Notes under the pieces: generated by a model
What the model saw: the letters and a program-made list of their open reading frames with translations, nothing else
Told to the model about the DNA's origin: nothing
Databases searched by the model: none
Program-made: the position numbers and the translations under genes
Virus record (IMG/VR): IMGVR_UViG_3300049001_000044
Location: 124,001-188,000 of that record
Reading direction: 5' to 3' (one strand)
Length of the DNA stretch: 64,000 nucleotides
Shown here: positions 1-64,000 of the stretch, in pieces
How positions within the stretch are numbered: the stretch's first letter is position 1
Layout of the letters: every line of letters starts with the position of its first letter

Positions 1-709
1 CTTTCTTGAAGTCACCCTTCTGAATGCATTCCAGCAGACCAAACTTCCAGTCAGCGGCATCAGCACTCACATCCTTCGCACTTTGCAGTTTCTTGTTCTG
101 CACATTTTGGGACAGGAGCTGGATAGTCTTGCGAATGTCAGGGTAGCCAACAGCCACGTAATCGCACAGGATCAGAGGATCATATTCCACCTTTTCCGTG
201 TCCAGCATTTCTGCCATTCGCAGCGCAACCTTCTCTTGGTCAGGGGCTTTGAACGACACCTCTTGGAATCGGCTACGCAGCGGAGGGATGACCTTGTTGA
301 CGTAGTTGCAGGTGGCGATGTAGCGGCAGTTCTCCGAGCTGTCTTCGATCAGCGAACGAAGCAGAGCTTGTGCATCGAGCGAGAGGTAGTCGAACTCTTC
401 CAACTGAATCACTTTGAACTTACCCAGTGGGAAGGTCATTGCGAAGCCAACCGCCTTGTCACGAAGGGCTTCGATCTTTTCGTCCGAACATTTCAGCCTT
501 AACACATCAGACGGATCAATTTGCAGATCGTTGATGAGGGCTTTGGAGATGGTGGTCTTTCCGGTGCCTTGCACGCCGAACAACAGGAGATTGGGAAGAT
601 CACCGCTTGCTACGATGTTCTTGAAGAAGTTCTCTTGCTTATCGTCCTGAAAGATTACTTCAGCGATAGTCTTCGGGCGATAGCGTTCAACCCACAGCGA
701 TGTTTTCAT
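1..709 (-). CDS. Clamp loader large subunit (T4 gp44 / RFC-like AAA+), runs off the window edge
   Basis: Not in ORF track; manual translation from ATG at 709: MKTSLWVERYRPKTIAEV...LLFGVQGTGKTT (Walker A)...IQLEEFD...ATCNYVNKVIPPLRSRFQ (sensor/SRC-like motif). Confidence 0.93.
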   Translation of the reverse strand, partial: MKTSLWVERYRPKTIAEVIFQDDKQENFFKNIVASGDLPNLLLFGVQGTGKTTISKALINDLQIDPSDVLRLKCSDEKIEALRDKAVGFAMTFPLGKFKVIQLEEFDYLSLDAQALLRSLIEDSSENCRYIATCNYVNKVIPPLRSRFQEVSFKAPDQEKVALRMAEMLDTEKVEYDPLILCDYVAVGYPDIRKTIQLLSQNVQNKKLQSAKDVSADAADWKFGLLECIQKGDFKK

Positions 710-745
710 TTTGATCCTTTAAGTGACAGCGATACCTACCGTACT

Positions 746-776
746 ATTGTAGTACGGAGGCAATCAACTTTAAACT
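746..776 (-). promoter_or_regulatory. Phage promoter AGTTT-N20-TACAAT upstream of clamp loader
   Basis: One of ten copies of the motif with near-fixed spacing. Confidence 0.7.
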
Positions 777-780
777 TCAG

Positions 781-1188
781 TCAGTCTTTGCAGTCTTCGC
801 TGATGCGAGTAGGAGGGGTAGTGCCGAAGAACTCAGGATGCTTCGCGTAGTGCGCAGCTCGTTCTTGGTGGTCTTGCTCGAGGTAGGCCTGCAGCGCATT
901 CACAACGTGCTGCGTCTCGTGAGGGGACATGTGGTAGAAGAGAGTGTCGAGAAGCTTCTTCGCCATCTCCTTTGCATCCTCGCATGTCGCACTGATGCCT
1001 TGTTCAGCAAGTTGTTCAGTGCGCCATAGCCCGGCAAAGGAGTGGGTGATTGACTCATGCGAAGCATGCTCCACGATAAGATGAAAGCGCTCATTCTCTG
1101 TCCGATAGATGAGGTACTCTTCCTTGCCACGCCATGTGGGATTACCGTTCTCTTCGGCAAACTTTTCTAACGGTTGAAGGTCTGTCAT
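781..1188 (-). CDS. Hypothetical protein (135 aa)
   Basis: ORF track; co-oriented, ATGA overlap with upstream micro-ORF. Confidence 0.75.
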   Translation of the reverse strand: MTDLQPLEKFAEENGNPTWRGKEEYLIYRTENERFHLIVEHASHESITHSFAGLWRTEQLAEQGISATCEDAKEMAKKLLDTLFYHMSPHETQHVVNALQAYLEQDHQERAAHYAKHPEFFGTTPPTRISEDCKD

Positions 1189-1265
1189 TTCTTCTTCGGT
1201 GGTTTTGGGAACAACGTGCAGAGGATCATCGCCAGCACCATGATCACCATGGGATGGGAGTTCAT
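1185..1265 (-). CDS. Small hydrophobic protein (26 aa)
   Basis: MNSHPMVIMVLAMILCTLFPKPPKKK; fills the gap exactly with ATGA overlaps at both ends. Confidence 0.55.
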   Translation of the reverse strand: MNSHPMVIMVLAMILCTLFPKPPKKK

Positions 1266-1600
1266 TGATAGGTCTTCAGCCAGCGATTCAGGATTTTCTT
1301 GCACTCTCTAGCTTCTTCGCCCTTCCACGCCTGCATGTTGTTGAGCATGTACATGACTTGAGATTGAACACCTCTGATGCCGAACAGCTCACCATCCTCT
1401 CCTCGACTTTGGAAGGATTTCGTCATTGCATGGGCGTAGGTCAGAGCATAGGTGTTAACGCTTGCATTCAGCATGGCGATTCGAAGGGCGTCGATGACTT
1501 CCTTGGGCACCTTCGCCTTCGCAAGTTGCACGGCAAGTTCGTCGCTCATCATTGGGCCAGGGCCTTTGTTCTTGCCCTCTAGTAGTTCATTCACTTTCAT
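1262..1600 (-). CDS. Hypothetical protein (112 aa) with MKVNELLE leader
   Basis: Start moved to ATG 1600 (GGAG RBS); LLE leader like other putative head proteins. Confidence 0.7.
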   Translation of the reverse strand: MKVNELLEGKNKGPGPMMSDELAVQLAKAKVPKEVIDALRIAMLNASVNTYALTYAHAMTKSFQSRGEDGELFGIRGVQSQVMYMLNNMQAWKGEEARECKKILNRWLKTYQ

Positions 1601-1601
1601 G

Positions 1602-1811
1602 TTAGCTCCAGCATAGTCTGAGTTTGCGCTTGACGATCTCCACTCCGGCGATTTCACGTGGATCGATCCAAGCAATGTTCTGTTGGTCTTTCTTTGGCCA
1701 CTTGATGTTGTAGCCCTCTTCACCGAACTTCCAGTCGCGGACGTTCTTAGTGACGATGGTGCCACCACCTTTCAGGATAATTCGTAGGTCGTGCAGCTCT
1801 TCAAACTTCAT
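1602..1811 (-). CDS. Hypothetical protein (69 aa)
   Basis: ORF track; abuts neighbours, GAGG RBS. Confidence 0.65.
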   Translation of the reverse strand: MKFEELHDLRIILKGGGTIVTKNVRDWKFGEEGYNIKWPKKDQQNIAWIDPREIAGVEIVKRKLRLCWS

Positions 1812-1820
1812 CTTGTCCTC

Positions 1821-3173
1821 TTATTTTGGATTGCCTACAACGACGGGATCAGCTTGAGCTGGCTCTTCGATGTAGTGGTTACGCAGTCTAACGGAATGGT
1901 TGGAAAGCGTGGTGTTGTCGGTAACGATGTCAGCATTGTAGGTGCTTACATCTTCAAGCGCACTACGTGGAGTGGACAGAGCGATGACATCGCGGCCGTC
2001 TTTCTCTTTCATAGTGATGCGAGGCGATGGAGTTGTCGGTTGTACAACTGCTTCTTCCTCGTGCGAGCTTTGGAGGTCTTCTTCCGGAGTGCACGCGTTG
2101 CATGGGACATAGACACCAGGGCCAACGTGGTGGTCACCATCACCGCCGCAGTAGGCGCAGTCTGGATCTTGTGCAGGTGTTTGAAGCTCCTCTACAGGAA
2201 CCAACTCCATCTGGTCAGCGGTGATTGTCGGCTTGATTTCGGCATAACCGTGTGGATTCTCAGCGATTGCTTCCTTCACTGCTTCAGCGCGCTTAGCTTC
2301 TTCATAGGCCTCTTGCTCAGCGACAAGCTCGCCTACGATGCGATCACGATCTTCCTTGGTGAAGCCGAAGTCTTCGTACACCTTGTCGATGTCTTTCTCT
2401 GAGTGAGTGTCGAACTCAGGCCCATAATTGAAGGTCTTGCCGCCCACATTGATATGCTCCATCATCTGGCTAGGCTGGGCTACTTGTTCCTTCTTCTTGC
2501 GATTCAGTTCAAGGAGAAAGTTACCTGCGATGAGTAGCGAGATAGCAAGAGGGTCGAACACAATCATGATGGTGAGGATGACCCACTTCACTGCTTCTTC
2601 AGGCGTGGTGTTGAAGGCCTTCGCAACATACATGATTGGACCGACGTGAAGCTCTTTGTCGATGTTCTTGATTTTGAGATCAGGCAGTTCCGTGTCGATC
2701 TCAGCCAACCGACCGTTCACACGATTGACTTCAGGGCCAAACTGCTTGATGAGCTGAGTACGACCACGAACGTTGTTGTCCGCGACCTTTGCAATCTGCG
2801 CGTCGATTTCTTCCTTGCGCTTTTGCAGTCTTCCCTTCTCTTCTTCAAGGGTTTGGATTTTGATGGCTTGTGTACCAGTGTCGGCGATCGCCTTTTGGAA
2901 TTCTCCTGATAGGAAGCCAAAAGCACCCGCCGATGTGATGCTTACGAGGACGATGGTGGCCAACGTCATGTACACCTTCATAGGCCACTTGATCGAAGAC
3001 CAGTGTTTGTACAGGAACGAAACGGCCATCACCTTCCCGTAATCAAGCGCAACGGATAGGACGATCACGACAGGGCTTGCTGCAAAGATTGCAGACAGGC
3101 CAACAACGGATACGTAAGTACCGATGCCTTCGATGCCGAAGGCGGCTAGGAATACGAGAAAGGCGAATAGCAT
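1821..3173 (-). CDS. Multi-pass membrane / coiled-coil protein with acidic C-terminal region
   Basis: N-terminal hydrophobic helices, heptad-rich segment, further TM, CAYC...CNAC motif. Confidence 0.8.
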   Translation of the reverse strand: MLFAFLVFLAAFGIEGIGTYVSVVGLSAIFAASPVVIVLSVALDYGKVMAVSFLYKHWSSIKWPMKVYMTLATIVLVSITSAGAFGFLSGEFQKAIADTGTQAIKIQTLEEEKGRLQKRKEEIDAQIAKVADNNVRGRTQLIKQFGPEVNRVNGRLAEIDTELPDLKIKNIDKELHVGPIMYVAKAFNTTPEEAVKWVILTIMIVFDPLAISLLIAGNFLLELNRKKKEQVAQPSQMMEHINVGGKTFNYGPEFDTHSEKDIDKVYEDFGFTKEDRDRIVGELVAEQEAYEEAKRAEAVKEAIAENPHGYAEIKPTITADQMELVPVEELQTPAQDPDCAYCGGDGDHHVGPGVYVPCNACTPEEDLQSSHEEEAVVQPTTPSPRITMKEKDGRDVIALSTPRSALEDVSTYNADIVTDNTTLSNHSVRLRNHYIEEPAQADPVVVGNPK

Positions 3174-3181
3174 ATATGTGA

Positions 3182-3499
3182 TTAGTAGGCGTAGGTATCT
3201 TCAACGCTTGCGCCAAGAGCGCAAACTTGCTTTTCATCTGACTTCCAAAGGCGTGTGCCACCTTCGTTGAAGCCAGTGGTCCACTTGCCCGCTTCGATCA
3301 GAACGTAATCACCAACGTTGAAGTCCTTGACGTCTGGACCTACAGCGAACACCTTACCCCAACGAGCGTACTGCCCTTGAGAAAGGATGTCTTGGTTGGT
3401 GAGGATGAAGCCAAACTTGCTCTTCTCGATGAATAGACCCTCAGCGGTGTCATTCACAAATTCGAACAAGAAGCTGTCATGTAGCGGATTAAGCGACAT
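3182..3499 (-). CDS. groES: GroES-like co-chaperonin
   Basis: LNPLHD...GKVFAVGPDV...VGDYVL, typical Cpn10 pattern. Confidence 0.88.
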   Translation of the reverse strand: MSLNPLHDSFLFEFVNDTAEGLFIEKSKFGFILTNQDILSQGQYARWGKVFAVGPDVKDFNVGDYVLIEAGKWTTGFNEGGTRLWKSDEKQVCALGASVEDTYAY

Positions 3500-3520
3500 T
3501 GTAACTCCTATGGGATGAAC

Positions 3521-3772
3521 TTATTCAGCGTCGACGCCGTCATCAAGAGCGGCTTCGGATTCTGCGATACCTTCCTGTGCTAGGAATAGTGCAGAGACAG
3601 CAGATGATTGTTGAGGTTGTACTTGCTTAGTGCGGATGCCATCCTTTTCATCGATGAAACGGCGGCGATCATCAACACCGACTGGTACTGGCGTGGTCGC
3701 CAGTTGCTGCTTGATTGCGAGGACGTCAAAGTCGACGAATTGGCCGCGTGCACTGCGTGCTTTTCTGCTCAT
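3521..3772 (-). CDS. Hypothetical protein (83 aa)
   Basis: Start moved to MSRKARSARG at 3772 (GGAGA RBS); late-promoter motif upstream. Confidence 0.7.
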   Translation of the reverse strand: MSRKARSARGQFVDFDVLAIKQQLATTPVPVGVDDRRRFIDEKDGIRTKQVQPQQSSAVSALFLAQEGIAESEAALDDGVDAE

Positions 3773-3837
3773 AAGTGAGTTCTCCGAAAAAGGGAATATG
3801 GGATAAATATATAGGTTGCGTTGCAACTCGACAACCG

Positions 3838-3845
3838 TATTTATC
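3838..3845 (-). promoter_or_regulatory. Late promoter motif GATAAATA
   Basis: Intergenic; resembles T4 late TATAAATA; recurs before late genes. Confidence 0.6.
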
Positions 3846-3874
3846 GCCACCCCGGCGAGACTCACTTTCAACAG

Positions 3875-4141
3875 TCAGGACAGAAGTTTCAATCCTTCTC
3901 TTTCGATCCAAAGGGCTAGATCGACGGCATTGTAGATGCGTTCGCCACTCGGAAGGATGATGACGAAGCCATGACCTGTAGGATTGAGCTTACCTCGTCC
4001 CATCTTCATCGTAGTATGTGCATCAACGTGCTCATCATACGGAATCATCTGGCTTTTCAGAAGGGCAGTGACCGCGATGTAATCGAAGTTCTCATTGCCC
4101 TCCTTCATGCTGAAGATGGTTGCTCTACGAGCGATGATCAT
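3875..4141 (-). CDS. Hypothetical protein (88 aa)
   Basis: Start moved to ATG 4141 (GGAGAGG upstream). Confidence 0.65.
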   Translation of the reverse strand: MIIARRATIFSMKEGNENFDYIAVTALLKSQMIPYDEHVDAHTTMKMGRGKLNPTGHGFVIILPSGERIYNAVDLALWIEREGLKLLS

Positions 4142-4224
4142 CGCGTCTTTCCTCTCCAAGGGCAGTTAGCAGGAGAGTGACCGTTGCCACCACATAAGGT
4201 GCACACATGGGTGTAATTAGTCAT
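4138..4224 (-). CDS. CCHC zinc-knuckle micro-protein (28 aa)
   Basis: MTNYTHVCTLCGGNGHSPANCPWRGKTR = C-x2-C-x4-H-x4-C; overlaps both neighbours. Confidence 0.6.
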   Translation of the reverse strand: MTNYTHVCTLCGGNGHSPANCPWRGKTR

Positions 4225-4729
4225 GGTAGAACTCCGATGCAGGAATTGCGTACTTAACAGGATCCACTTCGTGGACACCAATGAGGTGGAGAACAAGTGA
4301 GGCGCAAGAGGAACCCCTACCTACGCCCCACAGTTGGTTCTTGGAACGAAGAGTGTCGATGATGTAGATGAGTGTCTTGAAAATGCTGCCAAGACCGCGA
4401 GTGCGAATCTCCAGCAACTCTTCCATTGCCCTTATCACATACTTCTCACCCTTCTTATGAGCTCGATCCAAGATGTACTCATCCAAATCCATGGTCTGGT
4501 ACTTCATGGGGATATCCCATGCGAAGCTTAGCTCTTCGTTCGCCTGCTTACCTGCGTGAATCACTTCCTCAAAGTCGACCAGGTTGAACTGCTTCACGTC
4601 TTCATTCATGTGAGTGACGACGATCTGAGACGGAGAAACTCCGTGAAGCAGCAGTTCAGGCACCTTCTCAGGTTCTACTTCGTTGGCGCCGTCGAACCAC
4701 AGGGTTCGATCATTGAGGATTGTTTTCAT
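4217..4729 (-). CDS. DnaE (Pol III alpha)-like fragment, 170 aa
   Basis: WGVGRGSSCASLVLHLIGVHEVDPVKY matches the DnaE GRGS region; ends before the PDID catalytic motif. Confidence 0.8.
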   Translation of the reverse strand: MKTILNDRTLWFDGANEVEPEKVPELLLHGVSPSQIVVTHMNEDVKQFNLVDFEEVIHAGKQANEELSFAWDIPMKYQTMDLDEYILDRAHKKGEKYVIRAMEELLEIRTRGLGSIFKTLIYIIDTLRSKNQLWGVGRGSSCASLVLHLIGVHEVDPVKYAIPASEFYHD

Positions 4730-4904
4730 ACTTGATAGCGGAGGGATCGACGCAGTAGGATCGCTTGTTTCGCTGCATCATGATGCCATGCTTGGCATCA
4801 CATTTGGCTTTGAGCTCGGAGATTTTGGTGGCAGAATCCCATACACAATATGGGAGTGCCACCATCATCGCGGCTACTCCAAGAAGAAGCAGCTTGTCTT
4901 TCAT
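4710..4904 (-). CDS. Small protein with N-terminal membrane anchor
   Basis: ORF track; hydrophobic N-terminus, overlaps neighbours. Confidence 0.6.
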   Translation of the reverse strand: MKDKLLLLGVAAMMVALPYCVWDSATKISELKAKCDAKHGIMMQRNKRSYCVDPSAIKYENNPQ

Positions 4905-5137
4905 TTCATGCCAAGGGTGTGGGCTGCGAGCTTGGATAGCACCGTCGCTGGTACTTCGATATGCGGAGCTTCAGGGACGAACAAGACGTCGCCCCATTTG
5001 CCGGTCTCCAGGAAGGTCTTGACGGATTCGCGGTGTTTCTTATTGCGAGGATTGAAGATAACCCGGGTAGGCAGGGCCTTAGTCAGGATTTTAGCTTGCT
5101 TGGCAGTATCAAAGATTTGGTCAACGATGGTTTGCAT
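4901..5137 (-). CDS. Hypothetical protein (78 aa)
   Basis: ORF track; GGAG RBS, first gene after a promoter. Confidence 0.7.
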   Translation of the reverse strand: MQTIVDQIFDTAKQAKILTKALPTRVIFNPRNKKHRESVKTFLETGKWGDVLFVPEAPHIEVPATVLSKLAAHTLGMK

Positions 5138-5168
5138 ATTCAGCTCCAGTAAAATTCAACGTAAGGCT

Positions 5169-5199
5169 ATTTTACTACGTCAGACGAGCTTCAAAAACT
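5169..5199 (-). promoter_or_regulatory. Phage promoter AGTTT-N20-TAAAAT
   Basis: Motif copy with exact spacing. Confidence 0.7.
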
Positions 5200-5804
5200 C
5201 ACACGTTGAAGATAGTCGTCAGTCCCACGACGAGTCCTGCAGCAGCGCAGATACCGGCGGCGACATAGTTCGTGGTCACAATGTCATCATCGACTCGTGC
5301 ACTTTTCACGCGCTTACGCCTCCACGCATTGAATGGACCCTCCACATACTCGTACTCAACAGTACCGTACTTGTTCTTCAGAACCAGGTAGAGAGCCACG
5401 CTCAGGAAAGTCAGGAGCAAGAAGATGCCCACTACGAGGTGGATGATCGCACCGCCCATCACCTTGAAGATGACGATGCCCATAGTGATCTTGCCCAGCG
5501 GGGTCTGGACGAAGTCGTTTGCCGCCACACCGATCTCTTTCGCGGCAGATACTGCAGCCTTTCCCATGTTGGCGCCCAGTTCACCCCATGCGGTGGCTTC
5601 GTTGCGGACGGTGGCTGAGATATTGGTGGTGCTTGTTGCCTGTTTCTGCAGTTCGGTGGCTTGCGCCATCAGTTGGGTCTTCTGCTCGGGAGTCAGCTTG
5701 CTCACATCGATCGAGCTGATATCGGATGCGCTCACAGCAGGAACTGCAAAGGCGGGGGTTACGAATGTTGCCAGAAGTGCCAGGGCGGCGAGGAACTTTT
5801 TCAT
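5199..5804 (-). CDS. Exported/membrane protein (201 aa)
   Basis: Start moved to MKKFLAALALLATFVTPAFA (signal peptide); two further hydrophobic segments. Confidence 0.75.
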   Translation of the reverse strand: MKKFLAALALLATFVTPAFAVPAVSASDISSIDVSKLTPEQKTQLMAQATELQKQATSTTNISATVRNEATAWGELGANMGKAAVSAAKEIGVAANDFVQTPLGKITMGIVIFKVMGGAIIHLVVGIFLLLTFLSVALYLVLKNKYGTVEYEYVEGPFNAWRRKRVKSARVDDDIVTTNYVAAGICAAAGLVVGLTTIFNV

Positions 5805-5838
5805 GCTTTTCCTTTCAGGGTGGTTTGGAATGTTGTGC

Positions 5839-6123
5839 TTATCGGCCTGCTTTCGCTGCAGCTTGGCGAATGGCCTTGGCTTCCTTCTTGTTCGGCACGT
5901 GCTCACGGGTAGCGAGGATTGCTTTGACGCGATTACGGAGACCACCGATGATGTAGTTCTCATCCCGCTCTGCTTGGGTCAGCACCTCATCGCCGCAGTG
6001 GGATGGGCAGCCACAGCGGTTCATCCCACTGTAGGTGGAGTCGCGGAGGGTCATGAGAGCACGAGTCGTCAGACCTTCCAGTTCTTGGGTGCTCTTGTTC
6101 AGATATGCGTGTGCGTTTATCAT
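5839..6123 (-). CDS. Hypothetical protein (94 aa)
   Basis: ORF track; ATGA overlap with upstream lipoprotein gene. Confidence 0.65.
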   Translation of the reverse strand: MINAHAYLNKSTQELEGLTTRALMTLRDSTYSGMNRCGCPSHCGDEVLTQAERDENYIIGGLRNRVKAILATREHVPNKKEAKAIRQAAAKAGR

Positions 6124-6398
6124 TCGTTTTCGTCCTTATCTTTTTGGCAGGGGATGTTCTTACCCTCGATGTCTTGTTGAGGAGACAGATTATTTCCATG
6201 CTCCAGGTAGGTCACACCATCAATGCACTGCTTGAAGACGGTGTAGGCACCTGGGGCTTCGTAGTTCCTCGCAATGCGAAACATGAAGTCAGGATGATCA
6301 AGCTTACGCTGTTCCTCCTTCATCTTCACATACTCTTCTTGCGAGGGGCCACAGGCCGAGAGTGAGGCGGCCATTAAAACCAGTAGTGCGTACTTCAT
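6120..6398 (-). CDS. Putative lipoprotein
   Basis: Lipobox LSAC after a hydrophobic leader; CIDG...PC motif. Confidence 0.75.
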   Translation of the reverse strand: MKYALLVLMAASLSACGPSQEEYVKMKEEQRKLDHPDFMFRIARNYEAPGAYTVFKQCIDGVTYLEHGNNLSPQQDIEGKNIPCQKDKDENE

Positions 6399-6685
6399 TT
6401 GACTTCCGTGTTGGTGCAGGCGGTTGGCAGGCCAGTGGTTGGGTTCAGATGCTGGGTGATGTTCTCGCCAAAGGTGACGAATTGAGCACCATCAACACAG
6501 AGGATTCGAACCGAGACGTTCAGGAAATCATTGTCGCCCGAGAACATACGAGCAGTGACGTTGATCTTCTGTTTGCCAGCAGCGGTCACGGGATGATCGC
6601 CTTTCTTCGCAGTGTTGGGTTCCTTACTACTGCATGCGGCGAGGGCAACAGCAAGAAGGCTGAGGATGAGCAGGGACTTTTTCAT
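6395..6685 (-). CDS. Putative lipoprotein, paralogue of neighbour
   Basis: Lipobox LAAC; CVDG...AC motif. Confidence 0.75.
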   Translation of the reverse strand: MKKSLLILSLLAVALAACSSKEPNTAKKGDHPVTAAGKQKINVTARMFSGDNDFLNVSVRILCVDGAQFVTFGENITQHLNPTTGLPTACTNTEVK

Positions 6686-7212
6686 TTCTTCTCCGGGATG
6701 TGGTCAACTTTTACACCGTACTTTCGGAGCAGCTCGATGCCATCCTTGATACGGTATTCACGACGATAAACAACTCTTGTGATCTTGGCCTGCACGATCA
6801 GCTTGGCGCACTCAGGACATGGAGAGTCCGTCACGTAGAGGGTACCACCCTGTGCACCAATGCCACCATTTTCAGTGATCTTGAGGAGGGCGTTGGACTC
6901 GGCATGCAGCACGTCTGGCTTAGTCCTCAGCACTTTGCTTGGTGGACCACCTATACCATCTTGGCCATCATAGCCTTCTGGCATTGTGTAGTACTCGCAC
7001 ACATCATCAGCGGCTCCAGACGGCATGCCGTTGTAACCATCACTGATGATTTGCTTGTCCTTGACGATCAAGGCGCCGACCTGGAGACGATTTGCTTTCG
7101 AGCGATGAGCCCACACTTCAGCCATCTGAAGATAGGCCTCGTCTAAGTCGATGCGATTTGGATTGGTTGTGAGTTTGGTGTACATGAAGTATTGTACTTC
7201 ATGTACATTCAA
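6682..7212 (-). CDS. dCMP deaminase
   Basis: QVGALIV...GYNGMPSG, HAESNAL and SPCPECAKLI zinc motifs. Confidence 0.93.
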   Translation of the reverse strand: MNVHEVQYFMYTKLTTNPNRIDLDEAYLQMAEVWAHRSKANRLQVGALIVKDKQIISDGYNGMPSGAADDVCEYYTMPEGYDGQDGIGGPPSKVLRTKPDVLHAESNALLKITENGGIGAQGGTLYVTDSPCPECAKLIVQAKITRVVYRREYRIKDGIELLRKYGVKVDHIPEKK

Positions 7213-7225
7213 ATGAAATCTTCGT

Positions 7226-7564
7226 TCAGTGGTAAACCCTCGCGACCTTCACCTCTTCTTCGGGGTCAATGCCTCGATCGCTCTCGATCTCCCTAATCAC
7301 TTGACGAATGGCCTGGAAGAGTTCAGGTGAGCCCTGATCGAGCTTCTCGGTCAGGATATTGTAGAGGGCTTCTTGGATGATGCCGTGATCGCCAGCACAA
7401 TCGAAGTAGGTTTGGAAGTTTGTTGATTCGCCGTTCTCATCGAGAGGATCTGCGGCCGAGATCAAAAGTACAGCACGGTCTGTTTCAAAGTCCCCATCGA
7501 TTTCAGAAATGATGGGATCGACTGCTTCTTGCAGTTCTTGGAGGAGGGTATCGTCGGTGGTCAT
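7226..7564 (-). CDS. Acidic hypothetical protein (112 aa)
   Basis: Start moved to ATG 7564 (AGGAG RBS). Confidence 0.7.
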   Translation of the reverse strand: MTTDDTLLQELQEAVDPIISEIDGDFETDRAVLLISAADPLDENGESTNFQTYFDCAGDHGIIQEALYNILTEKLDQGSPELFQAIRQVIREIESDRGIDPEEEVKVARVYH

Positions 7565-7603
7565 GTGCTGCTCCTGAGATGAAGGTTGGACATTCATCTC
7601 TAT

Positions 7604-7765
7604 TTAACCCTCGCGAGGTGATCGGTAATGGAACGGGTTCGATGTTTTGTCCAGGATGCGCACACTTTGCTGCAGCTTCTCCACGTGCTGGGCTTGTTCT
7701 TGGATCAGCTCTTCCAGGGTTTCCACATTGTAGAACTTCTTCAGTTGTTCGATATCATGTTGCAC
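7604..7765 (-). CDS. Small coiled-coil protein (53 aa)
   Basis: GTG start with GGAGA RBS; MQHDIEQLKKFYNVETLEELIQEQAQHVEKLQ...PREG; not in ORF track. Confidence 0.65.
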   Translation of the reverse strand: MQHDIEQLKKFYNVETLEELIQEQAQHVEKLQQSVRILDKTSNPFHYRSPREG

Positions 7766-7794
7766 TTTGGTCTCCTAAGGTAAGTCAACGTACT

Positions 7795-7825
7795 ATTTTA
7801 CTTCAGGAAACATTCCTCATAAACT
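7795..7825 (-). promoter_or_regulatory. Phage promoter AGTTT-N20-TAAAAT
   Basis: Motif copy with exact spacing. Confidence 0.7.
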
Positions 7826-7862
7826 TCGACCAGTGCATGAAGGAGTTACTACTAGAACATAG

Positions 7863-7951
7863 TCTGGGACTTACCAGAGGTGCTCAGAGGTGTTCAATGT
7901 GTAGTGATGATAACTTCTATGTGCTTCTGTTAGAAGGTCTCTGAGCACCTC
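7863..7951. repeat. Dispersed intergenic element copy 1 (13-bp inverted arms, 49-nt spacer)
   Basis: GAGGTGCTCAGAG 7877-7889 and CTCTGAGCACCTC 7939-7951. Confidence 0.85.
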
Positions 7952-7962
7952 CAGAAAGCACG

Positions 7963-7983
7963 AAAGGCCCACGAGGGGCCTTT
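7963..7983. terminator. Probable intrinsic terminator hairpin
   Basis: AAAGGCCC-ACGAG-GGGCCTTT, intergenic. Confidence 0.6.
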
Positions 7984-8002
7984 GTTTGTATATAGCGGAG
8001 GA

Positions 8003-8284
8003 TTATTCCTTTGATGTCGCCAAGGTCTCCATGTAAGTGATGTCCAGACCGTCACCTTCCACATAGATGATGTCGGCAGTTCCTGTCCATCCATTTGATC
8101 GAGATCGGAATGGTAGACCCAATCCAAAGTAGTTCTTTAGGGACTGGATAATTTGGCTGGAGTTCTGCCCAAGCGAGACATAAAGTTCTGCCCTCGTCTT
8201 GTACGCTTGCATATCCACTGCGTTAGGAGTTGCGTTTGCCGTTCCCACGAAGAGGAGAGCGGCTAGGAATAAAGTTCGTTTCAT
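8003..8284 (-). CDS. Putative exported protein (93 aa)
   Basis: Start at MKRTLFLAALLFVGTANA (signal peptide), ATGA overlap. Confidence 0.7.
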   Translation of the reverse strand: MKRTLFLAALLFVGTANATPNAVDMQAYKTRAELYVSLGQNSSQIIQSLKNYFGLGLPFRSRSNGWTGTADIIYVEGDGLDITYMETLATSKE

Positions 8285-8511
8285 GGTCTGCGTTTTTTCC
8301 AATTGTAGGAGTCGTCCGTGACATCGACTCCGCGTTTACCGACTGACATGCTGTTCTCCGTAGAGATAGTTACGTGTTGATAACCAGCATTGCGAAGACG
8401 TTCTGCCTCTTTCAAGGACCTTCCCAGAACGTCTTCACCATCAACCATGGTCCCTTGCGCTTTACCTTCCTTGTCAAGGTAGTACACGATTGAGGTAATT
8501 TGTTGCATCAT
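8281..8511 (-). CDS. Hypothetical protein (76 aa)
   Basis: ORF track; overlaps neighbours by 4 nt. Confidence 0.7.
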   Translation of the reverse strand: MMQQITSIVYYLDKEGKAQGTMVDGEDVLGRSLKEAERLRNAGYQHVTISTENSMSVGKRGVDVTDDSYNWKKRRP

Positions 8512-8807
8512 GCGAGTTGAGCCCTCTCTTGAAGGATATCAATCAGTGCTGCTGAGTCTTTCATCCAACGAACGTACTCCACTTCAGTGAAGCCCAGGTA
8601 GTCGCGAAGGGTCAACCCACAGCCAGCTTCAGACTGATGCCACAGATCGACGAAGTTGTCGATGTTCTCTGCGAAGGCATCACCTTGCAGGCACTGTTCG
8701 ATAAAAGACGGATCGGTCTCGTAAGGTTTCAGCGCTGCGTCCAGCTCTGCGATCTTTTCCTCGGTCCATGGTTGATCCATGCCGATGAAGGGTGCGATCA
8801 AATTCAT
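8508..8807 (-). CDS. Hypothetical protein (99 aa)
   Basis: ORF track; 4-nt overlaps. Confidence 0.7.
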   Translation of the reverse strand: MNLIAPFIGMDQPWTEEKIAELDAALKPYETDPSFIEQCLQGDAFAENIDNFVDLWHQSEAGCGLTLRDYLGFTEVEYVRWMKDSAALIDILQERAQLA

Positions 8808-9592
8808 ACTTTGTCTCCAAACAGGAATTGATTAGGATTGACCAGCAGCTTGAGTTCAGGGAAAGTGGTTTCAGTACACGACCTCAGCACTGGGCCAGTA
8901 GGACGATGCGCCTCTGGGATTTTTGCCATCTGGTCAGAAGTCAGTTCGACTTCCTTCGTGACTCGATGAACGAAAGTACCATGCTTGAAGAAGGCAGGCA
9001 TGTCATCGAATGGATGTCCGATTTCTTCCAGCATTTTCTTCTTGCCTTCGCCATCCACACCATGCAGTTTGCGGCTGGAGAAGTGGGCCTGCGCTGCCAT
9101 CGAGATGGCATTCTTCACCGCGTCTTGCTGGCGCCATAGGTAGTTAAGGTATGCTTCGTTAAGGTCCTCAACTTGCCAAACGCGGCAGTCAAAGGTAGGG
9201 TAGGTGTGCTGCTTCTCAGGCAGGATGCCAGGTAGATTCTTCGTGAAGTAGCTGGTGGCGAGTGATGCCAGTACCGAGGTCAGCTTCTGGAATTTGCCAT
9301 CGAAGAGGTAGGTGCCAAGGTTGTCTTCTTCCACGTAGTAGCACAGCGAGATTTCGTCCGACTGAGTGTAGCCAACCAGAGCGTGGGTCTCTTCGACCAG
9401 GTACTTCGTGGTACCGATCATGAGGGCGCTCATGCGTTCGTCGTACGGACGGTTCAGACCCTTAGTGAAGGTGTGGAATGCCCGACCATCCAGACGAGCC
9501 ATGATCGGCTTACCCTTCACAGCTTTCCTTCCAGCTTCTGCCTGTTCGACTTCTTTCAGGCGATCACCCAGTGTGTCTTTGCTGTCGGTCAT
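8804..9592 (-). CDS. thg1: tRNA(His) guanylyltransferase Thg1-like 3'-5' polymerase
   Basis: ARLDGRAFHTFT, YTQSDEIS, FDGKFQKL, FDCRV, WRQQDAVKNAIS motifs. Confidence 0.93.
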   Translation of the reverse strand: MTDSKDTLGDRLKEVEQAEAGRKAVKGKPIMARLDGRAFHTFTKGLNRPYDERMSALMIGTTKYLVEETHALVGYTQSDEISLCYYVEEDNLGTYLFDGKFQKLTSVLASLATSYFTKNLPGILPEKQHTYPTFDCRVWQVEDLNEAYLNYLWRQQDAVKNAISMAAQAHFSSRKLHGVDGEGKKKMLEEIGHPFDDMPAFFKHGTFVHRVTKEVELTSDQMAKIPEAHRPTGPVLRSCTETTFPELKLLVNPNQFLFGDKV

Positions 9593-9726
9593 TTCGCCTC
9601 CACCACGCAGCCATGTTGTACCTTCGCCAGTTGCAGTTCATGTTTCAGGTATTTGTCGTATGCTTCGTTACCACCCAGCACCAACAAGATGCCGATGATC
9701 ATGATTGCGCCCCATTTATGTTCCAT
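9589..9726 (-). CDS. Small membrane-anchored protein (45 aa)
   Basis: MEHKWGAIMIIGILLVLGG...; ATGA overlap with thg1; not in ORF track. Confidence 0.55.
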   Translation of the reverse strand: MEHKWGAIMIIGILLVLGGNEAYDKYLKHELQLAKVQHGCVVEAK

Positions 9727-9898
9727 GTTTCATATCTCCTTCAAGTTGTTCACGTAGTTGTTTTGCTTCTGCTCTCGCTATATCACGATCATCTATTACG
9801 TGACTCCAGCTACCAGCGGTGAAGTAGGGATTCTCAGTAAGTTCAGGACCAGGCTTCCAATCGTCTGGCACCTTCAAGATCATGGTGAAGTACTTCAT
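9716..9898 (-). CDS. Hypothetical protein (60 aa)
   Basis: ORF track; ATGA overlap with acb1-like gene. Confidence 0.6.
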   Translation of the reverse strand: MKYFTMILKVPDDWKPGPELTENPYFTAGSWSHVIDDRDIARAEAKQLREQLEGDMKHGT

Positions 9899-10380
9899 TT
9901 GTTTTCCCAGTCCAGATCCAAATCCTCACCATACTCTGCTCCCAACAGAACTACTTCGTTGAACGGAGGTAGGATGCCAACGTCGAAGTTGTAGGGGATT
10001 TTGTAAGAGAGGGTGATGTGCGGCTTGTAGGTTGGAAAGTCGTAAGTCGCTGGGTGTTCTCTCATCAGCTGCTCATGGCGAGCAGATAGGGTTGGCGCAT
10101 TCAACTTCATCACCAAACATTTGGTCGAATCCGCTTTACCAGGCTTTGTGTCGAACAGCTCGTATCCTTGGAAGGACGCGTAGTGCATGAAGTCGGGCTC
10201 TGCAACGTAGTCAGGTAAGTGAGTACGGCTGTAGAGTAGGGTGACATGGCGCCGATGTTCCTTCGAGTTGAGGGTGGTTGGGATGCCATGGAACTTCAGG
10301 AACTCGCTCAGCTTTTTGTTGGTAGGCTCAAGCACGCGAACAGCCGCGTACGTCCCTACTTTGGGGTCGTTGAGTTTCAT
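9895..10380 (-). CDS. acb1: 2H phosphoesterase, Acb1 (T4 57B)-like anti-CBASS nuclease
   Basis: HVTLLYSR and PHITLSY motifs, ATYDFPTY, C-terminal EYGEDLDLDW like T4 Acb1 as recalled. Confidence 0.82.
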   Translation of the reverse strand: MKLNDPKVGTYAAVRVLEPTNKKLSEFLKFHGIPTTLNSKEHRRHVTLLYSRTHLPDYVAEPDFMHYASFQGYELFDTKPGKADSTKCLVMKLNAPTLSARHEQLMREHPATYDFPTYKPHITLSYKIPYNFDVGILPPFNEVVLLGAEYGEDLDLDWENK

Positions 10381-10407
10381 GTGGGAGGGATTTTGTAGAA
10401 GTGTATT

Positions 10408-10438
10408 ATTGTAGCATTTGGTGGATCACGTTAAAACT
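10408..10438 (-). promoter_or_regulatory. Phage promoter AGTTT-N20-TACAAT
   Basis: Motif copy upstream of acb1-like gene. Confidence 0.7.
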
Positions 10439-10445
10439 GGGTTCA

Positions 10446-10453
10446 GATAAATA
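10446..10453 (+). promoter_or_regulatory. Late promoter motif GATAAATA
   Basis: 21 nt before the plus-strand ORF at 10475. Confidence 0.65.
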
Positions 10454-10474
10454 CCCATTTTATAGGATCACCAA

Positions 10475-11080
10475 ATGAATCTCCTACAACTACTCGAGGC
10501 CTCTGACGAGGCGAAGAAGTACGTAGACAAGGATGGAAAAACCGTCTATCGTCTACCACGAAAAGAACAACCTCCCAATGAGGATGATCTGACTGCGCCA
10601 AGGATGAAGGCAACGAGACGTCCTCGACCCGGCGAATCTAACCTATCTCCTGAAGCTCTTGAGCTGCGCAGGTCAATGGCAACTCCGTCGAAGGACGACC
10701 TGTATGGACATACTGGCTACGACCCACGAGTCAAGCGCTTGAAGAAGGGTGAGAGAGTGGATCCAGACTTCATCGGTTCGTTGCTTCGCTTTGCACACGA
10801 ACGCAAGGGCAAGCTCTACTACATGGGCAGGGATGGTGAACGCGATCCTACTCCAATGGCAGACGTTGTTGAAGTTGGTTACACCTACAAGCAGAACCCA
10901 ATGTGGGGTACTTGGCACAAGGCGCAGACTCTGGAACTTCGCTTCCACAATGGTACAATCGTTCCTGCGACTAGACTTGGTCCGTCGCACGTGATCGTTC
11001 AAGACTACCGCTTCAAGGCTTACATGCCATCAGGTGTTGCAAAGTTTTGGAGCATCATCAGAGACCACAACAATCGCTAA
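10475..11080 (+). CDS. Hypothetical late protein (201 aa) with MNLLQLLE leader
   Basis: Fills the gap between minus genes; own late promoter, AGGA RBS and terminator. Confidence 0.8.
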   Translation: MNLLQLLEASDEAKKYVDKDGKTVYRLPRKEQPPNEDDLTAPRMKATRRPRPGESNLSPEALELRRSMATPSKDDLYGHTGYDPRVKRLKKGERVDPDFIGSLLRFAHERKGKLYYMGRDGERDPTPMADVVEVGYTYKQNPMWGTWHKAQTLELRFHNGTIVPATRLGPSHVIVQDYRFKAYMPSGVAKFWSIIRDHNNR

Positions 11081-11086
11081 GAAGAA

Positions 11087-11123
11087 AGGCCCCTAACACT
11101 GCGCGGGATGGTGTTAGGGGCCT
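11087..11123. terminator. Bidirectional terminator between convergent genes
   Basis: 13-bp inverted repeat AGGCCCCTAACAC / GTGTTAGGGGCCT with A/T-rich flanks. Confidence 0.75.
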
Positions 11124-11127
11124 TCTT

Positions 11128-11523
11128 TTACTCCGGTGTTTTAGGTGCAGGTGGAGTTGTGCGGTCTATACTGTCTTGCGTCTTGTATGCATCACCTGGT
11201 GCGCCGTACTTGGCAAGGACTAGCTTGCTAAATCCATCAATCGAAGCAACGTAGCCGAGATAGATGGCGAACAAATCCCAGTTGAGGGTGTTGTTGAGTG
11301 TCATTTGGATCATGATCCAAGTTCCGACGATACCACCTACGAGCTGGAGAACTTTCGTCGCGCTGACTTTGTTCCCATCCCTGGTGATCATGTCGGTCCA
11401 GTTGAGGTGGCCCCTTTTGTTCGCACGCCAGAAAGCACCCGCCAAAAATAGCAGGAGACCACCAATGATGGCGCCATACAGGTTGAAGGTGAAGCCCATT
11501 ATCGTAACCATAGAAGTACTCAT
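11128..11523 (-). CDS. Three-TM membrane protein, possible holin
   Basis: Three hydrophobic segments and own late promoter; holin role is inference. Confidence 0.55.
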   Translation of the reverse strand: MSTSMVTIMGFTFNLYGAIIGGLLLFLAGAFWRANKRGHLNWTDMITRDGNKVSATKVLQLVGGIVGTWIMIQMTLNNTLNWDLFAIYLGYVASIDGFSKLVLAKYGAPGDAYKTQDSIDRTTPPAPKTPE

Positions 11524-11552
11524 TCTGCAATATGTGGGTATTCAAGATTGAG

Positions 11553-11560
11553 TATTTATC
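11553..11560 (-). promoter_or_regulatory. Late promoter motif GATAAATA
   Basis: Upstream of TM gene, just after a UUCG terminator. Confidence 0.65.
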
Positions 11561-11580
11561 CTGATGGCCGGATCCGGAGC

Positions 11581-11607
11581 AAAAAGAAAGGAGTCCGAAG
11601 ACTCCTT
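11581..11607 (-). terminator. cUUCGg intrinsic terminator
   Basis: AAAGGAGTC-TTCG-GACTCCTTT followed by CTTTT on the minus strand. Confidence 0.8.
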
Positions 11608-11613
11608 TTGGAT

Positions 11614-11772
11614 TCAAAACCCGTCGTCAATCAGCCACCATCCCTCTTCGAAATGGTTGTAAGCTTCGCTACCAACTTCGTACGGGCAATCCTCTAGAGG
11701 AAGAGGATGGTGGTCAATACCTTCATTGAACCACCTAAGCTGGTCTTCGCTCAGATCACTGAGCCAGCCCAT
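11614..11772 (-). CDS. Small acidic protein with CPY...EGW motif (52 aa)
   Basis: MGWLSDLSEDQLRWFNEGID...DCPYEVGSEAYNHFEEGWW; TAATG overlap with glutaredoxin; not in track. Confidence 0.6.
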   Translation of the reverse strand: MGWLSDLSEDQLRWFNEGIDHHPLPLEDCPYEVGSEAYNHFEEGWWLIDDGF

Positions 11773-12023
11773 TATGTGCCGATCAGTTTTTGCAGATCAG
11801 GGAAGCCACCAATCACTGTACCATCCAGCACGATCTGTGGGACGCTCTTCGCAGTAGGGATTTTCGCTTTCAGTTCTGGCGCGGTGATGTAGGTGACACC
11901 TTCGACTTTCTCTTGGCCGACATCCACGATCACCTCATCGTATTGGATGCCTTTCTTGTTAAGCAGGTCTTTTGCTTTGTCACATTGTGGGCAGGAAGGT
12001 TTGGAGTAGACAGTAAATTTCAT
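11772..12023 (-). CDS. Glutaredoxin (83 aa)
   Basis: Start moved to MKFTVYSKPSCPQC; SVPQI and IGGF motifs; follows nrdB. Confidence 0.92.
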   Translation of the reverse strand: MKFTVYSKPSCPQCDKAKDLLNKKGIQYDEVIVDVGQEKVEGVTYITAPELKAKIPTAKSVPQIVLDGTVIGGFPDLQKLIGT

Positions 12024-12025
12024 GA

Positions 12026-13162
12026 TTAGAATTCCGGGAGTTCGTTGTAGTTGATTTCGTTGGTCATGGAGCCGATGACATAAGCGACGGACTCGTTTTC
12101 TTGCAGTGCAGTTTGCTTCTTGTTGGAGTTCATGTGCTTGTTGAACCATGGTGCTGGAGTGGACTTGACGCCTGCATCATACTTAAGACCGATTTCTTTC
12201 AGTCGACCTTGGGCAGTCCAATCAACCAGTCCTACCATCACGCGCTCATTCATACCAATGACGCTGCCTTCTTTGAAGAGGTACTTGGCCCAGCCCTTCT
12301 CTTCGTCGATAACGGAGAGCAGCATGTCCAGGCATTCCTTCTTCGTCTCTTGAGCGACTTGAGCGAAGCGTGGATCGTCTTTGACGAGGGTGTTGAGAAT
12401 GTAGGATGTCCAGTCCACGTGCAGCATTTCATCAGAGAGAATCAGTGCGATCTCGTTTCCGTTGCCGATGAAGATCTTGTTCTCAACCATTGCCAATGAG
12501 GTAGCAAAGCTGACGGTAAAGCGGATAGCTTCCAAACCGTACGAAGCAACCATCGCCAGCCAAATTGCCTTGATGTGCTCGTGCTCACTCACGTACAGAG
12601 CCTTCTCGATGTCTGCGCTGAGTTGGATCTTCTGCGTCTTCAGCTGCTTCAGCGTTTCCTTGCGGCAGTTCAGCTGATGCAGGTCTTCGTAGTAGTCGCC
12701 AATGGAACTAACCATCGACATGATTTCGCTGTTGTCGTGAATCTTGTTGAACTCGTCCTTAGGAACGTTGTAGATGTTCCTGATGATGTGCGAGTAAGCA
12801 CGCGAGTGGATCTGTTCAAACCAAGTCCAAGTAGTGACCATTGCTTCCAGTTCTGGAACAGAACAGACTGGCGCAAAGATCGCAACGGGTGCACGACCTT
12901 GAATGGAGTCGAGTGTGGTCTGACGCAGGAGGTTGGAGGTGAAGATGTGGCGGACAGCTTTCGATGCTTCCTTGAAGTCGATCTTGTCCTTAGTAAGGGT
13001 GATCTCTTCAGGTACCCAGAATGCACCACGTTGGGTCTCGTCGAACTTTGCAATCTTGGGATAAGCGTAGTCGTCAAATCGTTGGGTGGTAACTTGACCA
13101 GCAGGGTCAAGGAACATTTGACGCTTGGAGTATTCAGGAACTTTAGTAAAATCTCGATTCAT
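12026..13162 (-). CDS. nrdB: Ribonucleotide reductase class Ia beta subunit
   Basis: FWVPEEITL, EQIHSRAY, LEAIRF, DEMLH diiron ligands; C-terminal QENE...Y. Confidence 0.96.
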   Translation of the reverse strand: MNRDFTKVPEYSKRQMFLDPAGQVTTQRFDDYAYPKIAKFDETQRGAFWVPEEITLTKDKIDFKEASKAVRHIFTSNLLRQTTLDSIQGRAPVAIFAPVCSVPELEAMVTTWTWFEQIHSRAYSHIIRNIYNVPKDEFNKIHDNSEIMSMVSSIGDYYEDLHQLNCRKETLKQLKTQKIQLSADIEKALYVSEHEHIKAIWLAMVASYGLEAIRFTVSFATSLAMVENKIFIGNGNEIALILSDEMLHVDWTSYILNTLVKDDPRFAQVAQETKKECLDMLLSVIDEEKGWAKYLFKEGSVIGMNERVMVGLVDWTAQGRLKEIGLKYDAGVKSTPAPWFNKHMNSNKKQTALQENESVAYVIGSMTNEINYNELPEF

Positions 13163-13205
13163 ATTCGTCTTTGAGTTAGGAGAGGGCTTTCACCCTCTCC
13201 ATTAT

Positions 13206-15536
13206 TTACAACACGCAGCTTTCGCAGTAGCCTTCGTCTTCTTCAAGCTCTTCTACGACTTGAGCTTGAGGAGTATCCTGCAGCATTTCCTTCGCACCTT
13301 GCTTATCGACCAGGTGGTAGTAGTGGGACTTGACTCCCCACTTGTGCGCTCGCATCAAGTTACCCAGAACCAGAGTCACAGGAATCTTACCTTCAGGGAA
13401 CCACTTAGGCGAGTAGTAGGTGTCAGACGAGATGCCTTGGTCAACATAGACTTGCAGAACTGCTGTGGTCTTGATGTACTCGATGCAGTCTTTCTGGTCC
13501 CACAAAAGCTGGTAGTGATTCTTCAGCTTGCGATATTCTGGAACGACTTGAGCGAATGCGCCCGCTTTGGATTCCTTGATGATGATTAGCTGCTTGACGA
13601 GGTTGATACCGTTCGTCGAGTTGATAACCACCGAAGACGATTCGACTGGAGCAATGGCCATCAGCGTTGCGTTGCGGATGCCGTACATCTTCAGCTTCTC
13701 ACGCAGACCTTCCCAATCCAGATCTTCCGAAGGAGTGAAGTCAGTCAGTTCGTTGACGCCTTCAGCGCGCAGCTCCCATGGGAAGATGCCTTGGCCGTAG
13801 CGAGTCTTCGAAGACATTTCGCAAGGACCTTTCTCCTTAGCCAGCATCACAGATGCTTCGGTCAGATAGAAGGCCTGGTGTTCCATCCAACGCTTGACTT
13901 CAGCCAGTGCGTCTGCATCACCATATTTCATCTTGCGCTTGGCGTGCCAGTAAGCAAGGTTGGTAATGCCGATGCCCAGCGGTTCGAACTCTTTGTTGTG
14001 GAGTTCAGAATGGACGGACAGAAAGTCTTGGTACTGCAGAAGGTTGTGCAGCGCACGATGCAATACAACTGCTGGACGTTTGATGTCTTCTGGATTACGG
14101 AAGCAACCCCAGTTCAAACTGCCTAGCGTGCAAAGAGCGATACGACCGTCTGGATCATCAATCGTCTGGAAAGGACGAGTGTGCTGCATGATCTCAGTGC
14201 AGAGATTGGTCATGTACACTGGGTGGATCGACGGAACAAACGGACCCTGCTTTGCCACGTTGTCCACGTTCAAGACGTAGTAGCGACCAGTGTCGCTGCG
14301 CTCTTTGTTAAAGAGGTCTTTAACGTAGGTCTCTGCAGGAATCTGCTTGACCTTGATGTCCTTGCGCTGCTCGTACTCTTCGTACAGATGCTCGAAGTAG
14401 TCGTAGTCGCGGTAGTAGGCTTCGTACAGATCGGGTACTTCGTTCGGGTCAAACAGAGAGATGACGCCTTGACGGTAGAATCGCTTCCACATCAGAGCGG
14501 AGACACCAACGCAGTAGTCCAGGTGACGAACGCGGGTCTCGTCAGTACCTTGGTTGTTCTTCAGCACCAGAAGGTCTTCAACTTGTGCGTGCCAGAATGG
14601 GAAGTTCGTAGTTGCGGATGCGTTACGAATACCGCCTTGTGAACACGAGCGAAGGTCAGCGAACCATTTCTTCAGGAACGGAACCATGCCTGTGTGTTTG
14701 ACTTCACCACCGCGGATAGGCGCGCCCAGCGGACGGAGACGACCGATATCCAAACCAATACCTGCTCGCTTTGCAGCGTAGTCAGCCATGATTTGGCCAG
14801 ATGCGAAGATCGACTTCAGCGTGTCATCTGACTTGATAAGAACGCAAGAGGAGAATTGCTTCGTCTTGGTACCCAGGCCAGCCAGAACTGGCGTAGCCAA
14901 GGTGAAGAGGCCGTCACTGGAGGAGTTGTAGAAGTCACGCACCCAACGAAGACGATCCTTTGTCTCTGCGTGGAATGCAGTTGCGGCCGCAACTGCATAG
15001 CGGACTTGTGGGGTCTCAACTACAGAGCCAGACTTAGTGCGATCTTGAACAAGATACTTTTCAATGAGTTGGTCAACTGCTGCGTAAGGGAGGTTTTCGT
15101 CTTTGTCATGGTCAACGAATTTCTCAATTTGATCCCATTCTGCTTCAGTGTACCAGGTGAGTAGTTCAGGGGTGTAGAAGCCATTTTCAACGTTCTTCTT
15201 TACGATGTCATACAGGCGTGGGGGAGTGTAGGTACCGTAAACGTCCTTGCGCAGCATTGAGATTCGCTGCTTACCAGCGGCGTACTGGTAATTGACGTTG
15301 CCGATTTCGGGGTGCTCTTCTTCATCGATGAGGTCAATCATAGCACGAAGTGCCATTTGATCGAGCTCGCGAGTTGGCATACCATCATAGAAGTTCGCCT
15401 TGGCGGCGATCTCAATCATCGAGGTGGATACACCATCAATGCCTTCGCAAACTTTTGCGATTTGTGCTGACCATTTTTCGTGTTCGAGAAGTTCCCTTTC
15501 TCCATTTCGCTTGATGACGTACATTGCTTGCGTCAT
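13206..15536 (-). CDS. nrdA: Ribonucleotide reductase class Ia alpha subunit
   Basis: N-terminal ATP cone, TPVLAG, FSSCVL, TNLCTEI, LCTLGS, C-terminal CESC. Confidence 0.97.
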   Translation of the reverse strand: MTQAMYVIKRNGERELLEHEKWSAQIAKVCEGIDGVSTSMIEIAAKANFYDGMPTRELDQMALRAMIDLIDEEEHPEIGNVNYQYAAGKQRISMLRKDVYGTYTPPRLYDIVKKNVENGFYTPELLTWYTEAEWDQIEKFVDHDKDENLPYAAVDQLIEKYLVQDRTKSGSVVETPQVRYAVAAATAFHAETKDRLRWVRDFYNSSSDGLFTLATPVLAGLGTKTKQFSSCVLIKSDDTLKSIFASGQIMADYAAKRAGIGLDIGRLRPLGAPIRGGEVKHTGMVPFLKKWFADLRSCSQGGIRNASATTNFPFWHAQVEDLLVLKNNQGTDETRVRHLDYCVGVSALMWKRFYRQGVISLFDPNEVPDLYEAYYRDYDYFEHLYEEYEQRKDIKVKQIPAETYVKDLFNKERSDTGRYYVLNVDNVAKQGPFVPSIHPVYMTNLCTEIMQHTRPFQTIDDPDGRIALCTLGSLNWGCFRNPEDIKRPAVVLHRALHNLLQYQDFLSVHSELHNKEFEPLGIGITNLAYWHAKRKMKYGDADALAEVKRWMEHQAFYLTEASVMLAKEKGPCEMSSKTRYGQGIFPWELRAEGVNELTDFTPSEDLDWEGLREKLKMYGIRNATLMAIAPVESSSVVINSTNGINLVKQLIIIKESKAGAFAQVVPEYRKLKNHYQLLWDQKDCIEYIKTTAVLQVYVDQGISSDTYYSPKWFPEGKIPVTLVLGNLMRAHKWGVKSHYYHLVDKQGAKEMLQDTPQAQVVEELEEDEGYCESCVL

Positions 15537-15569
15537 GTGTGTTGTTCTCCAATTATTTTGCTACATGAA

Positions 15570-15600
15570 ATTATACTATTTCGACCCAGCTAAATTAACT
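15570..15600 (-). promoter_or_regulatory. Phage promoter AGTTA-N20-TATAAT upstream of nrdA
   Basis: One-mismatch variant, exact spacing. Confidence 0.62.
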
Positions 15601-15657
15601 TCAACCAGGGAAAACGAGGGCCGCAAGGGCGATTTTGGGTCGCCCCTTGACGTAGAA

Positions 15658-16236
15658 TTACAGGGATTTGAGTGTGAAGTCGGTTACTTCGTTAATTCGC
15701 CGAGTCCATCCAACCAAGAACATCTTCTGGGATGGGTCTCGCTCTACAATAGAGTTGTAGAAGGCCGATCTGTATTGCGAAATCTTGGTGATCATGTCGC
15801 GTTGATTACCATTCGCTATTGCACGCAGGGTGTTGGGTCCAATTTGACCATCTTCGACTGCCCCGACGGAGCGCTGGAGGAACTTGTTGGCACGACCAAT
15901 TCCATGATTGACGCAGCCATCGAAATGGATCAACGCCAATGGATATGGAAGAGCATCGCATTTGCCACGCATCCAGTAGTTGGTGAAGTAAACCTGCATT
16001 GCACCATCCAAGTTCAATGCATTGACGTTGACGTCGGTGTTAGCCTTCTGCGCTACACCATACTTCGTCTCACCGCCGCGGTCATTTGGAATGTTCACAT
16101 AACCAACCTTCTGTCGCTGCTCTCGAGTTGAGATACGACCAGCGACTACGTCAGGATCAGCTGGGTTAAAGAAAGCCCCAATCTCGTAAAGCATCGCATG
16201 ATTAAATGCTTTGACGAATCCTTCTGGATACTTCAT
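15658..16236 (-). CDS. GH108-family lysozyme (endolysin) with C-terminal peptidoglycan-binding part
   Basis: NDRGGETKYGV, FDGCVNHG, DGQIGPNTL, FLVGWTRR. Confidence 0.88.
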   Translation of the reverse strand: MKYPEGFVKAFNHAMLYEIGAFFNPADPDVVAGRISTREQRQKVGYVNIPNDRGGETKYGVAQKANTDVNVNALNLDGAMQVYFTNYWMRGKCDALPYPLALIHFDGCVNHGIGRANKFLQRSVGAVEDGQIGPNTLRAIANGNQRDMITKISQYRSAFYNSIVERDPSQKMFLVGWTRRINEVTDFTLKSL

Positions 16237-16263
16237 CTTGTTCTCTCCTTATTCTTGATAGGG

Positions 16264-16271
16264 TATTTATC
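16264..16271 (-). promoter_or_regulatory. Late promoter motif GATAAATA upstream of lysin
   Basis: Motif match in intergenic gap. Confidence 0.65.
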
Positions 16272-16310
16272 ATGACCCCGGAGAGAACTCGATGAATGAA
16301 GTATCCTACA

Positions 16311-16820
16311 CTAGCCCGTAATGTCGCCTACGACTTTGTTGGTGAGGTGCTTGTAGAGGTCGTGCGGACCAATCACAACCGACAATTGGAGGGTCTTGCC
16401 AACGCCTTGACCTGGACCAACAGGATGGACCAATGCTTGACCTTTGTTGATCATTGGATGGACAAGGGAGATGTCTTCAACGTAATCAACCACGTCGATG
16501 TCGAGGGTACGAAGGTTCATTTCATCTGGCGCGAACACGAAGGCGATATGCTTCGAGCTACTGCATGCTTGAACCGAAACGGTGTCGAGCTGGTAGGTGT
16601 CGCGATCAGTGACTAGGATCTGCCAAGTAGCAGGGACCCAGAATTCGGAGTTGTTCACACGCAGCTTCACCGCAGCACCCGTCGTTTCCTCAAGGTAGGT
16701 GATGTGTTGCAGCATGAAGTCGGTGATTTGAGCGTTGAAGATCCAGTGATGACGAATCACCACCGGAGCAGTCAGACTGTCGATCACGTACGGTTTGCCG
16801 TAGTCAGCCAATACCAGCAT
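16311..16820 (-). CDS. Hypothetical protein (169 aa)
   Basis: ORF track; abuts the MazG-like gene. Confidence 0.75.
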   Translation of the reverse strand: MLVLADYGKPYVIDSLTAPVVIRHHWIFNAQITDFMLQHITYLEETTGAAVKLRVNNSEFWVPATWQILVTDRDTYQLDTVSVQACSSSKHIAFVFAPDEMNLRTLDIDVVDYVEDISLVHPMINKGQALVHPVGPGQGVGKTLQLSVVIGPHDLYKHLTNKVVGDITG

Positions 16821-17555
16821 TTAGTTGCTTCCTTCCGCGTCAGGCGTAATTTCGTAGTTCGCGGTGAAACGAACCAGCTTGATCTCTGCTGGATTGCTGC
16901 TCACGTTACCAAAGTAAACGCGCTTCATGTCATCGGTGCAGAGGTTCTCGTTGATGACACCGTGGCTTTCGAAGTAGCGACGATCGTAACCAGCTTCGGT
17001 TAGAATGCGCAGACCATTCGGTGCTTGCCAACCTTCTGGTTTGACGACGTCGAATGCGTGACCGCGTTTTGTGATGCCACGTTCCTTGGAGATGTTAGCG
17101 CGTTGTACGTCATCCCATAGCTTCTCCCACGGCAGACCCATGATAACGGCAGTGCCCTTGGCGAAATAGACTAAGTCGATCAGTGCGTCCGCCTGCTCAG
17201 CGAAGTCTTGGCTTTCGATGGCCATCTTGAATTCGTCCAGCTCTTCTTGCAGACATTCTGCTCGCTCACGCAGCTTACGCTTAGTGACCATGACAGGTAT
17301 ACGTCCGCTGTCGATGAAGCCAAACTTCTGATGGAAAGCGCGAACGTCTTCCAGCTCTTTGTCGGTCGCAGGGACTTCGACTTCTTTGTATTGATCCATT
17401 TCTTTCCAGTGTTGGGTTAAGAGGCGATTGAGGATGGCTTCAGCTCCTTTGCGGTAGATGACGTAGCCATACGGGTCTTCAATCTCTAAAGGGTCCCACT
17501 CCACGATTCGATAGTCGTAGAGAAGCGCAATGTTTTCTTTCTCTTTCTTGTTCAT
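16821..17555 (-). CDS. MazG/PRA-PH-like NTP pyrophosphohydrolase (start uncertain, GTG 17594 possible)
   Basis: LQEELDEF...EQADALIDLVYF...WDDVQRANISK...VVKPEGW. Confidence 0.83.
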   Translation of the reverse strand: MNKKEKENIALLYDYRIVEWDPLEIEDPYGYVIYRKGAEAILNRLLTQHWKEMDQYKEVEVPATDKELEDVRAFHQKFGFIDSGRIPVMVTKRKLRERAECLQEELDEFKMAIESQDFAEQADALIDLVYFAKGTAVIMGLPWEKLWDDVQRANISKERGITKRGHAFDVVKPEGWQAPNGLRILTEAGYDRRYFESHGVINENLCTDDMKRVYFGNVSSNPAEIKLVRFTANYEITPDAEGSN

Positions 17556-17653
17556 AGCAGTAGCCCAGCCAAAATGGCTGAAGTTGAGTCTCACGTATTG
17601 GAGTTGCCGTGAAGCCGATAGGCTACGGCTGAGGAAGGAGTTACTACATGAAT

Positions 17654-17684
17654 ATTATACCCCTTCCTCAATCGAAGAAAAACT
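17654..17684 (-). promoter_or_regulatory. Phage promoter AGTTT-N20-TATAAT
   Basis: Exact motif copy. Confidence 0.72.
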
Positions 17685-17694
17685 GGAACCTTAC

Positions 17695-18033
17695 TTATAG
17701 CAGCGATTGCACATCGTTGGAGTCTGAACACGGAGGAACCAACCAATAAACTGCCTTTCCATGTTCTTGCGCATACTCGATTTCACTCCGTGTTGAGTCA
17801 CCATAATAGCCGTCCCTGTTCAAAATAACAACGACATCAGAGGCGGCTATCTTACGCTTATGCGCCACGTCAAGCGCAATTTTTGTTTCGTCACTGTACC
17901 AACATTTCACCCCATTTTTATCACTGGGATAAACTGCTAACGAAAATACTGTATGCCCTGCCAACGTCAGCACTTCATTCCAGTGTTTAAAATCGGATTC
18001 AAATTTGGCACTACCGCATAGTGTGATAATCAT
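17695..18033 (-). CDS. Nucleoside deoxyribosyltransferase/hydrolase-like (flavodoxin-type) protein
   Basis: ITLCGS...KIAASDVVVILNRDGYYGDSTRSEIEYAQEHGKAV; AT-rich relative to flanks. Confidence 0.65.
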   Translation of the reverse strand: MIITLCGSAKFESDFKHWNEVLTLAGHTVFSLAVYPSDKNGVKCWYSDETKIALDVAHKRKIAASDVVVILNRDGYYGDSTRSEIEYAQEHGKAVYWLVPPCSDSNDVQSLL

Positions 18034-19499
18034 TGTTTCACCTTCATTGAAATTTTCTTGAGGACCGGATACTGCGCTTCCTTGTAGTACTTGTCCCGTT
18101 CTTTTGCGTGCTTCTTACTCCACTTCAGCTTGGAGTAGATGTCCACTGCTTTCAGATTCTTCTTGTCGTCTGCCATACGGAGACCACGGCCGATAGACTG
18201 AATGGCTCGAATGAACGACTTGCCCGCATCAACGAGGACTAGGCAGAAGACACGGTCAATGGAGATACCAGTCGATGCGATACCCGAGGATGCGATGACG
18301 ATGAGGTCGTCATGCTCTTCGAACATGTCGTAGTGCTCCTTACGCAGGTCCTTTGGTGATTCACCATAGAGGAAGACTGCGCCCTTAATGAGGGAGGCCA
18401 GCTTCTCACCGAATGGGATGCTATTCACCAGCACAAGGGTGTTGCCGTTGGTAGCGCACTGTGAGATGATGATGTCGGCGATCTTCTCCATTCGAGCTGG
18501 AGACTTGGTGAGGAAGGCACGCTCGGACGAGTAGTCAGGGAACTCTTCGTCGATGTAGGTCTCATCCAACTCCACTGGCTGAATCTCAACCTTTGCAAGG
18601 TAGCCATTATCCATCAACCACTTAGCAGGGATTTCCTTCAGCACTGGACCAATCGAGCTAAACAAGCTCCATTGATCGGCCTCACCCTTAGGCAGAGTAC
18701 CAGTCACACCAAAGCGGAAGGCGATGTTCTTGCCATGCTCGTTGATTAGCTTTTGAGCGACCGACGCTTTGATGCCGTGCGCTTCATCCCAGATCAGAAC
18801 GTCAAAGTTCTCCATGATCTCTGGGTTGTATTGAAGGGCCTGCCACGTAGCAACGACGTGCGTCTTATTGATGTTCTTGTCGGTGCCAGAGTACACGCCT
18901 ACGTCCATGCCCAGCAGCTCGTACCACGAAGCGGTTTGATCAACTAGGTCAGAGGAAGGAACAATCGTGATGACGCGATATCCCATCTCACCATAGATGT
19001 GGGAGATACCAGCTGTGATGGAGGTCTTGCCTGCACCAGTACCCGCGATGATGAAGCCACTGCCCGCTTCCACCGCCTTCATCACACACTCATGCTGATA
19101 AGGACGCAGCTTAAATTGGACACCCGGCTTAACCTCAACTAATCCCATGATGTCGCCACCTTCGGCCTGCGTGCAGATGCCGATGTTATCGAAGCTAACC
19201 AGCTTACCAGGAACGGTTGGGTGCTTAACAGGCCTACGGTTGTCGACTAGGTTGACATCGTATCCCCACTTGTCAATGAAGGGAAGGATCTTGTCCAGCA
19301 GTCGTACGTAGGTCTTGCCTGTGCGCTCGAAGAAGTGGATCTTACCATCCCACCGACCAAGTTTGTACAGGGGCATGAAGAAGTAGCCATCAACAAAGAC
19401 GCCGAATTCTTTGAAGAGGGATTCAATATGTTCAGGGGCGAGACCGGAGAAGTAGCACCAGACCTCGTCCTTAACGGTGAGGGTACACGTTTTAGTCAT
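18030..19499 (-). CDS. uvsW: UvsW-like SF2 DNA helicase
   Basis: LRPYQ, GTGAGKT, DEAH, TGT, QSIGRGLR. Confidence 0.93.
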   Translation of the reverse strand: MTKTCTLTVKDEVWCYFSGLAPEHIESLFKEFGVFVDGYFFMPLYKLGRWDGKIHFFERTGKTYVRLLDKILPFIDKWGYDVNLVDNRRPVKHPTVPGKLVSFDNIGICTQAEGGDIMGLVEVKPGVQFKLRPYQHECVMKAVEAGSGFIIAGTGAGKTSITAGISHIYGEMGYRVITIVPSSDLVDQTASWYELLGMDVGVYSGTDKNINKTHVVATWQALQYNPEIMENFDVLIWDEAHGIKASVAQKLINEHGKNIAFRFGVTGTLPKGEADQWSLFSSIGPVLKEIPAKWLMDNGYLAKVEIQPVELDETYIDEEFPDYSSERAFLTKSPARMEKIADIIISQCATNGNTLVLVNSIPFGEKLASLIKGAVFLYGESPKDLRKEHYDMFEEHDDLIVIASSGIASTGISIDRVFCLVLVDAGKSFIRAIQSIGRGLRMADDKKNLKAVDIYSKLKWSKKHAKERDKYYKEAQYPVLKKISMKVKQ

Positions 19500-19558
19500 G
19501 TAGATTCAAAATTAAACGTTCAAACGAAAACTGCCAACCCGAAGATTGGCAGCCAAAA

Positions 19559-20020
19559 TTACAGCACGGTCTCTTGCAGCTCAGACACACGCAGCTTTGT
19601 GATGTGTCCAACCATCCATCCCATGTTCCTCAAGTTCTCCGTAATTTCGTACAGATGGTTCTTAGTGAGGTCAACTTCGATGATGATTTGGTTCAACTCA
19701 ACGATCACTTTCTCTCCAGCAATGTACGCTTGGATGTCGCGAGTGCTTAGCTGTTTTGGATAGCCTTCAACGTACTTTTTCCAGAGCTTTGCTGTCTCTT
19801 TCTCTTTGACGTTCTGCAGCCATTCAGCAAGTGCTTTCATTTCCTGATAAGCACGACCGTAGTTTTGTTGGTGATGCGGGAGAGTACGAGCGATCTCTTC
19901 AAGCTTACGACCTTCCAGCTCAAAGACGACTTCTGCATCTTTCACTTTTTGTTCATACTTGGGAAGGATCTCGAGGATCTGCTCGAGCTTGTCCATTTCC
20001 AATGTGAGGATGAAACTCAT
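19559..20020 (-). CDS. uvsY: UvsY-like recombination mediator
   Basis: Helical 153 aa, YVEGYPKQLSTRDIQAYIAGE; lies between uvsX and uvsW. Confidence 0.68.
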   Translation of the reverse strand: MSFILTLEMDKLEQILEILPKYEQKVKDAEVVFELEGRKLEEIARTLPHHQQNYGRAYQEMKALAEWLQNVKEKETAKLWKKYVEGYPKQLSTRDIQAYIAGEKVIVELNQIIIEVDLTKNHLYEITENLRNMGWMVGHITKLRVSELQETVL

Positions 20021-20289
20021 GCGTCTCTCTTAATGATGAATTCTTGGGTGTCGAAATCGAAGTCAATGGATGACTCCGTTCCTAACCGCTTGTATGTTGC
20101 TGCGTCAGCATAAATTCGCGGGTACATCTCCAAGAACACCCAGTCTCCCTTAGGCGCATCGTCTAAGAAGAGGATTTCAAGGGATCCAAGTGGGGGTGTC
20201 TTGAAGATTACTGCTCGCTTCTCGCCTCCTAAGAGGCTGAGAAGTTTTGCTCTAGCGCAGTATGTGACGGCTCTACGGTTACTCGCCAT
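20017..20289 (-). CDS. Hypothetical protein (90 aa)
   Basis: Start moved to MASNRR at 20289; 4-nt overlap with uvsY. Confidence 0.55.
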   Translation of the reverse strand: MASNRRAVTYCARAKLLSLLGGEKRAVIFKTPPLGSLEILFLDDAPKGDWVFLEMYPRIYADAATYKRLGTESSIDFDFDTQEFIIKRDA

Positions 20290-20455
20290 CCTTAGCTTCG
20301 GTACCGGCGTAGCCGTCCAGCAGCTCTTTGACACGCTTCGTCAGTTTTGACTGCGAGGTGAAGACTTCACGTTGGATGTCGTATGAATCGCCTTTAGCTT
20401 CAGTGTAGGAAAGCAGGAAGCCGCCAGTTACTACTTCGATAGTCAGATGTTGCAT
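20279..20455 (-). CDS. Hypothetical protein (58 aa)
   Basis: MQHLTIEVVTGGFLLSY...; TAATG overlap with uvsX; not in track. Confidence 0.6.
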   Translation of the reverse strand: MQHLTIEVVTGGFLLSYTEAKGDSYDIQREVFTSQSKLTKRVKELLDGYAGTEAKDGE

Positions 20456-21537
20456 TATTCTTCGTCCTTGTCAGAGGCCAGCAGTTTGGCCAGTTCGTCT
20501 TCTTCGCCTGAATCCATAGAGTAGCAGGCGGCTTTCGGGTGTTTGAAGAGCTTAGCAGCATCTTCGTGAGTCATTTCGTTCGGACGGAAGAAGTAGACTT
20601 CACCGTCGATCGGGCCGTTGGACATCATCCAACCTTGCTTCTTACCAGGGACATCGGACTTGACGATGACGCCCAGATTTTCCAGCAGATCAACCAGGCC
20701 GGTGAAGGGGCTCATACCCTTGCCATATGGAACTTCCAGCTCGATCTTGCCGCTTGCTTTGGTGAAGCGCGACTTGTAAGCTTCAACTCGCATACGAACA
20801 CCAACAACCTCAGTGCCCTCTTTCAGCTTCAGCTTAGTGACGAGGCCGATGATCGAAGGGAAGAACTTAACCGAGTTGGTGATAGCCCATGCTCCGTCGC
20901 CCATCATAACGTCTTGGTTGTAGACGTGGTCGGTGAAGACGAACGAGATAGGCAGCATAGCCAGTTGGCCGTGAATCAGCTTCAGCATTGCCTTACGACG
21001 TTTTGCCAGCTGACCTTGGTCACCCTTAATCACGCCACCACCTTCGTAGTTCTCCATCTCAGTGGTCGAAGCCAGCATTGCGAGGGAGTCAAGGATGATG
21101 AGGATACGAGGAGAGTCAGGGTTGTCTTTGCCGTAAGCTTTGACGTAGCCTTTGAAGAACTCAGCGCAGACCGAGTTGACGTCTTCAATGGTGGTGACCT
21201 TTGCATAGGTTAGGCTGTCTTCGTCAACTTTGGCGCCGATCTTACCGAGGTAGTCCATGTCCAGAGCATTCTCGGAGTCGAGAGCGAGGACGTGATAACC
21301 AGCAAGTTGTGCGTGCTTAATGGCGTTCGACGTAAGGAAGGATTTACCAGAGCCTGAAGGACCGACGAAAGCCACCGAACGACCCAGCGGAATGCCGCGG
21401 TTCCAATCACCAGTGAGGATGTAATTGAGCGCGTAGTTACCGGTGGTGAGCCATTCTTGCGGACGACCAATGCCTACCAGTACCGAGTCGAGTTTGTTTA
21501 CCGCCTTCTTAAAATCTTTTAGAAAGGAAAGTGTCAT
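20455..21537 (-). CDS. uvsX: UvsX / RecA-like recombinase
   Basis: GPSGSGKS, LDSENALD, ILDSLAML, FTDHVY. Confidence 0.93.
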   Translation of the reverse strand: MTLSFLKDFKKAVNKLDSVLVGIGRPQEWLTTGNYALNYILTGDWNRGIPLGRSVAFVGPSGSGKSFLTSNAIKHAQLAGYHVLALDSENALDMDYLGKIGAKVDEDSLTYAKVTTIEDVNSVCAEFFKGYVKAYGKDNPDSPRILIILDSLAMLASTTEMENYEGGGVIKGDQGQLAKRRKAMLKLIHGQLAMLPISFVFTDHVYNQDVMMGDGAWAITNSVKFFPSIIGLVTKLKLKEGTEVVGVRMRVEAYKSRFTKASGKIELEVPYGKGMSPFTGLVDLLENLGVIVKSDVPGKKQGWMMSNGPIDGEVYFFRPNEMTHEDAAKLFKHPKAACYSMDSGEEDELAKLLASDKDEE

Positions 21538-21605
21538 GTATGGATTGTCTCAAAACTATGGGAGGGAATGGAGGAGTAGAGAACCTACTCCTCCTACGGT
21601 CTTAA

Positions 21606-22475
21606 TTAACCGTTCTGCTGAGCACGTGCTCGTGCACGCAGAGCTTCGAGGACAGAGGACTTGCTAGCGCCGCCTTCTGCAGGAGCTTCAGATGCCGGTG
21701 CATCTTCAGCTTCGACCTTCGGTGCAGCTTTCGGTGCAGCCTTAGGAGCAGGAGCCGGAGTGTCGTCACCATCGCTTTCGCGGAAGGCTTGACCCGTTTG
21801 ATCAGCGATCAGCATCGCTTCGACAGTTGCACGATCGACGTACTTCGTGCGGTAGTCCTTCAGCGTGTACAGCGTCATTGCTTCGATGACTTCGTCGTCG
21901 AGGTCAGACTGCTTCGGTGCGAAGGAGGAAGTACCGTAGTCGGCGTATTGACCGGACTTGGTCTTCTTGATACGGAAGTTGTAGCCACCTTTCAGTTCGA
22001 ACGGTGCTTCTTCCAGGTCACCCGACTGGAAAGCCGACTGGATCTGCTTGAAGATCTTCGGACCAAACTCGATGAGTTTCACCAGAGCGTTTTGGTCATG
22101 ATCGATTGGCGACTCAACCACGATGACTTGACCGATGTACGACTTCTTGCGGTAGTACTTCTTACCCAGTTCTTCGTTCTTCTCATCGTAGTACTTACGC
22201 GAGAGATCGCATACAGGGCAGTGCTCGTTGTGCATCGACAGGCAAGGAACTTTCTTGCGTTCGCCGTTGATAGTCAGTTCGTGTTGGAGGTTTTCGACGA
22301 GGAAGCCCAGGGAGTTGGACTCGTCAAGGTCAGGCAGGAAACGTACGACTGCGATCGAGTCGTCAGGCATCTTCCAGAACGGATAGAACAGTTTCCAGGT
22401 TTGGTCGCCACCGCCGCCACCTGCGGCTTTTTGCGAGAATGCGGATTTCAGAGCGTCGAGATTAAACTTAGCCAT
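21606..22475 (-). CDS. gp32-like single-stranded DNA-binding protein
   Basis: Start moved to MAKFNLD (AGGAG RBS); RFLP, CLS...CPVC, GYNFRIKKT, acidic tail. Confidence 0.9.
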   Translation of the reverse strand: MAKFNLDALKSAFSQKAAGGGGGDQTWKLFYPFWKMPDDSIAVVRFLPDLDESNSLGFLVENLQHELTINGERKKVPCLSMHNEHCPVCDLSRKYYDEKNEELGKKYYRKKSYIGQVIVVESPIDHDQNALVKLIEFGPKIFKQIQSAFQSGDLEEAPFELKGGYNFRIKKTKSGQYADYGTSSFAPKQSDLDDEVIEAMTLYTLKDYRTKYVDRATVEAMLIADQTGQAFRESDGDDTPAPAPKAAPKAAPKVEAEDAPASEAPAEGGASKSSVLEALRARARAQQNG

Positions 22476-22525
22476 TTGTAAAACTCCTAAAAGGTATAAA
22501 CGAGAAAATGAAACAGTCAAAGGTC

Positions 22526-22556
22526 GTACGAAGTGCTTCGTACAAGACTATTTATA
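22526..22556 (-). promoter_or_regulatory. TATAAATA late promoter plus leader hairpin of SSB gene
   Basis: TATAAATA 22549-22556; GTACGAA-GCAC-TTCGTAC hairpin 22526-22543. Confidence 0.65.
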
Positions 22557-22643
22557 TGGGACTTACAACAGGCATCGATCAGGGAGATCGATATGGCATC
22601 GGAAGGGAAAAGATATGCAACTCGTTGTAGAGTTGATGGAGTA

Positions 22644-22674
22644 ATTATACTCCAACGAGTTGCTTAGAAAAACT
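22644..22674 (-). promoter_or_regulatory. Phage promoter AGTTT-N20-TATAAT
   Basis: Exact motif copy; -10 lies inside an 11-bp inverted repeat. Confidence 0.72.
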
Positions 22675-22682
22675 GTTGGGAT

Positions 22683-23114
22683 TTACTGTTCGACGATGTA
22701 AAGGTTGTTTCCCCAATTCATCGTCCAAGCCCTCCAATCTTCCATGTTGATTGGTACTCGCTTGAGTAGAACGCGCTTTCCAGAAGAAGTTCTGCGTGCT
22801 AATACAGGTTGTTTCTTACGTCGCGATCGCTGCTTCTTCGCTTCGTTTTTGTTAGAAGGCATTATACCATACCCGCCATAGTAATGAAACTTCACTCCAT
22901 CGCGGATCAACACTTCCAACATTGCCCATTCCTTCTTGTCATTTCGACGAGGAGCGCGGAAGGCAGAGCCCGCGTACAACATTTTCCTGCGGCAAGTCGT
23001 ACACTCATGATCCTTCGTGTTGTGATGAGGACGATGGAAACAGAGTCGACAGTTGAAGCACACATACTTCCCTGAAGAGGTGAGTGGTTGGTAGAGTCGA
23101 ATTCCTGTCCTCAT
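22683..23114 (-). CDS. Zinc-ribbon protein (143 aa)
   Basis: CFNC...CTTC; start moved to MRTGIR (ATGA overlap). Confidence 0.7.
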   Translation of the reverse strand: MRTGIRLYQPLTSSGKYVCFNCRLCFHRPHHNTKDHECTTCRRKMLYAGSAFRAPRRNDKKEWAMLEVLIRDGVKFHYYGGYGIMPSNKNEAKKQRSRRKKQPVLARRTSSGKRVLLKRVPINMEDWRAWTMNWGNNLYIVEQ

Positions 23115-23296
23115 ATTAGAGACACCAAGAATTTGCCAACAGACCACAGACCAACGCCCACTAACCCAAGCAGCGTGAGAAGAATGGTGTAGCCTAGGAT
23201 TGCGTTGTTGCGTTCGCCGATGCGCTCCTCTTCAGTTGCAGGGCGAGTCAGCTTCTCAAAGAAGCCACGAGACTTCAAAGTGAAGGGGTTGATCAT
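23111..23296 (-). CDS. Small membrane protein (61 aa)
   Basis: C-terminal TM; AGGAG RBS at ATG 23296. Confidence 0.65.
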   Translation of the reverse strand: MINPFTLKSRGFFEKLTRPATEEERIGERNNAILGYTILLTLLGLVGVGLWSVGKFLVSLI

Positions 23297-23472
23297 GCTG
23301 GATCTCCTGGGCGTCGATTCCATTTCGTGATTGCTTCGTCATCGCTATCACCAGCAGCTGTCGCAGTCCCGCATCCACCATTTAGGTAGTTGCAGATAAC
23401 GCGGCGCTCACCGGGATAGTTGGTATGCGAGATGATTTGCTTGTTCTCGCCGCATGTTGGGCATGGTAGCAT
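23293..23472 (-). CDS. Lar (restriction alleviation)-like zinc protein (59 aa)
   Basis: MLPCPTCG...C...GCG...DEAITKWNRR; GGAG RBS; not in track. Confidence 0.7.
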   Translation of the reverse strand: MLPCPTCGENKQIISHTNYPGERRVICNYLNGGCGTATAAGDSDDEAITKWNRRPGDPA

Positions 23473-23487
23473 TTGCGTTCTTACTCC

Positions 23488-23925
23488 TCAAAAGACGGTT
23501 TTGATTACGCCATTGCCAGTGTCAATCGAGATCTCTAACTGAATGGACATCTTGTTGTATTCGAACATGCGATAGTCATACCCAGCTTCCCACTCAACTG
23601 CCTGCTTGGTTGGAGGGCCTGCATGCCCATCAGGGTAGGTCCATGGCGAAGTGGGTTGGTAAGGGCAGTGGGTGAAGTCGTTATGGGTGTCGTCATGTTC
23701 TGCAGCCTTAAACCCTTCCAACCATTCCTTACTCTTGGGAGGTGGAGGAAGTGGCATCCAATGCGTGACCTCATCCCGCTCGAACCATCCACCGTTCGAG
23801 TCAAACGTTCTGTTCTTGGCGTCCCATTTAGCAGGCCAGACAGTAGGATGGTTTTGTGGATCAAACACCACTACCAACATCCCATCCTTTGTGGGGTACC
23901 CGTCCTTAACGTCGATCCAGTTCAT
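23488..23925 (-). CDS. DUF551-like N-terminus plus CPY...EAGY C-terminal module
   Basis: MNWIDVKDGYP...VTHWMPLPPPP, then EWLEGFKAA...CPY...EWEAGY. Confidence 0.7.
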   Translation of the reverse strand: MNWIDVKDGYPTKDGMLVVVFDPQNHPTVWPAKWDAKNRTFDSNGGWFERDEVTHWMPLPPPPKSKEWLEGFKAAEHDDTHNDFTHCPYQPTSPWTYPDGHAGPPTKQAVEWEAGYDYRMFEYNKMSIQLEISIDTGNGVIKTVF

Positions 23926-24422
23926 TTGACTTTTGCTTTCAGTGCTTTCAGCGCGGCCTTAGGCAGGTACTTCTTCGCCACCTTTTCCCAACCATTGATC
24001 TTGACCATACCACGGATCATCGAGCTGGACACGGCGACGAGGTCTGGAGGTGGCATGACGAAGACAGTCGAAACCTCTGGCTCAATGGCAAAGTTTACCA
24101 TCTGCTGCCCATGCTCATACTCAAAGTCCACAACATTTCGCAGACCGCGAACAATAACGTCCGCGCCGAATTGCTTTGCGACGTTGGCAGTGAATGTGTT
24201 CTCTGGCAAGAAAGCAATGGTAATACCAGTCAGCCCAAGCTGTTCATTGATGCTATCCACCACTAAGTCGTAGCGCTCGTCATGATCGAAGAAGTACTTC
24301 TTGTCAGGGTTGTCAGCCACCAAGACGATAACCTCATGCGCCATCTTCTGAGCTTCCTTGATAACGTGAATGTGGCCTAGTGTGATGGGATCAAACGACC
24401 CACTAACTACTGCGATGCTCAT
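23922..24422 (-). CDS. coaD: Phosphopantetheine adenylyltransferase
   Basis: SGSFDPITLGHIHVI, VRGLRNVVDFEYE, VSSSMIR. Confidence 0.9.
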   Translation of the reverse strand: MSIAVVSGSFDPITLGHIHVIKEAQKMAHEVIVLVADNPDKKYFFDHDERYDLVVDSINEQLGLTGITIAFLPENTFTANVAKQFGADVIVRGLRNVVDFEYEHGQQMVNFAIEPEVSTVFVMPPPDLVAVSSSMIRGMVKINGWEKVAKKYLPKAALKALKAKVK

Positions 24423-24991
24423 TCGTGTTCTCCCACAAGGTATTCGTAGATCGCGTCACTAATTTCTTCGGCACATTCTTCTGGAGTGGATGAGGTGGTG
24501 TCGACGGTAATGTCGGCCATCTCCATCTTCTTCTCTTCGCTCATCTGGTTTGCGATAACAGACATGGCTTCTACCCTGCTCTTCTTACCCCGTGCGACCA
24601 CGCGATCAACGCGGGTGTCGAATGACGCAGTGATGTGGACGACCAAGTCAAACTCACCTTGCATGTTGGTTTCAAAGAGTAACGGGAACTCGACGAAGTT
24701 CATTCCCTCCATCGACAGCGCCTTACCCAACTTCATGCCAATCTTAAGTGAGGACTGGAGATTAACCATGTTGCGAATCTCGCGATCACTGAAGACCAAC
24801 TTACTGACGATTTCTCGATCAGTGGTTTGAAACTTTTCGTACAGCCAGTCCAACCATCCCTGCTCCGTGTACAGTTCATCTACGAACTTGTCCATTGAGT
24901 AGAAGTTGGCTCCTTCATAGAGTTGTTCCAGTTGCTTGACGATGGTGGATTTGCCTGCGCCAATCCCACCAGTGATCGCGATGTTCATCAT
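24419..24991 (-). CDS. coaE: Dephospho-CoA kinase
   Basis: IAITGGIGAGKST, DR...KLVFSD, EFPLLFE, QMSEEKK...ADI. Confidence 0.88.
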   Translation of the reverse strand: MMNIAITGGIGAGKSTIVKQLEQLYEGANFYSMDKFVDELYTEQGWLDWLYEKFQTTDREIVSKLVFSDREIRNMVNLQSSLKIGMKLGKALSMEGMNFVEFPLLFETNMQGEFDLVVHITASFDTRVDRVVARGKKSRVEAMSVIANQMSEEKKMEMADITVDTTSSTPEECAEEISDAIYEYLVGEHE

Positions 24992-25329
24992 TCTCCGAAT
25001 TCCTTTTTCAGTCGTTCGTATTCTGCCTTGTCCCTTGCTACCCGCTCAGCCTTACGCTTCGCTTCCTTTGTAAGACGGGTCGCGAACTCTTGGTCCGTCT
25101 CTTCCCTCTTGACGTAGATTCGAGCGTAGGCGTAGTAGTGATCAGAATACGCCTCGCACTCTCTGTCGATGTCAAGGGTGGCGTCCTCACCATGCTCCTC
25201 GATGAGGGTTTGGATTTCCTTTAGAGCATCTTTCAGCTTGCCGTTGAGTGCGTACTTGACGTCATCGCGCGCAATGACGTCAATCATTTTCTTAGTCACG
25301 TCTCTTTCTCCAGTCAAAAGGGCGGACAC
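24988..25329 (-). CDS. Hypothetical protein (113 aa)
   Basis: ORF track; 4-nt overlap with coaE. Confidence 0.65.
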   Translation of the reverse strand: MSALLTGERDVTKKMIDVIARDDVKYALNGKLKDALKEIQTLIEEHGEDATLDIDRECEAYSDHYYAYARIYVKREETDQEFATRLTKEAKRKAERVARDKAEYERLKKEFGE

Positions 25330-25534
25330 CTGGCATCGCGTTCATTCTCGTCGCCAGCATGTGAGCATATTGTAACGCTTGTTCGTGGCAAGCAAAATCT
25401 CCGTTCACGACTAACGCTACGTCGTGAGCAAAGTCATGTGATTGAAGGACGACCAGTGGACCTTCTAGTCTGCGCCAGACGTCCACCTGCCACGGTCCTT
25501 GATCGTCTTCTACGTCCTCATGGTGATCACACAT
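25292..25534 (-). CDS. Hypothetical protein (80 aa)
   Basis: ORF track; TAATG overlap with the kinase gene. Confidence 0.55.
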   Translation of the reverse strand: MCDHHEDVEDDQGPWQVDVWRRLEGPLVVLQSHDFAHDVALVVNGDFACHEQALQYAHMLATRMNAMPGVRPFDWRKRRD

Positions 25535-26217
25535 TACTTCTTCTCCTTGTTCTGCTGGTCGTTGACGTACTTATTCCACTTCATCAGGGCAAGCGTCATG
25601 ATGCCAGGCAGATACTCGGCGTCAGGGACGGTGTTGATAACGCGAACTTCATCACACTCACTACCCAACAGGGCGGCTTCTTGGCGGAAGTACTGAGTGG
25701 TCAGCGCGCTGAATGGGATACTCTTGTCAGCGCGAGTAGCTTGGCGATCGTTGAGGATGCGCAGAGGAGTTTGGAACTCTGCTGCTACGATGTGGAAGCC
25801 GAACTGACCAGCAGTTCGGGCGTTCCTCAGATCGTTTACCCAACGAGTGCGCGATTTGCGGGTGACGTTCGTATTGTCCACGATCACCACGTCGTTGTTA
25901 TCACGGACTTGCAGCCACGAGGTAGTAACGAAATTGGAGAAGTCAGCACCCGCCTCATTGCAGAAGTCGAACGCCTTGCGGTAAAAGTCCACCGCTTCTT
26001 CGCGGCCAGTCGGGAAGTCGAACTTCATGTAGCGGAGATCGGGACCTCCGCACATCACACCATGTTCAGTGGCATGGAAGGCGTAGTAGGCAAGACGGCA
26101 GGTGTCCAACGAAAACACACCAACGTCTTGACCCGCATGATCAACCTTCAGCTGTTCGATGAAGGAGGATTTGCCGGAGCCCGAAGGGCCGATCAACAGG
26201 TAGGCTACTTTATTCAT
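25534..26217 (-). CDS. P-loop kinase (AAA_33 / polynucleotide kinase-like)
   Basis: LIGPSGSGKSS, VIVDNTNVTRKSR, RQATRADKSIP. Confidence 0.82.
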   Translation of the reverse strand: MNKVAYLLIGPSGSGKSSFIEQLKVDHAGQDVGVFSLDTCRLAYYAFHATEHGVMCGGPDLRYMKFDFPTGREEAVDFYRKAFDFCNEAGADFSNFVTTSWLQVRDNNDVVIVDNTNVTRKSRTRWVNDLRNARTAGQFGFHIVAAEFQTPLRILNDRQATRADKSIPFSALTTQYFRQEAALLGSECDEVRVINTVPDAEYLPGIMTLALMKWNKYVNDQQNKEKK

Positions 26218-26473
26218 TGTCTTTCCTATCTACGTTACCACGCACGCCTTGGTTCCAAAGTTCGCGCGTATTCACACCCACACCGCTTACGCTCTCATCG
26301 CAGTCTTCGCAGCCAACCATTGAGAACATTGCTTCGCCGAAACCCCTAGCGTTGCCGCCGCATTTGGTGCACTTGTTGTAGCCGATGATGGCGCACGAAT
26401 CACAAAGCCAGAACTTGTCATAGCCTTGGACAGTGCCGCCATGTTCTTCGCAGAACTTACCAGACTTTCTCAT
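26210..26473 (-). CDS. Cys-rich zinc-finger protein (87 aa)
   Basis: CEEH, CDSC, CTKC, CEDC; start moved to 26473 (ATGA overlap). Confidence 0.65.
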   Translation of the reverse strand: MRKSGKFCEEHGGTVQGYDKFWLCDSCAIIGYNKCTKCGGNARGFGEAMFSMVGCEDCDESVSGVGVNTRELWNQGVRGNVDRKDNE

Positions 26474-27096
26474 TGCCATTCGACCAGCTCCCATTCCTTC
26501 ATCCACTCGTCGACACGAGCCAACTTCTCTGCTTGATCATCACTGACTCGACCGTGTTGATCGCTCAACAGCAAGTCCAACCAGGCACGATGGCCAACTT
26601 CACCCAGGCGTTGCATGAGGGCGGTCTTCAGAGCACGACGCTTGTCCTTGTTCTTCAGATCGAAGGGGACGTGATACTCGATCATCATCGCGATATTCGA
26701 GACATCTTGCAACGTGAAGCCCAGCAGCTCCTTCACCAACTCCATGTTCTGAGTTGCGTAGTCCACCCAGACACGAGCCGAAATCTGCTCATGACCATGG
26801 TAGGCACGATAGTTACCGCGTGCTTCGGAATACTTCTGGATTTCAGAAGGCGGTTTGCCCACGTCATGGAAGGTGTTTGCGACCAAGGTCAGCAGGCGTT
26901 GGCGATCCGAACGGTGGATGGCCAGATTTTCCATGTACCAGCGATTCAGCATTTTGGTGTGGACAGCGACGTTCGCTTCACGATGCCATGGCGAGTTCTC
27001 AACCGTGGCCTTCATGTTGGCCCACAGATCCGTCTCCTTGAACTTCGAGAAGAAGGATTCGAACCTTCGAACTGCCTCAGTGTAGGGTTGTGTCAT
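26470..27096 (-). CDS. HD-domain phosphohydrolase (CCA-enzyme / HD-Pnk-type HD)
   Basis: PWHRE..V..HT, FHDVGKP, YHGHEQISA, IEYH, SDQHGR. Confidence 0.85.
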   Translation of the reverse strand: MTQPYTEAVRRFESFFSKFKETDLWANMKATVENSPWHREANVAVHTKMLNRWYMENLAIHRSDRQRLLTLVANTFHDVGKPPSEIQKYSEARGNYRAYHGHEQISARVWVDYATQNMELVKELLGFTLQDVSNIAMMIEYHVPFDLKNKDKRRALKTALMQRLGEVGHRAWLDLLLSDQHGRVSDDQAEKLARVDEWMKEWELVEWQ

Positions 27097-27108
27097 TCTT
27101 ATTCTCCT

Positions 27109-27567
27109 TTAGTACGTGTACCGGGCGAAGTGACCATCCAGCTCATTGCCGTAGAAGCGAGTGAGCTTGTCGCCCATGTCTTCGTCAGCGCTGATGATGT
27201 CTTCCACTTCCTCGATCACGACTGGTTTCAGTGCGATGATGTGCTCGATCATCTTGCGATATTGCACTTCATCGGTGATGAACCGTACTGAGTGATCATC
27301 ACCTTCACGACCAGCGTTTTGGACGATCATCACTGGCGAACCCTCGAACCACACGGTGGACAGACGCCAGATCCTGCGGTAGTCGAAGTCGAAATCAAAG
27401 ATGTTTCGAACCTCGACGAGAGGCGATGCCATCTCATTCAGTTCGTAGCTTTCCAAGCCAACTTCAGGGATGAAGTTGTAGTAGCAGCCCACAAGAGTGT
27501 GGAGCGGCAGATACTTGGTGGTCTTGTCCGATGTTGAGCGGGCGTAGAGTTCATTTGCAGTAGTCAT
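27109..27567 (-). CDS. Hypothetical protein (152 aa)
   Basis: ORF track; first gene after a promoter. Confidence 0.7.
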   Translation of the reverse strand: MTTANELYARSTSDKTTKYLPLHTLVGCYYNFIPEVGLESYELNEMASPLVEVRNIFDFDFDYRRIWRLSTVWFEGSPVMIVQNAGREGDDHSVRFITDEVQYRKMIEHIIALKPVVIEEVEDIISADEDMGDKLTRFYGNELDGHFARYTY

Positions 27568-27572
27568 GTTGT

Positions 27573-27604
27573 ATTGTAGCTCTTCTATGTGCGTTAAGAA
27601 ACTT
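27573..27604 (-). promoter_or_regulatory. Phage promoter AGTTT-N21-TACAAT
   Basis: Motif copy with one extra spacer base. Confidence 0.6.
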
Positions 27605-28049
27605 TGACCTGGTCTTCACCGCAAATTTTGCCAGTGATTCGCTTCACAAGGACTTCCTGCTGCGAATAGGCTTCCAACTCCCATGGGCGATCCACGTAGA
27701 GAAGGCCCTCCGTTTTGAAGACCTCACCTTTCCAGATGAAGATGTCCTTGCCATCATCCCGCTCTACCTTCAGCGTTCCCTCGAGGAGTTGCTTGACGTG
27801 GACCATCTCATGAGCAAGGGTGGACATCGTTCGCTCAAAGCCCAGCTTTGAATCCAGACCAACACCACACGTCCCATTCAGCAGCCCTGAAACACCAGCG
27901 TATCCTCGATCCTTGCGAAGGTCTTTCTTGACGTAGATGATCACCTTATTGTCGAAGTGGTCGATCTCCAACTCTATGGCCAACATGTGGGCGAAGCCAT
28001 GGAGGAACTTGCGCTTGGCCGCGCTGCTGCCTTCCATTGTGATGATCAT
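27594..28049 (-). CDS. HExxH zinc metallopeptidase-like protein
   Basis: TLAHEMVHVKQ...PWELEAY. Confidence 0.78.
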   Translation of the reverse strand: MIITMEGSSAAKRKFLHGFAHMLAIELEIDHFDNKVIIYVKKDLRKDRGYAGVSGLLNGTCGVGLDSKLGFERTMSTLAHEMVHVKQLLEGTLKVERDDGKDIFIWKGEVFKTEGLLYVDRPWELEAYSQQEVLVKRITGKICGEDQVKVS

Positions 28050-28642
28050 GCTTCACCATACTGGGCAAGTTCCCACTTGATGTTTTCCTTCGCCAGCACT
28101 TCCATCTTTTCGAATTCCTTTGTGATGAAAATCCTGGACTGCAGTGCAGCTTGAAGGAAGGTGCAACGACCGTCGACGTAGGCATCATTGTTGAACTGGA
28201 TAAACTCACGGCGAATTTCGTTCTTGTAGTTCTCGTATCGTGCGGGCTTCGCAGCCAAGATCGCCATGTCCAAGTCCAGAACCAGCTCGGATTCTTGGAT
28301 GGTGGCTTTGTGGGTCTTGGTGTCTAAGATGATCTGTTCGATGGCGTTGATGTTGGTATTTGGGAACAGATCGTTGAAGTCATCTTCGTTCTGGGCGACG
28401 TGGGTCTTCATCAACATCACCGACAACTCTTCGTTCAGTGTAGTCCCTGGAATGTACACGATGTCGTGGTACATGAGGGCTAGAACTTGTTCGTCTGACA
28501 GCGGTAGGTTCATGTTCTGCGCCATGCAGAAGATGTCCTGGATATGACGCTCGTTGTGGTAGGCCCGGTGACACTCGCGATAGTGGTGGCCAACATGGGT
28601 AGCGTACCACTTGAAGTGTCGAGCTTTCTGGAACATGATCAT
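28046..28642 (-). CDS. HD-superfamily metal-dependent hydrolase
   Basis: RAYHNERHI, YHDIVY, NEELS, LDLDMAILA. Confidence 0.82.
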   Translation of the reverse strand: MIMFQKARHFKWYATHVGHHYRECHRAYHNERHIQDIFCMAQNMNLPLSDEQVLALMYHDIVYIPGTTLNEELSVMLMKTHVAQNEDDFNDLFPNTNINAIEQIILDTKTHKATIQESELVLDLDMAILAAKPARYENYKNEIRREFIQFNNDAYVDGRCTFLQAALQSRIFITKEFEKMEVLAKENIKWELAQYGEA

Positions 28643-28666
28643 TTCCTAAAAGAAATTAGAAATGAT

Positions 28667-28697
28667 ATTGTAGCGCACCAGAGGTGCTCAGAAAACT
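28667..28697 (-). promoter_or_regulatory. Phage promoter AGTTT-N20-TACAAT overlapped by the repeat element
   Basis: Exact spacing; the spacer contains GAGGTGCTCAGA (28681-28692). Confidence 0.72.
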
Positions 28698-28755
28698 TCG
28701 ACCTGATGAATGTGTATGTTTATGTGATTGTCGTACGGAGGTCTCTGAGCACCTC
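28681..28755. repeat. Dispersed intergenic element copy 2
   Basis: GAGGTGCTCAGA 28681-28692 / TCTGAGCACCTC 28744-28755, 51-nt spacer. Confidence 0.85.
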
Positions 28756-28827
28756 AGGAGGGCCCAGAAGATGCGCAGGAGCCTATCTCACTAGGCTCCT
28801 GTAAGAGGATCCAACAGTTGATACAGG

Positions 28828-28947
28828 TCAATCAGTAAGGAAGTGACCTTTCCGTGGTTTAGTAGGAGGCGGACACTTTCCTCGTAGCCAGTCAAGCAGC
28901 CATAGAAGTCCACCAAATACACAGAGGAAGCCGACAAAAAATTCCAT
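28828..28947 (-). CDS. Small membrane peptide (39 aa)
   Basis: MEFFVGFLCVFGGLLWLLDWLRGK...; not in track. Confidence 0.45.
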   Translation of the reverse strand: MEFFVGFLCVFGGLLWLLDWLRGKCPPPTKPRKGHFLTD

Positions 28948-28948
28948 G

Positions 28949-29053
28949 TCAGTCCTTTGCAGGTGCAGGTGGAGTTGGCAGCCACATCAGCGTCAGCAGG
29001 GCAAGGGGGCCAAACATCACGAGCATGAGGGGCATAGGATCGTAGTACTTCAT
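28949..29053 (-). CDS. Small membrane peptide (34 aa)
   Basis: MKYYDPMPLMLVMFGPLALLTLMWLP...; GGAGG RBS; not in track. Confidence 0.5.
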   Translation of the reverse strand: MKYYDPMPLMLVMFGPLALLTLMWLPTPPAPAKD

Positions 29054-29065
29054 GATTTCCTCCAT

Positions 29066-29362
29066 TCACGGATAATATTTCGAGACAATCGTCTCGATTA
29101 CTGCAGCGAGTATAAACAGCGAGATGCCCACCACTAACAGTGCGTTGGCTATCCTTGGCTTGGGCTTTGATGGCAACCACAGGAGCAACGCGATGAGTAG
29201 AAAATCGAGGTGGTGGAGGAAGCGAAAACCCCAGCCACCAACGTACTGAAAATGCCACTTAGTCTGCAACCCCCATTGCAGTAAGCCATTCAGGTAGTCG
29301 AGACTAGCGATGATGCTAAGAGCACCGCCTAGCACCGCCGCCAAATTGAGTAGCCTCCTCAT
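29066..29362 (-). CDS. Three-TM membrane protein, candidate immunity protein
   Basis: Hydrophobic 98 aa; ATGA-coupled to the hydrolase gene. Confidence 0.65.
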   Translation of the reverse strand: MRRLLNLAAVLGGALSIIASLDYLNGLLQWGLQTKWHFQYVGGWGFRFLHHLDFLLIALLLWLPSKPKPRIANALLVVGISLFILAAVIETIVSKYYP

Positions 29363-30048
29363 CGCAGCCCCTGCTCGTACAGGTACTTGGCGAGCTCCCT
29401 TCGCCGCTGGCGTCCGAGTCGAGTGTTCGGTCTGTAGTAGAAGTGGCCGAAGCCGGCAATGTCTTGCGACAGCTTGTTCTCGTCTTCGAGCTGGCCTTTA
29501 GAGAGCCAGAGCTTCCACAGGGGCATACCCGCATAAATCGGATCGCCATGATGCGTTAGGTTGAGGACGATGACGCGCCGTATGTTGCCGTTGTTCTGCA
29601 ACTTCCCTAGGAAGTCTTTGCTGATCGGAGAAGCGATCAGCACCAGGTGGTCCACGATGTGGTGAAAACGGGAGTACGCCATCGCTGTATGCGCAGCCAT
29701 CAACGAGCCATAGGAGTAGCCGATCAGGTTAAATTGGTCCGCATCCACCTGCTCCAACCCTTCAATCATCCACGTTTTCTCGTTGCCAGCGGTGTTGAGG
29801 CGCAAGTCTAAGGCAGAGCGAATGGCATCCCGTATCTGACCTTGCGTGCGTTTGCCGACCCACACATGCTTGATGCCAGCTTCCTGTAACGATGCAACCT
29901 GATCGGCGATGTACGAGCCGTTCAACCCGGCACCGCCCCAGTACACGGTACCACGCGGCCTTCCAACTTTGATCTTGATTGGTGTCTTGTCTGACTTGGG
30001 CGTAAGCTCAGCCTTTACGACCACGGGTTCAAACAGAGGGGTGGCCAT
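29359..30048 (-). CDS. Alpha/beta hydrolase (lipase-like, GxSxG)
   Basis: NLIGYSYGS nucleophile elbow, VLIASP, GDPIY, GFGHFYY. Confidence 0.8.
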   Translation of the reverse strand: MATPLFEPVVVKAELTPKSDKTPIKIKVGRPRGTVYWGGAGLNGSYIADQVASLQEAGIKHVWVGKRTQGQIRDAIRSALDLRLNTAGNEKTWMIEGLEQVDADQFNLIGYSYGSLMAAHTAMAYSRFHHIVDHLVLIASPISKDFLGKLQNNGNIRRVIVLNLTHHGDPIYAGMPLWKLWLSKGQLEDENKLSQDIAGFGHFYYRPNTRLGRQRRRELAKYLYEQGLR

Positions 30049-30049
30049 G

Positions 30050-30565
30050 TTAGGCCCCTTCCGGCATGATGGTGATCTTGATATTGGCCGGATCGCTCAT
30101 CTCGATCCTCTCCGTCTTGCCTTCGCCGTCAGTCCTGCCCTCGATGACCCTGCCTTCGCACTCGATGCTGTACCCACGATGCATGAGTATGTCGCCTGTT
30201 GCTTCGTCATGGAGAACGAATTGCTGATCGAAACCCTCGTTCGTCTTGCCTACCCACTGGCCGTTCTCCTCCACGAAGCGGATCGGTACTTCCTCGCCTG
30301 ATGTATTGGTTACACCGTCCTTGTCGTTCAGCGTAGAGATGAGCGGGCAACCACAGCTCGTCTTCATACCGTGCAGAACTTTGGCAACGCCGTTCACCTT
30401 CGAACGCTCGTATCCCTCTGCGATAACGCAGCCTTTCGAGCAGGATATCTTCGCGCCAACCACGGCGACTGGCCTACCCATACTCTTTACAAACTCGACG
30501 CCTTCCAGTACAGTTGCGCCACAAGCGGCGAAATCATCCTTACGAATCCAACCAATGATACGCAT
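30050..30565 (-). CDS. PAAR-domain protein with C-terminal extension
   Basis: DFAACGATVLEG, GRPVAVVGAKISC, GVAKVLHGMKTSCGCPLI, then FDQQFVL...IEGRTDGEGKT. Confidence 0.88.
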   Translation of the reverse strand: MRIIGWIRKDDFAACGATVLEGVEFVKSMGRPVAVVGAKISCSKGCVIAEGYERSKVNGVAKVLHGMKTSCGCPLISTLNDKDGVTNTSGEEVPIRFVEENGQWVGKTNEGFDQQFVLHDEATGDILMHRGYSIECEGRVIEGRTDGEGKTERIEMSDPANIKITIMPEGA

Positions 30566-30636
30566 GGATCGTTTCCTTTCAATTTGACTTCGATCAAAAC
30601 CTCGGTTATTGTTGAGGTTAGTTCAATAATATCTCA

Positions 30637-30714
30637 GAGGTGACCCAAGGCGTTGCTAATGATCATATAGTACGCACAATACGGAGGTCTCTGAGCACCT
30701 CTGGTAAGCCCAGA
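30637..30714. repeat. Dispersed intergenic element copy 3 (left arm degenerate)
   Basis: TACGGAGGTCTCTGAGCACCTC 30680-30701 identical to 28734-28755; 30689-30708 is the reverse complement of 7870-7889. Confidence 0.85.
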
Positions 30715-30718
30715 ATGC

Positions 30719-30748
30719 AATAGAGGACACCATCGAAGGTCCTCTATT
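30719..30748. terminator. Hairpin, probable terminator
   Basis: 10-bp inverted repeat AATAGAGGAC / GTCCTCTATT. Confidence 0.55.
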
Positions 30749-31086
30749 AGAACATCTTTTCTACCAGATGTTCGCCCATTGCGTAGATGATATGGGCCAT
30801 TGCACGACCGTCCACCATTTGGCAATGATCCAGCACTGCAATGGCCAGAACTACTGACACGATGGGGAGGATAAATCCGCGCACGATCAATAAGCCTTGT
30901 GGGATACTTGGGCTTTGGCTTGGACCGAGATTCCTTGCGTGTACAACACAATGCCAAATGCGAGGAAGGACAACAAGATTATTCGGTTCATGTTCATGTT
31001 CACCTCCGAGATTTAGAATAATTTGATTGTATTACTCCTAGGAAATTTGGTGTTGACACCCATCAAACACGGAACTTGCGAACGAA

Positions 31087-31112
31087 AAAGGACTTCCCTA
31101 GGAAAGTCCTTT
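31087..31112 (-). terminator. Intrinsic terminator
   Basis: AAAGGACTT / AAGTCCTTT arms, U-run on minus strand. Confidence 0.65.
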
Positions 31113-31122
31113 GCTCGAGGGG

Positions 31123-31845
31123 TTACTTCTTGGCTTTTTCCTGTTGAGCCCAGTACTCCCGCAGGAGTTTGAGATTCCACTCGTACTTGATGGGGTAGCC
31201 CTCCTTCTTGACCTCGCCGTCATTCCACTTTGGGGGTTTTCCCATCGTCATCCCCACCTTCAGGTTATTCGACAGGCAATCCGCAAAGGGAGACTTCGGG
31301 CCGACCCACGTCTTGGCGAGCTTGCCTTTCTTGTTGACCCTGCCCAGCCACAAGATGACGTCGTCGATCCCCTTGAGTTGGGCGCGGTAGCAGGGCTCGA
31401 CCGCCTTGGAGTAGAGTTTTGTCAGATGCTCCTCATAGTCCGCAGCACCCATAAGCGGCATAGGTCCCACTCGCGCCATGTACTCCCAATGGTTGGGTTC
31501 ATTGGGGTCGATCTTACGTGGGTGCAAGTCCTGGTCGCGGCGCTCGGGCCTGTCGATGATGGCACTTTGACACTCCATCTTCTTCATGAGAACGCCCTTG
31601 TAGCAGTACGTTGCCTTCTCACGATTGTTCGTCAGCTCCATGTACGTGGTCAAACTGTCGGGCTGTTTGTTCGTGCACACATAGGGTGTGCCCTTGCAGA
31701 CGACGGAAAACATCTCGCTATTGGCATCCTCCTGGGCCGCCTGTTGAAACACCTGGGGCGGAATTTGGCGGGCTTTGACGACACTGACGAGAGACGGCTG
31801 CGCTTGGGCGACGCCGACCACGAAGAGCAATGCGAGGGCTTTCAT
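31123..31845 (-). CDS. Exported Cys-containing protein (240 aa)
   Basis: Signal peptide MKALALLFVVGVAQA; GGAG RBS. Confidence 0.75.
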   Translation of the reverse strand: MKALALLFVVGVAQAQPSLVSVVKARQIPPQVFQQAAQEDANSEMFSVVCKGTPYVCTNKQPDSLTTYMELTNNREKATYCYKGVLMKKMECQSAIIDRPERRDQDLHPRKIDPNEPNHWEYMARVGPMPLMGAADYEEHLTKLYSKAVEPCYRAQLKGIDDVILWLGRVNKKGKLAKTWVGPKSPFADCLSNNLKVGMTMGKPPKWNDGEVKKEGYPIKYEWNLKLLREYWAQQEKAKK

Positions 31846-31921
31846 GACGTTCTCCTTGAAGTAAGAGGTGCTGTTTTTATTTTACTTCAAAGAAACCTTT
31901 GCGCATTGACGAGAAACAAAA

Positions 31922-31943
31922 GGGGCCCCCAGGTGGGGGCCCC
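31922..31943 (-). terminator. Intrinsic terminator
   Basis: GGGGCCCCC / GGGGGCCCC stem then TTTTG on minus strand. Confidence 0.65.
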
Positions 31944-31956
31944 ACATCAAATCAAA

Positions 31957-32256
31957 CTACTGCACCACACCATCTTTAAAGGTCGTATTGTTACCTACGC
32001 GTACCCAAATACCCTTGTTCAAGTCGAGCAGCTCAATGCGACGTTTGTCAGATCGAATAGGCGCGACACTGGAGCCAAGGTTTTTAGTCCACATATTTTT
32101 GGCAACGGACCCGAAACAATTCCTACACGCTATCTCTGCGTTTTCGCATTTGGTGCTCATCCTTATGACACCATTCTGTTTTGGACCCTTGCGATAATTG
32201 TCGCCTTCGTCGCCCCATACGACAGCCCAATAAAATTGGCTCATGTTTTTCCCCAA
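31957..32256 (-). CDS. Hypothetical protein (about 99 aa)
   Basis: ORF track; bounded by terminators. Confidence 0.6.
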   Translation of the reverse strand: MGKNMSQFYWAVVWGDEGDNYRKGPKQNGVIRMSTKCENAEIACRNCFGSVAKNMWTKNLGSSVAPIRSDKRRIELLDLNKGIWVRVGNNTTFKDGVVQ

Positions 32257-32260
32257 AAAG

Positions 32261-32284
32261 GGGCCTCCCTTTTACAGGAGGCCC
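32261..32284 (-). terminator. Intrinsic terminator
   Basis: GGGCCTCC / GGAGGCCC stem then CTTTTT on minus strand. Confidence 0.6.
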
Positions 32285-32312
32285 AAGGCACGAACAACTA
32301 GGGGAGGTGGGA

Positions 32313-32711
32313 TTATCTGCCGCCGTTCCCGCTTGCGGAGTGGCCGGCGCGGCGTGCTCCGCCCGGATCGCCAGGGCGAAGTTCTTCATTCCCCTTCAAG
32401 CGACTGTCAGATTCGGGGTGGTTGACCTGGCCACGGCCGTCAGTCGCGCGAGGTCCGTTCCTCCGGACGTTTGCATTGTAGCGGACGTTGCGGCCAAAGA
32501 AGCGCGAGAGCTGGTCGATATCGGAAGGATTCAGCGTGCGCTCCTGGATGCCATCGCCGGTAACTTTGACGACTTCCTGCCCCTGGAAGTCGCCTTCACC
32601 CTGCATGGTCTCGTAGGTGACTTCGCCCACGCTGATTTTGCGGCTCACATGTTGCTCGACGATCACTGCCGGTTGCTGTTGACCCTGATCCTTGTCTTTC
32701 TGAGTTGCCAT
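32313..32711 (-). CDS. Hypothetical protein with disordered Arg/Gly-rich tail (132 aa)
   Basis: ORF track; AGGAG RBS. Confidence 0.7.
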   Translation of the reverse strand: MATQKDKDQGQQQPAVIVEQHVSRKISVGEVTYETMQGEGDFQGQEVVKVTGDGIQERTLNPSDIDQLSRFFGRNVRYNANVRRNGPRATDGRGQVNHPESDSRLKGNEELRPGDPGGARRAGHSASGNGGR

Positions 32712-32917
32712 GATATTTCTCCTGAAAAATTAAAGGAAGGAAATTTCAACTTCGTCGTTGTCGACAGTTTAATTTTACTATAGATGCGAGCAAAAGTGTG
32801 TTATGCACATAACATAGACGCACATTTTTTTGAAGCAACATTTTCTAGAAGTAATTGCACCCACGTTAATGTTGATTCCCCTGGGGGAGTGCGGTGATTT
32901 CTCAGAAACAACACAAA

Positions 32918-32937
32918 AAGGGAGCCTAGGCTCCCTT
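32918..32937 (-). terminator. Intrinsic terminator
   Basis: AAGGGAGC-CTAG-GCTCCCTT then TTT on minus strand. Confidence 0.7.
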
Positions 32938-32957
32938 AGTTTTTGGTGCGGTGGGTT

Positions 32958-33032
32958 TTAGCGTGAGGCGAGAATGCCCACAACGAGCGCGAGTGCGATG
33001 ATGATCAGCGGCGCGGCGTACTTCCAGTTCAT
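32958..33032 (-). CDS. Small membrane peptide (24 aa)
   Basis: MNWKYAAPLIIIALALVVGILASR; ATGA overlap; not in track. Confidence 0.5.
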   Translation of the reverse strand: MNWKYAAPLIIIALALVVGILASR

Positions 33033-33304
33033 GCACCCTCCGGCTTTGTGAAGTGAACCCTCATGCATGGGCGGCCCTCGGCTTCAGGCACCAGCCCGCC
33101 CCATGCCCACATGTGATCCAAGTTGTAGATGAGGCGACGACGCTGGTACTGGTCGTCGCCAATGCCGAGCATGGGGTTGTTCACGTCCACGAACACGGTA
33201 GGGGAATCGCCCCTCTCGACATGGCCCAGGCGGTTCAACTCCACCCACGGGCCTTCAGGATTTTTGGGTGGTTCACCATCGGTGACGAAGATAAGATGCG
33301 TCAT
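33029..33304 (-). CDS. Hypothetical protein (91 aa)
   Basis: ORF track; coupled to neighbours. Confidence 0.7.
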   Translation of the reverse strand: MTHLIFVTDGEPPKNPEGPWVELNRLGHVERGDSPTVFVDVNNPMLGIGDDQYQRRRLIYNLDHMWAWGGLVPEAEGRPCMRVHFTKPEGA

Positions 33305-33609
33305 TAATCATCCTCTACATGTAGTGGGAATACTTCAATTGCGTTGCGAACTTCTTGCATGGCCTCGCGAACGGCCTGGCTCATGTTCATGAAGTTCTGG
33401 GCAGCCTTCCAGCAGGCGTGGAGGTAGTGGGTCTTCTCGAGCATTGACCGTTCAGGGATGACGTTCTCGAACAGGTCCTTCTTGGCCAGGCGGAGTTCGT
33501 TCGCCGCACCATTGCAGATGACTGCCCGGAATTCCACCGGCACGGGGATGATGGCGCCAGGGGTAGGGATTGCAACAGCTTGGGCCATACGGATAGGTTT
33601 CGCTTCCAT
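33304..33609 (-). CDS. Hypothetical protein (101 aa)
   Basis: ORF track; GGAGG RBS. Confidence 0.7.
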   Translation of the reverse strand: MEAKPIRMAQAVAIPTPGAIIPVPVEFRAVICNGAANELRLAKKDLFENVIPERSMLEKTHYLHACWKAAQNFMNMSQAVREAMQEVRNAIEVFPLHVEDD

Positions 33610-33710
33610 GCTTCCTCCAACGTTTGTGTTTCGATAAGGCTATCGTATCACAACCTGGTAGAAAGTACACAGAAAGAATTGTAACAGGTGTTTGTTACTT
33701 AGAAGAAACA

Positions 33711-33728
33711 AAGGGCCCGAAGGCCCTT
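33711..33728 (-). terminator. cUUCGg intrinsic terminator
   Basis: AAGGGCC-TTCG-GGCCCTT then TGTTTCTT. Confidence 0.7.
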
Positions 33729-33748
33729 ATAATAGAAGTTGTTTGGGA

Positions 33749-34087
33749 TTATTTCCGCTTGCTGTGTCTTCGGGCGGATTCTTCGAGGAGGGGAGTAACT
33801 GCATATCGGTTTTCGAAGTCGCGAGGGTTTCGTTTGTAGGTCGTGTTGACCTCGCCTGTACCCATGGTGAACACGCAAACCGCATGGACGATGTGGGGAG
33901 AATCCTTTTCAAAAATTTCAGCTCTGACGGCATATCCCTTCTTGGGATCATACACGTGTTGATTCGCGAGATAACCACTGGCCCTTTCGGCGGCTGGGTT
34001 AGGATGAATACAAGGTACCTTCTTGATGACCTCAAGTCTTTCATTCATGTACGCGATGACGATGTTCCGTTCTTTCCGCTCTACCAT
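33749..34087 (-). CDS. Hypothetical protein (112 aa)
   Basis: Start moved to MVERKERN at 34087 (GGAAGG RBS). Confidence 0.65.
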   Translation of the reverse strand: MVERKERNIVIAYMNERLEVIKKVPCIHPNPAAERASGYLANQHVYDPKKGYAVRAEIFEKDSPHIVHAVCVFTMGTGEVNTTYKRNPRDFENRYAVTPLLEESARRHSKRK

Positions 34088-34097
34088 ATTTTCCTTC

Positions 34098-34589
34098 CTA
34101 CCTTGCAAACGTGAAGCCCAACATAATGAGCATGAGATCACACCAATGCTTTGCATGGGCATCTTGTTCGTTGAGTACAGGGAAGCCACGAGCAACCCAA
34201 TTAAGCTGATCTACGGATTCGGGGTCGGCTTCAGGATTCATGCCAGGCAGCCACGTGTTGAACATCCGCACCCTCACGCGCGGCACGGTGTCGATGTACG
34301 CAACCAAATCCTTCATGCGATTCGGATTACCGCCCTGGACAATCAAGCAATGGTTCCCCACCGCATCTCGTGTCCACTCGGGATCGATGATTACGGTGTC
34401 TAGGCGCGATGGGGTACAGAAGATCCGCCGAGGAACACCCAAAACATCTGCGGTGTTCTTGGCATCCATTAGCCCCTTCATCCATTCCTTCGCGTCGGCC
34501 GTTTCCTCTTGGTAGAACTTCTCCACGTCAAGAGGATTATACCCGTCGAAGTAGGCCTGTTGGCCGGCTATGTAAGCCGGCGTTTTCAC
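34098..34589 (-). CDS. Hypothetical protein (163 aa)
   Basis: ORF track; GGAGG RBS, overlap with upstream gene. Confidence 0.7.
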   Translation of the reverse strand: MKTPAYIAGQQAYFDGYNPLDVEKFYQEETADAKEWMKGLMDAKNTADVLGVPRRIFCTPSRLDTVIIDPEWTRDAVGNHCLIVQGGNPNRMKDLVAYIDTVPRVRVRMFNTWLPGMNPEADPESVDQLNWVARGFPVLNEQDAHAKHWCDLMLIMLGFTFAR

Positions 34590-34804
34590 TTGACCACCTC
34601 CGCAACCCGCACGACCTCACCGACGGACAGGTAGTGGAAGTTCAGGGTGCTGGTTTCGCGGCACAGGCGGGAGACGCATGCGGCGGGGTATCCAGTGTGG
34701 CGATCCCGATCGTGCTCGACTACCTTCCAATCGGGATGGTTGTTTATGAAGGTTTCCCGCACAACCTCGAAGTCACCCTCGTTACGGAATCCGAAGATCT
34801 GCAT
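34586..34804 (-). CDS. Hypothetical protein (72 aa)
   Basis: ORF track; GGAG RBS. Confidence 0.65.
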   Translation of the reverse strand: MQIFGFRNEGDFEVVRETFINNHPDWKVVEHDRDRHTGYPAACVSRLCRETSTLNFHYLSVGEVVRVAEVVK

Positions 34805-34812
34805 GTTGCTCC

Positions 34813-35130
34813 TTACACGGTGGGTTCGAAAGCGAAGAACACGTGATGGACGTCTTCACGACCGCGAACGATCATGTAGTCGTCGTACTTGTAAACCGCA
34901 GGACCTTCCGTGTTGAACACGTCGCCGCACAGACCATTGATTTGGGGATGACGATTATCACCCACATCCACCCGCTCCCACGATCCCTCAATCGACGATA
35001 CCGCATTGATGTCGATGTCAAAGTAGGCGCAGAGGTCCGTGGGGGTCTGGGGAATTTCGTCAATATCCGGGTTACCACTATCCACGATGTCCTCGAGTTC
35101 GGACACCACACTATCTATAAGCGAAGCCAT
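34813..35130 (-). CDS. Acidic hypothetical protein (105 aa)
   Basis: ORF track; GGAGG RBS, TATAAT at 35160-35165. Confidence 0.7.
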   Translation of the reverse strand: MASLIDSVVSELEDIVDSGNPDIDEIPQTPTDLCAYFDIDINAVSSIEGSWERVDVGDNRHPQINGLCGDVFNTEGPAVYKYDDYMIVRGREDVHHVFFAFEPTV

Positions 35131-35201
35131 TAATCCTCCAATTGTTCAGGTCACTTGTAATTATACTGTACCACAAGCACAATTGAATGTACACAAGAAA
35201 A

Positions 35202-35245
35202 TTGTAACAGAGAGATCAAGGGAATTTCTTCCCTCTCTGTTACAA
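35202..35245 (-). terminator. Terminator downstream of terL
   Basis: 13-bp inverted repeat TTGTAACAGAGAG / CTCTCTGTTACAA then TTTTCTT on minus strand. Confidence 0.65.
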
Positions 35246-35258
35246 CTCGTTACAGATT

Positions 35259-36827
35259 TTAGAGAATTGAGAAAGGCACAGGATCACCGCCGAAGTGGTC
35301 AAAGTTCGGTTCGGTTTCGTCTGCGTCAGGAGCCATCGTTTCGTACACGAGCTCTCTGGCCTTTTCATCGTAGTGGGAAAGGCGATGCATTAGCTTCATG
35401 ACCACTGCCATTGCCATGATGGTATCGTCAGTCGCGCCGATCTTCGCCTCATACGATCCACCTTTGGCCACGAAGTTCTTCAGTTCGAAGAGTAAGATGT
35501 CGGAGTTGATCTTCAAACCGTTGTTAATTCTCTCAACCAAGTTTTTCATCTGCATGCAGGTGACGAGCTTAGATTTACCGGTCGTGTAGGTACCGAACTT
35601 GCCTGGTGTTTCGTCGTACCGCTCTACGCCATCCAAGTAGGTACCACCGTCTGGGCTATCATCGTTTTGGATCATGGCGACTAGCGCTTCACCCACACCG
35701 TTTCGCTCAAAAGACCACACAACTTCAGCGCGCCGACGATTTTGATCTGGCTTTCTCAGCTCTTTCAACAGCCACTTGATCTTAGCATAGATGAGAGGGA
35801 TGTTGACGTTATTCAGTCTCAGCTCAGCGACTTGTTCCAAGCTTGGGAACTCCACAACCTGAATTGCAGTGAAGTCTTTTCCGTTACCTGTGGCCGGATC
35901 AACGCCGACGAGATAAGTTTTGTTTGCTCCACCGACGTCTTTCCAGAACCTGAAACCCATCTCTTCACGGATGTGCGGCTTAGCACGCATCGCATGCAGG
36001 CAACGTGAGTCAATGAGCAACGCCTCGCTAGAAAGGAATTCGCAGTCAAGTTCTTGGCGGGCCTTAACCGGACCAAGTTTGCCGATCATTTCGTCGTAGT
36101 ACTTTTGCTCCCGGTCTGGGTGCTGATACCACATCGCCCTGATAGGTTTGAAACTGTTTTGACCACTGTTTGCGCCTCGCCACAGCTGCGCGAAGAGGTC
36201 AGAGTCGCCGTTAGGGGTCGAGGTTAGAACGAACTTACCACCAGTCGATAGAGACGGTGCAAGCGATGCCCACATCTCGTCTTGAATACGACGAGATAGG
36301 AACGCGATCTCGTCAATGAAGAGGAAGGATGGCGAGCTACCACGACCTGTCTTTTCCGAAGTTGCTTCGCACTTGATCTTGGCGTTGTTGTCGAACTCGA
36401 TAGAAGTACGTGAGTAGTATTTGCAGCCTGGCTTGATCCACTCTGGCAATTCCTCATACGCAAACTTGATACGAGACATAATTTCGGTTGCGTGAGCCAT
36501 TGCTTTCGACGCAATGATGCAGAGTTTGGGTTCGTCTTTGTTGGCAAAGCAGGTGAGCCAGATAACGTACATCGCAACGACGGTGGTTTTACCCATCTGA
36601 CGTGAGGCAAGAATGATCGTGTCCTTATTGTTGTGGATGGACGTGATCATCTCTTTCTGGTACTCATAGAGGATCATTGGCACGGCGCCCTTTACAGGGT
36701 CAACGACCATGATGTAGTTTTCGATGAAGTAGATTGGGTCGCGCTGACACCGCACGAGCTCTTGGATGAGCTCAGGCGTGTACTCGTTGGTAGAGTTTGG
36801 GCGCTTAATCGCTGGATTAGCGGGCAT
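35259..36827 (-). CDS. terL: Terminase large subunit (T4 gp17-like)
   Basis: ASRQMGKTT, GRG, FIDEIAF, TSTPNG, GVDPATG..DF, FERNGVG, DDTIMA. Confidence 0.96.
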   Translation of the reverse strand: MPANPAIKRPNSTNEYTPELIQELVRCQRDPIYFIENYIMVVDPVKGAVPMILYEYQKEMITSIHNNKDTIILASRQMGKTTVVAMYVIWLTCFANKDEPKLCIIASKAMAHATEIMSRIKFAYEELPEWIKPGCKYYSRTSIEFDNNAKIKCEATSEKTGRGSSPSFLFIDEIAFLSRRIQDEMWASLAPSLSTGGKFVLTSTPNGDSDLFAQLWRGANSGQNSFKPIRAMWYQHPDREQKYYDEMIGKLGPVKARQELDCEFLSSEALLIDSRCLHAMRAKPHIREEMGFRFWKDVGGANKTYLVGVDPATGNGKDFTAIQVVEFPSLEQVAELRLNNVNIPLIYAKIKWLLKELRKPDQNRRRAEVVWSFERNGVGEALVAMIQNDDSPDGGTYLDGVERYDETPGKFGTYTTGKSKLVTCMQMKNLVERINNGLKINSDILLFELKNFVAKGGSYEAKIGATDDTIMAMAVVMKLMHRLSHYDEKARELVYETMAPDADETEPNFDHFGGDPVPFSIL

Positions 36828-36886
36828 GTAGTTCTCCTAAGTTAGATATGCAGGGATAACGTGTGACGTTTTGGAAACCCTGCAGA

Positions 36887-36894
36887 TATTTATT
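36887..36894 (-). promoter_or_regulatory. Late promoter motif AATAAATA upstream of terL
   Basis: Motif match; leader contains a hairpin. Confidence 0.62.
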
Positions 36895-36913
36895 AGGAGA
36901 ACCTGTGCGTCAG

Positions 36914-37372
36914 TTAGTTGTGACCGTAATCGATCTTGCTCTTCAAGATCATTTCAAGAGCCGTATGCAGTTCCATTCCTGACAGATTCTTCTTCAACCA
37001 TTTCGTTGCGAGCTGGTTAGTGAGCTTCTCGTTCTGATATATTTTGCCTGGCGACTTGACCGTCATCCATGCGTGATACGCTTCGTGAGCTGCTTGAGCC
37101 ACATCCGCTGCATCTCGACTTTGAAGATTGATAAGGTAAATGGTTCCCGGGGTATCAGCTGCGGTTAACCCCAGCTCAGCCATCCAATCCTCTACTTTCC
37201 CCTTCAGCGGAGGAGTAAAACCTGGCTCATCGCCCTGTTTAACCATGTATGCGCCGGCCTTCATGTCATCAGTATCGGTCACGACTTTATCCTGGCCCAG
37301 AATATCTTTTACGACATCTAGGGCGGTGAAGCGTGTGGGCGTTCTAGCCTCGAAAAGTTCGTGTAGTTTCAT
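36914..37372 (-). CDS. HExxH-containing protein with MKLHELFE leader
   Basis: AAHEAYHA motif. Confidence 0.7.
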   Translation of the reverse strand: MKLHELFEARTPTRFTALDVVKDILGQDKVVTDTDDMKAGAYMVKQGDEPGFTPPLKGKVEDWMAELGLTAADTPGTIYLINLQSRDAADVAQAAHEAYHAWMTVKSPGKIYQNEKLTNQLATKWLKKNLSGMELHTALEMILKSKIDYGHN

Positions 37373-37400
37373 TTTAGGAGCTCACGTAATTTCATTTTCT

Positions 37401-37673
37401 TTATCCGAATAGTTTGTTGCCGCCCTTCTTGATCCGTAGCTTCTGTGCGGTTTCAAGGTCACGACGGATGGTTGCATATCGAGTGGCTTCCTTCTTGAAG
37501 AAGTCAATTTGGTCCTGTGTGGGAGTGAACCCATCCTCCGTCTGACAACGAGCGACTTCCTGCTTAGCCAAATACTCGATGAAGTCTGAGTAGTGGTTGA
37601 CGCGCTCGTTGCTGACGAAGAAAGCCGTTCTTACCGGCTTTCCACTATCATCATGGATTTTGATCTCGTCCAT
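37401..37673 (-). CDS. Hypothetical protein (90 aa)
   Basis: ORF track; TAATG coupling. Confidence 0.7.
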   Translation of the reverse strand: MDEIKIHDDSGKPVRTAFFVSNERVNHYSDFIEYLAKQEVARCQTEDGFTPTQDQIDFFKKEATRYATIRRDLETAQKLRIKKGGNKLFG

Positions 37674-38329
37674 TACGCTTTGCGTTTGAGGATATCCTTA
37701 TCCTCGTTCTTGATGCGCTGCTCGAGGTCGGTCCAATTCATGCGACCATGATCGTGCTTTTCAATCTCTTCCAACTTAGCACGAACTTCGGCGCCGAGGG
37801 TATCGAAGATTTCGAAGAATGCGTATTTGTAGCGGTTGCCTGCCAACTTGTTGCGCTTCGCCTTCATGCGCTCACGCTTCGTAAAGATGTTCATGAAGAA
37901 CACCGCATCTGGGGCTGAGAGGTTATCGGCGAACTCATGGTCAGAAAGCCTGTCGTCGACTTCTTTATCAGTCATGAGATCATGAGGAATGTCAGATGCG
38001 TTGCCAAAGTCTGCACGACCTGCAGTTGCACCAGTCACAGTGCTCTTACGCTTATCCGGACGAACCCAACCTGGACGACCACCTTCACGGACGACACCTT
38101 CACCCAGCACTTCACCTTCTTCGTCGTCCATGTCATACACACCATACGCGCGGTCTTCGCCTGGGATGTGTGCCCAGAACATGTGCTTACCATCTTCGAC
38201 ACCGCCCTTGAAGCGAATCTTGTCGGCCTTATCAGGGTAGGCCTTCTTCACGGCATCCATCCATTCATCGCGGTCTTTGATTGTCGCCTTTTCACTGACG
38301 ATGTTTTGGAGTTCACGTAGTAGTTTCAT
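37673..38329 (-). CDS. Hypothetical protein (218 aa), probable processed head protein
   Basis: MKLLRELQNIVSE leader and internal VLGE/VVRE sites; GTAAATA motif upstream. Confidence 0.7.
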   Translation of the reverse strand: MKLLRELQNIVSEKATIKDRDEWMDAVKKAYPDKADKIRFKGGVEDGKHMFWAHIPGEDRAYGVYDMDDEEGEVLGEGVVREGGRPGWVRPDKRKSTVTGATAGRADFGNASDIPHDLMTDKEVDDRLSDHEFADNLSAPDAVFFMNIFTKRERMKAKRNKLAGNRYKYAFFEIFDTLGAEVRAKLEEIEKHDHGRMNWTDLEQRIKNEDKDILKRKA

Positions 38330-38372
38330 ATTCTTTCCTAAGATTGTTGCGGCCTATCGGCACATCCCTTAT

Positions 38373-38984
38373 TTACTTCAAGCTCTTGATAAAGGGCTCT
38401 ACCTGATCCATGAAGGTACTTTCGTTTTTGTTGAAGATGTAGAACTTTTCGCACTTGATCATGATTTCGCTGTTCGATTTCAAGCACTCTTGGAAGTGAT
38501 CGTTGTGGAACCATGCAGCGTTGTTCATGTCCTGCATTACCAGCGTGATGGCCTTCTCTGTGGCCACATCATAGTCCTGTTCACCATCGCGATTTCTTAC
38601 AACGTCGCGGTGCATCTCCATGTTGCCGGTCAGATCATGGAAGTCCGGGCTGCACAACCATTCAAACTTACCGATCGGAAAAACCACCCCTAGCTGATCA
38701 CCATAAAGTAGAGCGTTGTTGGCGCTGCCAGAAGTGAAGAGACCGTTGCGGAATGGGAACCCAAATTCCTTCTTGAAGAATTCATTGGCGCGATCATGAA
38801 GATCAGTTGGACTGTCACGAGGGCCAGTGCGCTCACGGAACGGGATGATGGCATGGTCAGGTACGTGCTGCGCTGCATGGTGAAGATACCTATCTCCCTT
38901 CAGAGAGAAGTAGTAGGCGCAGTCCTTCTTGAACTGTTCTAAGTTAAGCGGCGCGGACTCTTGGAGGTATTGCTTGAATCTCAT
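38373..38984 (-). CDS. ART-like protein, subfamily B (first Arg motif degenerate)
   Basis: MRFKQYLQE leader; PRDS...FTSGSANNALLYG...FP.G.F...SEIMI. Confidence 0.6.
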   Translation of the reverse strand: MRFKQYLQESAPLNLEQFKKDCAYYFSLKGDRYLHHAAQHVPDHAIIPFRERTGPRDSPTDLHDRANEFFKKEFGFPFRNGLFTSGSANNALLYGDQLGVVFPIGKFEWLCSPDFHDLTGNMEMHRDVVRNRDGEQDYDVATEKAITLVMQDMNNAAWFHNDHFQECLKSNSEIMIKCEKFYIFNKNESTFMDQVEPFIKSLK

Positions 38985-39700
38985 TTGTACCACCCATCGA
39001 TCTTGTGCTTGATAACGTCCGCATCCATTACATCGGAAAGGTACTTCGATTTCTGGCTGCGAATTTTTTCTGCCATGCGCTTGCCAATCGGGTTAGCGAT
39101 TGGAGCGTCGTAGAAATTGGTCATCGATGCGAACGCCTTTCTAAGCACCGCATCGGTTAGCTCACCCTCGTCATTCTTGATCTCGGCGAAGAATGAGCTG
39201 AATTCCTGCTTAAAGAATTCCTTGTTCTCCGCTGACCGCTTGTAGACTTGCTGAATGAATTCGGGATCCACATCGCGCTCTTGACGAGTTGCTGCGCGCT
39301 TAAGCGCCGTTTCAAGTGGTGTGTCAACGAACACCATGCCTACGTCATAGCCCAGCGACTTCAAAATACCAGCACGCTGAAGGATGTTTTCTGCACTGTT
39401 CGATGTACCATCAATAAGCAGTGGCAGCATACCATTCAGATAGTTGCCCAACATGCCTTTCGTGATGCGATGGGTCTGATCTTGGAATGCAATCCAGTTC
39501 ATGCTGTTGACGCGACGACCAGTCTTGAGTGTGAGGTACTCGGTGGCGATGTCGGTGTTGATGACGCGAGGTTGGATCGCACCACTGATTTTCTTCCCAG
39601 TGTACGACTTACCAGAGCCCGGAATGCCGACGACGAAGACAGCTTTGAAAATTCCGCGATCTTCGATTGATTCTGAAATGAACTCTTTGAATGAAACCAT
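38981..39700 (-). CDS. P-loop kinase (zeta-toxin / AAA_33-like) with head-targeting-like leader
   Basis: MVSFKEFISE; VGIPGSGKS, LLIDGT, ALKRAATRQER. Confidence 0.8.
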   Translation of the reverse strand: MVSFKEFISESIEDRGIFKAVFVVGIPGSGKSYTGKKISGAIQPRVINTDIATEYLTLKTGRRVNSMNWIAFQDQTHRITKGMLGNYLNGMLPLLIDGTSNSAENILQRAGILKSLGYDVGMVFVDTPLETALKRAATRQERDVDPEFIQQVYKRSAENKEFFKQEFSSFFAEIKNDEGELTDAVLRKAFASMTNFYDAPIANPIGKRMAEKIRSQKSKYLSDVMDADVIKHKIDGWYK

Positions 39701-39733
39701 GATGTTCTTTTATGATTGGGATACAGGCTCTAT

Positions 39734-41059
39734 TTACTTCATGTGAGACTGAATGTACTCAAGAGCGTCGTCAGTTAGTTCACCCATATTCAGCGAAGGC
39801 CACCGATGGAAGAAGTCTACGAACGCATTCTCAACCTTCCTGTGAACTGCATGGCCGCCCTGTCGAAGAGCATGAACAACGCCCGCAAATAGACGTGCAT
39901 CGATCGCAACACATGGACCGCTGAACCAACACTCAACATTCGTTGGTAGCTTCCGTCCGAACTCAACCATCTTTAAGTTCAGGGTGTCAGGGTGGAACAT
40001 AACAGCGGCAAGAGCTTGAAGTCCCCTTCCCTTATTCTTGCTGAGGATGTCCATCAATTCTTTCTTCGGCGTTTCTTCAAATGCATCGCACCATCTTTCA
40101 GCGAAATCGTCGGTGTTGCTGTCGATGAAGTCGTTGATAGCACTGACGCTGGCCATAGTCATTTGTTTCCCATCGCCAAGTTCCAGCCCGATATCCTCTA
40201 AGAGGTGCTCGAACTCGTCAGAGAACAAATCGACATCAATACCATCAGACCAAGACGTGACGATATCGTTGTGAATGAAGTCATCCACATTACTCACCAC
40301 CACTTTGGTGCCATCGAATGGAACGATGACCATCGGCATACCATAGCTCGCCGCTTCAGCAATGTTAGAAGAGCAGATAAGTGACTTGCTTCGCGATGGA
40401 AAATCCTTCATGCTATCAGAAATGTCCATCATCAACTGGTAGATGTTGTTCGTATCTCTTGAGGTGCGCTCGCCCTGCGATGCGTCGATCGTCATAACTG
40501 CGACGTCATGCTTGAATCCGCGGAAGAGCAGACCACCAGTCGAAATTGCTTGAAGGCCGCGTGAGCAGTGCTTGTTGAGAAGGTCAACAGCTTTCTTCAC
40601 ATCGACATACTCGACGGCCCATGGCTTGACGACCGCCTCAGTGATTGGCTTTGGCTCGCGCTCCATGATGTCGCCTGTGATCTTCTTGAAGCCATTGCGT
40701 TGGTACCATGCCTTGAGCTGTGTCTTGGTTAGATTCTTCCCCTCCCTTCCGCCTGCGTTCTTAAGCGGCTTAACAGTGAGGTCCATCTTCACCTGATGCT
40801 TGTCAGCCAGGTCGGTCAGCCACTTCATGAACTCACGAGCGTTGCCTTGGTTCTTCTCAATCGACATGATGCTACTGATGTGGATCATGCCTTGCCACTT
40901 GCTAATCTCCGCCATCATTTTGTCCTGCCAGATGGCCATACGTGGACTCCAAGGATGCGGGGTCGTTTGTTCATGATACTCTTTCATGAACGCATCGAGG
41001 CCTGGGTTCGCCTTCAAACTTATGCGAACTACCTCTGATAGGAACTGTTTGAATCTCAT
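39734..41059 (-). CDS. GNAT acetyltransferase fused to an ART-like domain
   Basis: QGNAREFM...LKAWYQRNGF (GNAT); LFRG...FPSRSKSLICSS...A..YG...VECWFSG. Confidence 0.7.
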   Translation of the reverse strand: MRFKQFLSEVVRISLKANPGLDAFMKEYHEQTTPHPWSPRMAIWQDKMMAEISKWQGMIHISSIMSIEKNQGNAREFMKWLTDLADKHQVKMDLTVKPLKNAGGREGKNLTKTQLKAWYQRNGFKKITGDIMEREPKPITEAVVKPWAVEYVDVKKAVDLLNKHCSRGLQAISTGGLLFRGFKHDVAVMTIDASQGERTSRDTNNIYQLMMDISDSMKDFPSRSKSLICSSNIAEAASYGMPMVIVPFDGTKVVVSNVDDFIHNDIVTSWSDGIDVDLFSDEFEHLLEDIGLELGDGKQMTMASVSAINDFIDSNTDDFAERWCDAFEETPKKELMDILSKNKGRGLQALAAVMFHPDTLNLKMVEFGRKLPTNVECWFSGPCVAIDARLFAGVVHALRQGGHAVHRKVENAFVDFFHRWPSLNMGELTDDALEYIQSHMK

Positions 41060-41529
41060 TTGATCTCTTTCGTCTGCGAGTCGATGGTGATCATCTTCAA
41101 GATGTCGTTACGGTCGGCGACGACGATGTTGTTGGTCGTCTTACCACCATTCGCGTAAGGAATGAACTGGTTAACCTTCTTTCTTTCCACCTTGATCTTC
41201 GCCTTCGAGGTAGCAGCGGCGAGTGCGATGTTTAGATAGGTAGCAGCGACCTCAGCGTTACGTGCGGCGTAGCGAGGCTCGATAATCTCGGTGTAGGCGA
41301 TCTGATTCTGGAAAGTGCTAATTGCGGAGTTGTACACCTCGTCAATCTTCTTCTCAGTCTCAATGTCATCCGCGTCCTTCACGTCTGGCTGCGGCTCAGT
41401 AGGTTGAACGTTGCTAGGTTGGGTGACATCAGTCATTCCATACTCTTGCTCAATATCGAACTCAACACCGCTCGTTGGGTTGAATGAACCTTCTTCGATG
41501 TTGAAGACGTCTTCTAGTGGGTGTTTCAT
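41056..41529 (-). CDS. Probable terminase small subunit (gp16-like)
   Basis: Helical core, EVAATYL, C-terminal TTNNIVVADRNDILKMI. Confidence 0.55.
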   Translation of the reverse strand: MKHPLEDVFNIEEGSFNPTSGVEFDIEQEYGMTDVTQPSNVQPTEPQPDVKDADDIETEKKIDEVYNSAISTFQNQIAYTEIIEPRYAARNAEVAATYLNIALAAATSKAKIKVERKKVNQFIPYANGGKTTNNIVVADRNDILKMITIDSQTKEIK

Positions 41530-41540
41530 TTTCTGCTCTC

Positions 41541-42797
41541 TTATTCAAATGGCCATGGGCCCGGTTTTTCGCCGGTTTTTCTCTGTGCTTGGAACTTGGC
41601 GATCTTTTTCTTGATCATTTCCTTGGTGTTCCACAGATCGAAATTTCCTGCTGCGTATCTTGCGAACAGCGCCATGATCTTTTCAAAGGTCTCGTCGCCA
41701 CGTTTGTTGGACATAACCAACTTGTAGTACTTCTTTCGATACTCTTCAACCTCAGCCTTGTTGTCGATGGCCAATGCATATGCTTGCGCGCATCTAGATA
41801 CGGCGTTGATGACCTTGTCTTCCATGGACAGATAGTCACTACCAACGGATCTAAACTCGACGTGACTGCGCTTTAGATTGACTGAGACGTATTTACCCAG
41901 ATCGCGTCTTGATTGTAGCTGGTCAGCGGCGATTCGAGTCACGCCATTACGCATCAACCTCAGTTGCTTCTCAACGAACTCTGGATCGCGGCTAAGTGCG
42001 TCCTTCATGTTCCGGTACATTGACTCGCAGTACCTATTCGTCTCACGACCAAATTCAGCAAGTAGGTGTTCGTCACCCAGGAACAGCACCAGCTTTACCA
42101 TGTCAAGTTTGTTATGACCTTCGCCACTCACGTTAATGTGGAGCCCGCATGACGCGTTCGTCTCTGCGCCATTCTCTTTTAACCACGCGAAGACGTTCTT
42201 CAGAGCAGTTAATCCTTCGCTGATTGAGCTGTAAACAGGGCTAACCATCTCAATGCCAAAGTTGGCCTTTATGCTGTCGTCAGGTTCAAACGTCCACTTG
42301 GTCGATACCTTCGTCGCTTCGTTGTGCTCACCGAAAACAGTTGGCTCTTCTACGTTTAGGTCTTTTGCGAACTTAGCCGCAATCGCTTTAGCAGTGTTGA
42401 TGAACTCAAGGTAGGGGTCATCTGACGCTTCATCGTAACCGTGGGGCAGATCGTACCCGTAAACCTCAGCAAAGTCAGAGAATGAGAAGATGGATTTGCT
42501 GGTCATGTAGGATAAGAAGGTGGTACTAATCTGACCGCGGCTTCCCGCAAGGGATTTCCATCTTTGATAGTCATCATCTAACTTATCGAAGGCGTCATCG
42601 GACATGCTGAAGAAGTTAGCGATGACGTTTGGTGTAATGTCGTAATCAAAGCGCACACCCTTTTTACCAGTGAGTTTCTCAACGTCATCGAAGAATACTT
42701 CCAGTTCGAATCCCACTTGTAGAGGAGATGATGATGCGAAGCTCTTGAGCGCGCTAGGGCTCATCCTAACCTCGTTAAGATAATCTTTGAATTTCAT
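41541..42797 (-). CDS. Putative amidoligase (COOH-NH2 ligase type 2) with head-targeting-like leader
   Basis: GFELE, PDDSI, GIEMVSP, TNASCGLHINVS, KYVSVN, VEFR. Confidence 0.83.
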   Translation of the reverse strand: MKFKDYLNEVRMSPSALKSFASSSPLQVGFELEVFFDDVEKLTGKKGVRFDYDITPNVIANFFSMSDDAFDKLDDDYQRWKSLAGSRGQISTTFLSYMTSKSIFSFSDFAEVYGYDLPHGYDEASDDPYLEFINTAKAIAAKFAKDLNVEEPTVFGEHNEATKVSTKWTFEPDDSIKANFGIEMVSPVYSSISEGLTALKNVFAWLKENGAETNASCGLHINVSGEGHNKLDMVKLVLFLGDEHLLAEFGRETNRYCESMYRNMKDALSRDPEFVEKQLRLMRNGVTRIAADQLQSRRDLGKYVSVNLKRSHVEFRSVGSDYLSMEDKVINAVSRCAQAYALAIDNKAEVEEYRKKYYKLVMSNKRGDETFEKIMALFARYAAGNFDLWNTKEMIKKKIAKFQAQRKTGEKPGPWPFE

Positions 42798-43321
42798 TTC
42801 TTCGCGCCTCTTGTAGTACCGGTAGTCTTTCTAGTACCTGCTGGTTTTTTCGCCTGTTTCGCCTGTTTCTTTGGACCCTGCTTGAAGAGGGACTGTTCAG
42901 TGATGACGCGGAACTTCATGCCGTTCTGACGACAGAAGACCTCAGCGGCTTTCCACTTGGCGATATTTACTGCCAGCGCCATCTTGTCACGATCGCTCTT
43001 TGCCTTTTCAGCCAGCGTCTCTTTCAACGGCTTGACTTCCAACACTTCTTTCTGAATGTTGCCGTCCTTATCCTGATAGACCACGACGAAGTCAGGGAAG
43101 TATCTGGCCGGTTTGAAGCCTGGACGTCCAGTCACAGGGTCAATGACCGGTTTGAGATAAGGAATGACAAGCTCTTCACTACCCCACTTGATGACAGCCT
43201 GTGAACTATCCAGGAACTTCATCATAGCAATTTCCCACGATGAACGGAACATGATGTTCGTTGCATCACCTGCGTATTTCTGCGGATTCTTTGGAACGAA
43301 TCTTCCTTGTGCGAAACCCAT
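42794..43321 (-). CDS. Head completion nuclease (T4 gp4-like)
   Basis: GRFVPKNPQKY, RSSWE, WGSEELVIPY, YFPDF, EVKP. Confidence 0.9.
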   Translation of the reverse strand: MGFAQGRFVPKNPQKYAGDATNIMFRSSWEIAMMKFLDSSQAVIKWGSEELVIPYLKPVIDPVTGRPGFKPARYFPDFVVVYQDKDGNIQKEVLEVKPLKETLAEKAKSDRDKMALAVNIAKWKAAEVFCRQNGMKFRVITEQSLFKQGPKKQAKQAKKPAGTRKTTGTTRGAKK

Positions 43322-44484
43322 TATGCGTATTCTCCATCGTCGCTAGACTCTTGACTTGCCAGCGATTCGACCACGCTTGGTGAGGTGGTGTTGTCAGCTA
43401 AGAAGTTCGTCGATGGTCGAGCGAATGATTGATTTGTTTTTCCTAGTGGATTGACTTTGTTTCCAACCACTGTGTCCTGTACAGAAGATGCACCACCGTC
43501 TGAGATGGTAGTGAAGTTAGGAGTCGCGTAGTCGCGGTACCCCTGATTCAGTGCGCTACCATTTGCGCCACCTTGTGCAGAGCTCCCACCATTACCGTCC
43601 ATCGGAATATCGCCGCCCATAAACAGTGGACCGCCTGTCTCAGTGGTGAAGGCGTTGACGTGATCCATGAAGACAGAGTCGAAGTCAACTGACATCGTGA
43701 TGATGTTGAAGTTGCCGCCGTTCTCATGGTCCATATCGTCGATATCGATGTTGGTGAACTTTGGGTTCATGAAGATGAAGTTCACAACCTTCACCCACGC
43801 CGAAGGAGTCTTTACGTCGCTGTTCCTCTCAACGAAGATTTGGTGGACGGTCATTTCTTCCAAGATGTTCTTCGCATCATTTGGGAGTGGTCCACGCCAT
43901 GCGGTGTTGTTGTCGCTGCCATAATCGAAGCCATAGTCTTCATGCGTCATCGAAGGCATGAACTGTCTGCGAGAGATCGGTTGAATGAGCTGACGGTACA
44001 TGTTGACGAAGCCCAATCCATTATTGCCAACGTCGTCGAAGAATGTCAAGCTAACTTCTCGGTTGCGGATGGACTTCAACACCTTAGTGCGGAAGTTGTA
44101 GAGGTTTACTTCCTCATAGTCGAAGTCGTGTTTAGGACGATCAACGTGGCGAACGATGAAAGTGAGATTCTCTTGGAGCTGCTTCACCGGATAACCCATC
44201 GACTCGGCGTAGGCGATGATAGCTGGGTTGAACTTGAAGCTCACCTTGAACATGAACTTCAGCTTAGGATTGAATGCTACGTTGTTCTTGATCAGATCAT
44301 GAGCGTAGTCAGACGAAATCCATTCCGAAGGAGCGCCTTCTGATTGTGATGCGGTGGATGCTTTGGAGGTCGAGCCAAAAGACATCTTCTTGTCTTGCCC
44401 GCTAACAGCGGCGCCGAATTTGTCAAGCGCGTTCTTCTCCAAATTGACACCCGATGGGATCATTTTTGAAATATCTTTTGGCAC
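43321..44484 (-). CDS. Tail-tube-like baseplate protein (gp48/gp54-like)
   Basis: VDRPK...VNLYNFR...VSLTFFDD tube-fold pattern; late promoter; beside tail tube gene. Confidence 0.55.
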   Translation of the reverse strand: MPKDISKMIPSGVNLEKNALDKFGAAVSGQDKKMSFGSTSKASTASQSEGAPSEWISSDYAHDLIKNNVAFNPKLKFMFKVSFKFNPAIIAYAESMGYPVKQLQENLTFIVRHVDRPKHDFDYEEVNLYNFRTKVLKSIRNREVSLTFFDDVGNNGLGFVNMYRQLIQPISRRQFMPSMTHEDYGFDYGSDNNTAWRGPLPNDAKNILEEMTVHQIFVERNSDVKTPSAWVKVVNFIFMNPKFTNIDIDDMDHENGGNFNIITMSVDFDSVFMDHVNAFTTETGGPLFMGGDIPMDGNGGSSAQGGANGSALNQGYRDYATPNFTTISDGGASSVQDTVVGNKVNPLGKTNQSFARPSTNFLADNTTSPSVVESLASQESSDDGEYA

Positions 44485-44511
44485 GATTATTGTCCAGGTG
44501 GTTGTACGGTT

Positions 44512-44519
44512 TATTTATG
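44512..44519 (-). promoter_or_regulatory. Late promoter motif CATAAATA
   Basis: Directly after a UUCG terminator. Confidence 0.65.
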
Positions 44520-44535
44520 AAGCCGGACGGCGCGC

Positions 44536-44561
44536 AAAAGAAAGGGAGCCCGAAGGCTCCC
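44536..44561 (-). terminator. cUUCGg intrinsic terminator
   Basis: GGGAGCC-TTCG-GGCTCCC then TTTCTTTT. Confidence 0.8.
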
Positions 44562-44579
44562 ACGTTCAGCTAGCTTGTA

Positions 44580-44837
44580 TTAAGCTGCTTCGTCGGTCTT
44601 TGGTGCGTCTTCAGCTGGAGCTGGAGTTTCGACAGGCGCTTCCACCTTCTCTTCAACTACGGGCTCAACTACTGCTTCGACTTCCTTAACGACTTCTTCT
44701 ACCTTTTCGACAACTTCGTCGACGACGTGCTTCACTTCTTCAGCGACGTGTTGAACAGCGTGAGCTGCCTCCACGACGAAGTCAAGCTTGACGCCTGGCA
44801 GAGAGGCTAACATGCGGAGGTAATCTGCTTGCTTCAT
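44580..44837 (-). CDS. Acidic low-complexity protein (85 aa)
   Basis: V/E-rich VVxEV repeats; follows the tail tube gene by 1 nt. Confidence 0.65.
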   Translation of the reverse strand: MKQADYLRMLASLPGVKLDFVVEAAHAVQHVAEEVKHVVDEVVEKVEEVVKEVEAVVEPVVEEKVEAPVETPAPAEDAPKTDEAA

Positions 44838-44838
44838 A

Positions 44839-45429
44839 TTACAGGTTACCGTTCAGTGCAGTGCCGTATCCAGCACCCATCAGTTCTTGACGTGCGTGGT
44901 CGTAGCGGATGGAAAGGGTGATAGTTGCTGCGTCAGAAGCCGAGTAGTCCAGATCACCGTAGTCCGCAGACACGATGAAGCAGCCTTCAAGACGCCATTC
45001 TTCAACAACACCTTCGTTACCGTCCAGCTGTTGCAGGATAGTACCGAATTTGTAATCAGAACCAGTAGCACCAGCATTCAGCCAGTCGCCTGGAAGATCG
45101 CCACCGATCAGGCGCTGCTGAGTTTCAAGTTGACCTTGAACTGCAGCCGAGGCCAGACCAGTAATGTCGTCTTCGAGGGTCAGAGAGACTGGATCCCAAG
45201 TGTGCTTACCAGCAATGTACGCCACCGAGTTGTAGCGGTGGATTGGAACTTCTTCAAACGAAAGATTCGGGCGAGTGATAGTCGTGGCCTGACGAGTCAG
45301 TTCACGCGAGCTCGCCGATGGAACGAGGCGTGCGAGACCAACGAAGGTCACCTGCCAGCGGTGCTTTTGCTTTGGATGCAGGATACCAAATCCCGCTCCA
45401 GGAATACCCATCTGCGATAGAGTAGCCAT
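44839..45429 (-). CDS. Tail tube protein (gp19-like)
   Basis: RPNLSFEEV...IAGKHTWDPVSLTLED...WRLEGCF...DLDYS...ITLSIRYD. Confidence 0.88.
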   Translation of the reverse strand: MATLSQMGIPGAGFGILHPKQKHRWQVTFVGLARLVPSASSRELTRQATTITRPNLSFEEVPIHRYNSVAYIAGKHTWDPVSLTLEDDITGLASAAVQGQLETQQRLIGGDLPGDWLNAGATGSDYKFGTILQQLDGNEGVVEEWRLEGCFIVSADYGDLDYSASDAATITLSIRYDHARQELMGAGYGTALNGNL

Positions 45430-45486
45430 GTTTTCTCCTTAGTACTAACTAAAAGTGGTGTCAGGTCACCGGTTGTCTACGAGACT

Positions 45487-45494
45487 TATTTATT
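45487..45494 (-). promoter_or_regulatory. Late promoter motif AATAAATA
   Basis: Upstream of tail tube gene. Confidence 0.65.
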
Positions 45495-45531
45495 CAACCC
45501 CGCAGTTTACCGGTGCCGGTTCTTGTGTTAC

Positions 45532-46392
45532 CTAAATCTCATCTGCGCTCTTGATCTGTTTCATCAACCAATCATAGCGCTCTTGACGGTTGAAGTGCGT
45601 ACCTTTCAACCCAGCCTTTTCCATCTCTTCCTGCACCATTGAATATGGGACCATGTAGTATCCGTCAGTGCGATAGAAGAGGATCTCATGACCGCTCTTC
45701 ACAGCTGCTTCCAAGTCTTCATTGTCTAGGTAGAGGGTGTCAAAGGCGTTGTGGAGAGATTGGACCAATTTGCCATAGGCGTTCTTTACCTGAGACCACA
45801 TTGCTGCGGGTGGTTGGTTGGAGATCGTCTGTAGCGTCATATCCTCACCCGCGTCATTACGATTTGCAACCCATGTTGCGGGTGTCATCTCATACGAGAT
45901 GTCTTGGAAAAGTTGACCTATGCTCCCTGCATCGGGCTTTGGAGCGTCATTCATCCTTTTAAACTCTGCCCCGATCTGTTGCATGATCTGTCCTTCTTCA
46001 TCATAGGAGTCAGTGATGTCCGTTGACCATCCATATTTGAAGTCGCCTACTGGGAAAAAGAATCCTAACTCTCCATACTCTGATGTCATGGCGGCGTTGC
46101 CTGACGCGAACACAGTTCTAGTACGCACAGATGGGACCTTGCGGGCAAGCTGATATCCTGCGTTGAAGACAAAGTTGAATGCCTTGCCAGAGTCACGAGG
46201 TGGTCGCTCAGTGGGATGAGGGGTGAACCCTGCTCTCATGTACCGTGCAGACACTCCACGAAAAATTGGAGCAGTGGGGTTGGCGTGCAAGTAGGGCTTG
46301 CATCGATACTTGATGTCCTCGCACACTTGTCGGAAGTTCAGTCCAAGTGCTGGACGATCGTCTTGTTCTAAGATGAAGTCTTTGAATCTCAT
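45532..46392 (-). CDS. ART-like protein, subfamily B
   Basis: MRFKDFILE; IFRG...PRDS...VFASG...YG...FPVGDF...HEIL. Confidence 0.65.
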   Translation of the reverse strand: MRFKDFILEQDDRPALGLNFRQVCEDIKYRCKPYLHANPTAPIFRGVSARYMRAGFTPHPTERPPRDSGKAFNFVFNAGYQLARKVPSVRTRTVFASGNAAMTSEYGELGFFFPVGDFKYGWSTDITDSYDEEGQIMQQIGAEFKRMNDAPKPDAGSIGQLFQDISYEMTPATWVANRNDAGEDMTLQTISNQPPAAMWSQVKNAYGKLVQSLHNAFDTLYLDNEDLEAAVKSGHEILFYRTDGYYMVPYSMVQEEMEKAGLKGTHFNRQERYDWLMKQIKSADEI

Positions 46393-47168
46393 TGGAATAG
46401 CATGCCTTTCAAAGCATTGAATTTGTCTAATGCGGTTTTGCCTGGGATGTCTGACGCTGGAATCATGTAGTAGCCGTCTGACTTGGTGATCATGATCTCG
46501 TTTCCTGATTCGATAGCCCTACCTAGATCATCATTTCGGTAGTAGTCTTGGAATGTTTCCTTACAAGCAGCCACCAGAGCCTCACTGGTCACTCCCAACT
46601 CTTTCTGAATAGTTGCATTAGCCTTACCATTGAGAATGTCTCTGGACCACACTCCCTTGACCCAGAGCTTTTGCCAGACCTCTCGACCCATTCGAATGTC
46701 GTCATTGTCTGTTGGATGTTCCACGTCTGGCTTGAAGCCATGCTGTATCAGATTTCTAACGATGCTGCGGTAGAAGTAGTAGTCAAAATCCAGCACATCG
46801 CCAATAGTGCGTGACCAGTAGAATTCGAACTCACCCTTAGGAAATACGAAGGATAGATCCCCATAGACGCGTGCATTCTTTTCATCACCAGTTGCAAAGA
46901 CCGTCTTAGTCCGAACATCTTGTATGCCGAAGGCAGCAATGAACCCTACGTCAAACATGAAGTTGAAAAGTGGGGTAGTGTCTCTAGGATGGCGATTTGT
47001 TGGGCGCTCATAGTAACCGCGTTGCGCTCCGTGAAAACCACGCATCATACCTTTTCGCTCATGCTCGATTTGAGAGAGGTATGGTTGGCAATCTTTCTTA
47101 ATCTCTGCGACAATCTCTTCCAGGTTTCGGAAGGTTTGGTTCTCTTGTAGGAATGTTTTGAATCTCAT
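46389..47168 (-). CDS. ART-like protein, subfamily B
   Basis: Start moved to MRFKTFLQE; MMRG...PRDT...VFATG...YG...FPKGEF...NEIM. Confidence 0.65.
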   Translation of the reverse strand: MRFKTFLQENQTFRNLEEIVAEIKKDCQPYLSQIEHERKGMMRGFHGAQRGYYERPTNRHPRDTTPLFNFMFDVGFIAAFGIQDVRTKTVFATGDEKNARVYGDLSFVFPKGEFEFYWSRTIGDVLDFDYYFYRSIVRNLIQHGFKPDVEHPTDNDDIRMGREVWQKLWVKGVWSRDILNGKANATIQKELGVTSEALVAACKETFQDYYRNDDLGRAIESGNEIMITKSDGYYMIPASDIPGKTALDKFNALKGMLFQ

Positions 47169-47189
47169 TATGTGCTCCATGCGATGGGG

Positions 47190-47197
47190 TATTTATG
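47190..47197 (-). promoter_or_regulatory. Late promoter motif CATAAATA
   Basis: Drives the subfamily-B pair; after a UUCG terminator. Confidence 0.65.
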
Positions 47198-47217
47198 TGA
47201 TCGCCCGGGCGCCGCGC

Positions 47218-47245
47218 AAAAGAAAGGAGCCCGAAGGCTCCTTTC
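47218..47245 (-). terminator. cUUCGg terminator after the sheath gene
   Basis: GAAAGGAGCC-TTCG-GGCTCCTTTC then TTTT. Confidence 0.8.
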
Positions 47246-47261
47246 AGCTTCAAAACTTTGA

Positions 47262-49121
47262 TTACTTCATCGATGCGCCGGTAGACAGCACGCGCATTGG
47301 GATGTAGATGAATTCAGCCGCTTTGACTGGCTTGATTGCAACGTCCAGGTACAGCTCGTTGTTCTCAATGCGTTGTGGGGTGTTGTTCGACTCATCGCAC
47401 AGGGTGACGAAGTCGTACAGACCGCGCTTAGCCAACACGTCGTTCAGCAAACCATCCGCTGCCGACTTGAGGTTGTCACGAGTGATCTTGTCGTTAGGTT
47501 CGAAGACGAATGGGAATGCGCCTTTACGCAATGCGCGCTTCAGGTACATAACCAGACGAACAACGTTCACGCGGTCCAGAGCCGAAGCGCCTGGTGCGGA
47601 AGTCTTCTGACCCCAGATCAACAGACCTTGTCCTGGGAAGAACACGATCGGGTTGACGTTCTTACCGAACTCATACAGGTTATCGCGCTGACCCTGGGAG
47701 AGATTGCTCTCAACGAAGGTGGTTGCGGTACCGAGGGTGCCAGATACGAAGCCAACGGTTTGGATGCCAGTTACGACACCGCGACGTGCACCTGCTGGAG
47801 CGAACCATACGTACGACTGGTTGTCGCTGTAAGCGTAAGTGCGGAGTGCGATACCCGAAGGTGCGCAGACAACGTTACGGCCATCGAGGTTGGAAGCCAG
47901 ACCCCATGGGAAGTAGTACGCGACGTCATTCGACGAGACACGCTCAGAGGTCATCGACCAAACTGCGGTCTGCTCAGGGGTCTTGTTGACTGGAGTGTCA
48001 GCGATTACGAATGCTTCTTCGTTCACGTCTACGGACAGAGCGACGAGGTCATCAACAACTTCTGGGAAGCCAGGAGCAACGATGAGGTTGTACTCGTACA
48101 TTTCCGAACGTACTTCGGTGTTCGAATTGATTTCTGCTGCAAGAGCAGTTGCGATTGCTACACGCTTAGCTGCATCGTTCGCGCCCAGTGGGTTGAACAG
48201 ATTCACAGGCTGCAGGGTGAAGCGGAACATATCACCAGCTGCGAAAGCGACATCGCCCGCATTGATGAGGAAGTTCACGTAGTTGTTGTCGTAAGGAACA
48301 CCAACCAGACCATTCGAGGTTTGACCAGATGCCGAACCGCTGACTTCGTAATCAGTGTCAGAGATAAAGGTGATAGTCCAAGTCTCGTTTGCAACAGGCG
48401 AGGAAGCCAGGAGCGAAGAGTCAGGAAGGATGTTGACCATCTTACCGTTACCAATGCGCTCGAGTTCTTCGGAGGTGTACACCAGATCGAACTGGAAGTA
48501 GTCGTCCTCGTTGAATGGAACCGAACCTTCAGTGATGGTGAAGTTGACCTTCGTCGAAATGAAGTCTGCGTCAAGGCTGCCGGTACCGATGATACCCGAA
48601 ACAGAACCAACGACGGTGTAATTCGTGGAGCTAGTGAATACAACGCTGATTGTTTCTGGACGAACGAATGCCGATGCTGCGACGATGTGACCGATCGTAC
48701 CATTGCCGATACCGAACAGAACTGCATCGGACGCAACAGGGGTACCAACGCCGACGAACTGTTCAGTTGCATCAGTGAGGTCCACGTTTGCGCGAACGAC
48801 GTATGCACGGTTACCAACGCTAATGAACTGATTCAGAGCCATCAAACCGTATTCATTGCGAGCATCACCGTGGAACTCGTTGCCACCGGAGTCTTTCCAG
48901 AAGTAAGGAACACCGTAGAGCGATACCGACTGACCAAGAGAGGTCACGGTTCGGACTACCGAGTGTTCGTTTGTGCCAGCCGCAGGTGTTACACCATTTG
49001 GCTGAAGCTTGCCCTTACGGGTTGCCACGAAAAAAAGTGGCACGGTTGGGGCTGATGCTGGGATGTAGAACGAATCGTCTACGACGGTTACGCTTACACC
49101 TGCGCTAACTAGCGAAGCCAT
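47262..49121 (-). CDS. Contractile tail sheath protein (gp18-like)
   Basis: LVSAGVSVTVVD, YFPW, APSG, WFAPAG..RG, NPIVFFPG, WGQKT, DRVNVVRL, FEPND. Confidence 0.95.
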   Translation of the reverse strand: MASLVSAGVSVTVVDDSFYIPASAPTVPLFFVATRKGKLQPNGVTPAAGTNEHSVVRTVTSLGQSVSLYGVPYFWKDSGGNEFHGDARNEYGLMALNQFISVGNRAYVVRANVDLTDATEQFVGVGTPVASDAVLFGIGNGTIGHIVAASAFVRPETISVVFTSSTNYTVVGSVSGIIGTGSLDADFISTKVNFTITEGSVPFNEDDYFQFDLVYTSEELERIGNGKMVNILPDSSLLASSPVANETWTITFISDTDYEVSGSASGQTSNGLVGVPYDNNYVNFLINAGDVAFAAGDMFRFTLQPVNLFNPLGANDAAKRVAIATALAAEINSNTEVRSEMYEYNLIVAPGFPEVVDDLVALSVDVNEEAFVIADTPVNKTPEQTAVWSMTSERVSSNDVAYYFPWGLASNLDGRNVVCAPSGIALRTYAYSDNQSYVWFAPAGARRGVVTGIQTVGFVSGTLGTATTFVESNLSQGQRDNLYEFGKNVNPIVFFPGQGLLIWGQKTSAPGASALDRVNVVRLVMYLKRALRKGAFPFVFEPNDKITRDNLKSAADGLLNDVLAKRGLYDFVTLCDESNNTPQRIENNELYLDVAIKPVKAAEFIYIPMRVLSTGASMK

Positions 49122-49182
49122 GTTATTCTCCTTGTCTTAAATTTTGCCGGTTCTATCATGTCACGCCGGCTGATGACCTACC

Positions 49183-49190
49183 TATTTATG
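49183..49190 (-). promoter_or_regulatory. Late promoter motif CATAAATA
   Basis: Upstream of sheath gene. Confidence 0.65.
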
Positions 49191-49233
49191 AGATGGTCGG
49201 GTTCCAGTTGCAGAAAAATCAAAGTTTGGACAC

Positions 49234-49983
49234 TCATTCCTTCGTCCCATCGATTACGGTCTGGCCATATTTAGTCGTGAACGGGATCATGTCGCCGTTT
49301 TCGTCGAACTCACCAACGCTAAATCCTGCGAGGTCACCAATCGTGATGAAGATCTTCTTCACCATGTCTTCCTTCACGTCGACAGGGCCAGCAATGAAGA
49401 TAGGGATTTCGAAGGAGAGGGTCCACGAAATGACGCGACGGTCGGTACCGGATGGATAGTTCTCTTCATTCGACAATCCTATCAGCTCGACACGAGTCAG
49501 CTTGGTCCAGTCGAATGCTGCGTCAGACGTTTGGATCTGCAAGTCAGGATCGAACAGCATCAGGATCTGTTCAAGGATCTGATGGCTTTGCTGCGTGTTA
49601 CTTGCACAGATAGTTAGGTCGACTGCCATCACATACTGGATTGGCATGACCCTAGTCACTACCTTCAAGTCTTGCGGGTAGACACCACCGGCTGGTAGGA
49701 AGGTCTTCTTGTCGACGACGCCGATACCCTTACGCACCGGCGAAAGAGACAGGCCTGTCATGTTCGCAGCCATTGCAGGAAGCGAGAAGGGTTTGTTCTG
49801 AGTGTTGCCTGCATTGATCGCAGCAACGACTCTGTCTCTGCTACCGATCACGATAGGGACAGTGATGAATTCTGGCTCGTCGCACTCACCCTTACCAGTC
49901 TGCACCTTCATACCAGCGAAGATGTTGCAGAATTGTAGGAGGTAGGAGCGGAGTTGTCCGTCGTAATAATAGAAATCCATCAT
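49234..49983 (-). CDS. Tail terminator / sheath stabiliser (gp15-like)
   Basis: YYYDGQLRSYLLQF...VPIVIGSRDR...LPAMA...EQILMLFDP. Confidence 0.75.
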   Translation of the reverse strand: MMDFYYYDGQLRSYLLQFCNIFAGMKVQTGKGECDEPEFITVPIVIGSRDRVVAAINAGNTQNKPFSLPAMAANMTGLSLSPVRKGIGVVDKKTFLPAGGVYPQDLKVVTRVMPIQYVMAVDLTICASNTQQSHQILEQILMLFDPDLQIQTSDAAFDWTKLTRVELIGLSNEENYPSGTDRRVISWTLSFEIPIFIAGPVDVKEDMVKKIFITIGDLAGFSVGEFDENGDMIPFTTKYGQTVIDGTKE

Positions 49984-50546
49984 GATGAAGCGACCTCTCT
50001 TAATTCTTGAAGTGAAATTACCGATTTTCTTCCCTTCGAGACGTTGTCAAACTTGGGAATAAATCGAAGATTAAAAATGTGGGCTAGTATTTCTGGCTCA
50101 ACACCGTTATCAAATCCGTGCTTGATAGAGTACTTATGATCAAGCTCGTAGCCCTGTCCCCATTTATCATAGTCAGGAAGAGCTGAAAGATCATTCTTTC
50201 TTGAGAGAAATGCAACCCGATTCCTATACTGAATCAACTGTTGTTTGTACTCTTCCGAGGTTTGATATTTCTCACGGAGAGCTTTGCTGATGGCCTGACC
50301 TCTCTTATTTAGATCAACCGATTTGGCAATCTTGCGGCCCCGCTTTTGCAAGCCGCTTACCCCATTCTCGTCGACAGCGGATAAGGTCTCAATGATTTTC
50401 TTCCCATGTTCTTTGAAGTAGTCAGGATTCTTAGCAAGCTTAGCCGCCTTGATCGCCTGACCTCTTCTTTGAAAACCTGTGAGACCGTCTTCTCCAACCT
50501 GAGACATCTTAGCATGCCAGTTAGCTTTGGCCGCAGGGGTTCTCAT
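49980..50546 (-). mobile_element. Free-standing HNH homing-endonuclease-like gene
   Basis: YELDHKYSIKHGF...NLRFIPKFDNVSKG HNH-type C-terminus; basic repeated N-terminus; inside the structural operon. Confidence 0.65.
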
Positions 50547-51058
50547 TTTGGCATCATCCGTTTAATAGTTGGAAGCAGTGATTGCAGGGCGTGGTGAATG
50601 TCGTAGCGATATTTGGTGAAGCGAGACAGACTGTCTTGCCCAGTAGGCCACTTCTGTTCATCACTCCACTTCTTCAGGACCTTCATACCGTCGATGTAGT
50701 CTTCAACGGCCTTTAACACCACCTCACCGTGCTTGTCCATGAACTGTTTCGCCAAGTCGTAGTGCTCATCACGTGGATCATTGTTGAAGTAGATTAGATC
50801 CGGGATCGTAGTGTTGGCTTGGTACTCCTTTGCAATAGGAGCGAGCTCAAGGCGATACCGCTTAAGTGAGTCGTTCATCTTAGCACGCAAGACCACGAGT
50901 TGATCGTCAACGTACTTCTCCAACTCTTCCTGCTTCTGGAAGGCGTTAGGGAGATCATCAGCGATTGACTGAATCTTCTTTCTGAAGTCATCACTGCGCT
51001 TCTTCTTGAAGTCATCGTCTGCGTCGATGACATTCTCAATGAATGGTTTGAATCGCAT
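50543..51058 (-). CDS. Helical protein with MRFKPFIE leader
   Basis: Start moved to ATG 51058; paralogue of next gene (YRLELAP). Confidence 0.72.
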   Translation of the reverse strand: MRFKPFIENVIDADDDFKKKRSDDFRKKIQSIADDLPNAFQKQEELEKYVDDQLVVLRAKMNDSLKRYRLELAPIAKEYQANTTIPDLIYFNNDPRDEHYDLAKQFMDKHGEVVLKAVEDYIDGMKVLKKWSDEQKWPTGQDSLSRFTKYRYDIHHALQSLLPTIKRMMPK

Positions 51059-51579
51059 CACGCACCTCTCATGTCGTTGATTGCACGCTTGACTTGATTG
51101 CGCAGCTCTCTTCTTGCGTGCTTCACCGCATCAAGCCCATGGCGTTCCTTTAAGGTCTGCAGCCAATTGAACAGGTCGTTTAGGCCTTTCTCGTACTCAT
51201 CGACTGCGGCTTTGACTTCAACATAGTGATCCTTCACGAACTTCGTCACGTCTTTATTAGGTGAACCGCTACGATGGGAGTTGTGTGCGATAAGCTGCAT
51301 GATGGTTACGTCAGAATGGAATCCACTGATGACAGGTGCCAGCTCCAACCTATACTTTTTCAGTTTCTTTTCAAACGCGACTTGGAGTTGCTCAATGCGA
51401 TCCTTGACCTTTCCGCGTTCGCGCTGTGCGTGACCGTTAGCGTGAGCTTTTTCCCGCTCTAGCTGTTGAAGGTATCCTTCCGTGTCGAAGTTCCTATCTT
51501 GAGTAGCCTTGGCACGACGCGCCTGGAATTTGTCGCGGGCGTCGATTACCGCCTCTTGAATGAAATCTTTGAATCTCAT
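51058..51579 (-). CDS. Helical protein with MRFKDFIQE leader
   Basis: VIDARDKF...KKYRLELAP shared with the downstream paralogue. Confidence 0.72.
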   Translation of the reverse strand: MRFKDFIQEAVIDARDKFQARRAKATQDRNFDTEGYLQQLEREKAHANGHAQRERGKVKDRIEQLQVAFEKKLKKYRLELAPVISGFHSDVTIMQLIAHNSHRSGSPNKDVTKFVKDHYVEVKAAVDEYEKGLNDLFNWLQTLKERHGLDAVKHARRELRNQVKRAINDMRGA

Positions 51580-53438
51580 ATTGTTTTCTTCCCAATGCTT
51601 TGCTTGGTGGAGGAGTTTAGAATCTGATGCATGGTCGGTTTAGCCGAAGTGTACTCAGTGCGACGATCTTGCTCAATGAAGATCCAACGGTTCTTCACAG
51701 CGCTGAAGCGGTGCAGTCGTGGAGCAATCTTCGTATCAGTTGGATAGTAGAGACGGAAGTATTCACCATCCTTCGACTTCGTTGGGTCAGGGAGTTGGTA
51801 GCCTTCGACGTACGGTTCACCATTCTTTGGTAGACCATCTTCGACATAGGTAGGCGCCCTTGCTTTCATCTTCACTGGCGCTGGTTGACCCTTCGCGTTT
51901 CCAGTAGGAACAGGCGGAGTCATGTGCACCATTTCAATGCTCAGTCCATCATCTGATCCGCGTTCAGGAACCGCTTTCGCTGCCGCCTTCATCGTCTCTT
52001 CGGTTACTTCCAACACAGACTCATCAATGTGACCAGCACCATCAGCAAGGATCGTGTCAGCGGTGAGATACTTCTGAGTGTCGAACGTGCCGAAGATGTC
52101 TCTCGTTTCTTGCGACGGGATTGCCTCTTGAGCTTGGAAGCGGTAGAGCACTGGCTTCCATCCAGTTGTGTAGCCAACAGACGCCCATCCAGTGTCGGTA
52201 ACTTCCAAGAACTTCTTCACAGGACGAAGGTTATGATCGTACTGCATTTCAGGAATGACCTCGATGATGTCACCGGTAACGATAGGGCGACCCATCAGTT
52301 GGACCATCACGGCATATGATACAGTGAACGAGTACTGATCGAGAATGTTCAGACCGAATTTTGACAGATCGGAGATACTGTCGTTCGTGCTATACTGCGC
52401 CTTGATTCGCAGTGGCTGCTTCGCGTAGTCACGGTCCCTGTTCTCTTGGAAGAACAAGTCTTGCACGTTATTGATGTCAGTTGGTGGGCTATCAAGAATG
52501 TCCAGCTCAAGCACTTCCCAGCTATCGGTTCCAGTGAACATCGTTGGTACGACACGAATCGCTTTCACCAACAACTCCGTCTGTAAATTCATCGTGACAG
52601 GAGATACAGACTGGACTAGGTTGAACACGCCCACTCGCTTCCAAACGTAGTTGATTGGGAAGCTAAACATGTCGCCTGTCATAAAGTCCACACCGCCACC
52701 AATCAACGTGAAGTTGACGATTGTGGAGACAAACTGTGAATTTACCGTTGCGACGCCAAGTTGCTTCATAGCACCCACGACCGGCTTCCACATAACTTGG
52801 AAGGACGTTGAGTTGATTGCCACGAGCGTCACTACGCCTGCGACCGGGTTCTGTCCTATTGCTGTTGGTGTGAGCGTGCCATTGCCAAGACCACTGAAAG
52901 TAACCTCACCAAATTCTACCTTACCATCTGCGATCTCAACTCTAACTTGCTTCGCAAAATTGAAGGCAGTGTTACCTTGCTTGATGACGACGGCGCCCAC
53001 CTTTACCCAGTTAGGTTTTGCAGGGCTATTTTCTGGCTCGTTGCCAGGCCGAGCAGTGACGATACCAAAGTCAACACCTACATAGGCTTTTCCTGCTACG
53101 TCACTACCTGCTTGGAAGCTTCGCCATGCACCGTTGTTGATGTTGGAAATTGGGAAGCCAGGTGCTGGGGTCGATGACATCAGCGTGCCTTTAGACAGCA
53201 CACTACCATCACCTTGCTCATGCACACCTAGCAGCTTGTAGATGTTGAGTGGGGCACCATTGATGTTGAGATTCTCTGCAGCGTAGGACTCCTGCAGCGC
53301 TGTTTCATTGCGAGCGCAGAGGTCTTCCTCACCAGAGATTTCCCACTCGCCCATACAAGGATTAGTGGGAACGTACGAAGGTGTATCGTCGTGTTGGGTG
53401 TTTAGGCTACCAGCCGCGTCTTCGCAAGGGTAAGTCAT
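51576..53438 (-). CDS. Neck protein (gp14-like) with large inserted domains
   Basis: N-terminal AENLNINGAPLNIYKLLG; DLFFQENRDRDY, LSKFGL, GDII, FLEVTD. Confidence 0.6.
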   Translation of the reverse strand: MTYPCEDAAGSLNTQHDDTPSYVPTNPCMGEWEISGEEDLCARNETALQESYAAENLNINGAPLNIYKLLGVHEQGDGSVLSKGTLMSSTPAPGFPISNINNGAWRSFQAGSDVAGKAYVGVDFGIVTARPGNEPENSPAKPNWVKVGAVVIKQGNTAFNFAKQVRVEIADGKVEFGEVTFSGLGNGTLTPTAIGQNPVAGVVTLVAINSTSFQVMWKPVVGAMKQLGVATVNSQFVSTIVNFTLIGGGVDFMTGDMFSFPINYVWKRVGVFNLVQSVSPVTMNLQTELLVKAIRVVPTMFTGTDSWEVLELDILDSPPTDINNVQDLFFQENRDRDYAKQPLRIKAQYSTNDSISDLSKFGLNILDQYSFTVSYAVMVQLMGRPIVTGDIIEVIPEMQYDHNLRPVKKFLEVTDTGWASVGYTTGWKPVLYRFQAQEAIPSQETRDIFGTFDTQKYLTADTILADGAGHIDESVLEVTEETMKAAAKAVPERGSDDGLSIEMVHMTPPVPTGNAKGQPAPVKMKARAPTYVEDGLPKNGEPYVEGYQLPDPTKSKDGEYFRLYYPTDTKIAPRLHRFSAVKNRWIFIEQDRRTEYTSAKPTMHQILNSSTKQSIGKKTI

Positions 53439-54277
53439 TTGTATTGCTCTAGGAATTCTTTGAATACGTCTTCACGAATGAAGAGCGCTTTACCTTCTAT
53501 CCAAGCTTCAACGCCTGGCTTCTCAGGGACGGTTGCTTTTGCAGCGATTGCCGTCGTGAGGTTATTTATCGAAGGATCAAGACAGTACTCCAGCAATTCT
53601 TCAAAGTTCGAAAACCCTTTCTTCGCCATCGTGCGAACTGCTGCTTCAATTGACACCACGTCCTGGTGACTGATTTTGACCTTGCCCGCATCGGCCTTCT
53701 CGACTAAGTCGTAAAGCATCTTCATCGTCCATCCACGAAGAGTGCCACGAATTGCTTCAGCGTCGGTGTCAGGGACGATTCCACGGTTAATCAGCTTCAT
53801 CAAGCTCATTAGGAGGCCATTGAGGGAGTTTAGTCCTGGCAAGCCAATCGATTCCTCCAGCACTGGGAATGATTTCCAGATATCGTGCGAGTTGCACTTA
53901 CCAACCTTCGCGTCATCAGCTGGGATCACGTAGAAGATGTCGCCATATCCAGACGCAATGCGATCGGTCGACGCACAAATGTAGGCGCTCTCACGGCTAG
54001 GATATGCTTCCCATTTCTTAGAAGTGGCGATGAACTTCGTGTAGTAGTTGTGAGTGTTCTTACTCACACGTTTGAAGGAGGTGGAGTCACCCAATTGGTA
54101 CTCGCCCTTGGTGCCGTCGACACCGCGCACCAAGTTTAGCTTACCATCTTTTACCCTCTTCATAACCTTAGACGCATTCGCTTTAACCCACTCCACTGCC
54201 TCATTGTAGCTGACAGCTTTTGATGATGGGACTTTTGGAAGAGCAACCTCTTCCATGATGTAGTCTTTAAACCGCAT
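53435..54277 (-). CDS. ART-like protein, subfamily A, tandem copy 6
   Basis: MRFKDYIME; LVRG...YPSRESAYICAS...YG...IPADD...VEAWIEG. Confidence 0.68.
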   Translation of the reverse strand: MRFKDYIMEEVALPKVPSSKAVSYNEAVEWVKANASKVMKRVKDGKLNLVRGVDGTKGEYQLGDSTSFKRVSKNTHNYYTKFIATSKKWEAYPSRESAYICASTDRIASGYGDIFYVIPADDAKVGKCNSHDIWKSFPVLEESIGLPGLNSLNGLLMSLMKLINRGIVPDTDAEAIRGTLRGWTMKMLYDLVEKADAGKVKISHQDVVSIEAAVRTMAKKGFSNFEELLEYCLDPSINNLTTAIAAKATVPEKPGVEAWIEGKALFIREDVFKEFLEQYK

Positions 54278-55109
54278 AGAGTTCTTCTTTCAATTGGTTG
54301 ATTAGTTTATGGGTGTGCGAACCCATGCGATCACTTTCGATGCGGATAAACACGCACTCACCGCGAATCCAAATTTCTCTAGCCTCGTTCACGCCACCGT
54401 AATCACTCGCATCAGTGTGTAAAAACTTGTTCAGGGTAGGGTCGAAAATTCGTTCGAAGAAGGCCTGAAGATCAGAGTCCTTCTTACCCCTCATGTTAAC
54501 GATGACGGCGCGAATCGTGTCTGCTTCATAATCCTGCAAAGTTCCTACCATTTCCCGTAACATGTCGGCAGTAATTTCGCTTAGCTCATTCCTGAACTGG
54601 TCAATGTTGTCAGGGTCCAGCTTGTACTTGTGGTTGGAGAGCAGTCTCACCCATCCAAAGAACTGGTTCAGATCACCAATGTCAGGGAACCCAGTGCCGC
54701 GAAGACCCTCTCTAAAGCTGTACCAGAAATCACCGTCAGGACAAATACCCATGTGTGCGTTGTCGGATGGAATGACGAGGAAGGCCTTACCATACTGCCA
54801 CGCAGTCTGCTCAAACGATGAGCAGATCCATGCTTGATCGCGACGGGGATAATCGCTCCAACGTGGTGATGAAGAGACGAGAGCGTTCGTCTCATTCGAA
54901 GTGAAGGCGGCCTTACGTTTGAACTTGCTGCTGTCGCCGACAGCATAGTCCTGTTGCAGTGGCATGCCACGGAAGATTGCGACGTCAGGATTATCGAATA
55001 GGGCGTTAGTGTACCACTTCGAGTTCTTCCTAATCCAATCGTACGCTTCCTCTTTCGAGATGGCGGTGGATTGAGGTCCACCCTCAGCAAGGTATGCTTT
55101 GAATCTCAC
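54267..55109 (-). CDS. ART-like protein, subfamily A, tandem copy 5
   Basis: MRFKAYLAE; IFRG...YPRRDQAWICSS...YG...DFW...REIWIRG. Confidence 0.68.
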   Translation of the reverse strand: MRFKAYLAEGGPQSTAISKEEAYDWIRKNSKWYTNALFDNPDVAIFRGMPLQQDYAVGDSSKFKRKAAFTSNETNALVSSSPRWSDYPRRDQAWICSSFEQTAWQYGKAFLVIPSDNAHMGICPDGDFWYSFREGLRGTGFPDIGDLNQFFGWVRLLSNHKYKLDPDNIDQFRNELSEITADMLREMVGTLQDYEADTIRAVIVNMRGKKDSDLQAFFERIFDPTLNKFLHTDASDYGGVNEAREIWIRGECVFIRIESDRMGSHTHKLINQLKEELYAV

Positions 55110-55969
55110 AGCTCCAACTCCTTACGCAGGAATTCGATGATGTCGCGATCGCTGTTGCCAGTGACCTTGATGAACGCGGCTTTACCGTTGATCCATACTT
55201 CTCGTCTGCTGTCGACGCCACGATAGTCTTCGCCCTTTGTGTGGATGAATCCATTTGCATTTGGATCGAGTGCTTTTTCCAACCATTCGTCCATGTTGTC
55301 AGCGTGCATTTTCTTCATCGACTCTACAAGAGGTCTAACAATGCGAATGTCTTGCATCGACTCCTTCAACTCTTGCTCGTTATACTTGCTGAGCGAGTGA
55401 CGAAGCTTTGTAGGATTATTCTCTGGCATCGGAGTGGAAGGGGTGTTGAGCTTGTCAATGAATCGATTAACGTCATCGACGTCAAAGAAGCCAGACCCTT
55501 TCAAACCTACCTTGTCAAAGCATGCCCAGAAGTCATACGATGGACAGACACCGATTCGTGCTGTGTCCGCAGGAATGACAAAGTACAGACTACCTTCTGC
55601 ATCAGGATCCTTTGAACTATACCCACGAAATGCATAGAGGTCTGCGCCCGACAGGGAGGTGGAGCAGATGTACGCGCTCTCACGTGGTGGGAACGACTGC
55701 CATTCAGGATAGGTTGGGATGAGCGAGTGAATGTGATTGCTGGTGTTTGCGGCTCTCCTTCTGAAGAGGCGTGAATCACCGATAGCAAAGTCATCAAAGG
55801 AATCACGCATGCCGCGATAGATTCGATTGTTGGTTTTGCTATCATCCAAAATGCTGTGGATTCCTTCCGCTGCATTCTTTTGAATCCAATCTACTATCTC
55901 TGCTGCGTGAGACGTAACGGTGAATGGCTTACGGTATTCTTGCTCTTGTAGGTATGACTTAAACCGCAT
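55106..55969 (-). CDS. ART-like protein, subfamily A, tandem copy 4
   Basis: MRFKSYLQE; IYRG...FPPRESAYICST...DFW...REVWING. Confidence 0.68.
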   Translation of the reverse strand: MRFKSYLQEQEYRKPFTVTSHAAEIVDWIQKNAAEGIHSILDDSKTNNRIYRGMRDSFDDFAIGDSRLFRRRAANTSNHIHSLIPTYPEWQSFPPRESAYICSTSLSGADLYAFRGYSSKDPDAEGSLYFVIPADTARIGVCPSYDFWACFDKVGLKGSGFFDVDDVNRFIDKLNTPSTPMPENNPTKLRHSLSKYNEQELKESMQDIRIVRPLVESMKKMHADNMDEWLEKALDPNANGFIHTKGEDYRGVDSRREVWINGKAAFIKVTGNSDRDIIEFLRKELEL

Positions 55970-56792
55970 CTTTCAAAGTCCTGATAATTTTTTCGATGTT
56001 GTGACCGTCGACCTTGATGAATGCGGCTCTACCTGCAACCCACACTTCACGATCACCAGTACGTTTGTGATAATTAGACGCCGTGGTCTGTGAGAACTTA
56101 TTTAGCTCGGGGCCAAGGACGATCTCAAGCAGGTCGTCCATGTTATCGACATCCAGATTATTCATCGCATCAACGACGGCAGTGTGGTAGACTTTCTTCA
56201 TCACATCCTTCGTCCATGATCGAAGCACATCATGCAGCTTCTCTGAATCGGTCTCAGGAAGATGGACATTCAGAGTTTCAGCGGTGGTGGTGAGGAAGGT
56301 GTTCAGGTCTGCAACGTCATTGATGTTCCAAAGGTCAGCATGAGCTAGACCTCTTTCGAACGATGGCCAGAAGTCATCACGTGGGCAGATGCCGATGTGG
56401 GCGTTATCTGCTGGGATGACTAGGAATGGATCGTAGCGTGATGAGTATTTAGCAGCAGTGTGCAAGTTGTCGGCGCAGATGTATGCGCTCTCACGACTAG
56501 GATAGTTCTTCCATCGTGGCGAAGTGGCAATGAATGAGTTGACGAAGTTTTTGGTGTTAGCCGACTTCCTCTTGAACATAGCCGAGTTACCCACTGCATA
56601 TTGAGTATCAGACGGCACGCCTCTCACGATGTAGTTGTCAGCACTTAACACATTCGTGATGTAGTGGGAGGCATGACGCTTGCACCACTCCCTAAATGGG
56701 CCGATAGGGATAGGAGCGATGACTGGTTTGTCGCTCATCCCGGCTCCTAGCACGTGGAAGTCCGACTCATTAATGAATTGCTTAAAGCGCAT
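55959..56792 (-). CDS. ART-like protein, subfamily A, tandem copy 3
   Basis: MRFKQFINE; IVRG...YPSRESAYICAD...DFW...REVWVAG. Confidence 0.68.
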   Translation of the reverse strand: MRFKQFINESDFHVLGAGMSDKPVIAPIPIGPFREWCKRHASHYITNVLSADNYIVRGVPSDTQYAVGNSAMFKRKSANTKNFVNSFIATSPRWKNYPSRESAYICADNLHTAAKYSSRYDPFLVIPADNAHIGICPRDDFWPSFERGLAHADLWNINDVADLNTFLTTTAETLNVHLPETDSEKLHDVLRSWTKDVMKKVYHTAVVDAMNNLDVDNMDDLLEIVLGPELNKFSQTTASNYHKRTGDREVWVAGRAAFIKVDGHNIEKIIRTLKDAV

Positions 56793-57687
56793 TCAGCCAC
56801 TCCCTTACTTTTTTCTCTGCTGATTCGTAATCATATTCGTCGACAAATTCACTGATCGAGATGAACGCACATGTGCCGCCAATCCATACTTCATGATCAC
56901 CTTCCACATGGAAGGTCTCGCCCTTAGTGTGAGTGAAACCAGAAGCGGCTGGATCCAGTAGGCCTTCTAAGAACGTTAGCATGGACTCACGATAGTCCAT
57001 CTTCTCGGCGATCATCTTAATCCTTCTACTGTACTCGTTATGGAAGTCGACATGAATCTTGTCCGACATGTCATGAAAGTCTTTGTTAGTATCAGGGTGA
57101 TCACCAATCATGTCTTCCAAGTCTTCACGCCAAATGCTTCTCAAAATCCTGGTAAGTTCTGCGTAGTCAGTGCTGTTGTCAATTGGTTCACCAAATCGTT
57201 GGCATATGGCGCTCAAGACTTCGTTCATCATCTCAACACCGCCACCTTTGAACATTTTATCGAACTCTTTGAAGCCGCACCAGAAGTCGAAAGCTGGAAC
57301 AACGCCAATTCCCGCATCGTCAGCAGGAATTACCAGGTAGGGGTCACCAAAGTTGTTCGCGTTATCTAGGTCAGTAGTGCATATGTAGGCGCTCTCACGC
57401 TTAGGATAGTCTTTCCATTTAGAAGAGCGGGAAACCAACAAGTTGATGAAGTTGGAAGTGTTTGCCGCCTTTCGAACGAATTTGCTCGTATCGCCTAGAC
57501 CGTATGGGTGATCTTCCCTACCCATTGAAAGACCACGCCAAATAATTGGACCACCACGAAGCAGACCAGCAACATGCGCCTTGCTATGCTGCTTAATCCA
57601 CTCAACCACTTCTTCCTTTGATGTTGGAGAAGCATGCGGGTAGCTGTACTTCTCCTCTTGTTCCTTTAGGTAATCTTTGAATCTCAT
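56782..57687 (-). CDS. ART-like protein, subfamily A, tandem copy 2
   Basis: MRFKDYLKE; IWRG...YPKRESAYICTT...FG...DFW...HEVWIGG. Confidence 0.68.
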   Translation of the reverse strand: MRFKDYLKEQEEKYSYPHASPTSKEEVVEWIKQHSKAHVAGLLRGGPIIWRGLSMGREDHPYGLGDTSKFVRKAANTSNFINLLVSRSSKWKDYPKRESAYICTTDLDNANNFGDPYLVIPADDAGIGVVPAFDFWCGFKEFDKMFKGGGVEMMNEVLSAICQRFGEPIDNSTDYAELTRILRSIWREDLEDMIGDHPDTNKDFHDMSDKIHVDFHNEYSRRIKMIAEKMDYRESMLTFLEGLLDPAASGFTHTKGETFHVEGDHEVWIGGTCAFISISEFVDEYDYESAEKKVREWLNAL

Positions 57688-58589
57688 TCTAACTCTTCTA
57701 CCCAGTCAAGTGGGTTATCGGCGTGGCCGATAACTGCTACCTCACCATGCACCCACACCTCATGGTCTCCATGAATGTCGAACTCTCTTCCATTTAAGAC
57801 TTGGAATTTGTTCGTGTATGGATCCATCGACTTGGACAGCCATTCATACAGGCTGTCTCCCATGTTCGGGCTCTGCAGGATGGTTTCACGGATGATTTTC
57901 GCCCAACGCTGGTTGTAATCGCGGGTGTGGTCAGGATGGTCGTTGTCGAACCCTTCCAACTGATTTACGAAATCGTGAAGCTTCTCGGTGGTCACATCGC
58001 TCAACACCCTTCTCATCTCGTCAAAGGTCATCTTCTGCTCATCTAACTTCAGATTCATTTCTTCTTTGATGAACTCCAGCATCGTGTTGATGGAGTCGAC
58101 GTTCTTGTGTCTGCGCTTTAGGAACGAAAAGCTGTCCCAAAAATCTGACTCAGTGCAGATTCCGATTTGCGCGCTGTCGGCAGGAATGATTAGTGCAAGG
58201 TCACCATACTGTTCCGCCTTGTGCTCGTTCGTCGTGCAGATGTATGAAGACGAACGAGGTGGGAACCGCTTCCATGCTGCGTCATTGCTCACCAACAAGT
58301 TGATGTAATTGGCAGTATAGGCTGCACGACGCTTGAGCGATCTCGAATCACCAATCAAGTACGGTGCCTCTGCCGTGAATCCACGATAGATCGGTGATGC
58401 GCTGCCATCCTTCAGCTTCTGAATGTAGCGAGAGGCGTTCTTCTTAATCCACTCCTTAACCTCATGCTCTTCGACCCGCCGCATGTTTTGAAAGTTTGGG
58501 GTGGAGATCGTCTCCTCATCGTCGTCCCATGGAAAAGTCGGTTCACCGTTGTTTCGATATTGCTCTTTGATGTAGTCTTTGAATCTCAT
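57684..58589 (-). CDS. ART-like protein, subfamily A, tandem copy 1
   Basis: MRFKDYIKE; IYRG...FPPRSSSYICTT...YG...DFW...HEVWVHG. Confidence 0.68.
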   Translation of the reverse strand: MRFKDYIKEQYRNNGEPTFPWDDDEETISTPNFQNMRRVEEHEVKEWIKKNASRYIQKLKDGSASPIYRGFTAEAPYLIGDSRSLKRRAAYTANYINLLVSNDAAWKRFPPRSSSYICTTNEHKAEQYGDLALIIPADSAQIGICTESDFWDSFSFLKRRHKNVDSINTMLEFIKEEMNLKLDEQKMTFDEMRRVLSDVTTEKLHDFVNQLEGFDNDHPDHTRDYNQRWAKIIRETILQSPNMGDSLYEWLSKSMDPYTNKFQVLNGREFDIHGDHEVWVHGEVAVIGHADNPLDWVEELE

Positions 58590-58591
58590 TT

Positions 58592-60445
58592 TTAACCGAT
58601 GAAGAATGCTGTGTTGCCGAAGTTGACGCCACCGTTACCAGCTTCGTAGTCAGTGATTTGACGAAGCAGCTCAGCGAAGTCTTGGTTCGCTTCTGAGATA
58701 AGCATGTCGCCGTTCAACGTCAATCCGCCGTTAGGACCTGCAACAGAGCCGTATTTAGAGCGGATCATACCCAACGTGTACTTCAGTTCGGCTTCAGCCC
58801 AGCCTTGAATCCACTGCTTAGCCCAACGGTCATTGATCAACTCTTGTTCAGTTCTTTCAATCACGACTTCCAACACCACACGTTCAGATCTGGTTTGAAT
58901 GTCGCGATATAGAGTGAGCTGTCGAGAGGCTTCATCCCAAGTGTACATGATGTTGCCAGCGAAAATCTTCTCAAACATCTCAGCCATCTGCGACACAAGG
59001 TGGATGGAAACCAAGTCGATGTTTTGGCCGTTGTAGAACTGCTCAATGAATGGCTGCGAGTAGATGTTAGAACCACCGAATGCGTTCATCGAGGACTGTG
59101 AAACACGGTGAATCTTCAGTATGTTGACGATCTTGTCAGTGCCTAGGCGCGGATCATTGAGGTAGTAGGTGGACTGATTGTTCTTCACCGTGAAGAGAAT
59201 GTGGCGATGCTGATACGCGTTGTCAGCACGACGACGGAACTCGTCAAGAGCATTATCGATTGCGACGTTGAACTGTTCTTCAGCCAACTCAATGCAGATC
59301 TTTGGCCAACCCATCTGGTTCTTCAGAGTCTTGATGAGGCGCAGGCGCTCATCATAGCTACCGTCGGTGCCAATACCGATCTTGTCAGACGTTGCAGAGC
59401 CTTCGCTGTCAGTATCAGCCTTGTTCCATTTGTCACCATCCCATACCAGCAAATCTCTACCCACGGTCTGATAGAAGAAGTCGCCAATAGTTGGAGGAGC
59501 AGGAGGTTGGTAGTCGCAAACTGTATCGCCGGTAATTGCGGTGGTCCACTCACCCGGGCCTGTCTGGAATTGGAAGAGATTGCCAGTGAATGGCAGCCAC
59601 TGCCCCAATGTGAAGACGTACATCTGAGGGGTTGGCATTGCACCAAGCGGGTCTTGCCCCATGTTGTAAGAGATGTCGCCTGGTTGCGCATCGCTTGGGG
59701 TCTCACGAAGGAACCTACCAAGAGGTACGTAACCTGAACCGAACTTAACACGGGTATTCGATGCATTGCAGTCCACCCACATACCACCTACGAAGAAGAC
59801 AAGCTTGTTGTATGTGATGTCGTAGAAGATATGATTTGGTCCGACAGGTGGCGCCGTACCAACAGGAACAGTATCAGTCGAAGTCTCAAGCCAAGTGCTA
59901 GTAGCGGCGTTCCACACCAGCACTTTGTTCGAGGCATGGTCATAGTACGCTTGACCATTCGATGGGTTGCTTGGAGGAATAGACTGAGCTGGGATAGAGC
60001 CGGCGTAAGTGTCAACACTGCGCTCATTCACCGTGGTTTCGATCGCGTAGGATTGAACGCCAATGGTGAAGTACTGCAGGATGTTGGATGCGGCATGGAT
60101 GGACGCGTAGTAGACCTTGTTAGGATCCACATTCGAGACGTCAACGGACACGATGGTTAGATCATCGTTGAAGTATCCATACGAAGCGGCGATTACTTGA
60201 GCAGTGCCGATCTTGTCAGCAGGTGCTGCGAAATTGGTAGATGGCGTGTAGCGCTTGCCATCCTCTGGGTATTCATCACCAGAGAATCTGCTTTCTGAAA
60301 GCAGGACGACTGCGCCGTCAATCACATCAGAGATTGGATAGGTCCAAGTAACTCTCAGCGAGTTGTTTGGGATTTGCTGGACTTTGACGGTCATCTTGCG
60401 ACCGTCAATCCATAGATCATGAGCGTTGTTTTGGAGGTCAGACAT
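58592..60445 (-). CDS. Neck protein (gp13-like) with long N-terminal extension
   Basis: C-terminal QMGWPKICIELAEEQFNVAIDNAL...WIQGWAEAELK..LG.IRSKY...GGLTLNG. Confidence 0.8.
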   Translation of the reverse strand: MSDLQNNAHDLWIDGRKMTVKVQQIPNNSLRVTWTYPISDVIDGAVVLLSESRFSGDEYPEDGKRYTPSTNFAAPADKIGTAQVIAASYGYFNDDLTIVSVDVSNVDPNKVYYASIHAASNILQYFTIGVQSYAIETTVNERSVDTYAGSIPAQSIPPSNPSNGQAYYDHASNKVLVWNAATSTWLETSTDTVPVGTAPPVGPNHIFYDITYNKLVFFVGGMWVDCNASNTRVKFGSGYVPLGRFLRETPSDAQPGDISYNMGQDPLGAMPTPQMYVFTLGQWLPFTGNLFQFQTGPGEWTTAITGDTVCDYQPPAPPTIGDFFYQTVGRDLLVWDGDKWNKADTDSEGSATSDKIGIGTDGSYDERLRLIKTLKNQMGWPKICIELAEEQFNVAIDNALDEFRRRADNAYQHRHILFTVKNNQSTYYLNDPRLGTDKIVNILKIHRVSQSSMNAFGGSNIYSQPFIEQFYNGQNIDLVSIHLVSQMAEMFEKIFAGNIMYTWDEASRQLTLYRDIQTRSERVVLEVVIERTEQELINDRWAKQWIQGWAEAELKYTLGMIRSKYGSVAGPNGGLTLNGDMLISEANQDFAELLRQITDYEAGNGGVNFGNTAFFIG

Positions 60446-60475
60446 TGGAAGCCCTGTCGATATTGTACGATCAGG

Positions 60476-60483
60476 TATTTATC
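60476..60483 (-). promoter_or_regulatory. Late promoter motif GATAAATA
   Basis: Upstream of the gp13 / ART / gp14 / gp15 operon. Confidence 0.65.
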
Positions 60484-61321
60484 GATCGCTGGGGTAACCG
60501 TTAGCCTTCCATTCTCTTATGTAGTCAAGCACTTTAATTTTTGGTTCCCAACCACTGGGACGCAGGAACTGATTGGCGCAGGTATAGGGAGGATCGCCTG
60601 GCCTAGCGGCACGATATTCGATGTCAAGTGAGGTGTCACGTTGGAACTCTTCAACGATCTCTTTCACCGTGACTGATGCTTCACCACTGCCAAGTTCGTA
60701 AAGATTCCAACCAGGACGAAGCGCCATGTGGTCCATCACCTGAACGAGTCCTTCACAGACATCATCAACGTGCGTATAGTCTCTAATGATCGAACCATCG
60801 CCTTCGATGAAGAAGCCGCGACACGTTGTCAATCCTATCTTGCACTGCTTGACGAGGGTAGTGTAGGAGTAGGCGAACGCTTCACCAGGCCCATACACGT
60901 TGAAAAGACGAACTGAGCATGCGTGAACCTTGTAGGTGTCACGGTATAAGTCCACAAGTTGCTCACCCATTGCTTTCGACAACGCATACGGATTGCGAGC
61001 GAGATTTGCGAACTTAGCAGACGACGATGAGATGAAGATCAGCTTCGTAGTTGGATTCTTACGACAGTACTCCAGCACCTTCGTCAGCGATGTGATGTTG
61101 TTCTCAATGCTACCCGCTGGATCAACAAGTGAGATGCCGAGTCGTGGGGTTGCGGCAAGATGGAAGATGAAGTCCAACTCACCAAACTGGCCCAAGTCTG
61201 TGTCTTGCACCAACTGACCATCAACCTTGTCAATGATGAAGACGTCTTCAGTAATTTCCGAAAGATGGTTAACGAGGCGTGTGCCGATGAAGCCACGCCC
61301 ACCAGTGACTAGGATTCTCAT
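60479..61321 (-). CDS. NAD-dependent epimerase/dehydratase (extended SDR)
   Basis: Start moved to MRILVTGGRGFIG; FHLAA, ISSSS, YALSK, RLFNVYGP, RDYTHVDD. Confidence 0.92.
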   Translation of the reverse strand: MRILVTGGRGFIGTRLVNHLSEITEDVFIIDKVDGQLVQDTDLGQFGELDFIFHLAATPRLGISLVDPAGSIENNITSLTKVLEYCRKNPTTKLIFISSSSAKFANLARNPYALSKAMGEQLVDLYRDTYKVHACSVRLFNVYGPGEAFAYSYTTLVKQCKIGLTTCRGFFIEGDGSIIRDYTHVDDVCEGLVQVMDHMALRPGWNLYELGSGEASVTVKEIVEEFQRDTSLDIEYRAARPGDPPYTCANQFLRPSGWEPKIKVLDYIREWKANGYPSDR

Positions 61322-61782
61322 GAAAATATTACCGTCCCACGTGTTGCAGCAGTGCATGGCAAGATGCCTGCTAGGGTGTCATCGCTAGGCGTGCCATCAA
61401 AACAGAGTGTGGAGATGGAGTGACCTTTACCTGCGTTTGGCCCGCTCAGGAACTTGACTAGACTTCCATCACTGAACTCATACCTTTCTTTCGTCCTACT
61501 ACGAAGGAGTCCGATGTAGAGATCGGAAGGTAGGCTGTCCAGCATCTTACCAAATTCTGCAGCGCGTTCACGCCGGCTTTGAACATTGGTCGATACTACG
61601 AGATGGGTGCGAAGAGGTTGGAAGATTGCTTGCCACAGAATGTAGGCGAGGGATTGCTCCACGCCTGCTTCATTCTGTTCACCTTGCTTGATAGTAGGTG
61701 GTGTGATGCCTAGTTGGGATTCGCAGAAGTACTCAAACGAATCTCTGCAATGGATGAGGGTGAGGAGTTGGGATGGTGACAT
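61318..61782 (-). CDS. Degenerate terminase-ATPase-like protein (154 aa)
   Basis: Colinear with TerL N-domain (CRDSFEYFCE, YILW, YEFSDGS, GKG.S, LCFDG) but no Walker A and no Walker B Glu. Confidence 0.6.
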   Translation of the reverse strand: MSPSQLLTLIHCRDSFEYFCESQLGITPPTIKQGEQNEAGVEQSLAYILWQAIFQPLRTHLVVSTNVQSRRERAAEFGKMLDSLPSDLYIGLLRSRTKERYEFSDGSLVKFLSGPNAGKGHSISTLCFDGTPSDDTLAGILPCTAATRGTVIFS

Positions 61783-61789
61783 GGAATTT

Positions 61790-61816
61790 CTAAATAGTCG
61801 TTTGAGACTTATTTAG
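61790..61816. promoter_or_regulatory. Overlapping divergent CTAAATA motifs
   Basis: CTAAATA on plus 61790-61796 and on minus 61810-61816, between divergent genes. Confidence 0.5.
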
Positions 61817-61824
61817 GATTCACC

Positions 61825-62052
61825 ATGATCAAGGTTCGTGCACGTGCTTGGCCGCACATGTTCAAAGCGGGAGAAACGGTCGAGGCAGTGATTAAGAAGG
61901 TCAACTGCCACGACGTTATGGGAGAGGAGTTGGCGGAGCTTCTACAGAAGTACCACGAAATCAATGGGAGTCATGTTCCAAGGGCGGCAACACAAGCGTT
62001 AATTCCTGTGTTGGTCCGCCATCAGACGAAGGTGTTTGGCAAGAAGCGTTAA
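61825..62052 (+). CDS. Hypothetical protein (75 aa)
   Basis: Fills the gap between minus genes; AGGA RBS; late-type motif upstream. Confidence 0.6.
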   Translation: MIKVRARAWPHMFKAGETVEAVIKKVNCHDVMGEELAELLQKYHEINGSHVPRAATQALIPVLVRHQTKVFGKKR

Positions 62053-62474
62053 TTGCCTGGCATCAGGGTGATGAGGCCAGAGATTTCACGGTCTTCCTTC
62101 ACCACATTCGGTGCTGGCCAGCTCGACTTGGTTTTGGCTTCCTTCGCCGCATGCTTGATGCGGGCTTTTTCCGCCTTCTCGCGGTCCTTCAATGAACCGA
62201 AGACTGCACGGAAACGGTAGGAGATTTTCAGCACGTCGTCATCGACGGACTCCAACGTGTAGTAGATGTTCTCGAGGGCGTAAAGGGTGGGGTCTTGCGC
62301 CTTGGTTACGCCATGGAATTGTGCGATGATGTTATGGATCTTCTGAAGATCCGGGCCTTTGGCCGACATGACGTTCGCTGCGAGATTTGCGAGATTCGAA
62401 ATGCCCAGCTCCATGTCTTCCCACTTGCTGCCGAGTTTAACTTGGAAGGATTGGCGTTCGATAACTGCAGTCAT
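62049..62474 (-). CDS. Hypothetical protein (141 aa)
   Basis: ORF track; AGGAG RBS; AGTTT promoter upstream. Confidence 0.72.
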   Translation of the reverse strand: MTAVIERQSFQVKLGSKWEDMELGISNLANLAANVMSAKGPDLQKIHNIIAQFHGVTKAQDPTLYALENIYYTLESVDDDVLKISYRFRAVFGSLKDREKAEKARIKHAAKEAKTKSSWPAPNVVKEDREISGLITLMPGN

Positions 62475-62510
62475 ACTTGCTCCTTAGAGGATGTGTCAAC
62501 GTGATGAGTA

Positions 62511-62541
62511 ATTATACGTCATTGTGAGGAGCTGAAAAACT
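62511..62541 (-). promoter_or_regulatory. Phage promoter AGTTT-N20-TATAAT
   Basis: Exact motif copy. Confidence 0.72.
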
Positions 62542-62569
62542 AGCTGTCTACAATACGACACAGACATAT

Positions 62570-62648
62570 TCTGAGACTTACTAGAGGGGCCCAGTGATGA
62601 CAAAAGAGCTTCGATGCTATTACTAACATCGAAGCTCTAGAGGTGCTC
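62570..62648. repeat. Dispersed intergenic element copy 4 (degenerate) around a terminator
   Basis: 62570-62594 matches 7863-7887 at 21/25 positions; AGAGGTGCTC at 62639-62648; 12-bp hairpin 62605-62638. Confidence 0.7.
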
Positions 62649-62662
62649 TGGGAGGTCCTGAC

Positions 62663-63442
62663 TTACACGATGATCAGAGACGTTCCGCATTCACTGCAGA
62701 ATTTAGCCGTCGCTTTGTTCATGTGATGACAGGTCGTGCATTTTGGTTTTGCTTTGACTGTGATCGGCTGCTCAACCTTGCCATTCTCTGTCTCGCCAAG
62801 CAGTTTCAGTACCATGACTTCCTTAACACCATCTCCAGTAAAGCTGGTAGTGTGGAACTTCTGATCACTGACAGATCCTTTTACGGTGATGCCAACATCA
62901 TTCTGTGGCATAGGAGCAGAATAGGAAGTAGCAGATGCCGAAGCAGAGCAGGAGAGAGTGGAGTTGCCTCTGGCAATTAGATCACTGCCACCGTAGGAGG
63001 TGTTGGAAAGCCAGGTGGTGGAGACAGCATCAGCAGATTTGCTAATAGCACCCCTAAACATTGCGCTGTCCCAGTTGATCTGCGGAAGCATCTGCTCGTA
63101 TTCGAACTCGATTCGAACCAGGCCGTCTTCTACGAAGATACCCCTTGCTCGTTCGACGTTGTTGGTGCGTTCGATGAACTTGAACTTGTTACCGCTTTCG
63201 AGATTACCGTTGTCGATGAAGCGTTCCAAGTCAATGCTTTGGTTCGCACGAACAACCAGGCCGTCGCCAGTCACTCGTACACCATCAATGTCGATGTGCA
63301 CAATAGCTCTGCGAGAGTTTAGGTTCTTGAGGGAGATTTGGTATTCAGAATTGAATGGGACGTAGACTTTGTCACCATCGAACTCGCGGAGGACGCGATT
63401 GTTTACCTTGATGGCTGCGGCCATTTTGTTGGAGTACATCAA
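62663..63442 (-). CDS. Hypothetical beta-rich protein with C-terminal zinc ribbon
   Basis: CTTC...FCSECG at the C-terminus. Confidence 0.78.
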   Translation of the reverse strand: MMYSNKMAAAIKVNNRVLREFDGDKVYVPFNSEYQISLKNLNSRRAIVHIDIDGVRVTGDGLVVRANQSIDLERFIDNGNLESGNKFKFIERTNNVERARGIFVEDGLVRIEFEYEQMLPQINWDSAMFRGAISKSADAVSTTWLSNTSYGGSDLIARGNSTLSCSASASATSYSAPMPQNDVGITVKGSVSDQKFHTTSFTGDGVKEVMVLKLLGETENGKVEQPITVKAKPKCTTCHHMNKATAKFCSECGTSLIIV

Positions 63443-63499
63443 TTTATTTCCTTCTGACGATTCTTAAACCGCTCACAGACTAGGGAGCGCAAAATTAAA

Positions 63500-63541
63500 G
63501 TCTGTTGACGTCGATACGGATATTTATCTTCGTCAACAGAC
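63500..63541 (-). promoter_or_regulatory. Late promoter motif GATAAATA inside an 11-bp inverted repeat
   Basis: GTCTGTTGACG / CGTCAACAGAC flank 63521-63528. Confidence 0.6.
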
Positions 63542-63546
63542 CTGTG

Positions 63547-63768
63547 TCAGGCGATAGGAGTGAGGGTGCCGAAGTCGTCGATGATCGCCTTTGGATAACT
63601 GATGAACTTCTCGTTCTCAGATGCCCAGTAGCGACCATTGAAGGTGACCTTGCCGTCACGTTCGTGCGTATTATGGAGGGTAGTAGCGAAGCATCGCCAG
63701 AAGGAACCCACTTTCATAACCCACGCGTACGATGATTCACCACTTACGATGATCATGTCGCTGATCAT
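63547..63768 (-). CDS. Hypothetical protein (73 aa)
   Basis: Start moved to MISDMII (ATGA overlap with upstream gene). Confidence 0.55.
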   Translation of the reverse strand: MISDMIIVSGESSYAWVMKVGSFWRCFATTLHNTHERDGKVTFNGRYWASENEKFISYPKAIIDDFGTLTPIA

Positions 63769-64000
63769 ACTGCGAAAGCGATCAGTGCTGCGTAGATGAT
63801 CTTGCAGGCGAAGTGGATAGCTTGATCCGTGTTCAACGTGATTTTGTTCTCGCACTTCAGGAAGTCAGTGAAGCCATGAGCGATGAGTTCGACCGCTGCG
63901 AAAATCAACCCGATGTTTTGGCTACCAGTTGCGAGAGCGGTGACAATGCCGACGAAGCCTGCATGGATAAAGGAGTGGGCGAAGAGTGCGTGCTTCCAAA
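63765..64000 (-). CDS. DUF3307-like membrane protein, 5' part outside the window
   Basis: LFAHSFIHAG...ELIAHGFTDFLK...DQAIH; not in track. Confidence 0.72.
   Translation of the reverse strand, partial: WKHALFAHSFIHAGFVGIVTALATGSQNIGLIFAAVELIAHGFTDFLKCENKITLNTDQAIHFACKIIYAALIAFAV

What the first reader, a model, noticed from the sequence alone, without database searches (positions are those of the whole stretch)
7863..62648. Dispersed inverted-repeat element at four transcription-unit junctions
Seen: core TCTGGG(A)CTTACCAGAGGTGCTCAGAG and its complement at 7863-7951, 28681-28755, 30637-30714 and 62570-62648. Copies 1 and 2 have 12-13-bp inverted arms about 50 nt apart. Each copy lies at an intergenic junction beside a hairpin; three are upstream of or overlapping an AGTTT promoter, and at 28681 an arm occupies the promoter spacer. 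TGGGACTTAC also occurs at 22557. Known: T4-type PeSL (promoter-early stem-loop) cassettes mediate modular shuffling. Inference: recombination sites for gene-cassette exchange, operators for looping repression, or replication-origin sites.
Basis: partly seen in the sequence, partly recalled or inferred. Interest (0 to 1): 0.72.

Follow-up and report, generated by a model that had tools for sequence, protein, structure and literature searches.

The report
Dispersed palindromic repeat of jumbo phage
A hairpin-forming repeat of about 100 bp, with conserved inverted arms and a spacer of exactly 49 nt, sits between genes about 26 times in a 343-kb soil jumbo phage, usually just upstream of an early-type promoter; it resembles bacterial REPIN/MITE repeats and T4 PeSL cassettes without being either, and its function is not proven.

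Summary
All four window sites (7870-7958, 28674-28762, 30620-30708, 62577-62665) belong to one repeat family. The 343,229-bp phage genome has 25-26 copies, and five related metagenomic phage contigs carry it too. The unit is discrete: homology between copies stops at its borders. It has inverted arms of 13-33 bp, with the inner CnCAGAG/CTCTGnG nearly invariant. The spacer is exactly 49 nt in about 21 of 24 scorable copies, although its sequence is poorly conserved. Copies are intergenic. Ten of 24 lie within -35..+70 nt of an AGTTT-N19-21-TAnAAT promoter (null 1.9, P<0.0002), and eight follow an intrinsic terminator. The arms show some covariation, and the spacer centre is inverted between copies. 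There is no sense/antisense bias, no transposase or recombinase, and no copy in bacterial genomes. Sites are kept in relatives at about 75% nt identity and lost in more distant ones. Gene-content differences flank some copies. It is not a PeSL: the conserved unit contains neither the promoter nor the terminator. It is closest to a REPIN/BIME-type palindromic repeat but has no RAYT. An uncharacterised small-protein family is flanked by the element in every phage examined. Function is inferred: a factor-recognised module at transcription-unit boundaries.

The parts
7863..7958 (-). Copy 1, whole element. Arm 7863-7889, 49-nt spacer 7890-7938, arm 7939-7955.
   Evidence: 80.2 bits on the minus strand; long-range stem, z -3.7.
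7963..7983 (-). Intrinsic-terminator-like hairpin of the upstream gene (8003-8302, minus), directly 5' of copy 1 in the sense of transcription.
7795..7825 (-). AGTTT-N-TAAAAT promoter, 34 nt downstream of copy 1.
   Evidence: sequence read.
28674..28762 (-). Copy 2, core. Arms 28681-28693 and 28743-28755, spacer 28694-28742; the outer arm reaches about 28772.
   Evidence: 70.9 bits; z -4.1.
28667..28697 (-). AGTTT...TACAAT promoter overlapping copy 2. The -35 is at the end of the spacer, and the 3' arm (in the sense of transcription) fills the promoter spacer.
   Evidence: sequence read.
28776..28801 (-). Hairpin without a clear T run, directly 5' of copy 2 in the sense of transcription.
   Evidence: Read.
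30620..30717 (-). Copy 3. Intact 32-nt arm at 30684-30715 with GGAGGT extension; spacer 30640-30688; the decayed arm keeps only CTCAGAGGTG at 30633-30642.
   Evidence: 55.1 bits; z -0.8, no long-range stem.
30720..30747 (-). Hairpin directly 5' of copy 3 in the sense of transcription.
   Evidence: Read.
62570..62666 (-). Copy 4, divergent. Arm 62570-62596 (GGGGCCCAGTG variant), spacer 62597-62645, arm 62646-62666 (CTCTGGGAGGTCC variant).
   Evidence: 47.8 bits; z -3.4.
62605..62638 (-). Apical 15-bp hairpin inside the spacer of copy 4, followed by TTTTGT on the minus strand (terminator-like).
62511..62541 (-). AGTTT...TATAAT promoter, about 27 nt downstream of copy 4.
   Evidence: sequence read.

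Best explanation
**What it is (well supported).** It is a lineage-specific, non-coding, extragenic palindromic repeat of REPIN/BIME type.
- It is a discrete unit of about 90-119 bp.
- The two inverted arms are kept similar across about 26 loci.
- A 49-nt spacer is fixed in length but free in sequence, apart from a small central GATG...CATC palindrome.
- It lies between transcription units: after the stop codon or terminator of one gene, and just before or over the AGTTT-type (probably early or middle) promoter of the next.

**How it most likely works (inferred).**
- The arms are recognition sites for a sequence-specific factor, and the fixed spacing sets the geometry of the bound complex.
- When occupied, the element would act as a boundary or operator module. 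It would modulate the adjacent early-type promoter or stop read-through from the upstream unit.
- The inverted arms also pair as a hairpin in single-stranded DNA. This would explain arm covariation and flipped spacer segments, and would make the sites prone to rearrangement. Gene indels then cluster there as a by-product.
- The best candidate for the factor is an uncharacterised family of small basic proteins. Their genes are flanked by the element in this phage and in every relative examined.
For: **Family and unit**
- Genome-wide, the core gives 21 matches against 0 for the reversed control.
- I count 25-26 copies, all but one doubtful case outside called ORFs, although 88% of the genome is coding.
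- Homology between copies is confined to the element.

**Constraint on the arms**
- Mean identity between paralogues is 0.75 and 0.71 for the arms against 0.36 for the spacer.
- Three columns are invariant (C14, G18 in the 5' arm; C72 in the 3' arm), all in the inner arm ends.
- In window copy 3 and in e305392 one arm is perfect although its partner has decayed.

**Spacing**
- The spacer is exactly 49 nt in about 21 of 24 scorable copies, orthologues included.

**Position**
- Ten of 24 copies have an AGTTT promoter within -35..+70 nt of the core's 3' end, against a null of 1.93 (P<0.0002).
- All 63 promoters of this class are on the minus strand, against 2 for the control.
- Eight copies sit directly after an intrinsic terminator.
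- In two copies an arm lies inside the promoter spacer.

**DNA level rather than RNA level**
- Sense and antisense folds are equally stable.
- G-U against A-C cells are 65:50, p=0.19.

**Hairpin dynamics**
- Pair 15/75 reads UA 11, CG 6, UG 7, other 1.
- 66% of cells are paired against 36-46% when the partner is slid.
- There is a compensatory CTCAGAG/CTCTGAG to CCCAGAG/CTCTGGG change between orthologues.
- A central 13-mer is inverted about the dyad between e2279 and e231824.

**Persistence**
- All four orthologous sites are kept in relatives at about 75% nt identity.

**Candidate factor**
- All four members of one paralogue family lie next to copies.
- Their homologues in L083, L084, L095 and L093 also have a copy within about 500 nt.
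- Fourteen loci around the terminase gene and three around the PAAR gene of other relatives have none.
Against: - No binding was shown. The fold of the candidate protein is unassigned, and the complex job was not folded.
- The distance from element to promoter varies from -5 to +64 nt, unlike a classical activator or repressor site.
- Fourteen of 24 copies have no AGTTT promoter nearby.
- Two copies lie at convergent gene ends, between a stop codon and a terminator, where there is no promoter to control.
- Some signals favour an RNA role. Fourteen of 26 cores start within 20 nt of the upstream stop codon. Where a T-type arm meets a G-type arm, the wobble falls on the transcribed strand 7 times to 1. 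The polarity of the inner ACCTCC extension follows transcription about 12:4.
- The linkage with the protein family may be inherited synteny rather than function.
- Gene calls come from my own crude ORF caller.
Confidence: 0.4

Rival explanations
1. RNA-level element. In polycistronic or read-through transcripts the two arms pair into a long stem. The stem would be cut by a double-strand-specific RNase (as at the T7 RNase III sites), or would protect the upstream mRNA's 3' end (as REP hairpins do). Either way it would uncouple neighbouring transcription units.
For: - Copies lie between cistrons, and 14 of 26 begin within 20 nt of the upstream stop codon.
- The stems of copies 1, 2 and 4 fold far better than shuffles.
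- There is covariation at pair 15/75, with 7 U-G against 1 C-A on the sense strand.
- The element's polarity mostly follows transcription.
- Two copies sit in true 3' UTRs ahead of the terminator.
Against: - Sense and antisense folds are equally stable, and G-U against A-C is 65:50, p=0.19.
- Eight copies lie behind an intrinsic terminator, and several have a promoter or a terminator inside the spacer. In those copies both arms are seldom on one RNA.
- A structural stem would not need one conserved sequence at 26 loci or a spacer of exactly 49 nt.
- Single arms stay perfect where no stem can form (copy 3).
- The phage encodes no RNase III, and no Rfam family matches.
Confidence: 0.25
2. Selfish or neutral mobile repeat (MITE or REPIN in the strict sense), or PeSL-like recombination cassette. 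Copies spread by transposition or by recombination between copies. Their main effect would be to shuffle gene cassettes, and they would have no regulatory role of their own.
For: - It is a discrete unit with terminal inverted repeats, and flanks are unrelated between copies.
- The arm spacing is fixed and the arms are better kept than the spacer, as reported for REPINs (PMC3116915).
- Copies are gained or lost between more distant relatives: e2279 is absent in L083, window copy 2 in L077, and window copy 3 in L076 and L078.
- Gene-content differences abut three or four of the six junctions compared.
- The spacer of orthologue L030 shares a 13-mer with the spacer of another locus, window copy 3.
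Against: - The phage has no Y1/RAYT, TnpB, DDE, tyrosine or serine recombinase.
- The arms are not found above chance in 185,579 species genomes or in 301 Burkholderiales, nor in GenBank phages or plasmids.
- No target-site duplication was seen.
- Spacers are near-random between copies, so the spread is old; yet the arms are still conserved, which points to selection in the phage.
- All four sites are kept, with no extra copies, in 23 kb of relatives at 75% nt identity.
- Three of five indels in L028 are not at elements.
Confidence: 0.2
3. Replication-related sites, such as origins or single-strand initiation hairpins.
For: The element is predicted to fold as a hairpin in single-stranded DNA, and one copy lies next to an iteron-like array.
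Against: - About 26 dispersed copies is far too many for origins.
- Only one copy lies beside the iteron-like array, and the array has a different sequence.
- Nothing else points to replication.
Confidence: 0.04

Closest known systems
[quoted passage not shown]
   Same: - Two inverted conserved arms at a perfectly conserved distance, with a less conserved spacer.
- About 100 bp, strictly extragenic, tens of copies.
- A predicted hairpin in single-stranded DNA or RNA.
- Long persistence at fixed sites.
- A particular gene is flanked by copies.
   Different: - It is in a phage, not a bacterial chromosome.
- The phage has no RAYT (Y1 HUH transposase), and no matching host repeat was found.
- The gene flanked by copies encodes a small basic protein without a recognisable nuclease fold.
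- The spacers have diverged almost to randomness.
- There is a strong association with one promoter class.
PeSL / PmSL cassettes of T4-type phages (PMC2839356, PMC4122927)
   Same: - Repeated intergenic regulatory-region sequences in a T4-superfamily myovirus.
- They lie between a terminator stem-loop and an early-type promoter.
- Some are next to small ORFan genes that differ between relatives.
   Different: A PeSL is itself the conserved terminator plus promoter. Here the conserved unit is a separate palindrome, and homology stops before the terminator and the promoter. Those differ from copy to copy and stand at variable distance.
MITEs, including the rare viral MITEs (PMC11602168)
   Same: Small, non-coding and intergenic, with terminal inverted repeats, multiple copies and no transposase of its own.
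   Different: No target-site duplication, no autonomous partner and no host copies were found. The internal sequence is not conserved. Sites are stable in relatives.
RNase III processing sites of phage T7 (from my own knowledge)
   Same: Similar-looking hairpins dispersed between cistrons of a phage.
   Different: The spacer here is 49 nt and often carries a promoter or terminator. There is no strand asymmetry. Many copies lie behind terminators. Nothing is known about cleavage.
Integron attC sites (from my own knowledge)
   Same: Imperfect inverted repeats with conserved ends and a variable centre, placed right after the stop codon of cassette genes and recombined as folded single strands.
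   Different: There is no integrase, no cassette array and no R/L box consensus.

Membership tests
REPIN | Two REP-like sequences in inverted orientation at a fixed distance, predicted to form a hairpin. | tested here: met
   Spacer of 49 nt in about 21 of 24 copies. 66% of cells pair against 36-46% when the partner is slid.
REPIN | Repetitive and confined to extragenic space. | tested here: met
   25-26 copies; all but one doubtful copy lie outside called ORFs in a genome that is 88% coding.
REPIN | A cognate RAYT (Y1 HUH transposase) gene flanked by the repeat. | tested here: not met
   PF01797 is absent from the phage. The host is unknown. The arms are not repeated in any of 185,579 species genomes or in 301 Burkholderiales.
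REPIN | Evidence of excision or duplication. | tested here: inconclusive
   Copies are present or absent between distant relatives. Only assembled contigs of DNA runs were available, with no informative joints.
PeSL (T4-type) | The conserved repeated sequence is itself a terminator stem-loop joined to an early promoter. | tested here: not met
   All matches between copies end at the element borders. Terminators and promoters differ between copies and stand at -5 to +64 nt.
PeSL (T4-type) | Flanks genes that are inserted, deleted or replaced between close relatives. | tested here: inconclusive
   Two of four junctions differ in relatives at 75% nt identity, and three other indels are not at elements.
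PeSL (T4-type) | Excised mini-circles. | not testable with these tools
   Needs PCR or deep reads of a phage lysate.
MITE | Terminal inverted repeats on a small non-coding unit. | tested here: met
   Arms of 27-33 bp; unit of about 90-119 bp.
MITE | Target-site duplication. | tested here: inconclusive
   None was seen by eye in the few copies that keep both outer ends.
MITE | An autonomous element with the same ends, or a transposase available in trans. | tested here: not met
   No DDE_Tnp_1, rve, Y1_Tnp or TnpB in the phage. No related sequence in phages, plasmids or bacterial genomes.
RNase III site (T7 type) | The stem forms on the transcribed strand and is cleaved. | tested here: inconclusive
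   No strand bias. Cleavage cannot be tested because no RNA run holds this phage.
Integron attC | Recombined by an integron integrase (tyrosine recombinase). | tested here: not met
   PF00589 is absent.
Known RNA families (Rfam 15) | A match at the gathering score. | tested here: not met
   No hit in the window. Only weak chance-level hits beside one copy.

The most novel reading that the evidence does not exclude
The element and the RGFRFG-motif small-protein family form a new, phage-autonomous repeat-protein pair. It would be analogous to REPIN-RAYT but use an unrelated, non-HUH protein. The protein would bind the CAGAGGTG-type arms at a fixed 49-bp geometry to set transcription-unit boundaries, or to mobilise cassettes, in a clade of soil jumbo phages.
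Probability: 0.15. Interest if true: 0.8.

Novelty: new variant of a known kind. Interest (0 to 1): 0.55.

Why it matters
Extragenic palindromic repeats are well known in bacteria but hardly described in phages. One survey found MITEs in about 0.01% of viral sequences (PMC11602168). Here a jumbo phage keeps about 26 copies of one such repeat at its transcription-unit junctions. The arms are under constraint, the spacer length is exact, and there is no transposase. If a phage protein reads these sites, this would be a new way for very large phage genomes to punctuate transcription when almost all genes are co-oriented. It would also be a new repeat-protein partnership. If the element is instead only a recombination scaffold, it extends the PeSL idea of modular shuffling beyond T4-like phages. 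Either way it offers a marker for this phage lineage and a concrete pair of partners to test at the bench.

Tried and rejected
**Known RNA families.** Rfam gave nothing.

**Borrowed host repeat.** The 18-mer core gave 22 single hits in 596 Gb. That is chance level, and none had a partner arm. The 16-mer in 301 Burkholderiales gave 5 hits against 7 for the control. Burkholderiales were chosen because the phage PAAR protein is nearest to Massilia.

**GenBank phages and plasmids.** No match.

**More distant relatives.** Those with terminase at 50-65% identity lack the arms and show no analogous repeat.

**Mobility enzymes in the phage.** Y1_Tnp, TnpB, phage integrase, resolvase, DDE_Tnp_1, rve and RNase III are all absent.

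**Coding potential.** Small ORFs starting at the ATG or GTG after an arm are short and not conserved, so I rejected them.

**T4 late promoter.** TATAAATA is not enriched (7 against 14 for the control). The shorter ATAAATA is intergenic in 44 of 62 cases but is not near elements, with one exception.

**Sequencing runs.** Only soil DNA runs kept as contigs were found, and none was RNA. The only joint was the assembler's own repeat.

**A loose pattern scan of viral contigs.** AGGCCCAGAG-N47-51-CTCTG returned over 100 single chance hits and was uninformative.

**Candidate protein.** No Pfam, PHROG, PDB-sequence, Atlas or Foldseek assignment. The model has pLDDT 63.

**Protein-DNA complex.** The job was not folded by the tool, so it gives no verdict and is no evidence either way.

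**Strand-asymmetry tests for RNA.** Inconclusive.

Full report
**Setting.** The window is bases 124,001-188,000 of a 343,229-bp IMG/VR virus record assembled from a soil metagenome. Its 127-bp terminal repeat is only an assembly overlap. The record encodes ribonucleotide reductase, a large terminase, a tail sheath and a head-tail adaptor. The nearest named relative is Ralstonia phage RsoM2USA, at 43% terminase identity, so this is a novel jumbo myovirus of the wider T4-like assemblage. With my own crude ORF caller, 431 of 494 genes lie on the minus strand and 88% of the sequence is coding.

**Checking the observation.**
- In the window, the 16-mer with up to 3 mismatches occurs 6 times against 0.58 expected.
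- In the whole genome it gives 21 matches against 0 for the reversed control.
- Hamming, nhmmer and by-eye searches bring the family to 25 solid copies and one doubtful one.
- A covariance model built from 25 copies finds exactly four full-length hits in the window: 7870-7958, 28674-28762, 30620-30708 and 62577-62665. Each scores best on the minus strand. There is no further copy, and none at 22557.

**Anatomy.** I describe the unit in the direction of transcription.
- It starts with an arm of up to about 33 nt, consensus (CATAT)TCTGGGACTTACCAGAGGTGCTCAGAG. A common variant reads GAGGCCCAGAG.
- A spacer follows, and then the complementary arm.
- In a gap-free alignment the inner CnCAGAG and CTCTGnG are invariant or nearly so.
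- The spacer is exactly 49 nt in about 21 of 24 scorable copies. This includes all four window copies and the orthologues in other phages.
- Spacer identity between paralogues is only 0.36, against 0.75 and 0.71 for the arms.
- The spacer usually begins with ACCTCC or ends with GGAGGT. It carries a small central palindrome, GATG at positions 16-19 and CATC near 30-34. This often extends into an apical hairpin whose sequence differs from copy to copy.
- Spacers still share short words far more often than shuffles do (52 pairs against 8.5). The shared words sit at the same or the mirrored register, so the spacers are homologous but old.
- BLAST between copies with 150-nt flanks gives no match outside the element, so it is a discrete unit.

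**Position.**
- All solid copies lie between genes. Fourteen of 26 cores start within 20 nt of the upstream stop codon.
- The genome has a promoter class AGTTT-N19-21-TAnAAT with 63 matches, all on the minus strand, against 2 for the control. It is missing from the structural-gene blocks, so it is probably early or middle.
- Ten of 24 minus-sense elements have such a promoter starting within -35..+70 nt of the core's 3' end. Random intergenic placement gives 1.93 on average and never more than 8 in 5000 trials.
- The distances are -5, -5, +13, +13, +35, +35, +39, +49, +55 and +64 nt, so the geometry is not fixed.
- In window copy 2 and in e305392 the arm lies in the promoter spacer.
- Eight copies follow an intrinsic terminator directly, giving the order terminator, element, promoter.
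- Two copies lie at convergent gene ends, between the stop codon and a bidirectional terminator.
- Several copies carry a terminator-like hairpin inside the spacer.
- A late-type ATAAATA motif (44 of 62 intergenic) is near only one copy.

**Evolution in close relatives.** Contigs of relatives at about 72-78% nt identity carry the element at all four orthologous sites that they cover. These are L009, L028 (two sites) and L030. They carry no extra copies.
- Over these pairs the arms are about 80% identical. The spacers range from 45% to 90% identical and have no indel.
- One orthologous pair shows the compensatory change CTCAGAG/CTCTGAG to CCCAGAG/CTCTGGG.
- Across all copies, pair 15/75 reads UA 11, CG 6, UG 7, other 1.
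- 66% of cells pair, against 36-46% when the partner is slid.
- Double changes exceed all but 12 of 500 shuffles.
- A 13-nt central segment is inverted about the dyad between e2279 and e231824, which otherwise run the same way. The side that carries the ACCTCC/GGAGGT extension differs between e330559 and its orthologue L030. This is what flipping of segments bounded by inverted repeats would produce.

**Evolution in more distant relatives.** Contigs with PAAR protein at 63-75% identity lack window copies 2 and 3 at the corresponding junctions. L083 lacks e2279. Relatives with terminase at 50-65% identity lack the family altogether.

**Gene content at the junctions.**
- The relative L009 lacks an 83-aa gene exactly at the 5' border of e253038.
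- At e276066, one extra gene lies upstream and non-homologous genes lie downstream.
- The gene after window copy 2 differs in L077.
- Two other junctions are syntenic, and three indels in L028 are not at elements.
- The link to gene shuffling is therefore suggestive, not shown.

**RNA or DNA?** Window copies 1, 2 and 4 fold far better than shuffles as RNA, and the complementary strand does so as DNA. Copy 3 does not. Over all copies the sense and antisense folds are equally stable, and G-U against A-C cells are 65:50, p=0.19.

The points for RNA are:
- the 7:1 sense-strand wobble where a T-type arm meets a G-type arm;
- the roughly 12:4 polarity with transcription;
- the closeness to stop codons.

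The points for a factor that reads the sequence, probably on DNA, are:
- the same arm sequence at 26 loci;
- perfect single arms beside decayed partners;
- the exact spacing;
- the position behind terminators and over promoters;
- the tolerance of flips.

**Mobility.** The phage has no Y1/RAYT, TnpB, DDE, tyrosine or serine recombinase and no RNase III. The arms are not repeated in any of 185,579 bacterial and archaeal species genomes or in 301 Burkholderiales. They are not in GenBank phages or plasmids either.

**A candidate partner.** An all-against-all search of the proteome found a four-member paralogue family at G000 1467-1907, 2360-2905, 4387-5070 and 57146-57436. All four members lie next to element copies.
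- They share a C-terminal domain of about 70 aa with the motif PGPRGFRFG, a helical N-terminal domain and a lysine-rich linker. No known family or fold matches.
- A profile search found 82 relatives.
- Each of the four contigs for which DNA could be fetched has an element within about 500 nt of the gene:
  - L083:123-212, 43.6 bits;
  - L095:895-979, 24 bits;
  - L084, on both sides of the gene, each hit cut by a contig end;
  - L093:2505-2580, AT-rich, by eye, with GAGGCCCAGAG-N50-CTCTG.
- An iteron-like palindrome, GTAGTCCTAGGACTAC, also accompanies this gene in four phages.
- The pattern recalls RAYT genes flanked by their REPs (PMC3116915), but it may only be inherited synteny.

**Verdict.** The element is closest in kind to REPIN/BIME-type extragenic palindromes. 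It fails the defining RAYT test for REPINs and the defining composition test for PeSLs. I rate a factor-recognised boundary or operator module at 0.40, an RNA hairpin for processing or stability at 0.25, a selfish or recombination-only repeat at 0.20, and replication sites at 0.04.

Noticed in passing
G000:C1 1467-1907(+), 2360-2905(-), 4387-5070(-), 57146-57436(-) (outside the window; loci L081, L082, L079, L080): A four-member paralogue family of small basic proteins with the motif PGPRGFRFG and no known domain or fold. Every member lies next to an element copy, and so do homologues in four other phage contigs.
   Followed up: partly
G000:C1 3537-3576 (outside the window); L083:30-114; L084:931-972; L093:about 1786-1806: An iteron-like array of the 16-bp palindrome GTAGTCCTAGGACTAC, 2-4 copies at a 23-24-bp period. 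It occurs at one place in the genome, beside an element copy and the RGFRFG-family gene, and the arrangement is conserved in relatives. It may be an operator or an origin.
   Followed up: partly
window, minus strand: promoter starts at 776, 5199, 7825, 10438, 17684, 22674, 22891, 27603, 28697, 62541: A promoter class AGTTT-N19-21-TAnAAT with 63 matches in the genome, all on the minus strand, against 2 for the control. It is absent from the structural-gene blocks, so it is probably the early or middle class, with an unusual -35 element.
   Followed up: partly
genome-wide; in the window e.g. 10447(+), 11559(-), 16270(-), 22555(-), 36893(-), 47196(-): The motif ATAAATA is intergenic in 44 of 62 cases, follows gene orientation and sits about 25-40 nt before start codons. 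It is probably the late promoter, a shorter form of T4's TATAAATA.
   Followed up: partly
window 30050-30565(-) and 29359-30048(-): A PAAR-motif protein is followed by an alpha/beta-hydrolase. The nearest cellular homologues (56-58% identity) are in Massilia, where the same two genes are adjacent. This is a T6SS-spike-like gene pair in a phage and a hint that the host is among the Burkholderiales.
   Followed up: partly
window 53435-58589(-), plus 39734-41059(-): A tandem array of six paralogous genes of 277-301 aa in the structural region, with a seventh paralogue elsewhere.
   Followed up: no
window 8804-9592(-): A Thg1-like tRNA-His guanylyltransferase gene. tRNA T-loop words are the most enriched intergenic k-mers in the genome, which implies large tRNA arrays outside the window.
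   Followed up: no
G000:C1 about 286470-286560(-) compared with L028:about 90-150: A non-coding leader of about 60 nt lies between a promoter pair and an element copy. It is nearly 100% identical to the relative, while the neighbouring genes are about 78% identical. It may be a structured 5' UTR or a small RNA.
   Followed up: no
It is either a relic of an arm or chance; the covariance model does not score it.
   Followed up: yes

What the first reader, a model, noticed from the sequence alone, without database searches (positions are those of the whole stretch)
23922..24991. Coupled coaD-coaE: the last two steps of CoA synthesis in a phage
Seen: adjacent, 4-nt-overlapping PPAT and dephospho-CoA kinase genes with intact motifs. 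Known: together they convert 4'-phosphopantetheine to CoA, and these genes are usually unlinked in bacteria. Inference: by analogy to phage NAD+ reconstitution pathways, this may rebuild CoA after host depletion or hydrolysis, or supply acetyl-CoA users such as the GNAT at 39.7-41 kb.
Basis: partly seen in the sequence, partly recalled or inferred. Interest (0 to 1): 0.62.

Follow-up and report, generated by a model that had tools for sequence, protein, structure and literature searches.

The report
Jumbo-phage module finishing coenzyme A synthesis
A 343-kb soil jumbo phage carries its own translationally coupled dephospho-CoA kinase and phosphopantetheine adenylyltransferase, an old phage-only gene pair (fused into one protein in some relatives, and placed right after NAD-rebuilding genes in others) that most likely lets the phage turn the host's 4'-phosphopantetheine into coenzyme A on its own terms.

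Summary
Minus-strand ORFs 24419-24991 (CoaE, 190 aa) and 23922-24422 (CoaD/PPAT, 166 aa) overlap by ATGA and pass family tests: coaD equivalog 143 bits against a 103 cut-off, Pfam CoaE 87 bits, and an AF2 model whose top 28 PDB matches are all dephospho-CoA kinases.

This is not a recent host capture. Both proteins sit in deep, phage-only clades (99% support), at most ~35-43% identical to any other protein found, and they co-diverge (Mantel r 0.81). The gene order coaE->coaD is kept on unrelated flanks. In at least 43 metagenomic protein clusters the two are fused as CoaE(N)-PPAT(C), the reverse of eukaryotic COASY. None of 80 bacterial coaE loci has coaD within 5 kb.

The complete genome lacks CoaA, CoaX, CoaBC, ACP, PPTase and AcpH, so only the last two steps are viral. 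It encodes a separate NAMPT and NMNAT-Nudix. In three relatives those NAD genes lie directly upstream of the CoA module.

The best reading is a host-independent module converting 4'-phosphopantetheine to CoA. A counter-defence "CoA reconstitution" role is possible but has no known target. The "GNAT at 39.7-41 kb" is not supported. Verdict: a new variant of a known kind, of moderate to high interest.

The parts
24419..24991 (-). coaE: dephospho-CoA kinase (190 aa), first gene of the pair
   Evidence: Pfam CoaE 87.1 bits; TIGR00152 66.3 bits against a 65.55 cut-off. PDB sequence hits are DPCKs. The AF2 model has pLDDT 93.8, and its top 28 Foldseek PDB matches are all DPCK with TM 0.7-0.87. The P-loop, D34, EFPLL and lid R/K residues are invariant in the 23-member clade.
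23922..24422 (-). coaD: phosphopantetheine adenylyltransferase (166 aa), second gene of the pair
   Evidence: TIGR01510 coaD equivalog 143 bits against a 103.3 cut-off; Pfam CTP_transf_like 67.8 bits. There are 34 PDB PPAT hits, best E 5e-25. GSFDPxTxGH, K41, RGxR, DxEYE, N110 and SSS are invariant in the 34-member clade.
24419..24422 (-). ATGA stop/start overlap coupling coaE to coaD, with GGGAGAA 7-8 nt upstream
   Evidence: Read directly from the sequence.
24988..25329 (-). 113-aa ORF of unknown function (phrog_31358), coupled to coaE by a second ATGA overlap (24988-24991). It is conserved only in the closest relatives and is not part of the widely conserved module.
   Evidence: Homologues lie directly upstream of coaE in L003 and L006 only. 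No Pfam hit.
23488..23925 (-). DUF551 protein (145 aa), coupled to coaD by a third ATGA overlap (23922-23925). It is an operon neighbour and is not conserved with the module.
   Evidence: Pfam DUF551 37.6 bits; junction sequence. A DUF551 gene also follows coaD in L006.
25534..26217 (-). Context only: AAA_33 / polynucleotide-kinase-like P-loop kinase (227 aa). A homologue lies within 1-4 kb of the CoA pair in 6 of 13 loci.
   Evidence: Pfam AAA_33 44.7 bits; phrog_6931 C-terminal half; phrog_505 polynucleotide kinase. Recurrence near the pair.
26470..27096 (-). Context only: HD-domain protein (208 aa), matching the N-terminal half of phrog_6931. Together with the kinase it looks like a split HD-Pnk-type RNA end-healing enzyme.
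   Evidence: phrog_6931 residues 6-161, E 1.7e-15; weak Pfam HD hit. Three RNA ligases are encoded elsewhere in the genome.

Best explanation
The pair is a phage-specific 'CoA-finishing' module. PPAT adenylylates the host's 4'-phosphopantetheine with ATP to give dephospho-CoA. The upstream-encoded dephospho-CoA kinase phosphorylates its 3'-OH to give CoA. The two are made in fixed proportion through ATGA translational coupling, and relatives make them as one CoaE-PPAT polypeptide. The phage encodes none of the earlier steps (CoaA, CoaX, CoaBC) and no source of phosphopantetheine of its own. It therefore taps the host pool of 4'-phosphopantetheine and bypasses the host PPAT. From established E. 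coli biochemistry, recalled here, that step is a secondary control point feedback-inhibited by CoA, and 4'-phosphopantetheine accumulates behind it. The result is that CoA and acyl-CoA supply is sustained or raised during a long jumbo-phage infection, independently of host regulation or host shut-off.

Shown here: gene identity, motif integrity, fold, coupling, phage-only monophyly, co-inheritance, fusion, and absence of the other pathway steps.

Inferred: the substrates, the direction of flux, and the physiological benefit.
For: - Family membership of both proteins.
- Catalytic and substrate-binding motifs are invariant over clades that have diverged to 43-50% identity, which indicates purifying selection on enzymatic function.
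- All PPAT-linked CoaE form one clade, and all CoaE-linked PPAT form one clade. Each has SH-aLRT 99 and excludes bacterial and solo viral copies.
- The two proteins co-diverge: Mantel r 0.81, p 1e-4 over 18 pairs.
- The order coaE->coaD is kept on contigs with unrelated neighbours.
- 43 fused CoaE(N)-PPAT(C) protein clusters, all in that order. This is Rosetta-stone evidence that the two act on consecutive steps.
- 0/80 bacterial coaE loci are linked to coaD.
- No CoaBC, CoaX, CoaA, ACP, PPTase or AcpH in the complete genome.
- A separate NMNAT-Nudix and NAMPT exist, so the PPAT is not needed for NAD.
- GC content of both genes equals the genome's.
- coaD and coaE were reported among abundant viral AMGs in snow viromes, where the authors note that CoA-pathway intermediates rise during lytic infection (PMC11097641).
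Against: - No enzymology, no expression data (no RNA run holds the locus) and no cultured host.
- CoaE passes the NCBIfam equivalog cut-off by under 1 bit.
- Nothing in the sequence shows that the phage PPAT escapes CoA feedback.
- No obvious phage-encoded heavy consumer of CoA was found beyond two small GNATs.
- One complete 363-kb genome of the same terminase lineage (G006) lacks the module, so it is dispensable in some hosts.
- Adjacency to counter-defence-type NAD genes in relatives fits the rival reading at least as well.
Confidence: 0.6

Rival explanations
1. Counter-defence 'CoA reconstitution'. A host immune effector, or infection-triggered Nudix/phosphodiesterase activity, cleaves CoA (or strips acyl carrier protein) to 4'-phosphopantetheine plus 3',5'-ADP. 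The phage rebuilds CoA from that fragment and ATP with exactly these two enzymes. This is analogous to NARP1/NARP2 rebuilding NAD+.
For: - The two enzymes are precisely those needed to go from the pyrophosphate-cleavage product back to CoA.
- Like NARP1, the clade is essentially phage-only.
- In L008, L009 and L012 the module follows NMNAT-Nudix and NAMPT, the NARP2 gene set, without any gene between. L013 and L018 have NAD genes 1-3 kb upstream. NARP2 is an experimentally shown counter-defence (bioRxiv 10.1101/2024.02.11.579819).
- In the window the module sits next to a split HD-Pnk-like RNA end-healing pair, another 'repair what the host broke' function.
Against: - No defence system that depletes or cleaves CoA was found in the literature searched, and the NARP papers do not mention CoA.
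- Adjacency to NAD genes holds in only 5 of 13 module loci. In the window's genome the two sets are about 68 kb apart.
- Co-location of cofactor genes is equally expected for plain metabolic boosting.
Confidence: 0.22
2. The enzymes act on other substrates, so the pair is not a CoA pathway. For example, PPAT could act as an NMN/NaMN or other adenylyltransferase, and the kinase could act on another nucleotide.
For: - The HIGH-nucleotidyltransferase and P-loop kinase folds are versatile, and weak secondary hits to NMNAT, FAD synthetase and other kinases exist.
- CoaE is only marginally over its equivalog cut-off.
- In Myxococcus phage Mx1 a PPAT-annotated gene lies beside another cytidylyltransferase and a NAMPT.
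Against: - coaD equivalog 143 bits against 30 bits or less for any NMNAT model.
- All PPAT-specific motifs are invariant.
- The CoaE model matches only DPCKs at TM 0.7-0.87, and other kinases at TM 0.6 or less.
- Repeated fusion and tight linkage of exactly the two consecutive CoA enzymes.
- A dedicated NMNAT-Nudix exists in the same genome.
- The Mx1 PPAT falls outside the linked clade.
Confidence: 0.06
3. The point is dephospho-CoA itself, not CoA. It could serve, for example, as a non-canonical initiating nucleotide giving dpCoA-capped phage RNAs, with the kinase tuning its level.
For: PPAT makes dephospho-CoA. Bacterial RNA polymerases can initiate with it (recalled knowledge, not tested here).
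Against: The kinase that consumes dephospho-CoA is encoded first, is translationally coupled, and is fused N-terminally to PPAT in 43 clusters. That arrangement favours channelling through to CoA. No decapping or cap-related partner was found conserved with the pair.
Confidence: 0.04
4. A passenger or artefact: a recent capture of host genes, or bacterial contamination, with no phage-specific role.
For: Some 'phage' records with coaD or coaE are clearly bacterial sequence. The Microcystis phage MaAM05 coaD lies among rplA, rplK, nusG and secE, and many short 'phage' contigs carry one of the genes.
Against: - The genes lie inside a complete DTR-bounded 343-kb virus between gp32/UvsX and the terminase.
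- The nearest bacterial CoaE is 35% identical or less across 185,579 species' genomes.
- Deep phage-only clades.
- GC content equal to the genome's.
- The module is conserved over five further complete or near-complete 276-389 kb viral genomes.
Confidence: 0.02

Closest known systems
Bacterial CoaD (PPAT, TIGR01510) and CoaE (DPCK, PF01121/TIGR00152)
   Same: The same two folds, the same catalytic motifs and the same predicted reactions, namely the last two steps of CoA biosynthesis.
   Different: Bacterial genes are unlinked (0/80). The phage genes are overlapping or fused. They form separate deep clades, at most ~35% (CoaE) and ~43% (PPAT) identical to anything outside those clades, bacterial genomes included.
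Eukaryotic bifunctional CoA synthase (COASY)
   Same: PPAT and DPCK activities are physically joined. The mouse COASY DPCK domain (2f6r) is among the structural matches. Relatives of the window's genes are fused into one polypeptide.
   Different: COASY is PPAT(N)-DPCK(C) (recalled knowledge). All 43 phage fusions are DPCK(N)-PPAT(C), so the phage fusion is independent. In the window itself the genes are separate but coupled.
Phage NAD+ reconstitution pathway 2 (NARP2: Nampt + Nmnat; Osterman et al., bioRxiv 10.1101/2024.02.11.579819)
   Same: A two-enzyme, phage-encoded route that finishes an adenine-containing cofactor from a late precursor using ATP. It is encoded in the same genome and lies immediately upstream of the CoA module in L008, L009 and L012.
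   Different: A different cofactor and different enzyme families. NARP2 has a demonstrated target (NAD+-depleting defences), while no CoA-depleting defence is known. No experiment exists for the CoA module.
Viral auxiliary metabolic genes coaD/coaE as listed in viromes (PMC11097641) and solo PPAT genes of cultured jumbo phages (Caulobacter Bertelyvirus, Brevundimonas phages, Myxococcus Mx1)
   Same: The same annotation. They show that CoA-pathway genes occur in viruses.
   Different: The virome report only lists the genes. The cultured-phage PPATs have no CoaE next to them, and they fall outside the CoaE-linked PPAT clade, on the bacterial side of the tree.

Membership tests
Phosphopantetheine adenylyltransferase (CoaD, TIGR01510) | Scores above the curated equivalog cut-off, and better than the sister nucleotidyltransferase families | tested here: met
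   143 bits against a 103.3 cut-off. The next best hits are the generic domain TIGR00125 (51 bits) and NaMNAT (29.7 bits). All strong PDB hits are PPATs.
Phosphopantetheine adenylyltransferase (CoaD, TIGR01510) | (T/H)xGH nucleotidyltransferase motif, plus the PPAT-specific K42, RGxR(88-91), D/E-Y-E, N106 and SSS(128-130) residues (E. coli numbering, recalled) | tested here: met
   GSFDPITLGH, K41, R92-G-L-R95, D99-F-E-Y-E103, N110 and S132-S134 are all invariant in 34 clade members. The mapping onto E. coli residues is by motif and not by a displayed alignment.
Phosphopantetheine adenylyltransferase (CoaD, TIGR01510) | Catalyses ATP + 4'-phosphopantetheine -> dephospho-CoA + PPi; homohexamer | not testable with these tools
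   Needs an enzyme assay or a structure.
Dephospho-CoA kinase (CoaE, PF01121 / TIGR00152) | Scores above the curated cut-offs | tested here: met
   Pfam 87.1 bits against 27. TIGR00152 66.3 bits against 65.55, which is marginal.
Dephospho-CoA kinase (CoaE, PF01121 / TIGR00152) | P-loop GxxGxGKS/T, catalytic Asp after strand 2, and lid arginines | tested here: met
   G8-G-I-G-A-G-K-S-T16, D34, and R130/R134/K137 are invariant in 23 clade members. D34 aligns with the second Asp of the LDLD motif of Thermus TT1252.
Dephospho-CoA kinase (CoaE, PF01121 / TIGR00152) | DPCK three-domain fold, distinct from other P-loop nucleotide kinases | tested here: met
   AF2 pLDDT 93.8. The Foldseek top 28 are all DPCK (TM 0.7-0.87). 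The next matches are shikimate, adenylate and cytidylate kinases at TM 0.6 or less.
Bifunctional CoA synthase (COASY-type) | A single polypeptide with the PPAT domain N-terminal to the DPCK domain | tested here: not met
   The window has two separate ORFs. The fused relatives are all DPCK(N)-PPAT(C). The module works like COASY but is not a member.
Phage cofactor-reconstitution counter-defence (NARP-type) | The enzyme clade is encoded mainly on phage genomes | tested here: met
   The linked clades contain only viral or metagenomic sequences. The best bacterial genome hit is 35% identity or less.
Phage cofactor-reconstitution counter-defence (NARP-type) | A defence system is known that depletes the cofactor concerned | tested here: not met
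   The full-text search for CoA depletion in anti-phage defence found nothing relevant. The NARP papers do not mention CoA. A literature search cannot prove absence.
Phage cofactor-reconstitution counter-defence (NARP-type) | The pathway restores the cofactor and rescues the phage from such a defence | not testable with these tools
   Needs infection assays and metabolomics.

The most novel reading that the evidence does not exclude
The CoaE-PPAT module is a 'CoA reconstitution pathway'. It would be a counter-defence of ~350-kb soil jumbo phages that rebuilds CoA from 4'-phosphopantetheine after an as yet undescribed bacterial immune effector cleaves CoA or strips phosphopantetheine from carrier proteins. 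It would be deployed together with NARP2-type NAD+ rebuilding as one cofactor-repair island. If so, it points to a new class of CoA-depleting abortive-infection systems.
Probability: 0.2. Interest if true: 0.85.

Novelty: new variant of a known kind. Interest (0 to 1): 0.6.

Why it matters
CoA is as central as NAD+, yet nothing is known about how phages manage it. This work shows that a lineage of ~350-kb jumbo phages has kept, for a long evolutionary time, its own dedicated version of exactly the last two CoA steps. The steps are always linked and are often fused in an order never seen in cells. In several genomes they are wired directly behind the NAD+-rebuilding genes.

That turns a vague 'AMG' annotation into a defined, testable module. 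It offers three things:
- A natural bifunctional DPCK-PPAT enzyme for biochemistry.
- A probe for whether 4'-phosphopantetheine availability or PPAT feedback limits phage yield.
- A concrete handle for asking whether bacteria ever use CoA depletion as immunity.

If the answer to that last question is no, this is still a clean example of phages taking over a host control point in cofactor supply.

Tried and rejected
- **Near-identical DNA in cultured phages:** none found. A single-protein scan of IMG/VR also found nothing until the clade alignment was used.
- **Cultured phages with both genes adjacent:** none. CoaE tblastn hits in the phage collection are few. They are mostly short unannotated contigs or large scaffolds filed as phage that look like host sequence (Listeria, Enterococcus, Acinetobacter). 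One megaphage, LR756500, has both genes 25 kb apart.
- **Hidden CoaE next to solo PPATs:** the genes flanking the solo PPATs of Brevundimonas and Caulobacter jumbo phages are not divergent CoaE by Pfam.
- **Other CoA-related functions in the complete genome:** ACP, PPTase, CoaBC, CoaX, CoaA and AcpH are all absent, with positive controls working. The Nudix CoA-pyrophosphatase signature (pattern recalled from memory) is absent.
no Pfam support.
- **A third gene travelling with the pair in all contexts:** none. Only the AAA_33 kinase (6/13 loci) and the NAD genes (5/13) recur.
- **Expression:** the only run holding the locus is the probable source soil metagenome, and no RNA run holds it.
- **Complex prediction for PPAT with CoaE:** No statement about binding is made beyond the inference from the fusions.
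- **Xanthomonas phage X1 'coaE' (PMC13384950):** an automated call in an unrelated 200-kb phage, not pursued.
- **The large profile search (search of protein representatives):** not used. The word search, the genome scan and the family scans left neither protein open.
Full report
**1. Observation.**
The window is bases 124001-188000 of a single 343,229-bp contig. It is an IMG/VR virus record with direct terminal repeats, rated 100% complete. On the minus strand, ORF 24419..24991 (190 aa) is followed by ORF 23922..24422 (166 aa), and the two share the four bases ATGA. GGGAGAA lies 7-8 nt before the second start.

The same ATGA device joins an upstream 113-aa ORF (24988..25329) to the first gene, and a DUF551 gene (23488..23925) to the second. 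Four genes are therefore chained. No minus-strand terminator-like site lies within the chain.

**2. Identity of the two proteins.**
The 166-aa protein scores 143 bits on the NCBIfam equivalog coaD (cut-off 103.3). The best NMN/NaMN adenylyltransferase model scores 29.7 bits. Its PDB sequence matches are 34 PPATs, best E 5e-25.

The 190-aa protein scores 87 bits on Pfam CoaE, and 66.3 bits on TIGR00152 against a cut-off of 65.55, so it passes only just. Its PDB sequence matches are dephospho-CoA kinases.

Because the second assignment was marginal, I folded the protein with the clade alignment. The model has pLDDT 93.8. Its first 28 Foldseek matches in the PDB are all dephospho-CoA kinases, with TM 0.7-0.87. 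Shikimate, adenylate and cytidylate kinases follow at TM 0.6 or less.

The motifs that define both enzymes are present. They are invariant in 34 (PPAT) and 23 (CoaE) relatives that have diverged to 46% and 43% identity.

**3. It is a phage, and the genes are at home in it.**
The window encodes a T4-type large terminase, a tail sheath, both RNR subunits, UvsW, a RecA/UvsX-like protein and gp32. The pair lies about 1.5 kb from gp32. GC content is 0.49 and 0.50 for the two genes and 0.505 for the genome. The only sequencing run that holds the locus is a soil metagenome.

**4. Relatives.**
- No cultured phage has similar DNA.
- The word-based protein search found, for each protein, a tight group of metagenomic relatives: 43-78% identity for CoaE and 46-83% for PPAT. 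A sharp drop to ordinary, mostly bacterial, enzymes follows, at 38% or less for CoaE and 43% or less for PPAT.
- Ten pairs share a contig length. Fetching contigs confirmed coaE followed by coaD in L001-L009.
- L003 and L006 are syntenic with the window: HD, AAA_33 kinase, coaE, coaD, gp32, UvsX, UvsW. L001 and L004 have quite different neighbours, yet the pair and its order persist.
- In L006 a 164-aa ORF sits between the two genes. In L018 a 217-aa ORF does.
- A scan of one genome for each of 185,579 prokaryotic species found no CoaE more than 35% identical. None of the 80 best bacterial loci has a PPAT within 5 kb.

**5. Fusions.**
Five IMG/VR contigs (L010-L014, 55-389 kb) encode a single protein with CoaE at the N-terminus and PPAT at the C-terminus. 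Pfam confirms both domains. A search with one fusion found 43 two-domain protein clusters. All are in the order CoaE->PPAT, with linkers of mostly 2-52 residues. All come from metagenomes, and none carries the name of a cultured organism. Eukaryotic COASY has the opposite order (recalled knowledge), so the phage fusion is independent.

**6. Phylogeny.**
In a CoaE tree of 82 rows, all 31 PPAT-linked copies (adjacent, fused, or 1 kb apart) form one clade with SH-aLRT 99. The 40 bacterial copies and the 11 unlinked viral copies lie outside it, and 10 of those 11 group with Bacteroidota enzymes.

In a PPAT tree of 88 rows, all 42 CoaE-linked copies form one clade with support 99. Bacterial PPATs lie outside it. 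So do the solo PPATs of Caulobacter phage BL47, Brevundimonas phage Bambus and Myxococcus phage Mx1.

Distances between CoaE copies and between their partner PPATs are correlated (Mantel r 0.81, p 1e-4 for 18 pairs; r 0.63, p 7e-4 within the close clade). The module therefore arose once and has been inherited as a unit. Both trees were quick-search trees with some long branches. The clade-level result is well supported, but the internal order (fusion first or adjacency first) is not resolved.

**7. Who carries it.**
The window's terminase has 40-57% identical homologues in four other complete or near-complete carrier genomes of 345-389 kb. It has a 29% homologue in a 276-kb carrier. Of further large terminase relatives, a complete 363-kb genome (G006) has only a weak PPAT-like match, and a complete 210-kb genome has none. 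The module is thus characteristic of a family-level lineage of ~350-kb jumbo myoviruses, but it is not universal there.

**8. What else the genome has.**
Searches of the whole genome, with working positive controls, found none of the following:
- acyl carrier protein
- phosphopantetheinyl transferase
- CoaBC
- type III pantothenate kinase
- type I pantothenate kinase
- ACP phosphodiesterase

A regex scan found no Nudix CoA-pyrophosphatase signature. So only the last two steps are viral, and the substrate must come from the host.

The genome does have four Nudix genes, two small GNATs just beyond the window, a NAMPT (508-aa frame) and a 390-aa NMNAT-Nudix. The last two are the NARP2 gene set, shown by Osterman et al. 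to counter NAD+-depleting defences. The phage already has a dedicated NMN adenylyltransferase, and the PPAT does not resemble one.

**9. An unexpected link to the NAD genes.**
Clustering the ORFs around the module in 13 loci showed that in L008, L009 and L012 the order is NMNAT-Nudix, NAMPT, then CoaE/PPAT, with no gene between. L013 has both NAD genes within 7.4 kb upstream, and L018 has NMNAT-Nudix 1 kb upstream. Pfam and tblastn confirm these identities. In the window's genome the two sets are about 68 kb apart.

The only other recurrent neighbour is an AAA_33 kinase (6 of 13 loci). In the window it lies beside an HD protein, and the two match the two halves of phrog_6931. This resembles the HD-Pnk RNA end-healing enzymes mentioned in PMC6097658. 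The genome also has three RNA ligases.

**10. Interpretation.**
The enzymology (4'-phosphopantetheine -> dephospho-CoA -> CoA) is inferred from homology. It is strongly backed by motif conservation, by the fold, and by the Rosetta-stone fusions. I put it at about 0.85-0.9.

Why a phage wants it is less certain. The most economical reading is that the module draws the host's 4'-phosphopantetheine pool into CoA without depending on the host PPAT. From E. coli work (recalled), that enzyme is feedback-inhibited by CoA, and phosphopantetheine accumulates behind it. This would keep CoA and acyl-CoA available through a long infection. I give the whole statement 0.6.

The counter-defence reading gains from phage-only ancestry and from the adjacency to NARP2 genes and to an RNA-repair pair. 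It lacks any known CoA-depleting defence. I give it about 0.2.

The remaining readings are unlikely for the reasons listed under the rival explanations. They are other substrates, dephospho-CoA as the end product, and contamination.

**11. Novelty.**
Viral coaD and coaE have been listed among abundant AMGs in snow viromes (PMC11097641), and JGI's pipeline labels some fusions. I found no description of any of the following:
- a phage-specific, monophyletic, co-inherited CoaE->PPAT module
- its reversed-order fusion
- its adjacency to NAD+ salvage genes

The enzymes are of a known kind, and the arrangement and lineage are new. I rate it a new variant of a known kind, interest 0.6.

**12. Limits.**
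- All relatives are uncultured and the host is unknown.
- No expression or activity data exist.
- The trees are quick searches.
- The carrier genomes used for the lineage statement were found through the module itself, so prevalence is biased upward.
- The complex prediction could not be run.
- The literature search covers only open-access full text.

Noticed in passing
window 25534-26217 and 26470-27096 (minus strand); RNA ligases at G000 70.1, 306.0 and 309.0 kb: An HD-domain protein and a PNK-like AAA_33 kinase match the N- and C-terminal halves of one PHROG family (phrog_6931). They look like a split HD-Pnk-type RNA end-healing enzyme. The genome also encodes three RNA ligases, so the phage probably carries an RNA (tRNA) repair system.
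   Followed up: partly
G000 76379-77110 and 79344-80306 (outside the window); L008, L009, L012, L013, L018: The genome has a NAMPT and a bifunctional NMNAT-Nudix, the NARP2-type NAD+ salvage set. In several related jumbo-phage genomes these genes lie directly upstream of the CoaE/PPAT module, forming a cofactor island.
   Followed up: yes
Its neighbours are a Zeta-toxin/AAA_33-like kinase and an Amidoligase_2 protein, which hints at a peptide-ligation or modification cluster and not at acetylation.
   Followed up: partly
L125 (G003:C1:34897-36297); L011: The 276-kb carrier genome G003 has 9 in-frame TAG codons inside its terminase match, which suggests a TAG-recoded jumbo phage. Its fused CoaE-PPAT gene is open under the standard code.
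   Followed up: no
L116 (MW495066.1 32430-40843): The coaD annotated in 'Microcystis phage MaAM05' lies among rplA, rplK, nusG, secE and a tRNA. That part of the record looks like bacterial sequence and not phage sequence.
   Followed up: no
L119 (Myxococcus phage Mx1, OR576727.2 125265-133651): A PPAT-annotated gene overlaps a second cytidylyltransferase gene and lies 1.7 kb from a NAMPT. This solo PPAT falls outside the CoaE-linked clade, so it may serve NAD metabolism or another adenylylation.
   Followed up: partly
L006 4372-4866; L018 8614-9264; window 28046-28642: The module tolerates insertions. A 164-aa ORF splits coaE and coaD in L006. In L018 the intervening 217-aa ORF is a homologue of a window gene that lies 3.6 kb upstream of coaE. 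Neither has a Pfam family.
   Followed up: no
L206 (G006:C1:86662-87060): A complete 363-kb genome with a 42%-identical terminase lacks CoaE and has only a weak PPAT-like ORF. The module has therefore been lost, or was never gained, in part of the lineage.
   Followed up: no
G000 242816-243013 (L114 1441-2157): A third, weak cytidylyltransferase-like ORF (238 aa, 24 bits) of unknown specificity lies elsewhere in the genome.
   Followed up: no

Follow-up and report, generated by a model that had tools for sequence, protein, structure and literature searches.

A PAAR-TTR, hydrolase and membrane protein operon between recurring intergenic elements of a jumbo myovirus resembles a T6SS cargo module

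In the VgrG1 TTR-Tle1 complex of enteroaggregative E. coli (6SKI/6SJL), a TTR beta-sandwich at the end of the spike recruits a hydrolase cargo. Phages also carry PAAR spike tips. The standalone tips of myoviruses (T4 gp5.4, phiKZ gp163.1, P1) are ~90-100 aa long, have no extension, are encoded next to baseplate genes and are made late, and a published survey of jumbo myoviruses recorded standalone PAAR proteins only (PMC7824862). T6SS toxin clusters borne by prophages have been documented; the published Ralstonia clusters are built around vgrG and Tle1/3/4/5 lipases (PMC11481896), and these carriers and siphovirus RS138 are temperate, 30-42 kb in size and hold the module at the prophage edge. 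In the hyperplastic regions of T4-type phages, accessory ORFs stand beside promoter-early stem-loop cassettes (PeSLs), which are repeated composite intergenic motifs with a sigma-70 consensus promoter and a stem-loop, indels between related phages end within the motif, and excised mini-circles are a further mark of PeSLs (PMC2839356, PMC4122927). In integrons, co-directional single-unit cassettes are separated by attC sites, imperfect palindromes with a variable centre.

The locus analysed here lies in the window, a stretch of 64,000 nt taken from the parent contig of record IMGVR_UViG_3300049001_000044, which is the 343-kb genome of a jumbo myovirus. It is an operon of five ORFs, all on the minus strand, and the coordinates that a preliminary description had given for a PAAR protein with an extension, a GYSYG hydrolase and a TM protein were confirmed. 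Successive ORFs are coupled by a 1-nt gap, a 4-nt overlap (of the membrane protein ORF with the hydrolase stop), a 0-nt gap and a 1-nt gap. The features of the operon, in gene-sense order, are as follows:

30050..30565, minus strand: PAAR-TTR protein, 171 aa (Pfam PAAR E=5e-15, predicted model, Foldseek)
29359..30048, minus strand: alpha/beta-hydrolase effector candidate, 229 aa (triad conservation, predicted model, dN/dS)
29066..29362, minus strand: membrane protein, 98 aa, with 2-3 predicted TM segments, candidate immunity protein (conserved synteny)
28828..29065, minus strand: two coupled micro-ORFs of 38 and 39 aa (28949-29065 and 28828-28947) at the 3' end of the operon (ORF reading, Shine-Dalgarno-like sites)
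28777..28800, minus strand: terminator-like hairpin closing the operon (sequence and folding)

The product of the first gene matched the PAAR_motif profile (PF05488) with 55.9 bits (cut-off 27). Its predicted model (pLDDT 89) consists of an N-terminal PAAR cone (~residues 1-80) and a C-terminal transthyretin-like (TTR) adaptor domain (~residues 105-166). When the two parts were compared with known structures by Foldseek, the PAAR part matched 4jiw/4jiv (probability 1.00, TM 0.64-0.71), and the cone was similar both to T6SS tips and to the phage spike tips of P1, phiKZ gp163.1 and T4 gp5.4. The C-terminal part matched 6ski_A, the VgrG-TTR bound to Tle1 (TM 0.79, rmsd 2.1 over 56 columns), and also resembled other TTR folds. 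The likeness to the E. coli complex is one of fold. In that complex the TTR domain is joined to VgrG, whereas here it is joined to PAAR, and the putatively bound cargo is a minimal 229-aa hydrolase unrelated to Tle1 (DUF2235). The TTR domain was kept beside the hydrolase even without PAAR, in contig L043.

The catalytic residues of the hydrolase are Ser112 (in GYSYG), Asp169 and His202, a triad that was invariant across 29 homologs. GYSYG agrees with the GxSxG motif of Tle1-4, the Tle5 motif being HxKxxxxD, and the preliminary description had proposed a lipase-like Tle effector. That assignment was not supported by further comparison: Pfam and NCBIfam searches revealed none of the Tle domains (DUF2235, lipase_3, DUF3274, Tle4, PLD) in the protein, there was no solved Tle structure among the Foldseek matches of its predicted model (pLDDT 82), and these matches were weak and to generic alpha/beta-hydrolases only (TM <= 0.45). 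The match to Pfam Abhydrolase_1 was barely over its cut-off, and PDB sequence-profile and NCBIfam searches returned nothing significant for the hydrolase or its membrane partner. Judged by its sequence, the protein is an uncharacterised Ser-Asp-His alpha/beta hydrolase outside Tle1-5. All three main ORFs are intact, with dN/dS values of 0.04-0.12 against the nearest copy (0.04 for the hydrolase, compared with contig L033); together with the invariant triad, these values suggest that function has been retained.

In modules from phages, prophages and bacteria, a homolog of the 98-aa membrane protein (22-65% identity) is encoded directly 3' of the hydrolase, and each complete module that was examined has a multi-TM protein of 98-122 aa at this place. 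This synteny makes it a candidate immunity protein. The two micro-ORFs have one TM segment apiece, are specific to this phage and are missing from contig L033. To see whether the micro-ORFs could be remnants of a second immunity gene that has decayed, they were compared with the 98-aa protein; the resemblance to its TM2 loop scored 21.6 bits, which is not above the shuffled maximum of 21.9.

A check for bacterial T6SS neighbourhoods located hydrolase homologs inside a Burkholderia core T6SS cluster; in B. contaminans, the hydrolase and its TM partner sit between DotU/tssL and hcp/vgrG, after a TTR-only protein. In Massilia UMI-21, a hydrolase homolog adjoins tssF/G. With the TTR adaptor on PAAR and the membrane gene that travels with the hydrolase, these findings uphold the original view of a T6SS-style operon. 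Members of the hydrolase/TTR/membrane family are widely distributed among Oxalobacteraceae, Burkholderia and the phages of these bacteria. The module is a moron in RS138, where the three genes recur in unchanged order, and in a P22-like prophage, and it is also an orphan in chromosomes without lysis genes. With RS138 and the Ralstonia prophage auxiliary clusters (PMC11481896), the locus shares carriage by a phage and the combination of a small PAAR gene with a putative hydrolase toxin and another small gene downstream. In contrast to them, it has a jumbo myovirus as carrier, lacks vgrG and encodes a hydrolase of an unclassified family.

The best explanation of the locus, to which we assign a probability of about two in three, is that it is a T6SS-type cargo module that is bracketed by a recurring regulatory element and shuffled by repeat recombination, and that it forms a self-contained accessory transcription unit within a hyperplastic region of the jumbo phage. 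Fold and gene neighbourhood suggest that a VgrG-type spike would be capped by the PAAR-TTR protein, whose TTR domain would hold the hydrolase encoded downstream, and that the small membrane protein would neutralise the hydrolase in the producing cell. During infection, expression of the operon would probably accompany that of the early or middle accessory genes, and its products would probably use the T6SS of the host and not be built into virions. If this explanation is true, T6SS toxin/immunity carriage, which is known for temperate phages, extends to a jumbo myovirus, and an uncharacterised effector/immunity family is defined that comprises a 229-aa Ser-Asp-His hydrolase, a TTR adaptor and a membrane partner of ~100 aa. 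One may then ask if a presumably virulent phage equips the T6SS of its host or its own tail.

The second of these possibilities, loading of the enzyme on the phage's own tail tip, had been raised in the preliminary description. The PAAR-TTR protein would then cap the central spike of the phage and bring the hydrolase into the envelope of the host upon infection, and the membrane protein in the infected cell would block the enzyme of superinfecting siblings. T4 Spackle, which acts against the gp5 lysozyme, provides an analogy for such a shield. The phage has a contractile tail, the PAAR fold is like phage spike tips as well as T6SS tips, and the cassette is under purifying selection in apparently several related phages. 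However, this role is unlikely because the operon is not part of the virion module and shows no late-promoter motif, and because a relative (contig L050) does without it. The tube and sheath genes are at 43.3-49.1 kb and TerL is at 35.3 kb, so that the operon is indeed far from the tail genes, the nearest of which is 12.8 kb away from the PAAR gene. The late-type motif ATAAATA precedes the sheath, tube and TerL genes (9/12 occurrences intergenic, P=2e-7), but there was none at 28700-30800; the T4 late consensus TATAAATA had a single occurrence, and the informative signal comes from the relaxed form, ATAAATA. Unlike the standalone tips, with which it shares the cone fold, this PAAR protein has a TTR extension, a candidate effector/immunity pair and an accessory-region site. 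Furthermore, the same module is found in a bacterial T6SS cluster and in prophages of sipho and podo type, which have no contractile spike, and standalone PAAR proteins are the norm in jumbo myoviruses (PMC7824862). Slightly less probable again is a combined version in which the jumbo phage took over a T6SS cargo module, with PAAR-TTR as an optional spike tip that delivers the hydrolase, the membrane protein as a Spackle-like shield, and palindromic elements that let relatives swap warheads.

The palindromic elements were recognised through an exact 22-mer at 28734-28755 and 30680-30701, which was verified and for which no occurrence was expected in 100 shuffles. The two copies had been taken for the ends of a cassette; instead, they belong to a genome-wide family of intergenic elements that punctuates many accessory transcription units. 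Each 22-mer is part of one arm of a near-palindromic intergenic element of ~100 bp that is placed after a terminator-like hairpin. The copies in the window are as follows:

30720..30747, minus strand: terminator-like hairpin that ends the upstream small-ORF unit and forms the left edge of the upstream element (sequence, folding)
30680..30715, minus strand: arm 1 of the upstream element, which holds the 22-mer 30680-30701 and extends to GCCCAGAA (repeat family D7)
30633..30679, minus strand: variable spacer of the upstream element and its degenerate arm 2, CTCAGAGGTGAC (30633-30644) (sequence)
28734..28769, minus strand: arm 1 of the downstream element, which holds the second 22-mer (repeat search)
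28643..28733, minus strand: spacer of the downstream element, arm 2 (28677-28696), TACAAT -10-like box (28667-28672) and HD-phosphohydrolase 5'UTR; nearly unchanged in L050 (sequence, comparison with L050)
7862..7965, minus strand: third copy, with both arms well preserved (repeat search, folding)

In the third copy, which like the larger inverted-repeat element had escaped the preliminary description, the equivalent of the 22-mer is at 7930-7951 and matches at 19/22 positions, with an exact 16-nt core; the parent contig contains at least 11 exact copies of this core. The order of parts on the gene-sense strand is terminator hairpin, arm 1, a 39-nt variable spacer, arm 2 and a -10-like box. 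The offset from arm to arm was exactly 57 nt in all five paired sites, and the spacers were unrelated. The genes downstream of element copies are all accessory, and there was no copy in the virion module at 35-64 kb.

Further copies in contigs L011 and L021 bracket units of 1-2 genes. Phage contigs with a GC content of 39-42% also have the element, and in contigs L012 and L020 it stands after orthologous genes; such constant positions in diverged phages are the behaviour of a fixed regulatory site. Most likely, the element is regulatory punctuation, consisting of a terminator plus a putative promoter/operator. A TATTAT -10-like box follows the upstream arm 2, in what may be the promoter/5'UTR of the PAAR operon, and TACAAT follows the downstream arm 2, although a sigma-70/terminator scan of the locus gave no result above shuffled expectation and the element in contig L027 is inverted relative to its genes. 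A search of the whole window with Rfam at gathering score gave zero matches. The folds of the element are strong, but a pure RNA-stem (RNase III-type) reading as the main constraint was set aside because variants in arm 2 were not compensated in arm 1 and because the arm sequence is conserved across phages that differ in GC. Matches outside this phage in a 16-mer scan were mostly chance matches in coding DNA, with true elements only in L014/L048 and L020, and a metagenome scan with a 21-nt arm yielded one true match and one chance match.

A search for a relative with an empty site was positive. Contig L050, the one short-read contig on which the empty site rests, has one element and no cassette, and its flanks share 81% nt identity with the window over 2,555 nt. 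Its left flank matches the upstream copy of the element and its right flank the downstream copy, and the blastn alignments break on the repeat. The hairpin at 30720..30747 has a homolog in L050, to the left of the single element there, and right of arm 1 the sequence is the same at 85/108 positions. Junction alignment and flank-by-flank identities mapped the crossover inside the 22-mer. The segment that is present here and missing from L050 is 28756..30701, which comprises 1,946 bp and contains the PAAR operon and one element copy. This is an indel with its crossover in the repeat, and we infer a recombination mechanism in which exchange between two element copies would excise or insert the intervening unit, as proposed for the PeSLs of T4-type phages. 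Since the arms are identical over 22-36 nt between copies, the element also offers portable homology.

These results agree with the part of the captured-cassette proposal that concerned repeat-bounded variation. A recent capture is doubtful because a more distant related phage, L029, carries the cassette downstream of the same gene, so that gain here is no more likely than loss in L050. The GC content of the cassette is 54.3%, compared to 50.3+-1.5% in the window (99.8th percentile of same-size stretches); no other stretch of its size in the window is as GC-rich. This composition and the nesting of the cassette among Massilia copies suggest import, and the synteny with L029 suggests old residence followed by loss in L050. 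A DNA search of deposited phages found zero relatives, and IMG/VR single-protein searches with both flanking genes found the parent contig only.

Like the PeSLs, the element is a repeated composite intergenic motif with a stem-loop beside accessory ORFs in plastic regions, and the end points of an indel between related phages, here L050 and the phage of the window, lie in the motif (PMC2839356, PMC4122927). In contrast to the PeSLs, to which it is unrelated in sequence, it has two long inverted arms at a fixed offset in place of a sigma-70 consensus promoter and a stem-loop, and its carrier is a 343-kb jumbo phage. If the preferred explanation is true, the locus is a concrete giant-phage case of accessory-operon gain or loss, resolved to within a shared repeat, and an element family unrelated to the T4 PeSLs suggests that modular shuffling borne by promoters and terminators is general in large phages.

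It is doubtful that the repeats are the ends or sites of a dedicated site-specific system, such as a MITE-like transposon or an attC-like integron, in which a recombinase and not general homologous recombination moves the unit. The inverted arms of up to ~33 nt, the fixed offset, the variable centre and the bracketing of single cassettes are consistent with such a system, and the CAGAG repeats in the arms, one helical turn apart, together with a 10-nt duplication in the element of contig L027, resemble a protein-binding array. However, no target-site duplications flanked the copies, their internal sequence is unrelated, unlike that of MITE copies, a GTTRRRY-type attC core was lacking, the window showed neither an integrase nor a transposase, and orthologous elements keep their position in diverged phages. 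As with attC sites, the elements are imperfect palindromes with variable centres between co-directional single-unit cassettes; they differ from integron cassettes further in that the arms are conserved in sequence and each unit has its own terminator.

That the cassette is a neutral passenger, hitch-hiking without a role for the phage while only the flanking regulatory elements matter, is very improbable: it is dispensable in L050 and atypical in composition for the window, but its three ORFs are intact, with low dN/dS values and an invariant triad, and the same locus is occupied in L029. Least credible is a lysis or envelope-remodelling module used at the end of infection, with a LysB-like lipid esterase, a holin-like 3-TM partner and spanin-like micro-ORFs, since weak PHROG matches to esterase/lipase and endolysin families, the holin-like size of the membrane protein (~100 aa, 2-3 predicted TM segments) and the two small membrane ORFs after it are set against a trio that is always led by PAAR or a TTR adaptor, that is an orphan in chromosomes without lysis genes and also lies inside a T6SS cluster, whose membrane protein has no charged holin-type C-terminus, and which in a Chitinimonas prophage is accompanied by a separate holin and lysozyme located elsewhere.

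Nearly all long ORFs of the window, which is part of a 343,229-bp IMG/VR contig, lie on the minus strand. RNR, a UvsW-like helicase, TerL, two tube proteins, a sheath and a sheath stabiliser are encoded; the contig size and this contractile-tail gene set therefore identified the carrier as a jumbo myovirus. A DNA search of deposited phages returned no close relative of the window. As reported in the preliminary description, an exact 22-mer was present at 28734-28755 and 30680-30701; by shuffle comparison, no second exact copy was expected by chance. The architecture of the region was as follows, the five ORFs being tightly coupled:

30680-30701, upstream copy of the 22-mer
Minus strand, 171-aa PAAR protein
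Minus strand, 229-aa GYSYG hydrolase
Minus strand, 98-aa membrane protein
Minus strand, two micro-ORFs of 38 and 39 aa
28734-28755, downstream copy of the 22-mer

The repeats had been described as bracketing this operon. The exact pair stood, but the 22-mer proved to be one arm of a genome-wide element with more copies elsewhere, including a third in the window at 7930. The exact 16-nt core was counted at least 11 times on the parent contig. Of the 343-kb genome, the analysis covered some 127 kb, and the pieces beyond the window were picked by motif, so that element density is biased. Stacking of the copies revealed a near-palindromic element, which on the gene-sense strand comprises:

Terminator-like hairpin, followed in some copies by a T-run
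Arm 1 (…CCAGAGGTGCTCAGAGACCTCC)
Spacer of 39 nt, unrelated in sequence between copies
Arm 2, inverted, in many copies with an extension to CTCTGGTAAGCCC
-10-like box, followed by the next gene

The arms were offset by exactly 57 nt at 5/5 well-paired sites, and the elements folded into 14-23-bp stems (z = -3 to -8). One element ran inverted relative to its genes, and a second arm 2 variant, CTCTGGGCCTC, paired more poorly with an unchanged arm 1. A pure RNA-structure constraint was set aside because of the uncompensated arm 2 variants and the strict sequence conservation, both of which point to an element that would be recognised sequence-specifically. No match to the element was found in Rfam. 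In L027, another sequence carrying the element, a 10-nt tandem duplication (CAGAGACCTC twice) was observed within arm 1 (1242-1261), which would be consistent with a one-helical-turn repeat unit (CAGAG) in the arms.

The element was also detected in phage contigs of 39% and 42% GC (L014/L048 and L020). In L020 it follows an ortholog of the gene that precedes an element on a piece of the parent phage (L012), and the 18-nt core is identical, a case of positional conservation. The genes 3' of elements were all small and accessory (HD phosphohydrolase, DnaJ-domain protein, HNH-like protein, membrane proteins and ORFans). In a further sequence, L011, three elements within 3 kb bracketed one- and two-gene units. 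No element was found in the 35-64 kb virion module of the window.

A related 4.5-kb phage contig, L050, carries an 87%-identical homolog of the HD-phosphohydrolase gene 3' of the cassette, and has 81% nucleotide identity to window 28769-26225. Two further window genes, 33727-34044 and 32313-32711, have orthologs there as well. As would be expected of an empty site, L050 contained one element and lacked the cassette; the operon is accessory. L050 1277-1341 aligned with window 30744-30680, and L050 from 1305 onward with window 28769 downward, the two alignments overlapping on the repeat. Left of arm 1, L050 scored 21 against the hairpin of the upstream copy and 6 against the downstream copy (shuffled maximum, 3); right of arm 1, it was identical to the downstream copy at 85/108 positions and to the upstream copy at 32/113. 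Since its left flank matches the upstream copy and its right flank the downstream copy, the alignments resolve the difference as a repeat-bounded indel of 1,946 bp, comprising the operon and a single copy of the element; the crossover lies inside the 22-mer. Recombination between two copies of the element, whether by gain or by loss of the segment, would be expected to yield such an indel. The junction may instead be a chimeric assembly join at the repeat, L050 being a single short-read contig and the exact repeat in the window just 22 nt. Beyond the 1,946-bp indel, the neighbouring 1.5 kb (window 30745-32312) was likewise absent from L050, a stretch that encodes a 99-aa ORF, a secreted protein of 240 aa whose N-terminus resembles a signal peptide, and two membrane ORFs of 38 and 47 aa. 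The edges of this second indel carried terminator-level microhomologies, not the palindromic element. The region around the cassette is hyperplastic.

In a more distant related contig, L029, a PAAR gene (69% identity) lies directly 3' of an ortholog of a 132-aa gene (46% identity, E=5e-27), and other genes are also common to L029 and the parent phage. Because a cassette gene is present in both, old residence of the cassette with loss in L050 is favoured by the sequence comparison; independent gain at a hotspot may be the alternative. The closest cassette copy, L033 from the same metagenome, lacked the micro-ORFs. Conservation was evident against this copy: at saturated dS, PAAR had a dN/dS of 0.12 and the hydrolase one of 0.04. 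At L033 1536-1723, the terminator is followed by CTGGGCTTA, which corresponds to the outer portion of the element arm, then by an extended -10 box of canonical form (TGGTATAAT) and a different downstream gene.

The PAAR assignment was confirmed by Pfam (E=5e-15). In a structure search, the PAAR cone of the model (pLDDT 89) matched T6SS proteins 4jiw and 4jiv and the phage spike tips of P1, phiKZ (gp163.1) and T4 (gp5.4). The C-terminus was a transthyretin-like (TTR) sandwich, the best match to which was the TTR domain of VgrG in complex with Tle1 (6ski; TM 0.79, rmsd 2.1 A). For Tle lipases, TTR domains are known or predicted docking sites (PMC7376260). In the core T6SS cluster of Burkholderia contaminans (L043), the 124-aa protein 5' of the hydrolase (9626-10000) had the same TTR-like C-terminal sequence; because it keeps this end without PAAR, it is the TTR domain that accompanies the hydrolase.

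The Pfam alpha/beta-hydrolase match to the 229-aa protein was marginal and centred on the nucleophile elbow. The model was an alpha/beta hydrolase (pLDDT 82), and Ser112, Asp169 and His202 were invariant in 29 homologs. Its structural neighbours were generic (thioesterases, lipases and cutinases; TM <= 0.45), and Pfam, NCBIfam and PDB sequence searches yielded no Tle, NCBIfam or PDB sequence relative, so the earlier designation of a lipase is still a guess. A 98-122-aa membrane protein directly followed the hydrolase in all complete modules examined; in a simple hydropathy scan most homologs had three TM segments, and the window's 98-aa protein had two above threshold. A 42-aa ORF in L044 resembled a truncated N-terminus of the candidate immunity gene. 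Each micro-ORF has a ribosome-binding site and a single TM segment; no homologs of the two were found, and their likeness to the TM2 loop of the membrane partner was within noise.

A search for the hydrolase yielded 494 homologs. Of those named by organism, most belonged to Oxalobacteraceae and a smaller number to Burkholderia, Iodobacter and Chitinimonas. Within a set of 2.9 million viral contigs, carriage of the hydrolase was limited to the parent phage plus four prophage contigs, all of them small. The sampled loci had the following contexts:

Orphan trios, Massilia and Collimonas chromosomes
Integrase/primase/capsid island beside tssF/G, trio at its edge
Pair inside the core T6SS cluster, B. 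contaminans
Module with a CBASS system and a Rep gene of inovirus type alongside
Moron in a P22-like prophage
Terminal position in siphovirus RS138 and in prophages resembling it

In Massilia sp. UMI-21 (L005, 25-10690), the PAAR-hydrolase pair ends a small integrase/DUF927 primase/phage-capsid island directly beside tssG and tssF; this island resembles a phage satellite. For Ralstonia, T6SS toxin clusters that include small PAAR genes have been documented on prophages (PMC11481896). Jumbo myoviruses have been reported with standalone PAAR proteins only (PMC7824862), in contrast to the PAAR-hydrolase module of this jumbo myovirus.

The cassette was the highest-GC segment of its size in the window, whereas the same trio in Massilia genomes was GC-poor relative to its surroundings; the module therefore keeps its own composition, about 51-56% GC. 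Maximum-likelihood phylogeny united the phage copy with two metagenomic relatives in a long-branched clade, which grouped (96/98) with the Massilia horti and M. solisilvae copies. No donor is claimed, since the tree has a midpoint root only.

When k-mers were counted without bias across 36 intergenic regions, two motif classes emerged. ATAAATA, a relaxed T4-type late motif, occurred 12 times on the gene-sense strand of the window; 9/12 fell in intergenic DNA, which makes up 10% of the window (P=2e-7). These lay 9-78 nt 5' of start codons, including those of the sheath, both tube genes and TerL, and the motif is likely a T4-type late promoter:

Minus strand, ATAAATA sites: 11553, 16264, 22549, 36887, 44512, 45487, 47190, 49183, 63521

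Sigma-70-like -10 boxes (GTATAAT, TACAAT) were located 5' of RNR and other non-structural genes, one of them directly after arm 2 of the 28.7-kb element. ATAAATA was not found from 28700 to 30800, the region of the PAAR operon, where a TATTAT box follows the degenerate arm 2. A generic promoter scan was not significant, and these motifs are considered putative promoters. One terminator sequence (AAAGGAGCCCGAAGGCTCC followed by a T-run) recurred at three sites, 11582-11620, 44537-44560 and 47218-47256; two follow tube-like and sheath genes, each directly 5' of ATAAATA.

Loading of the module on the phage's own tail tip, as had been proposed, is disfavoured by the location, promoter class and dispensability of the operon and by the presence of the module in phages without contractile tails. 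The operon is presumed to be expressed with the non-late genes and to use the T6SS of the host.

Elsewhere in the window, at 25534-27096, a gene for a 208-aa HD-domain protein adjoins one for a 227-aa P-loop kinase-like protein; each matched one half of a single PHROG (6931, also polynucleotide kinase), and together they may constitute a split RNA-repair-type enzyme. At least nine paralogous genes (PHROG 12810/11975) with a common conserved N-terminus, MRFKD..., were interleaved with tail and head genes at 38957-58594, including a tandem array of six at 53435-58589. A 154-aa ORF (61318-61782), about 25 kb from TerL, weakly matched the N-terminal part of the large terminase (PHROG 5989, E=3.5e-6). 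The structural module also contained amidoligase-family and nucleotide-sugar-epimerase-like genes (41541-42797 and 60479-61357).
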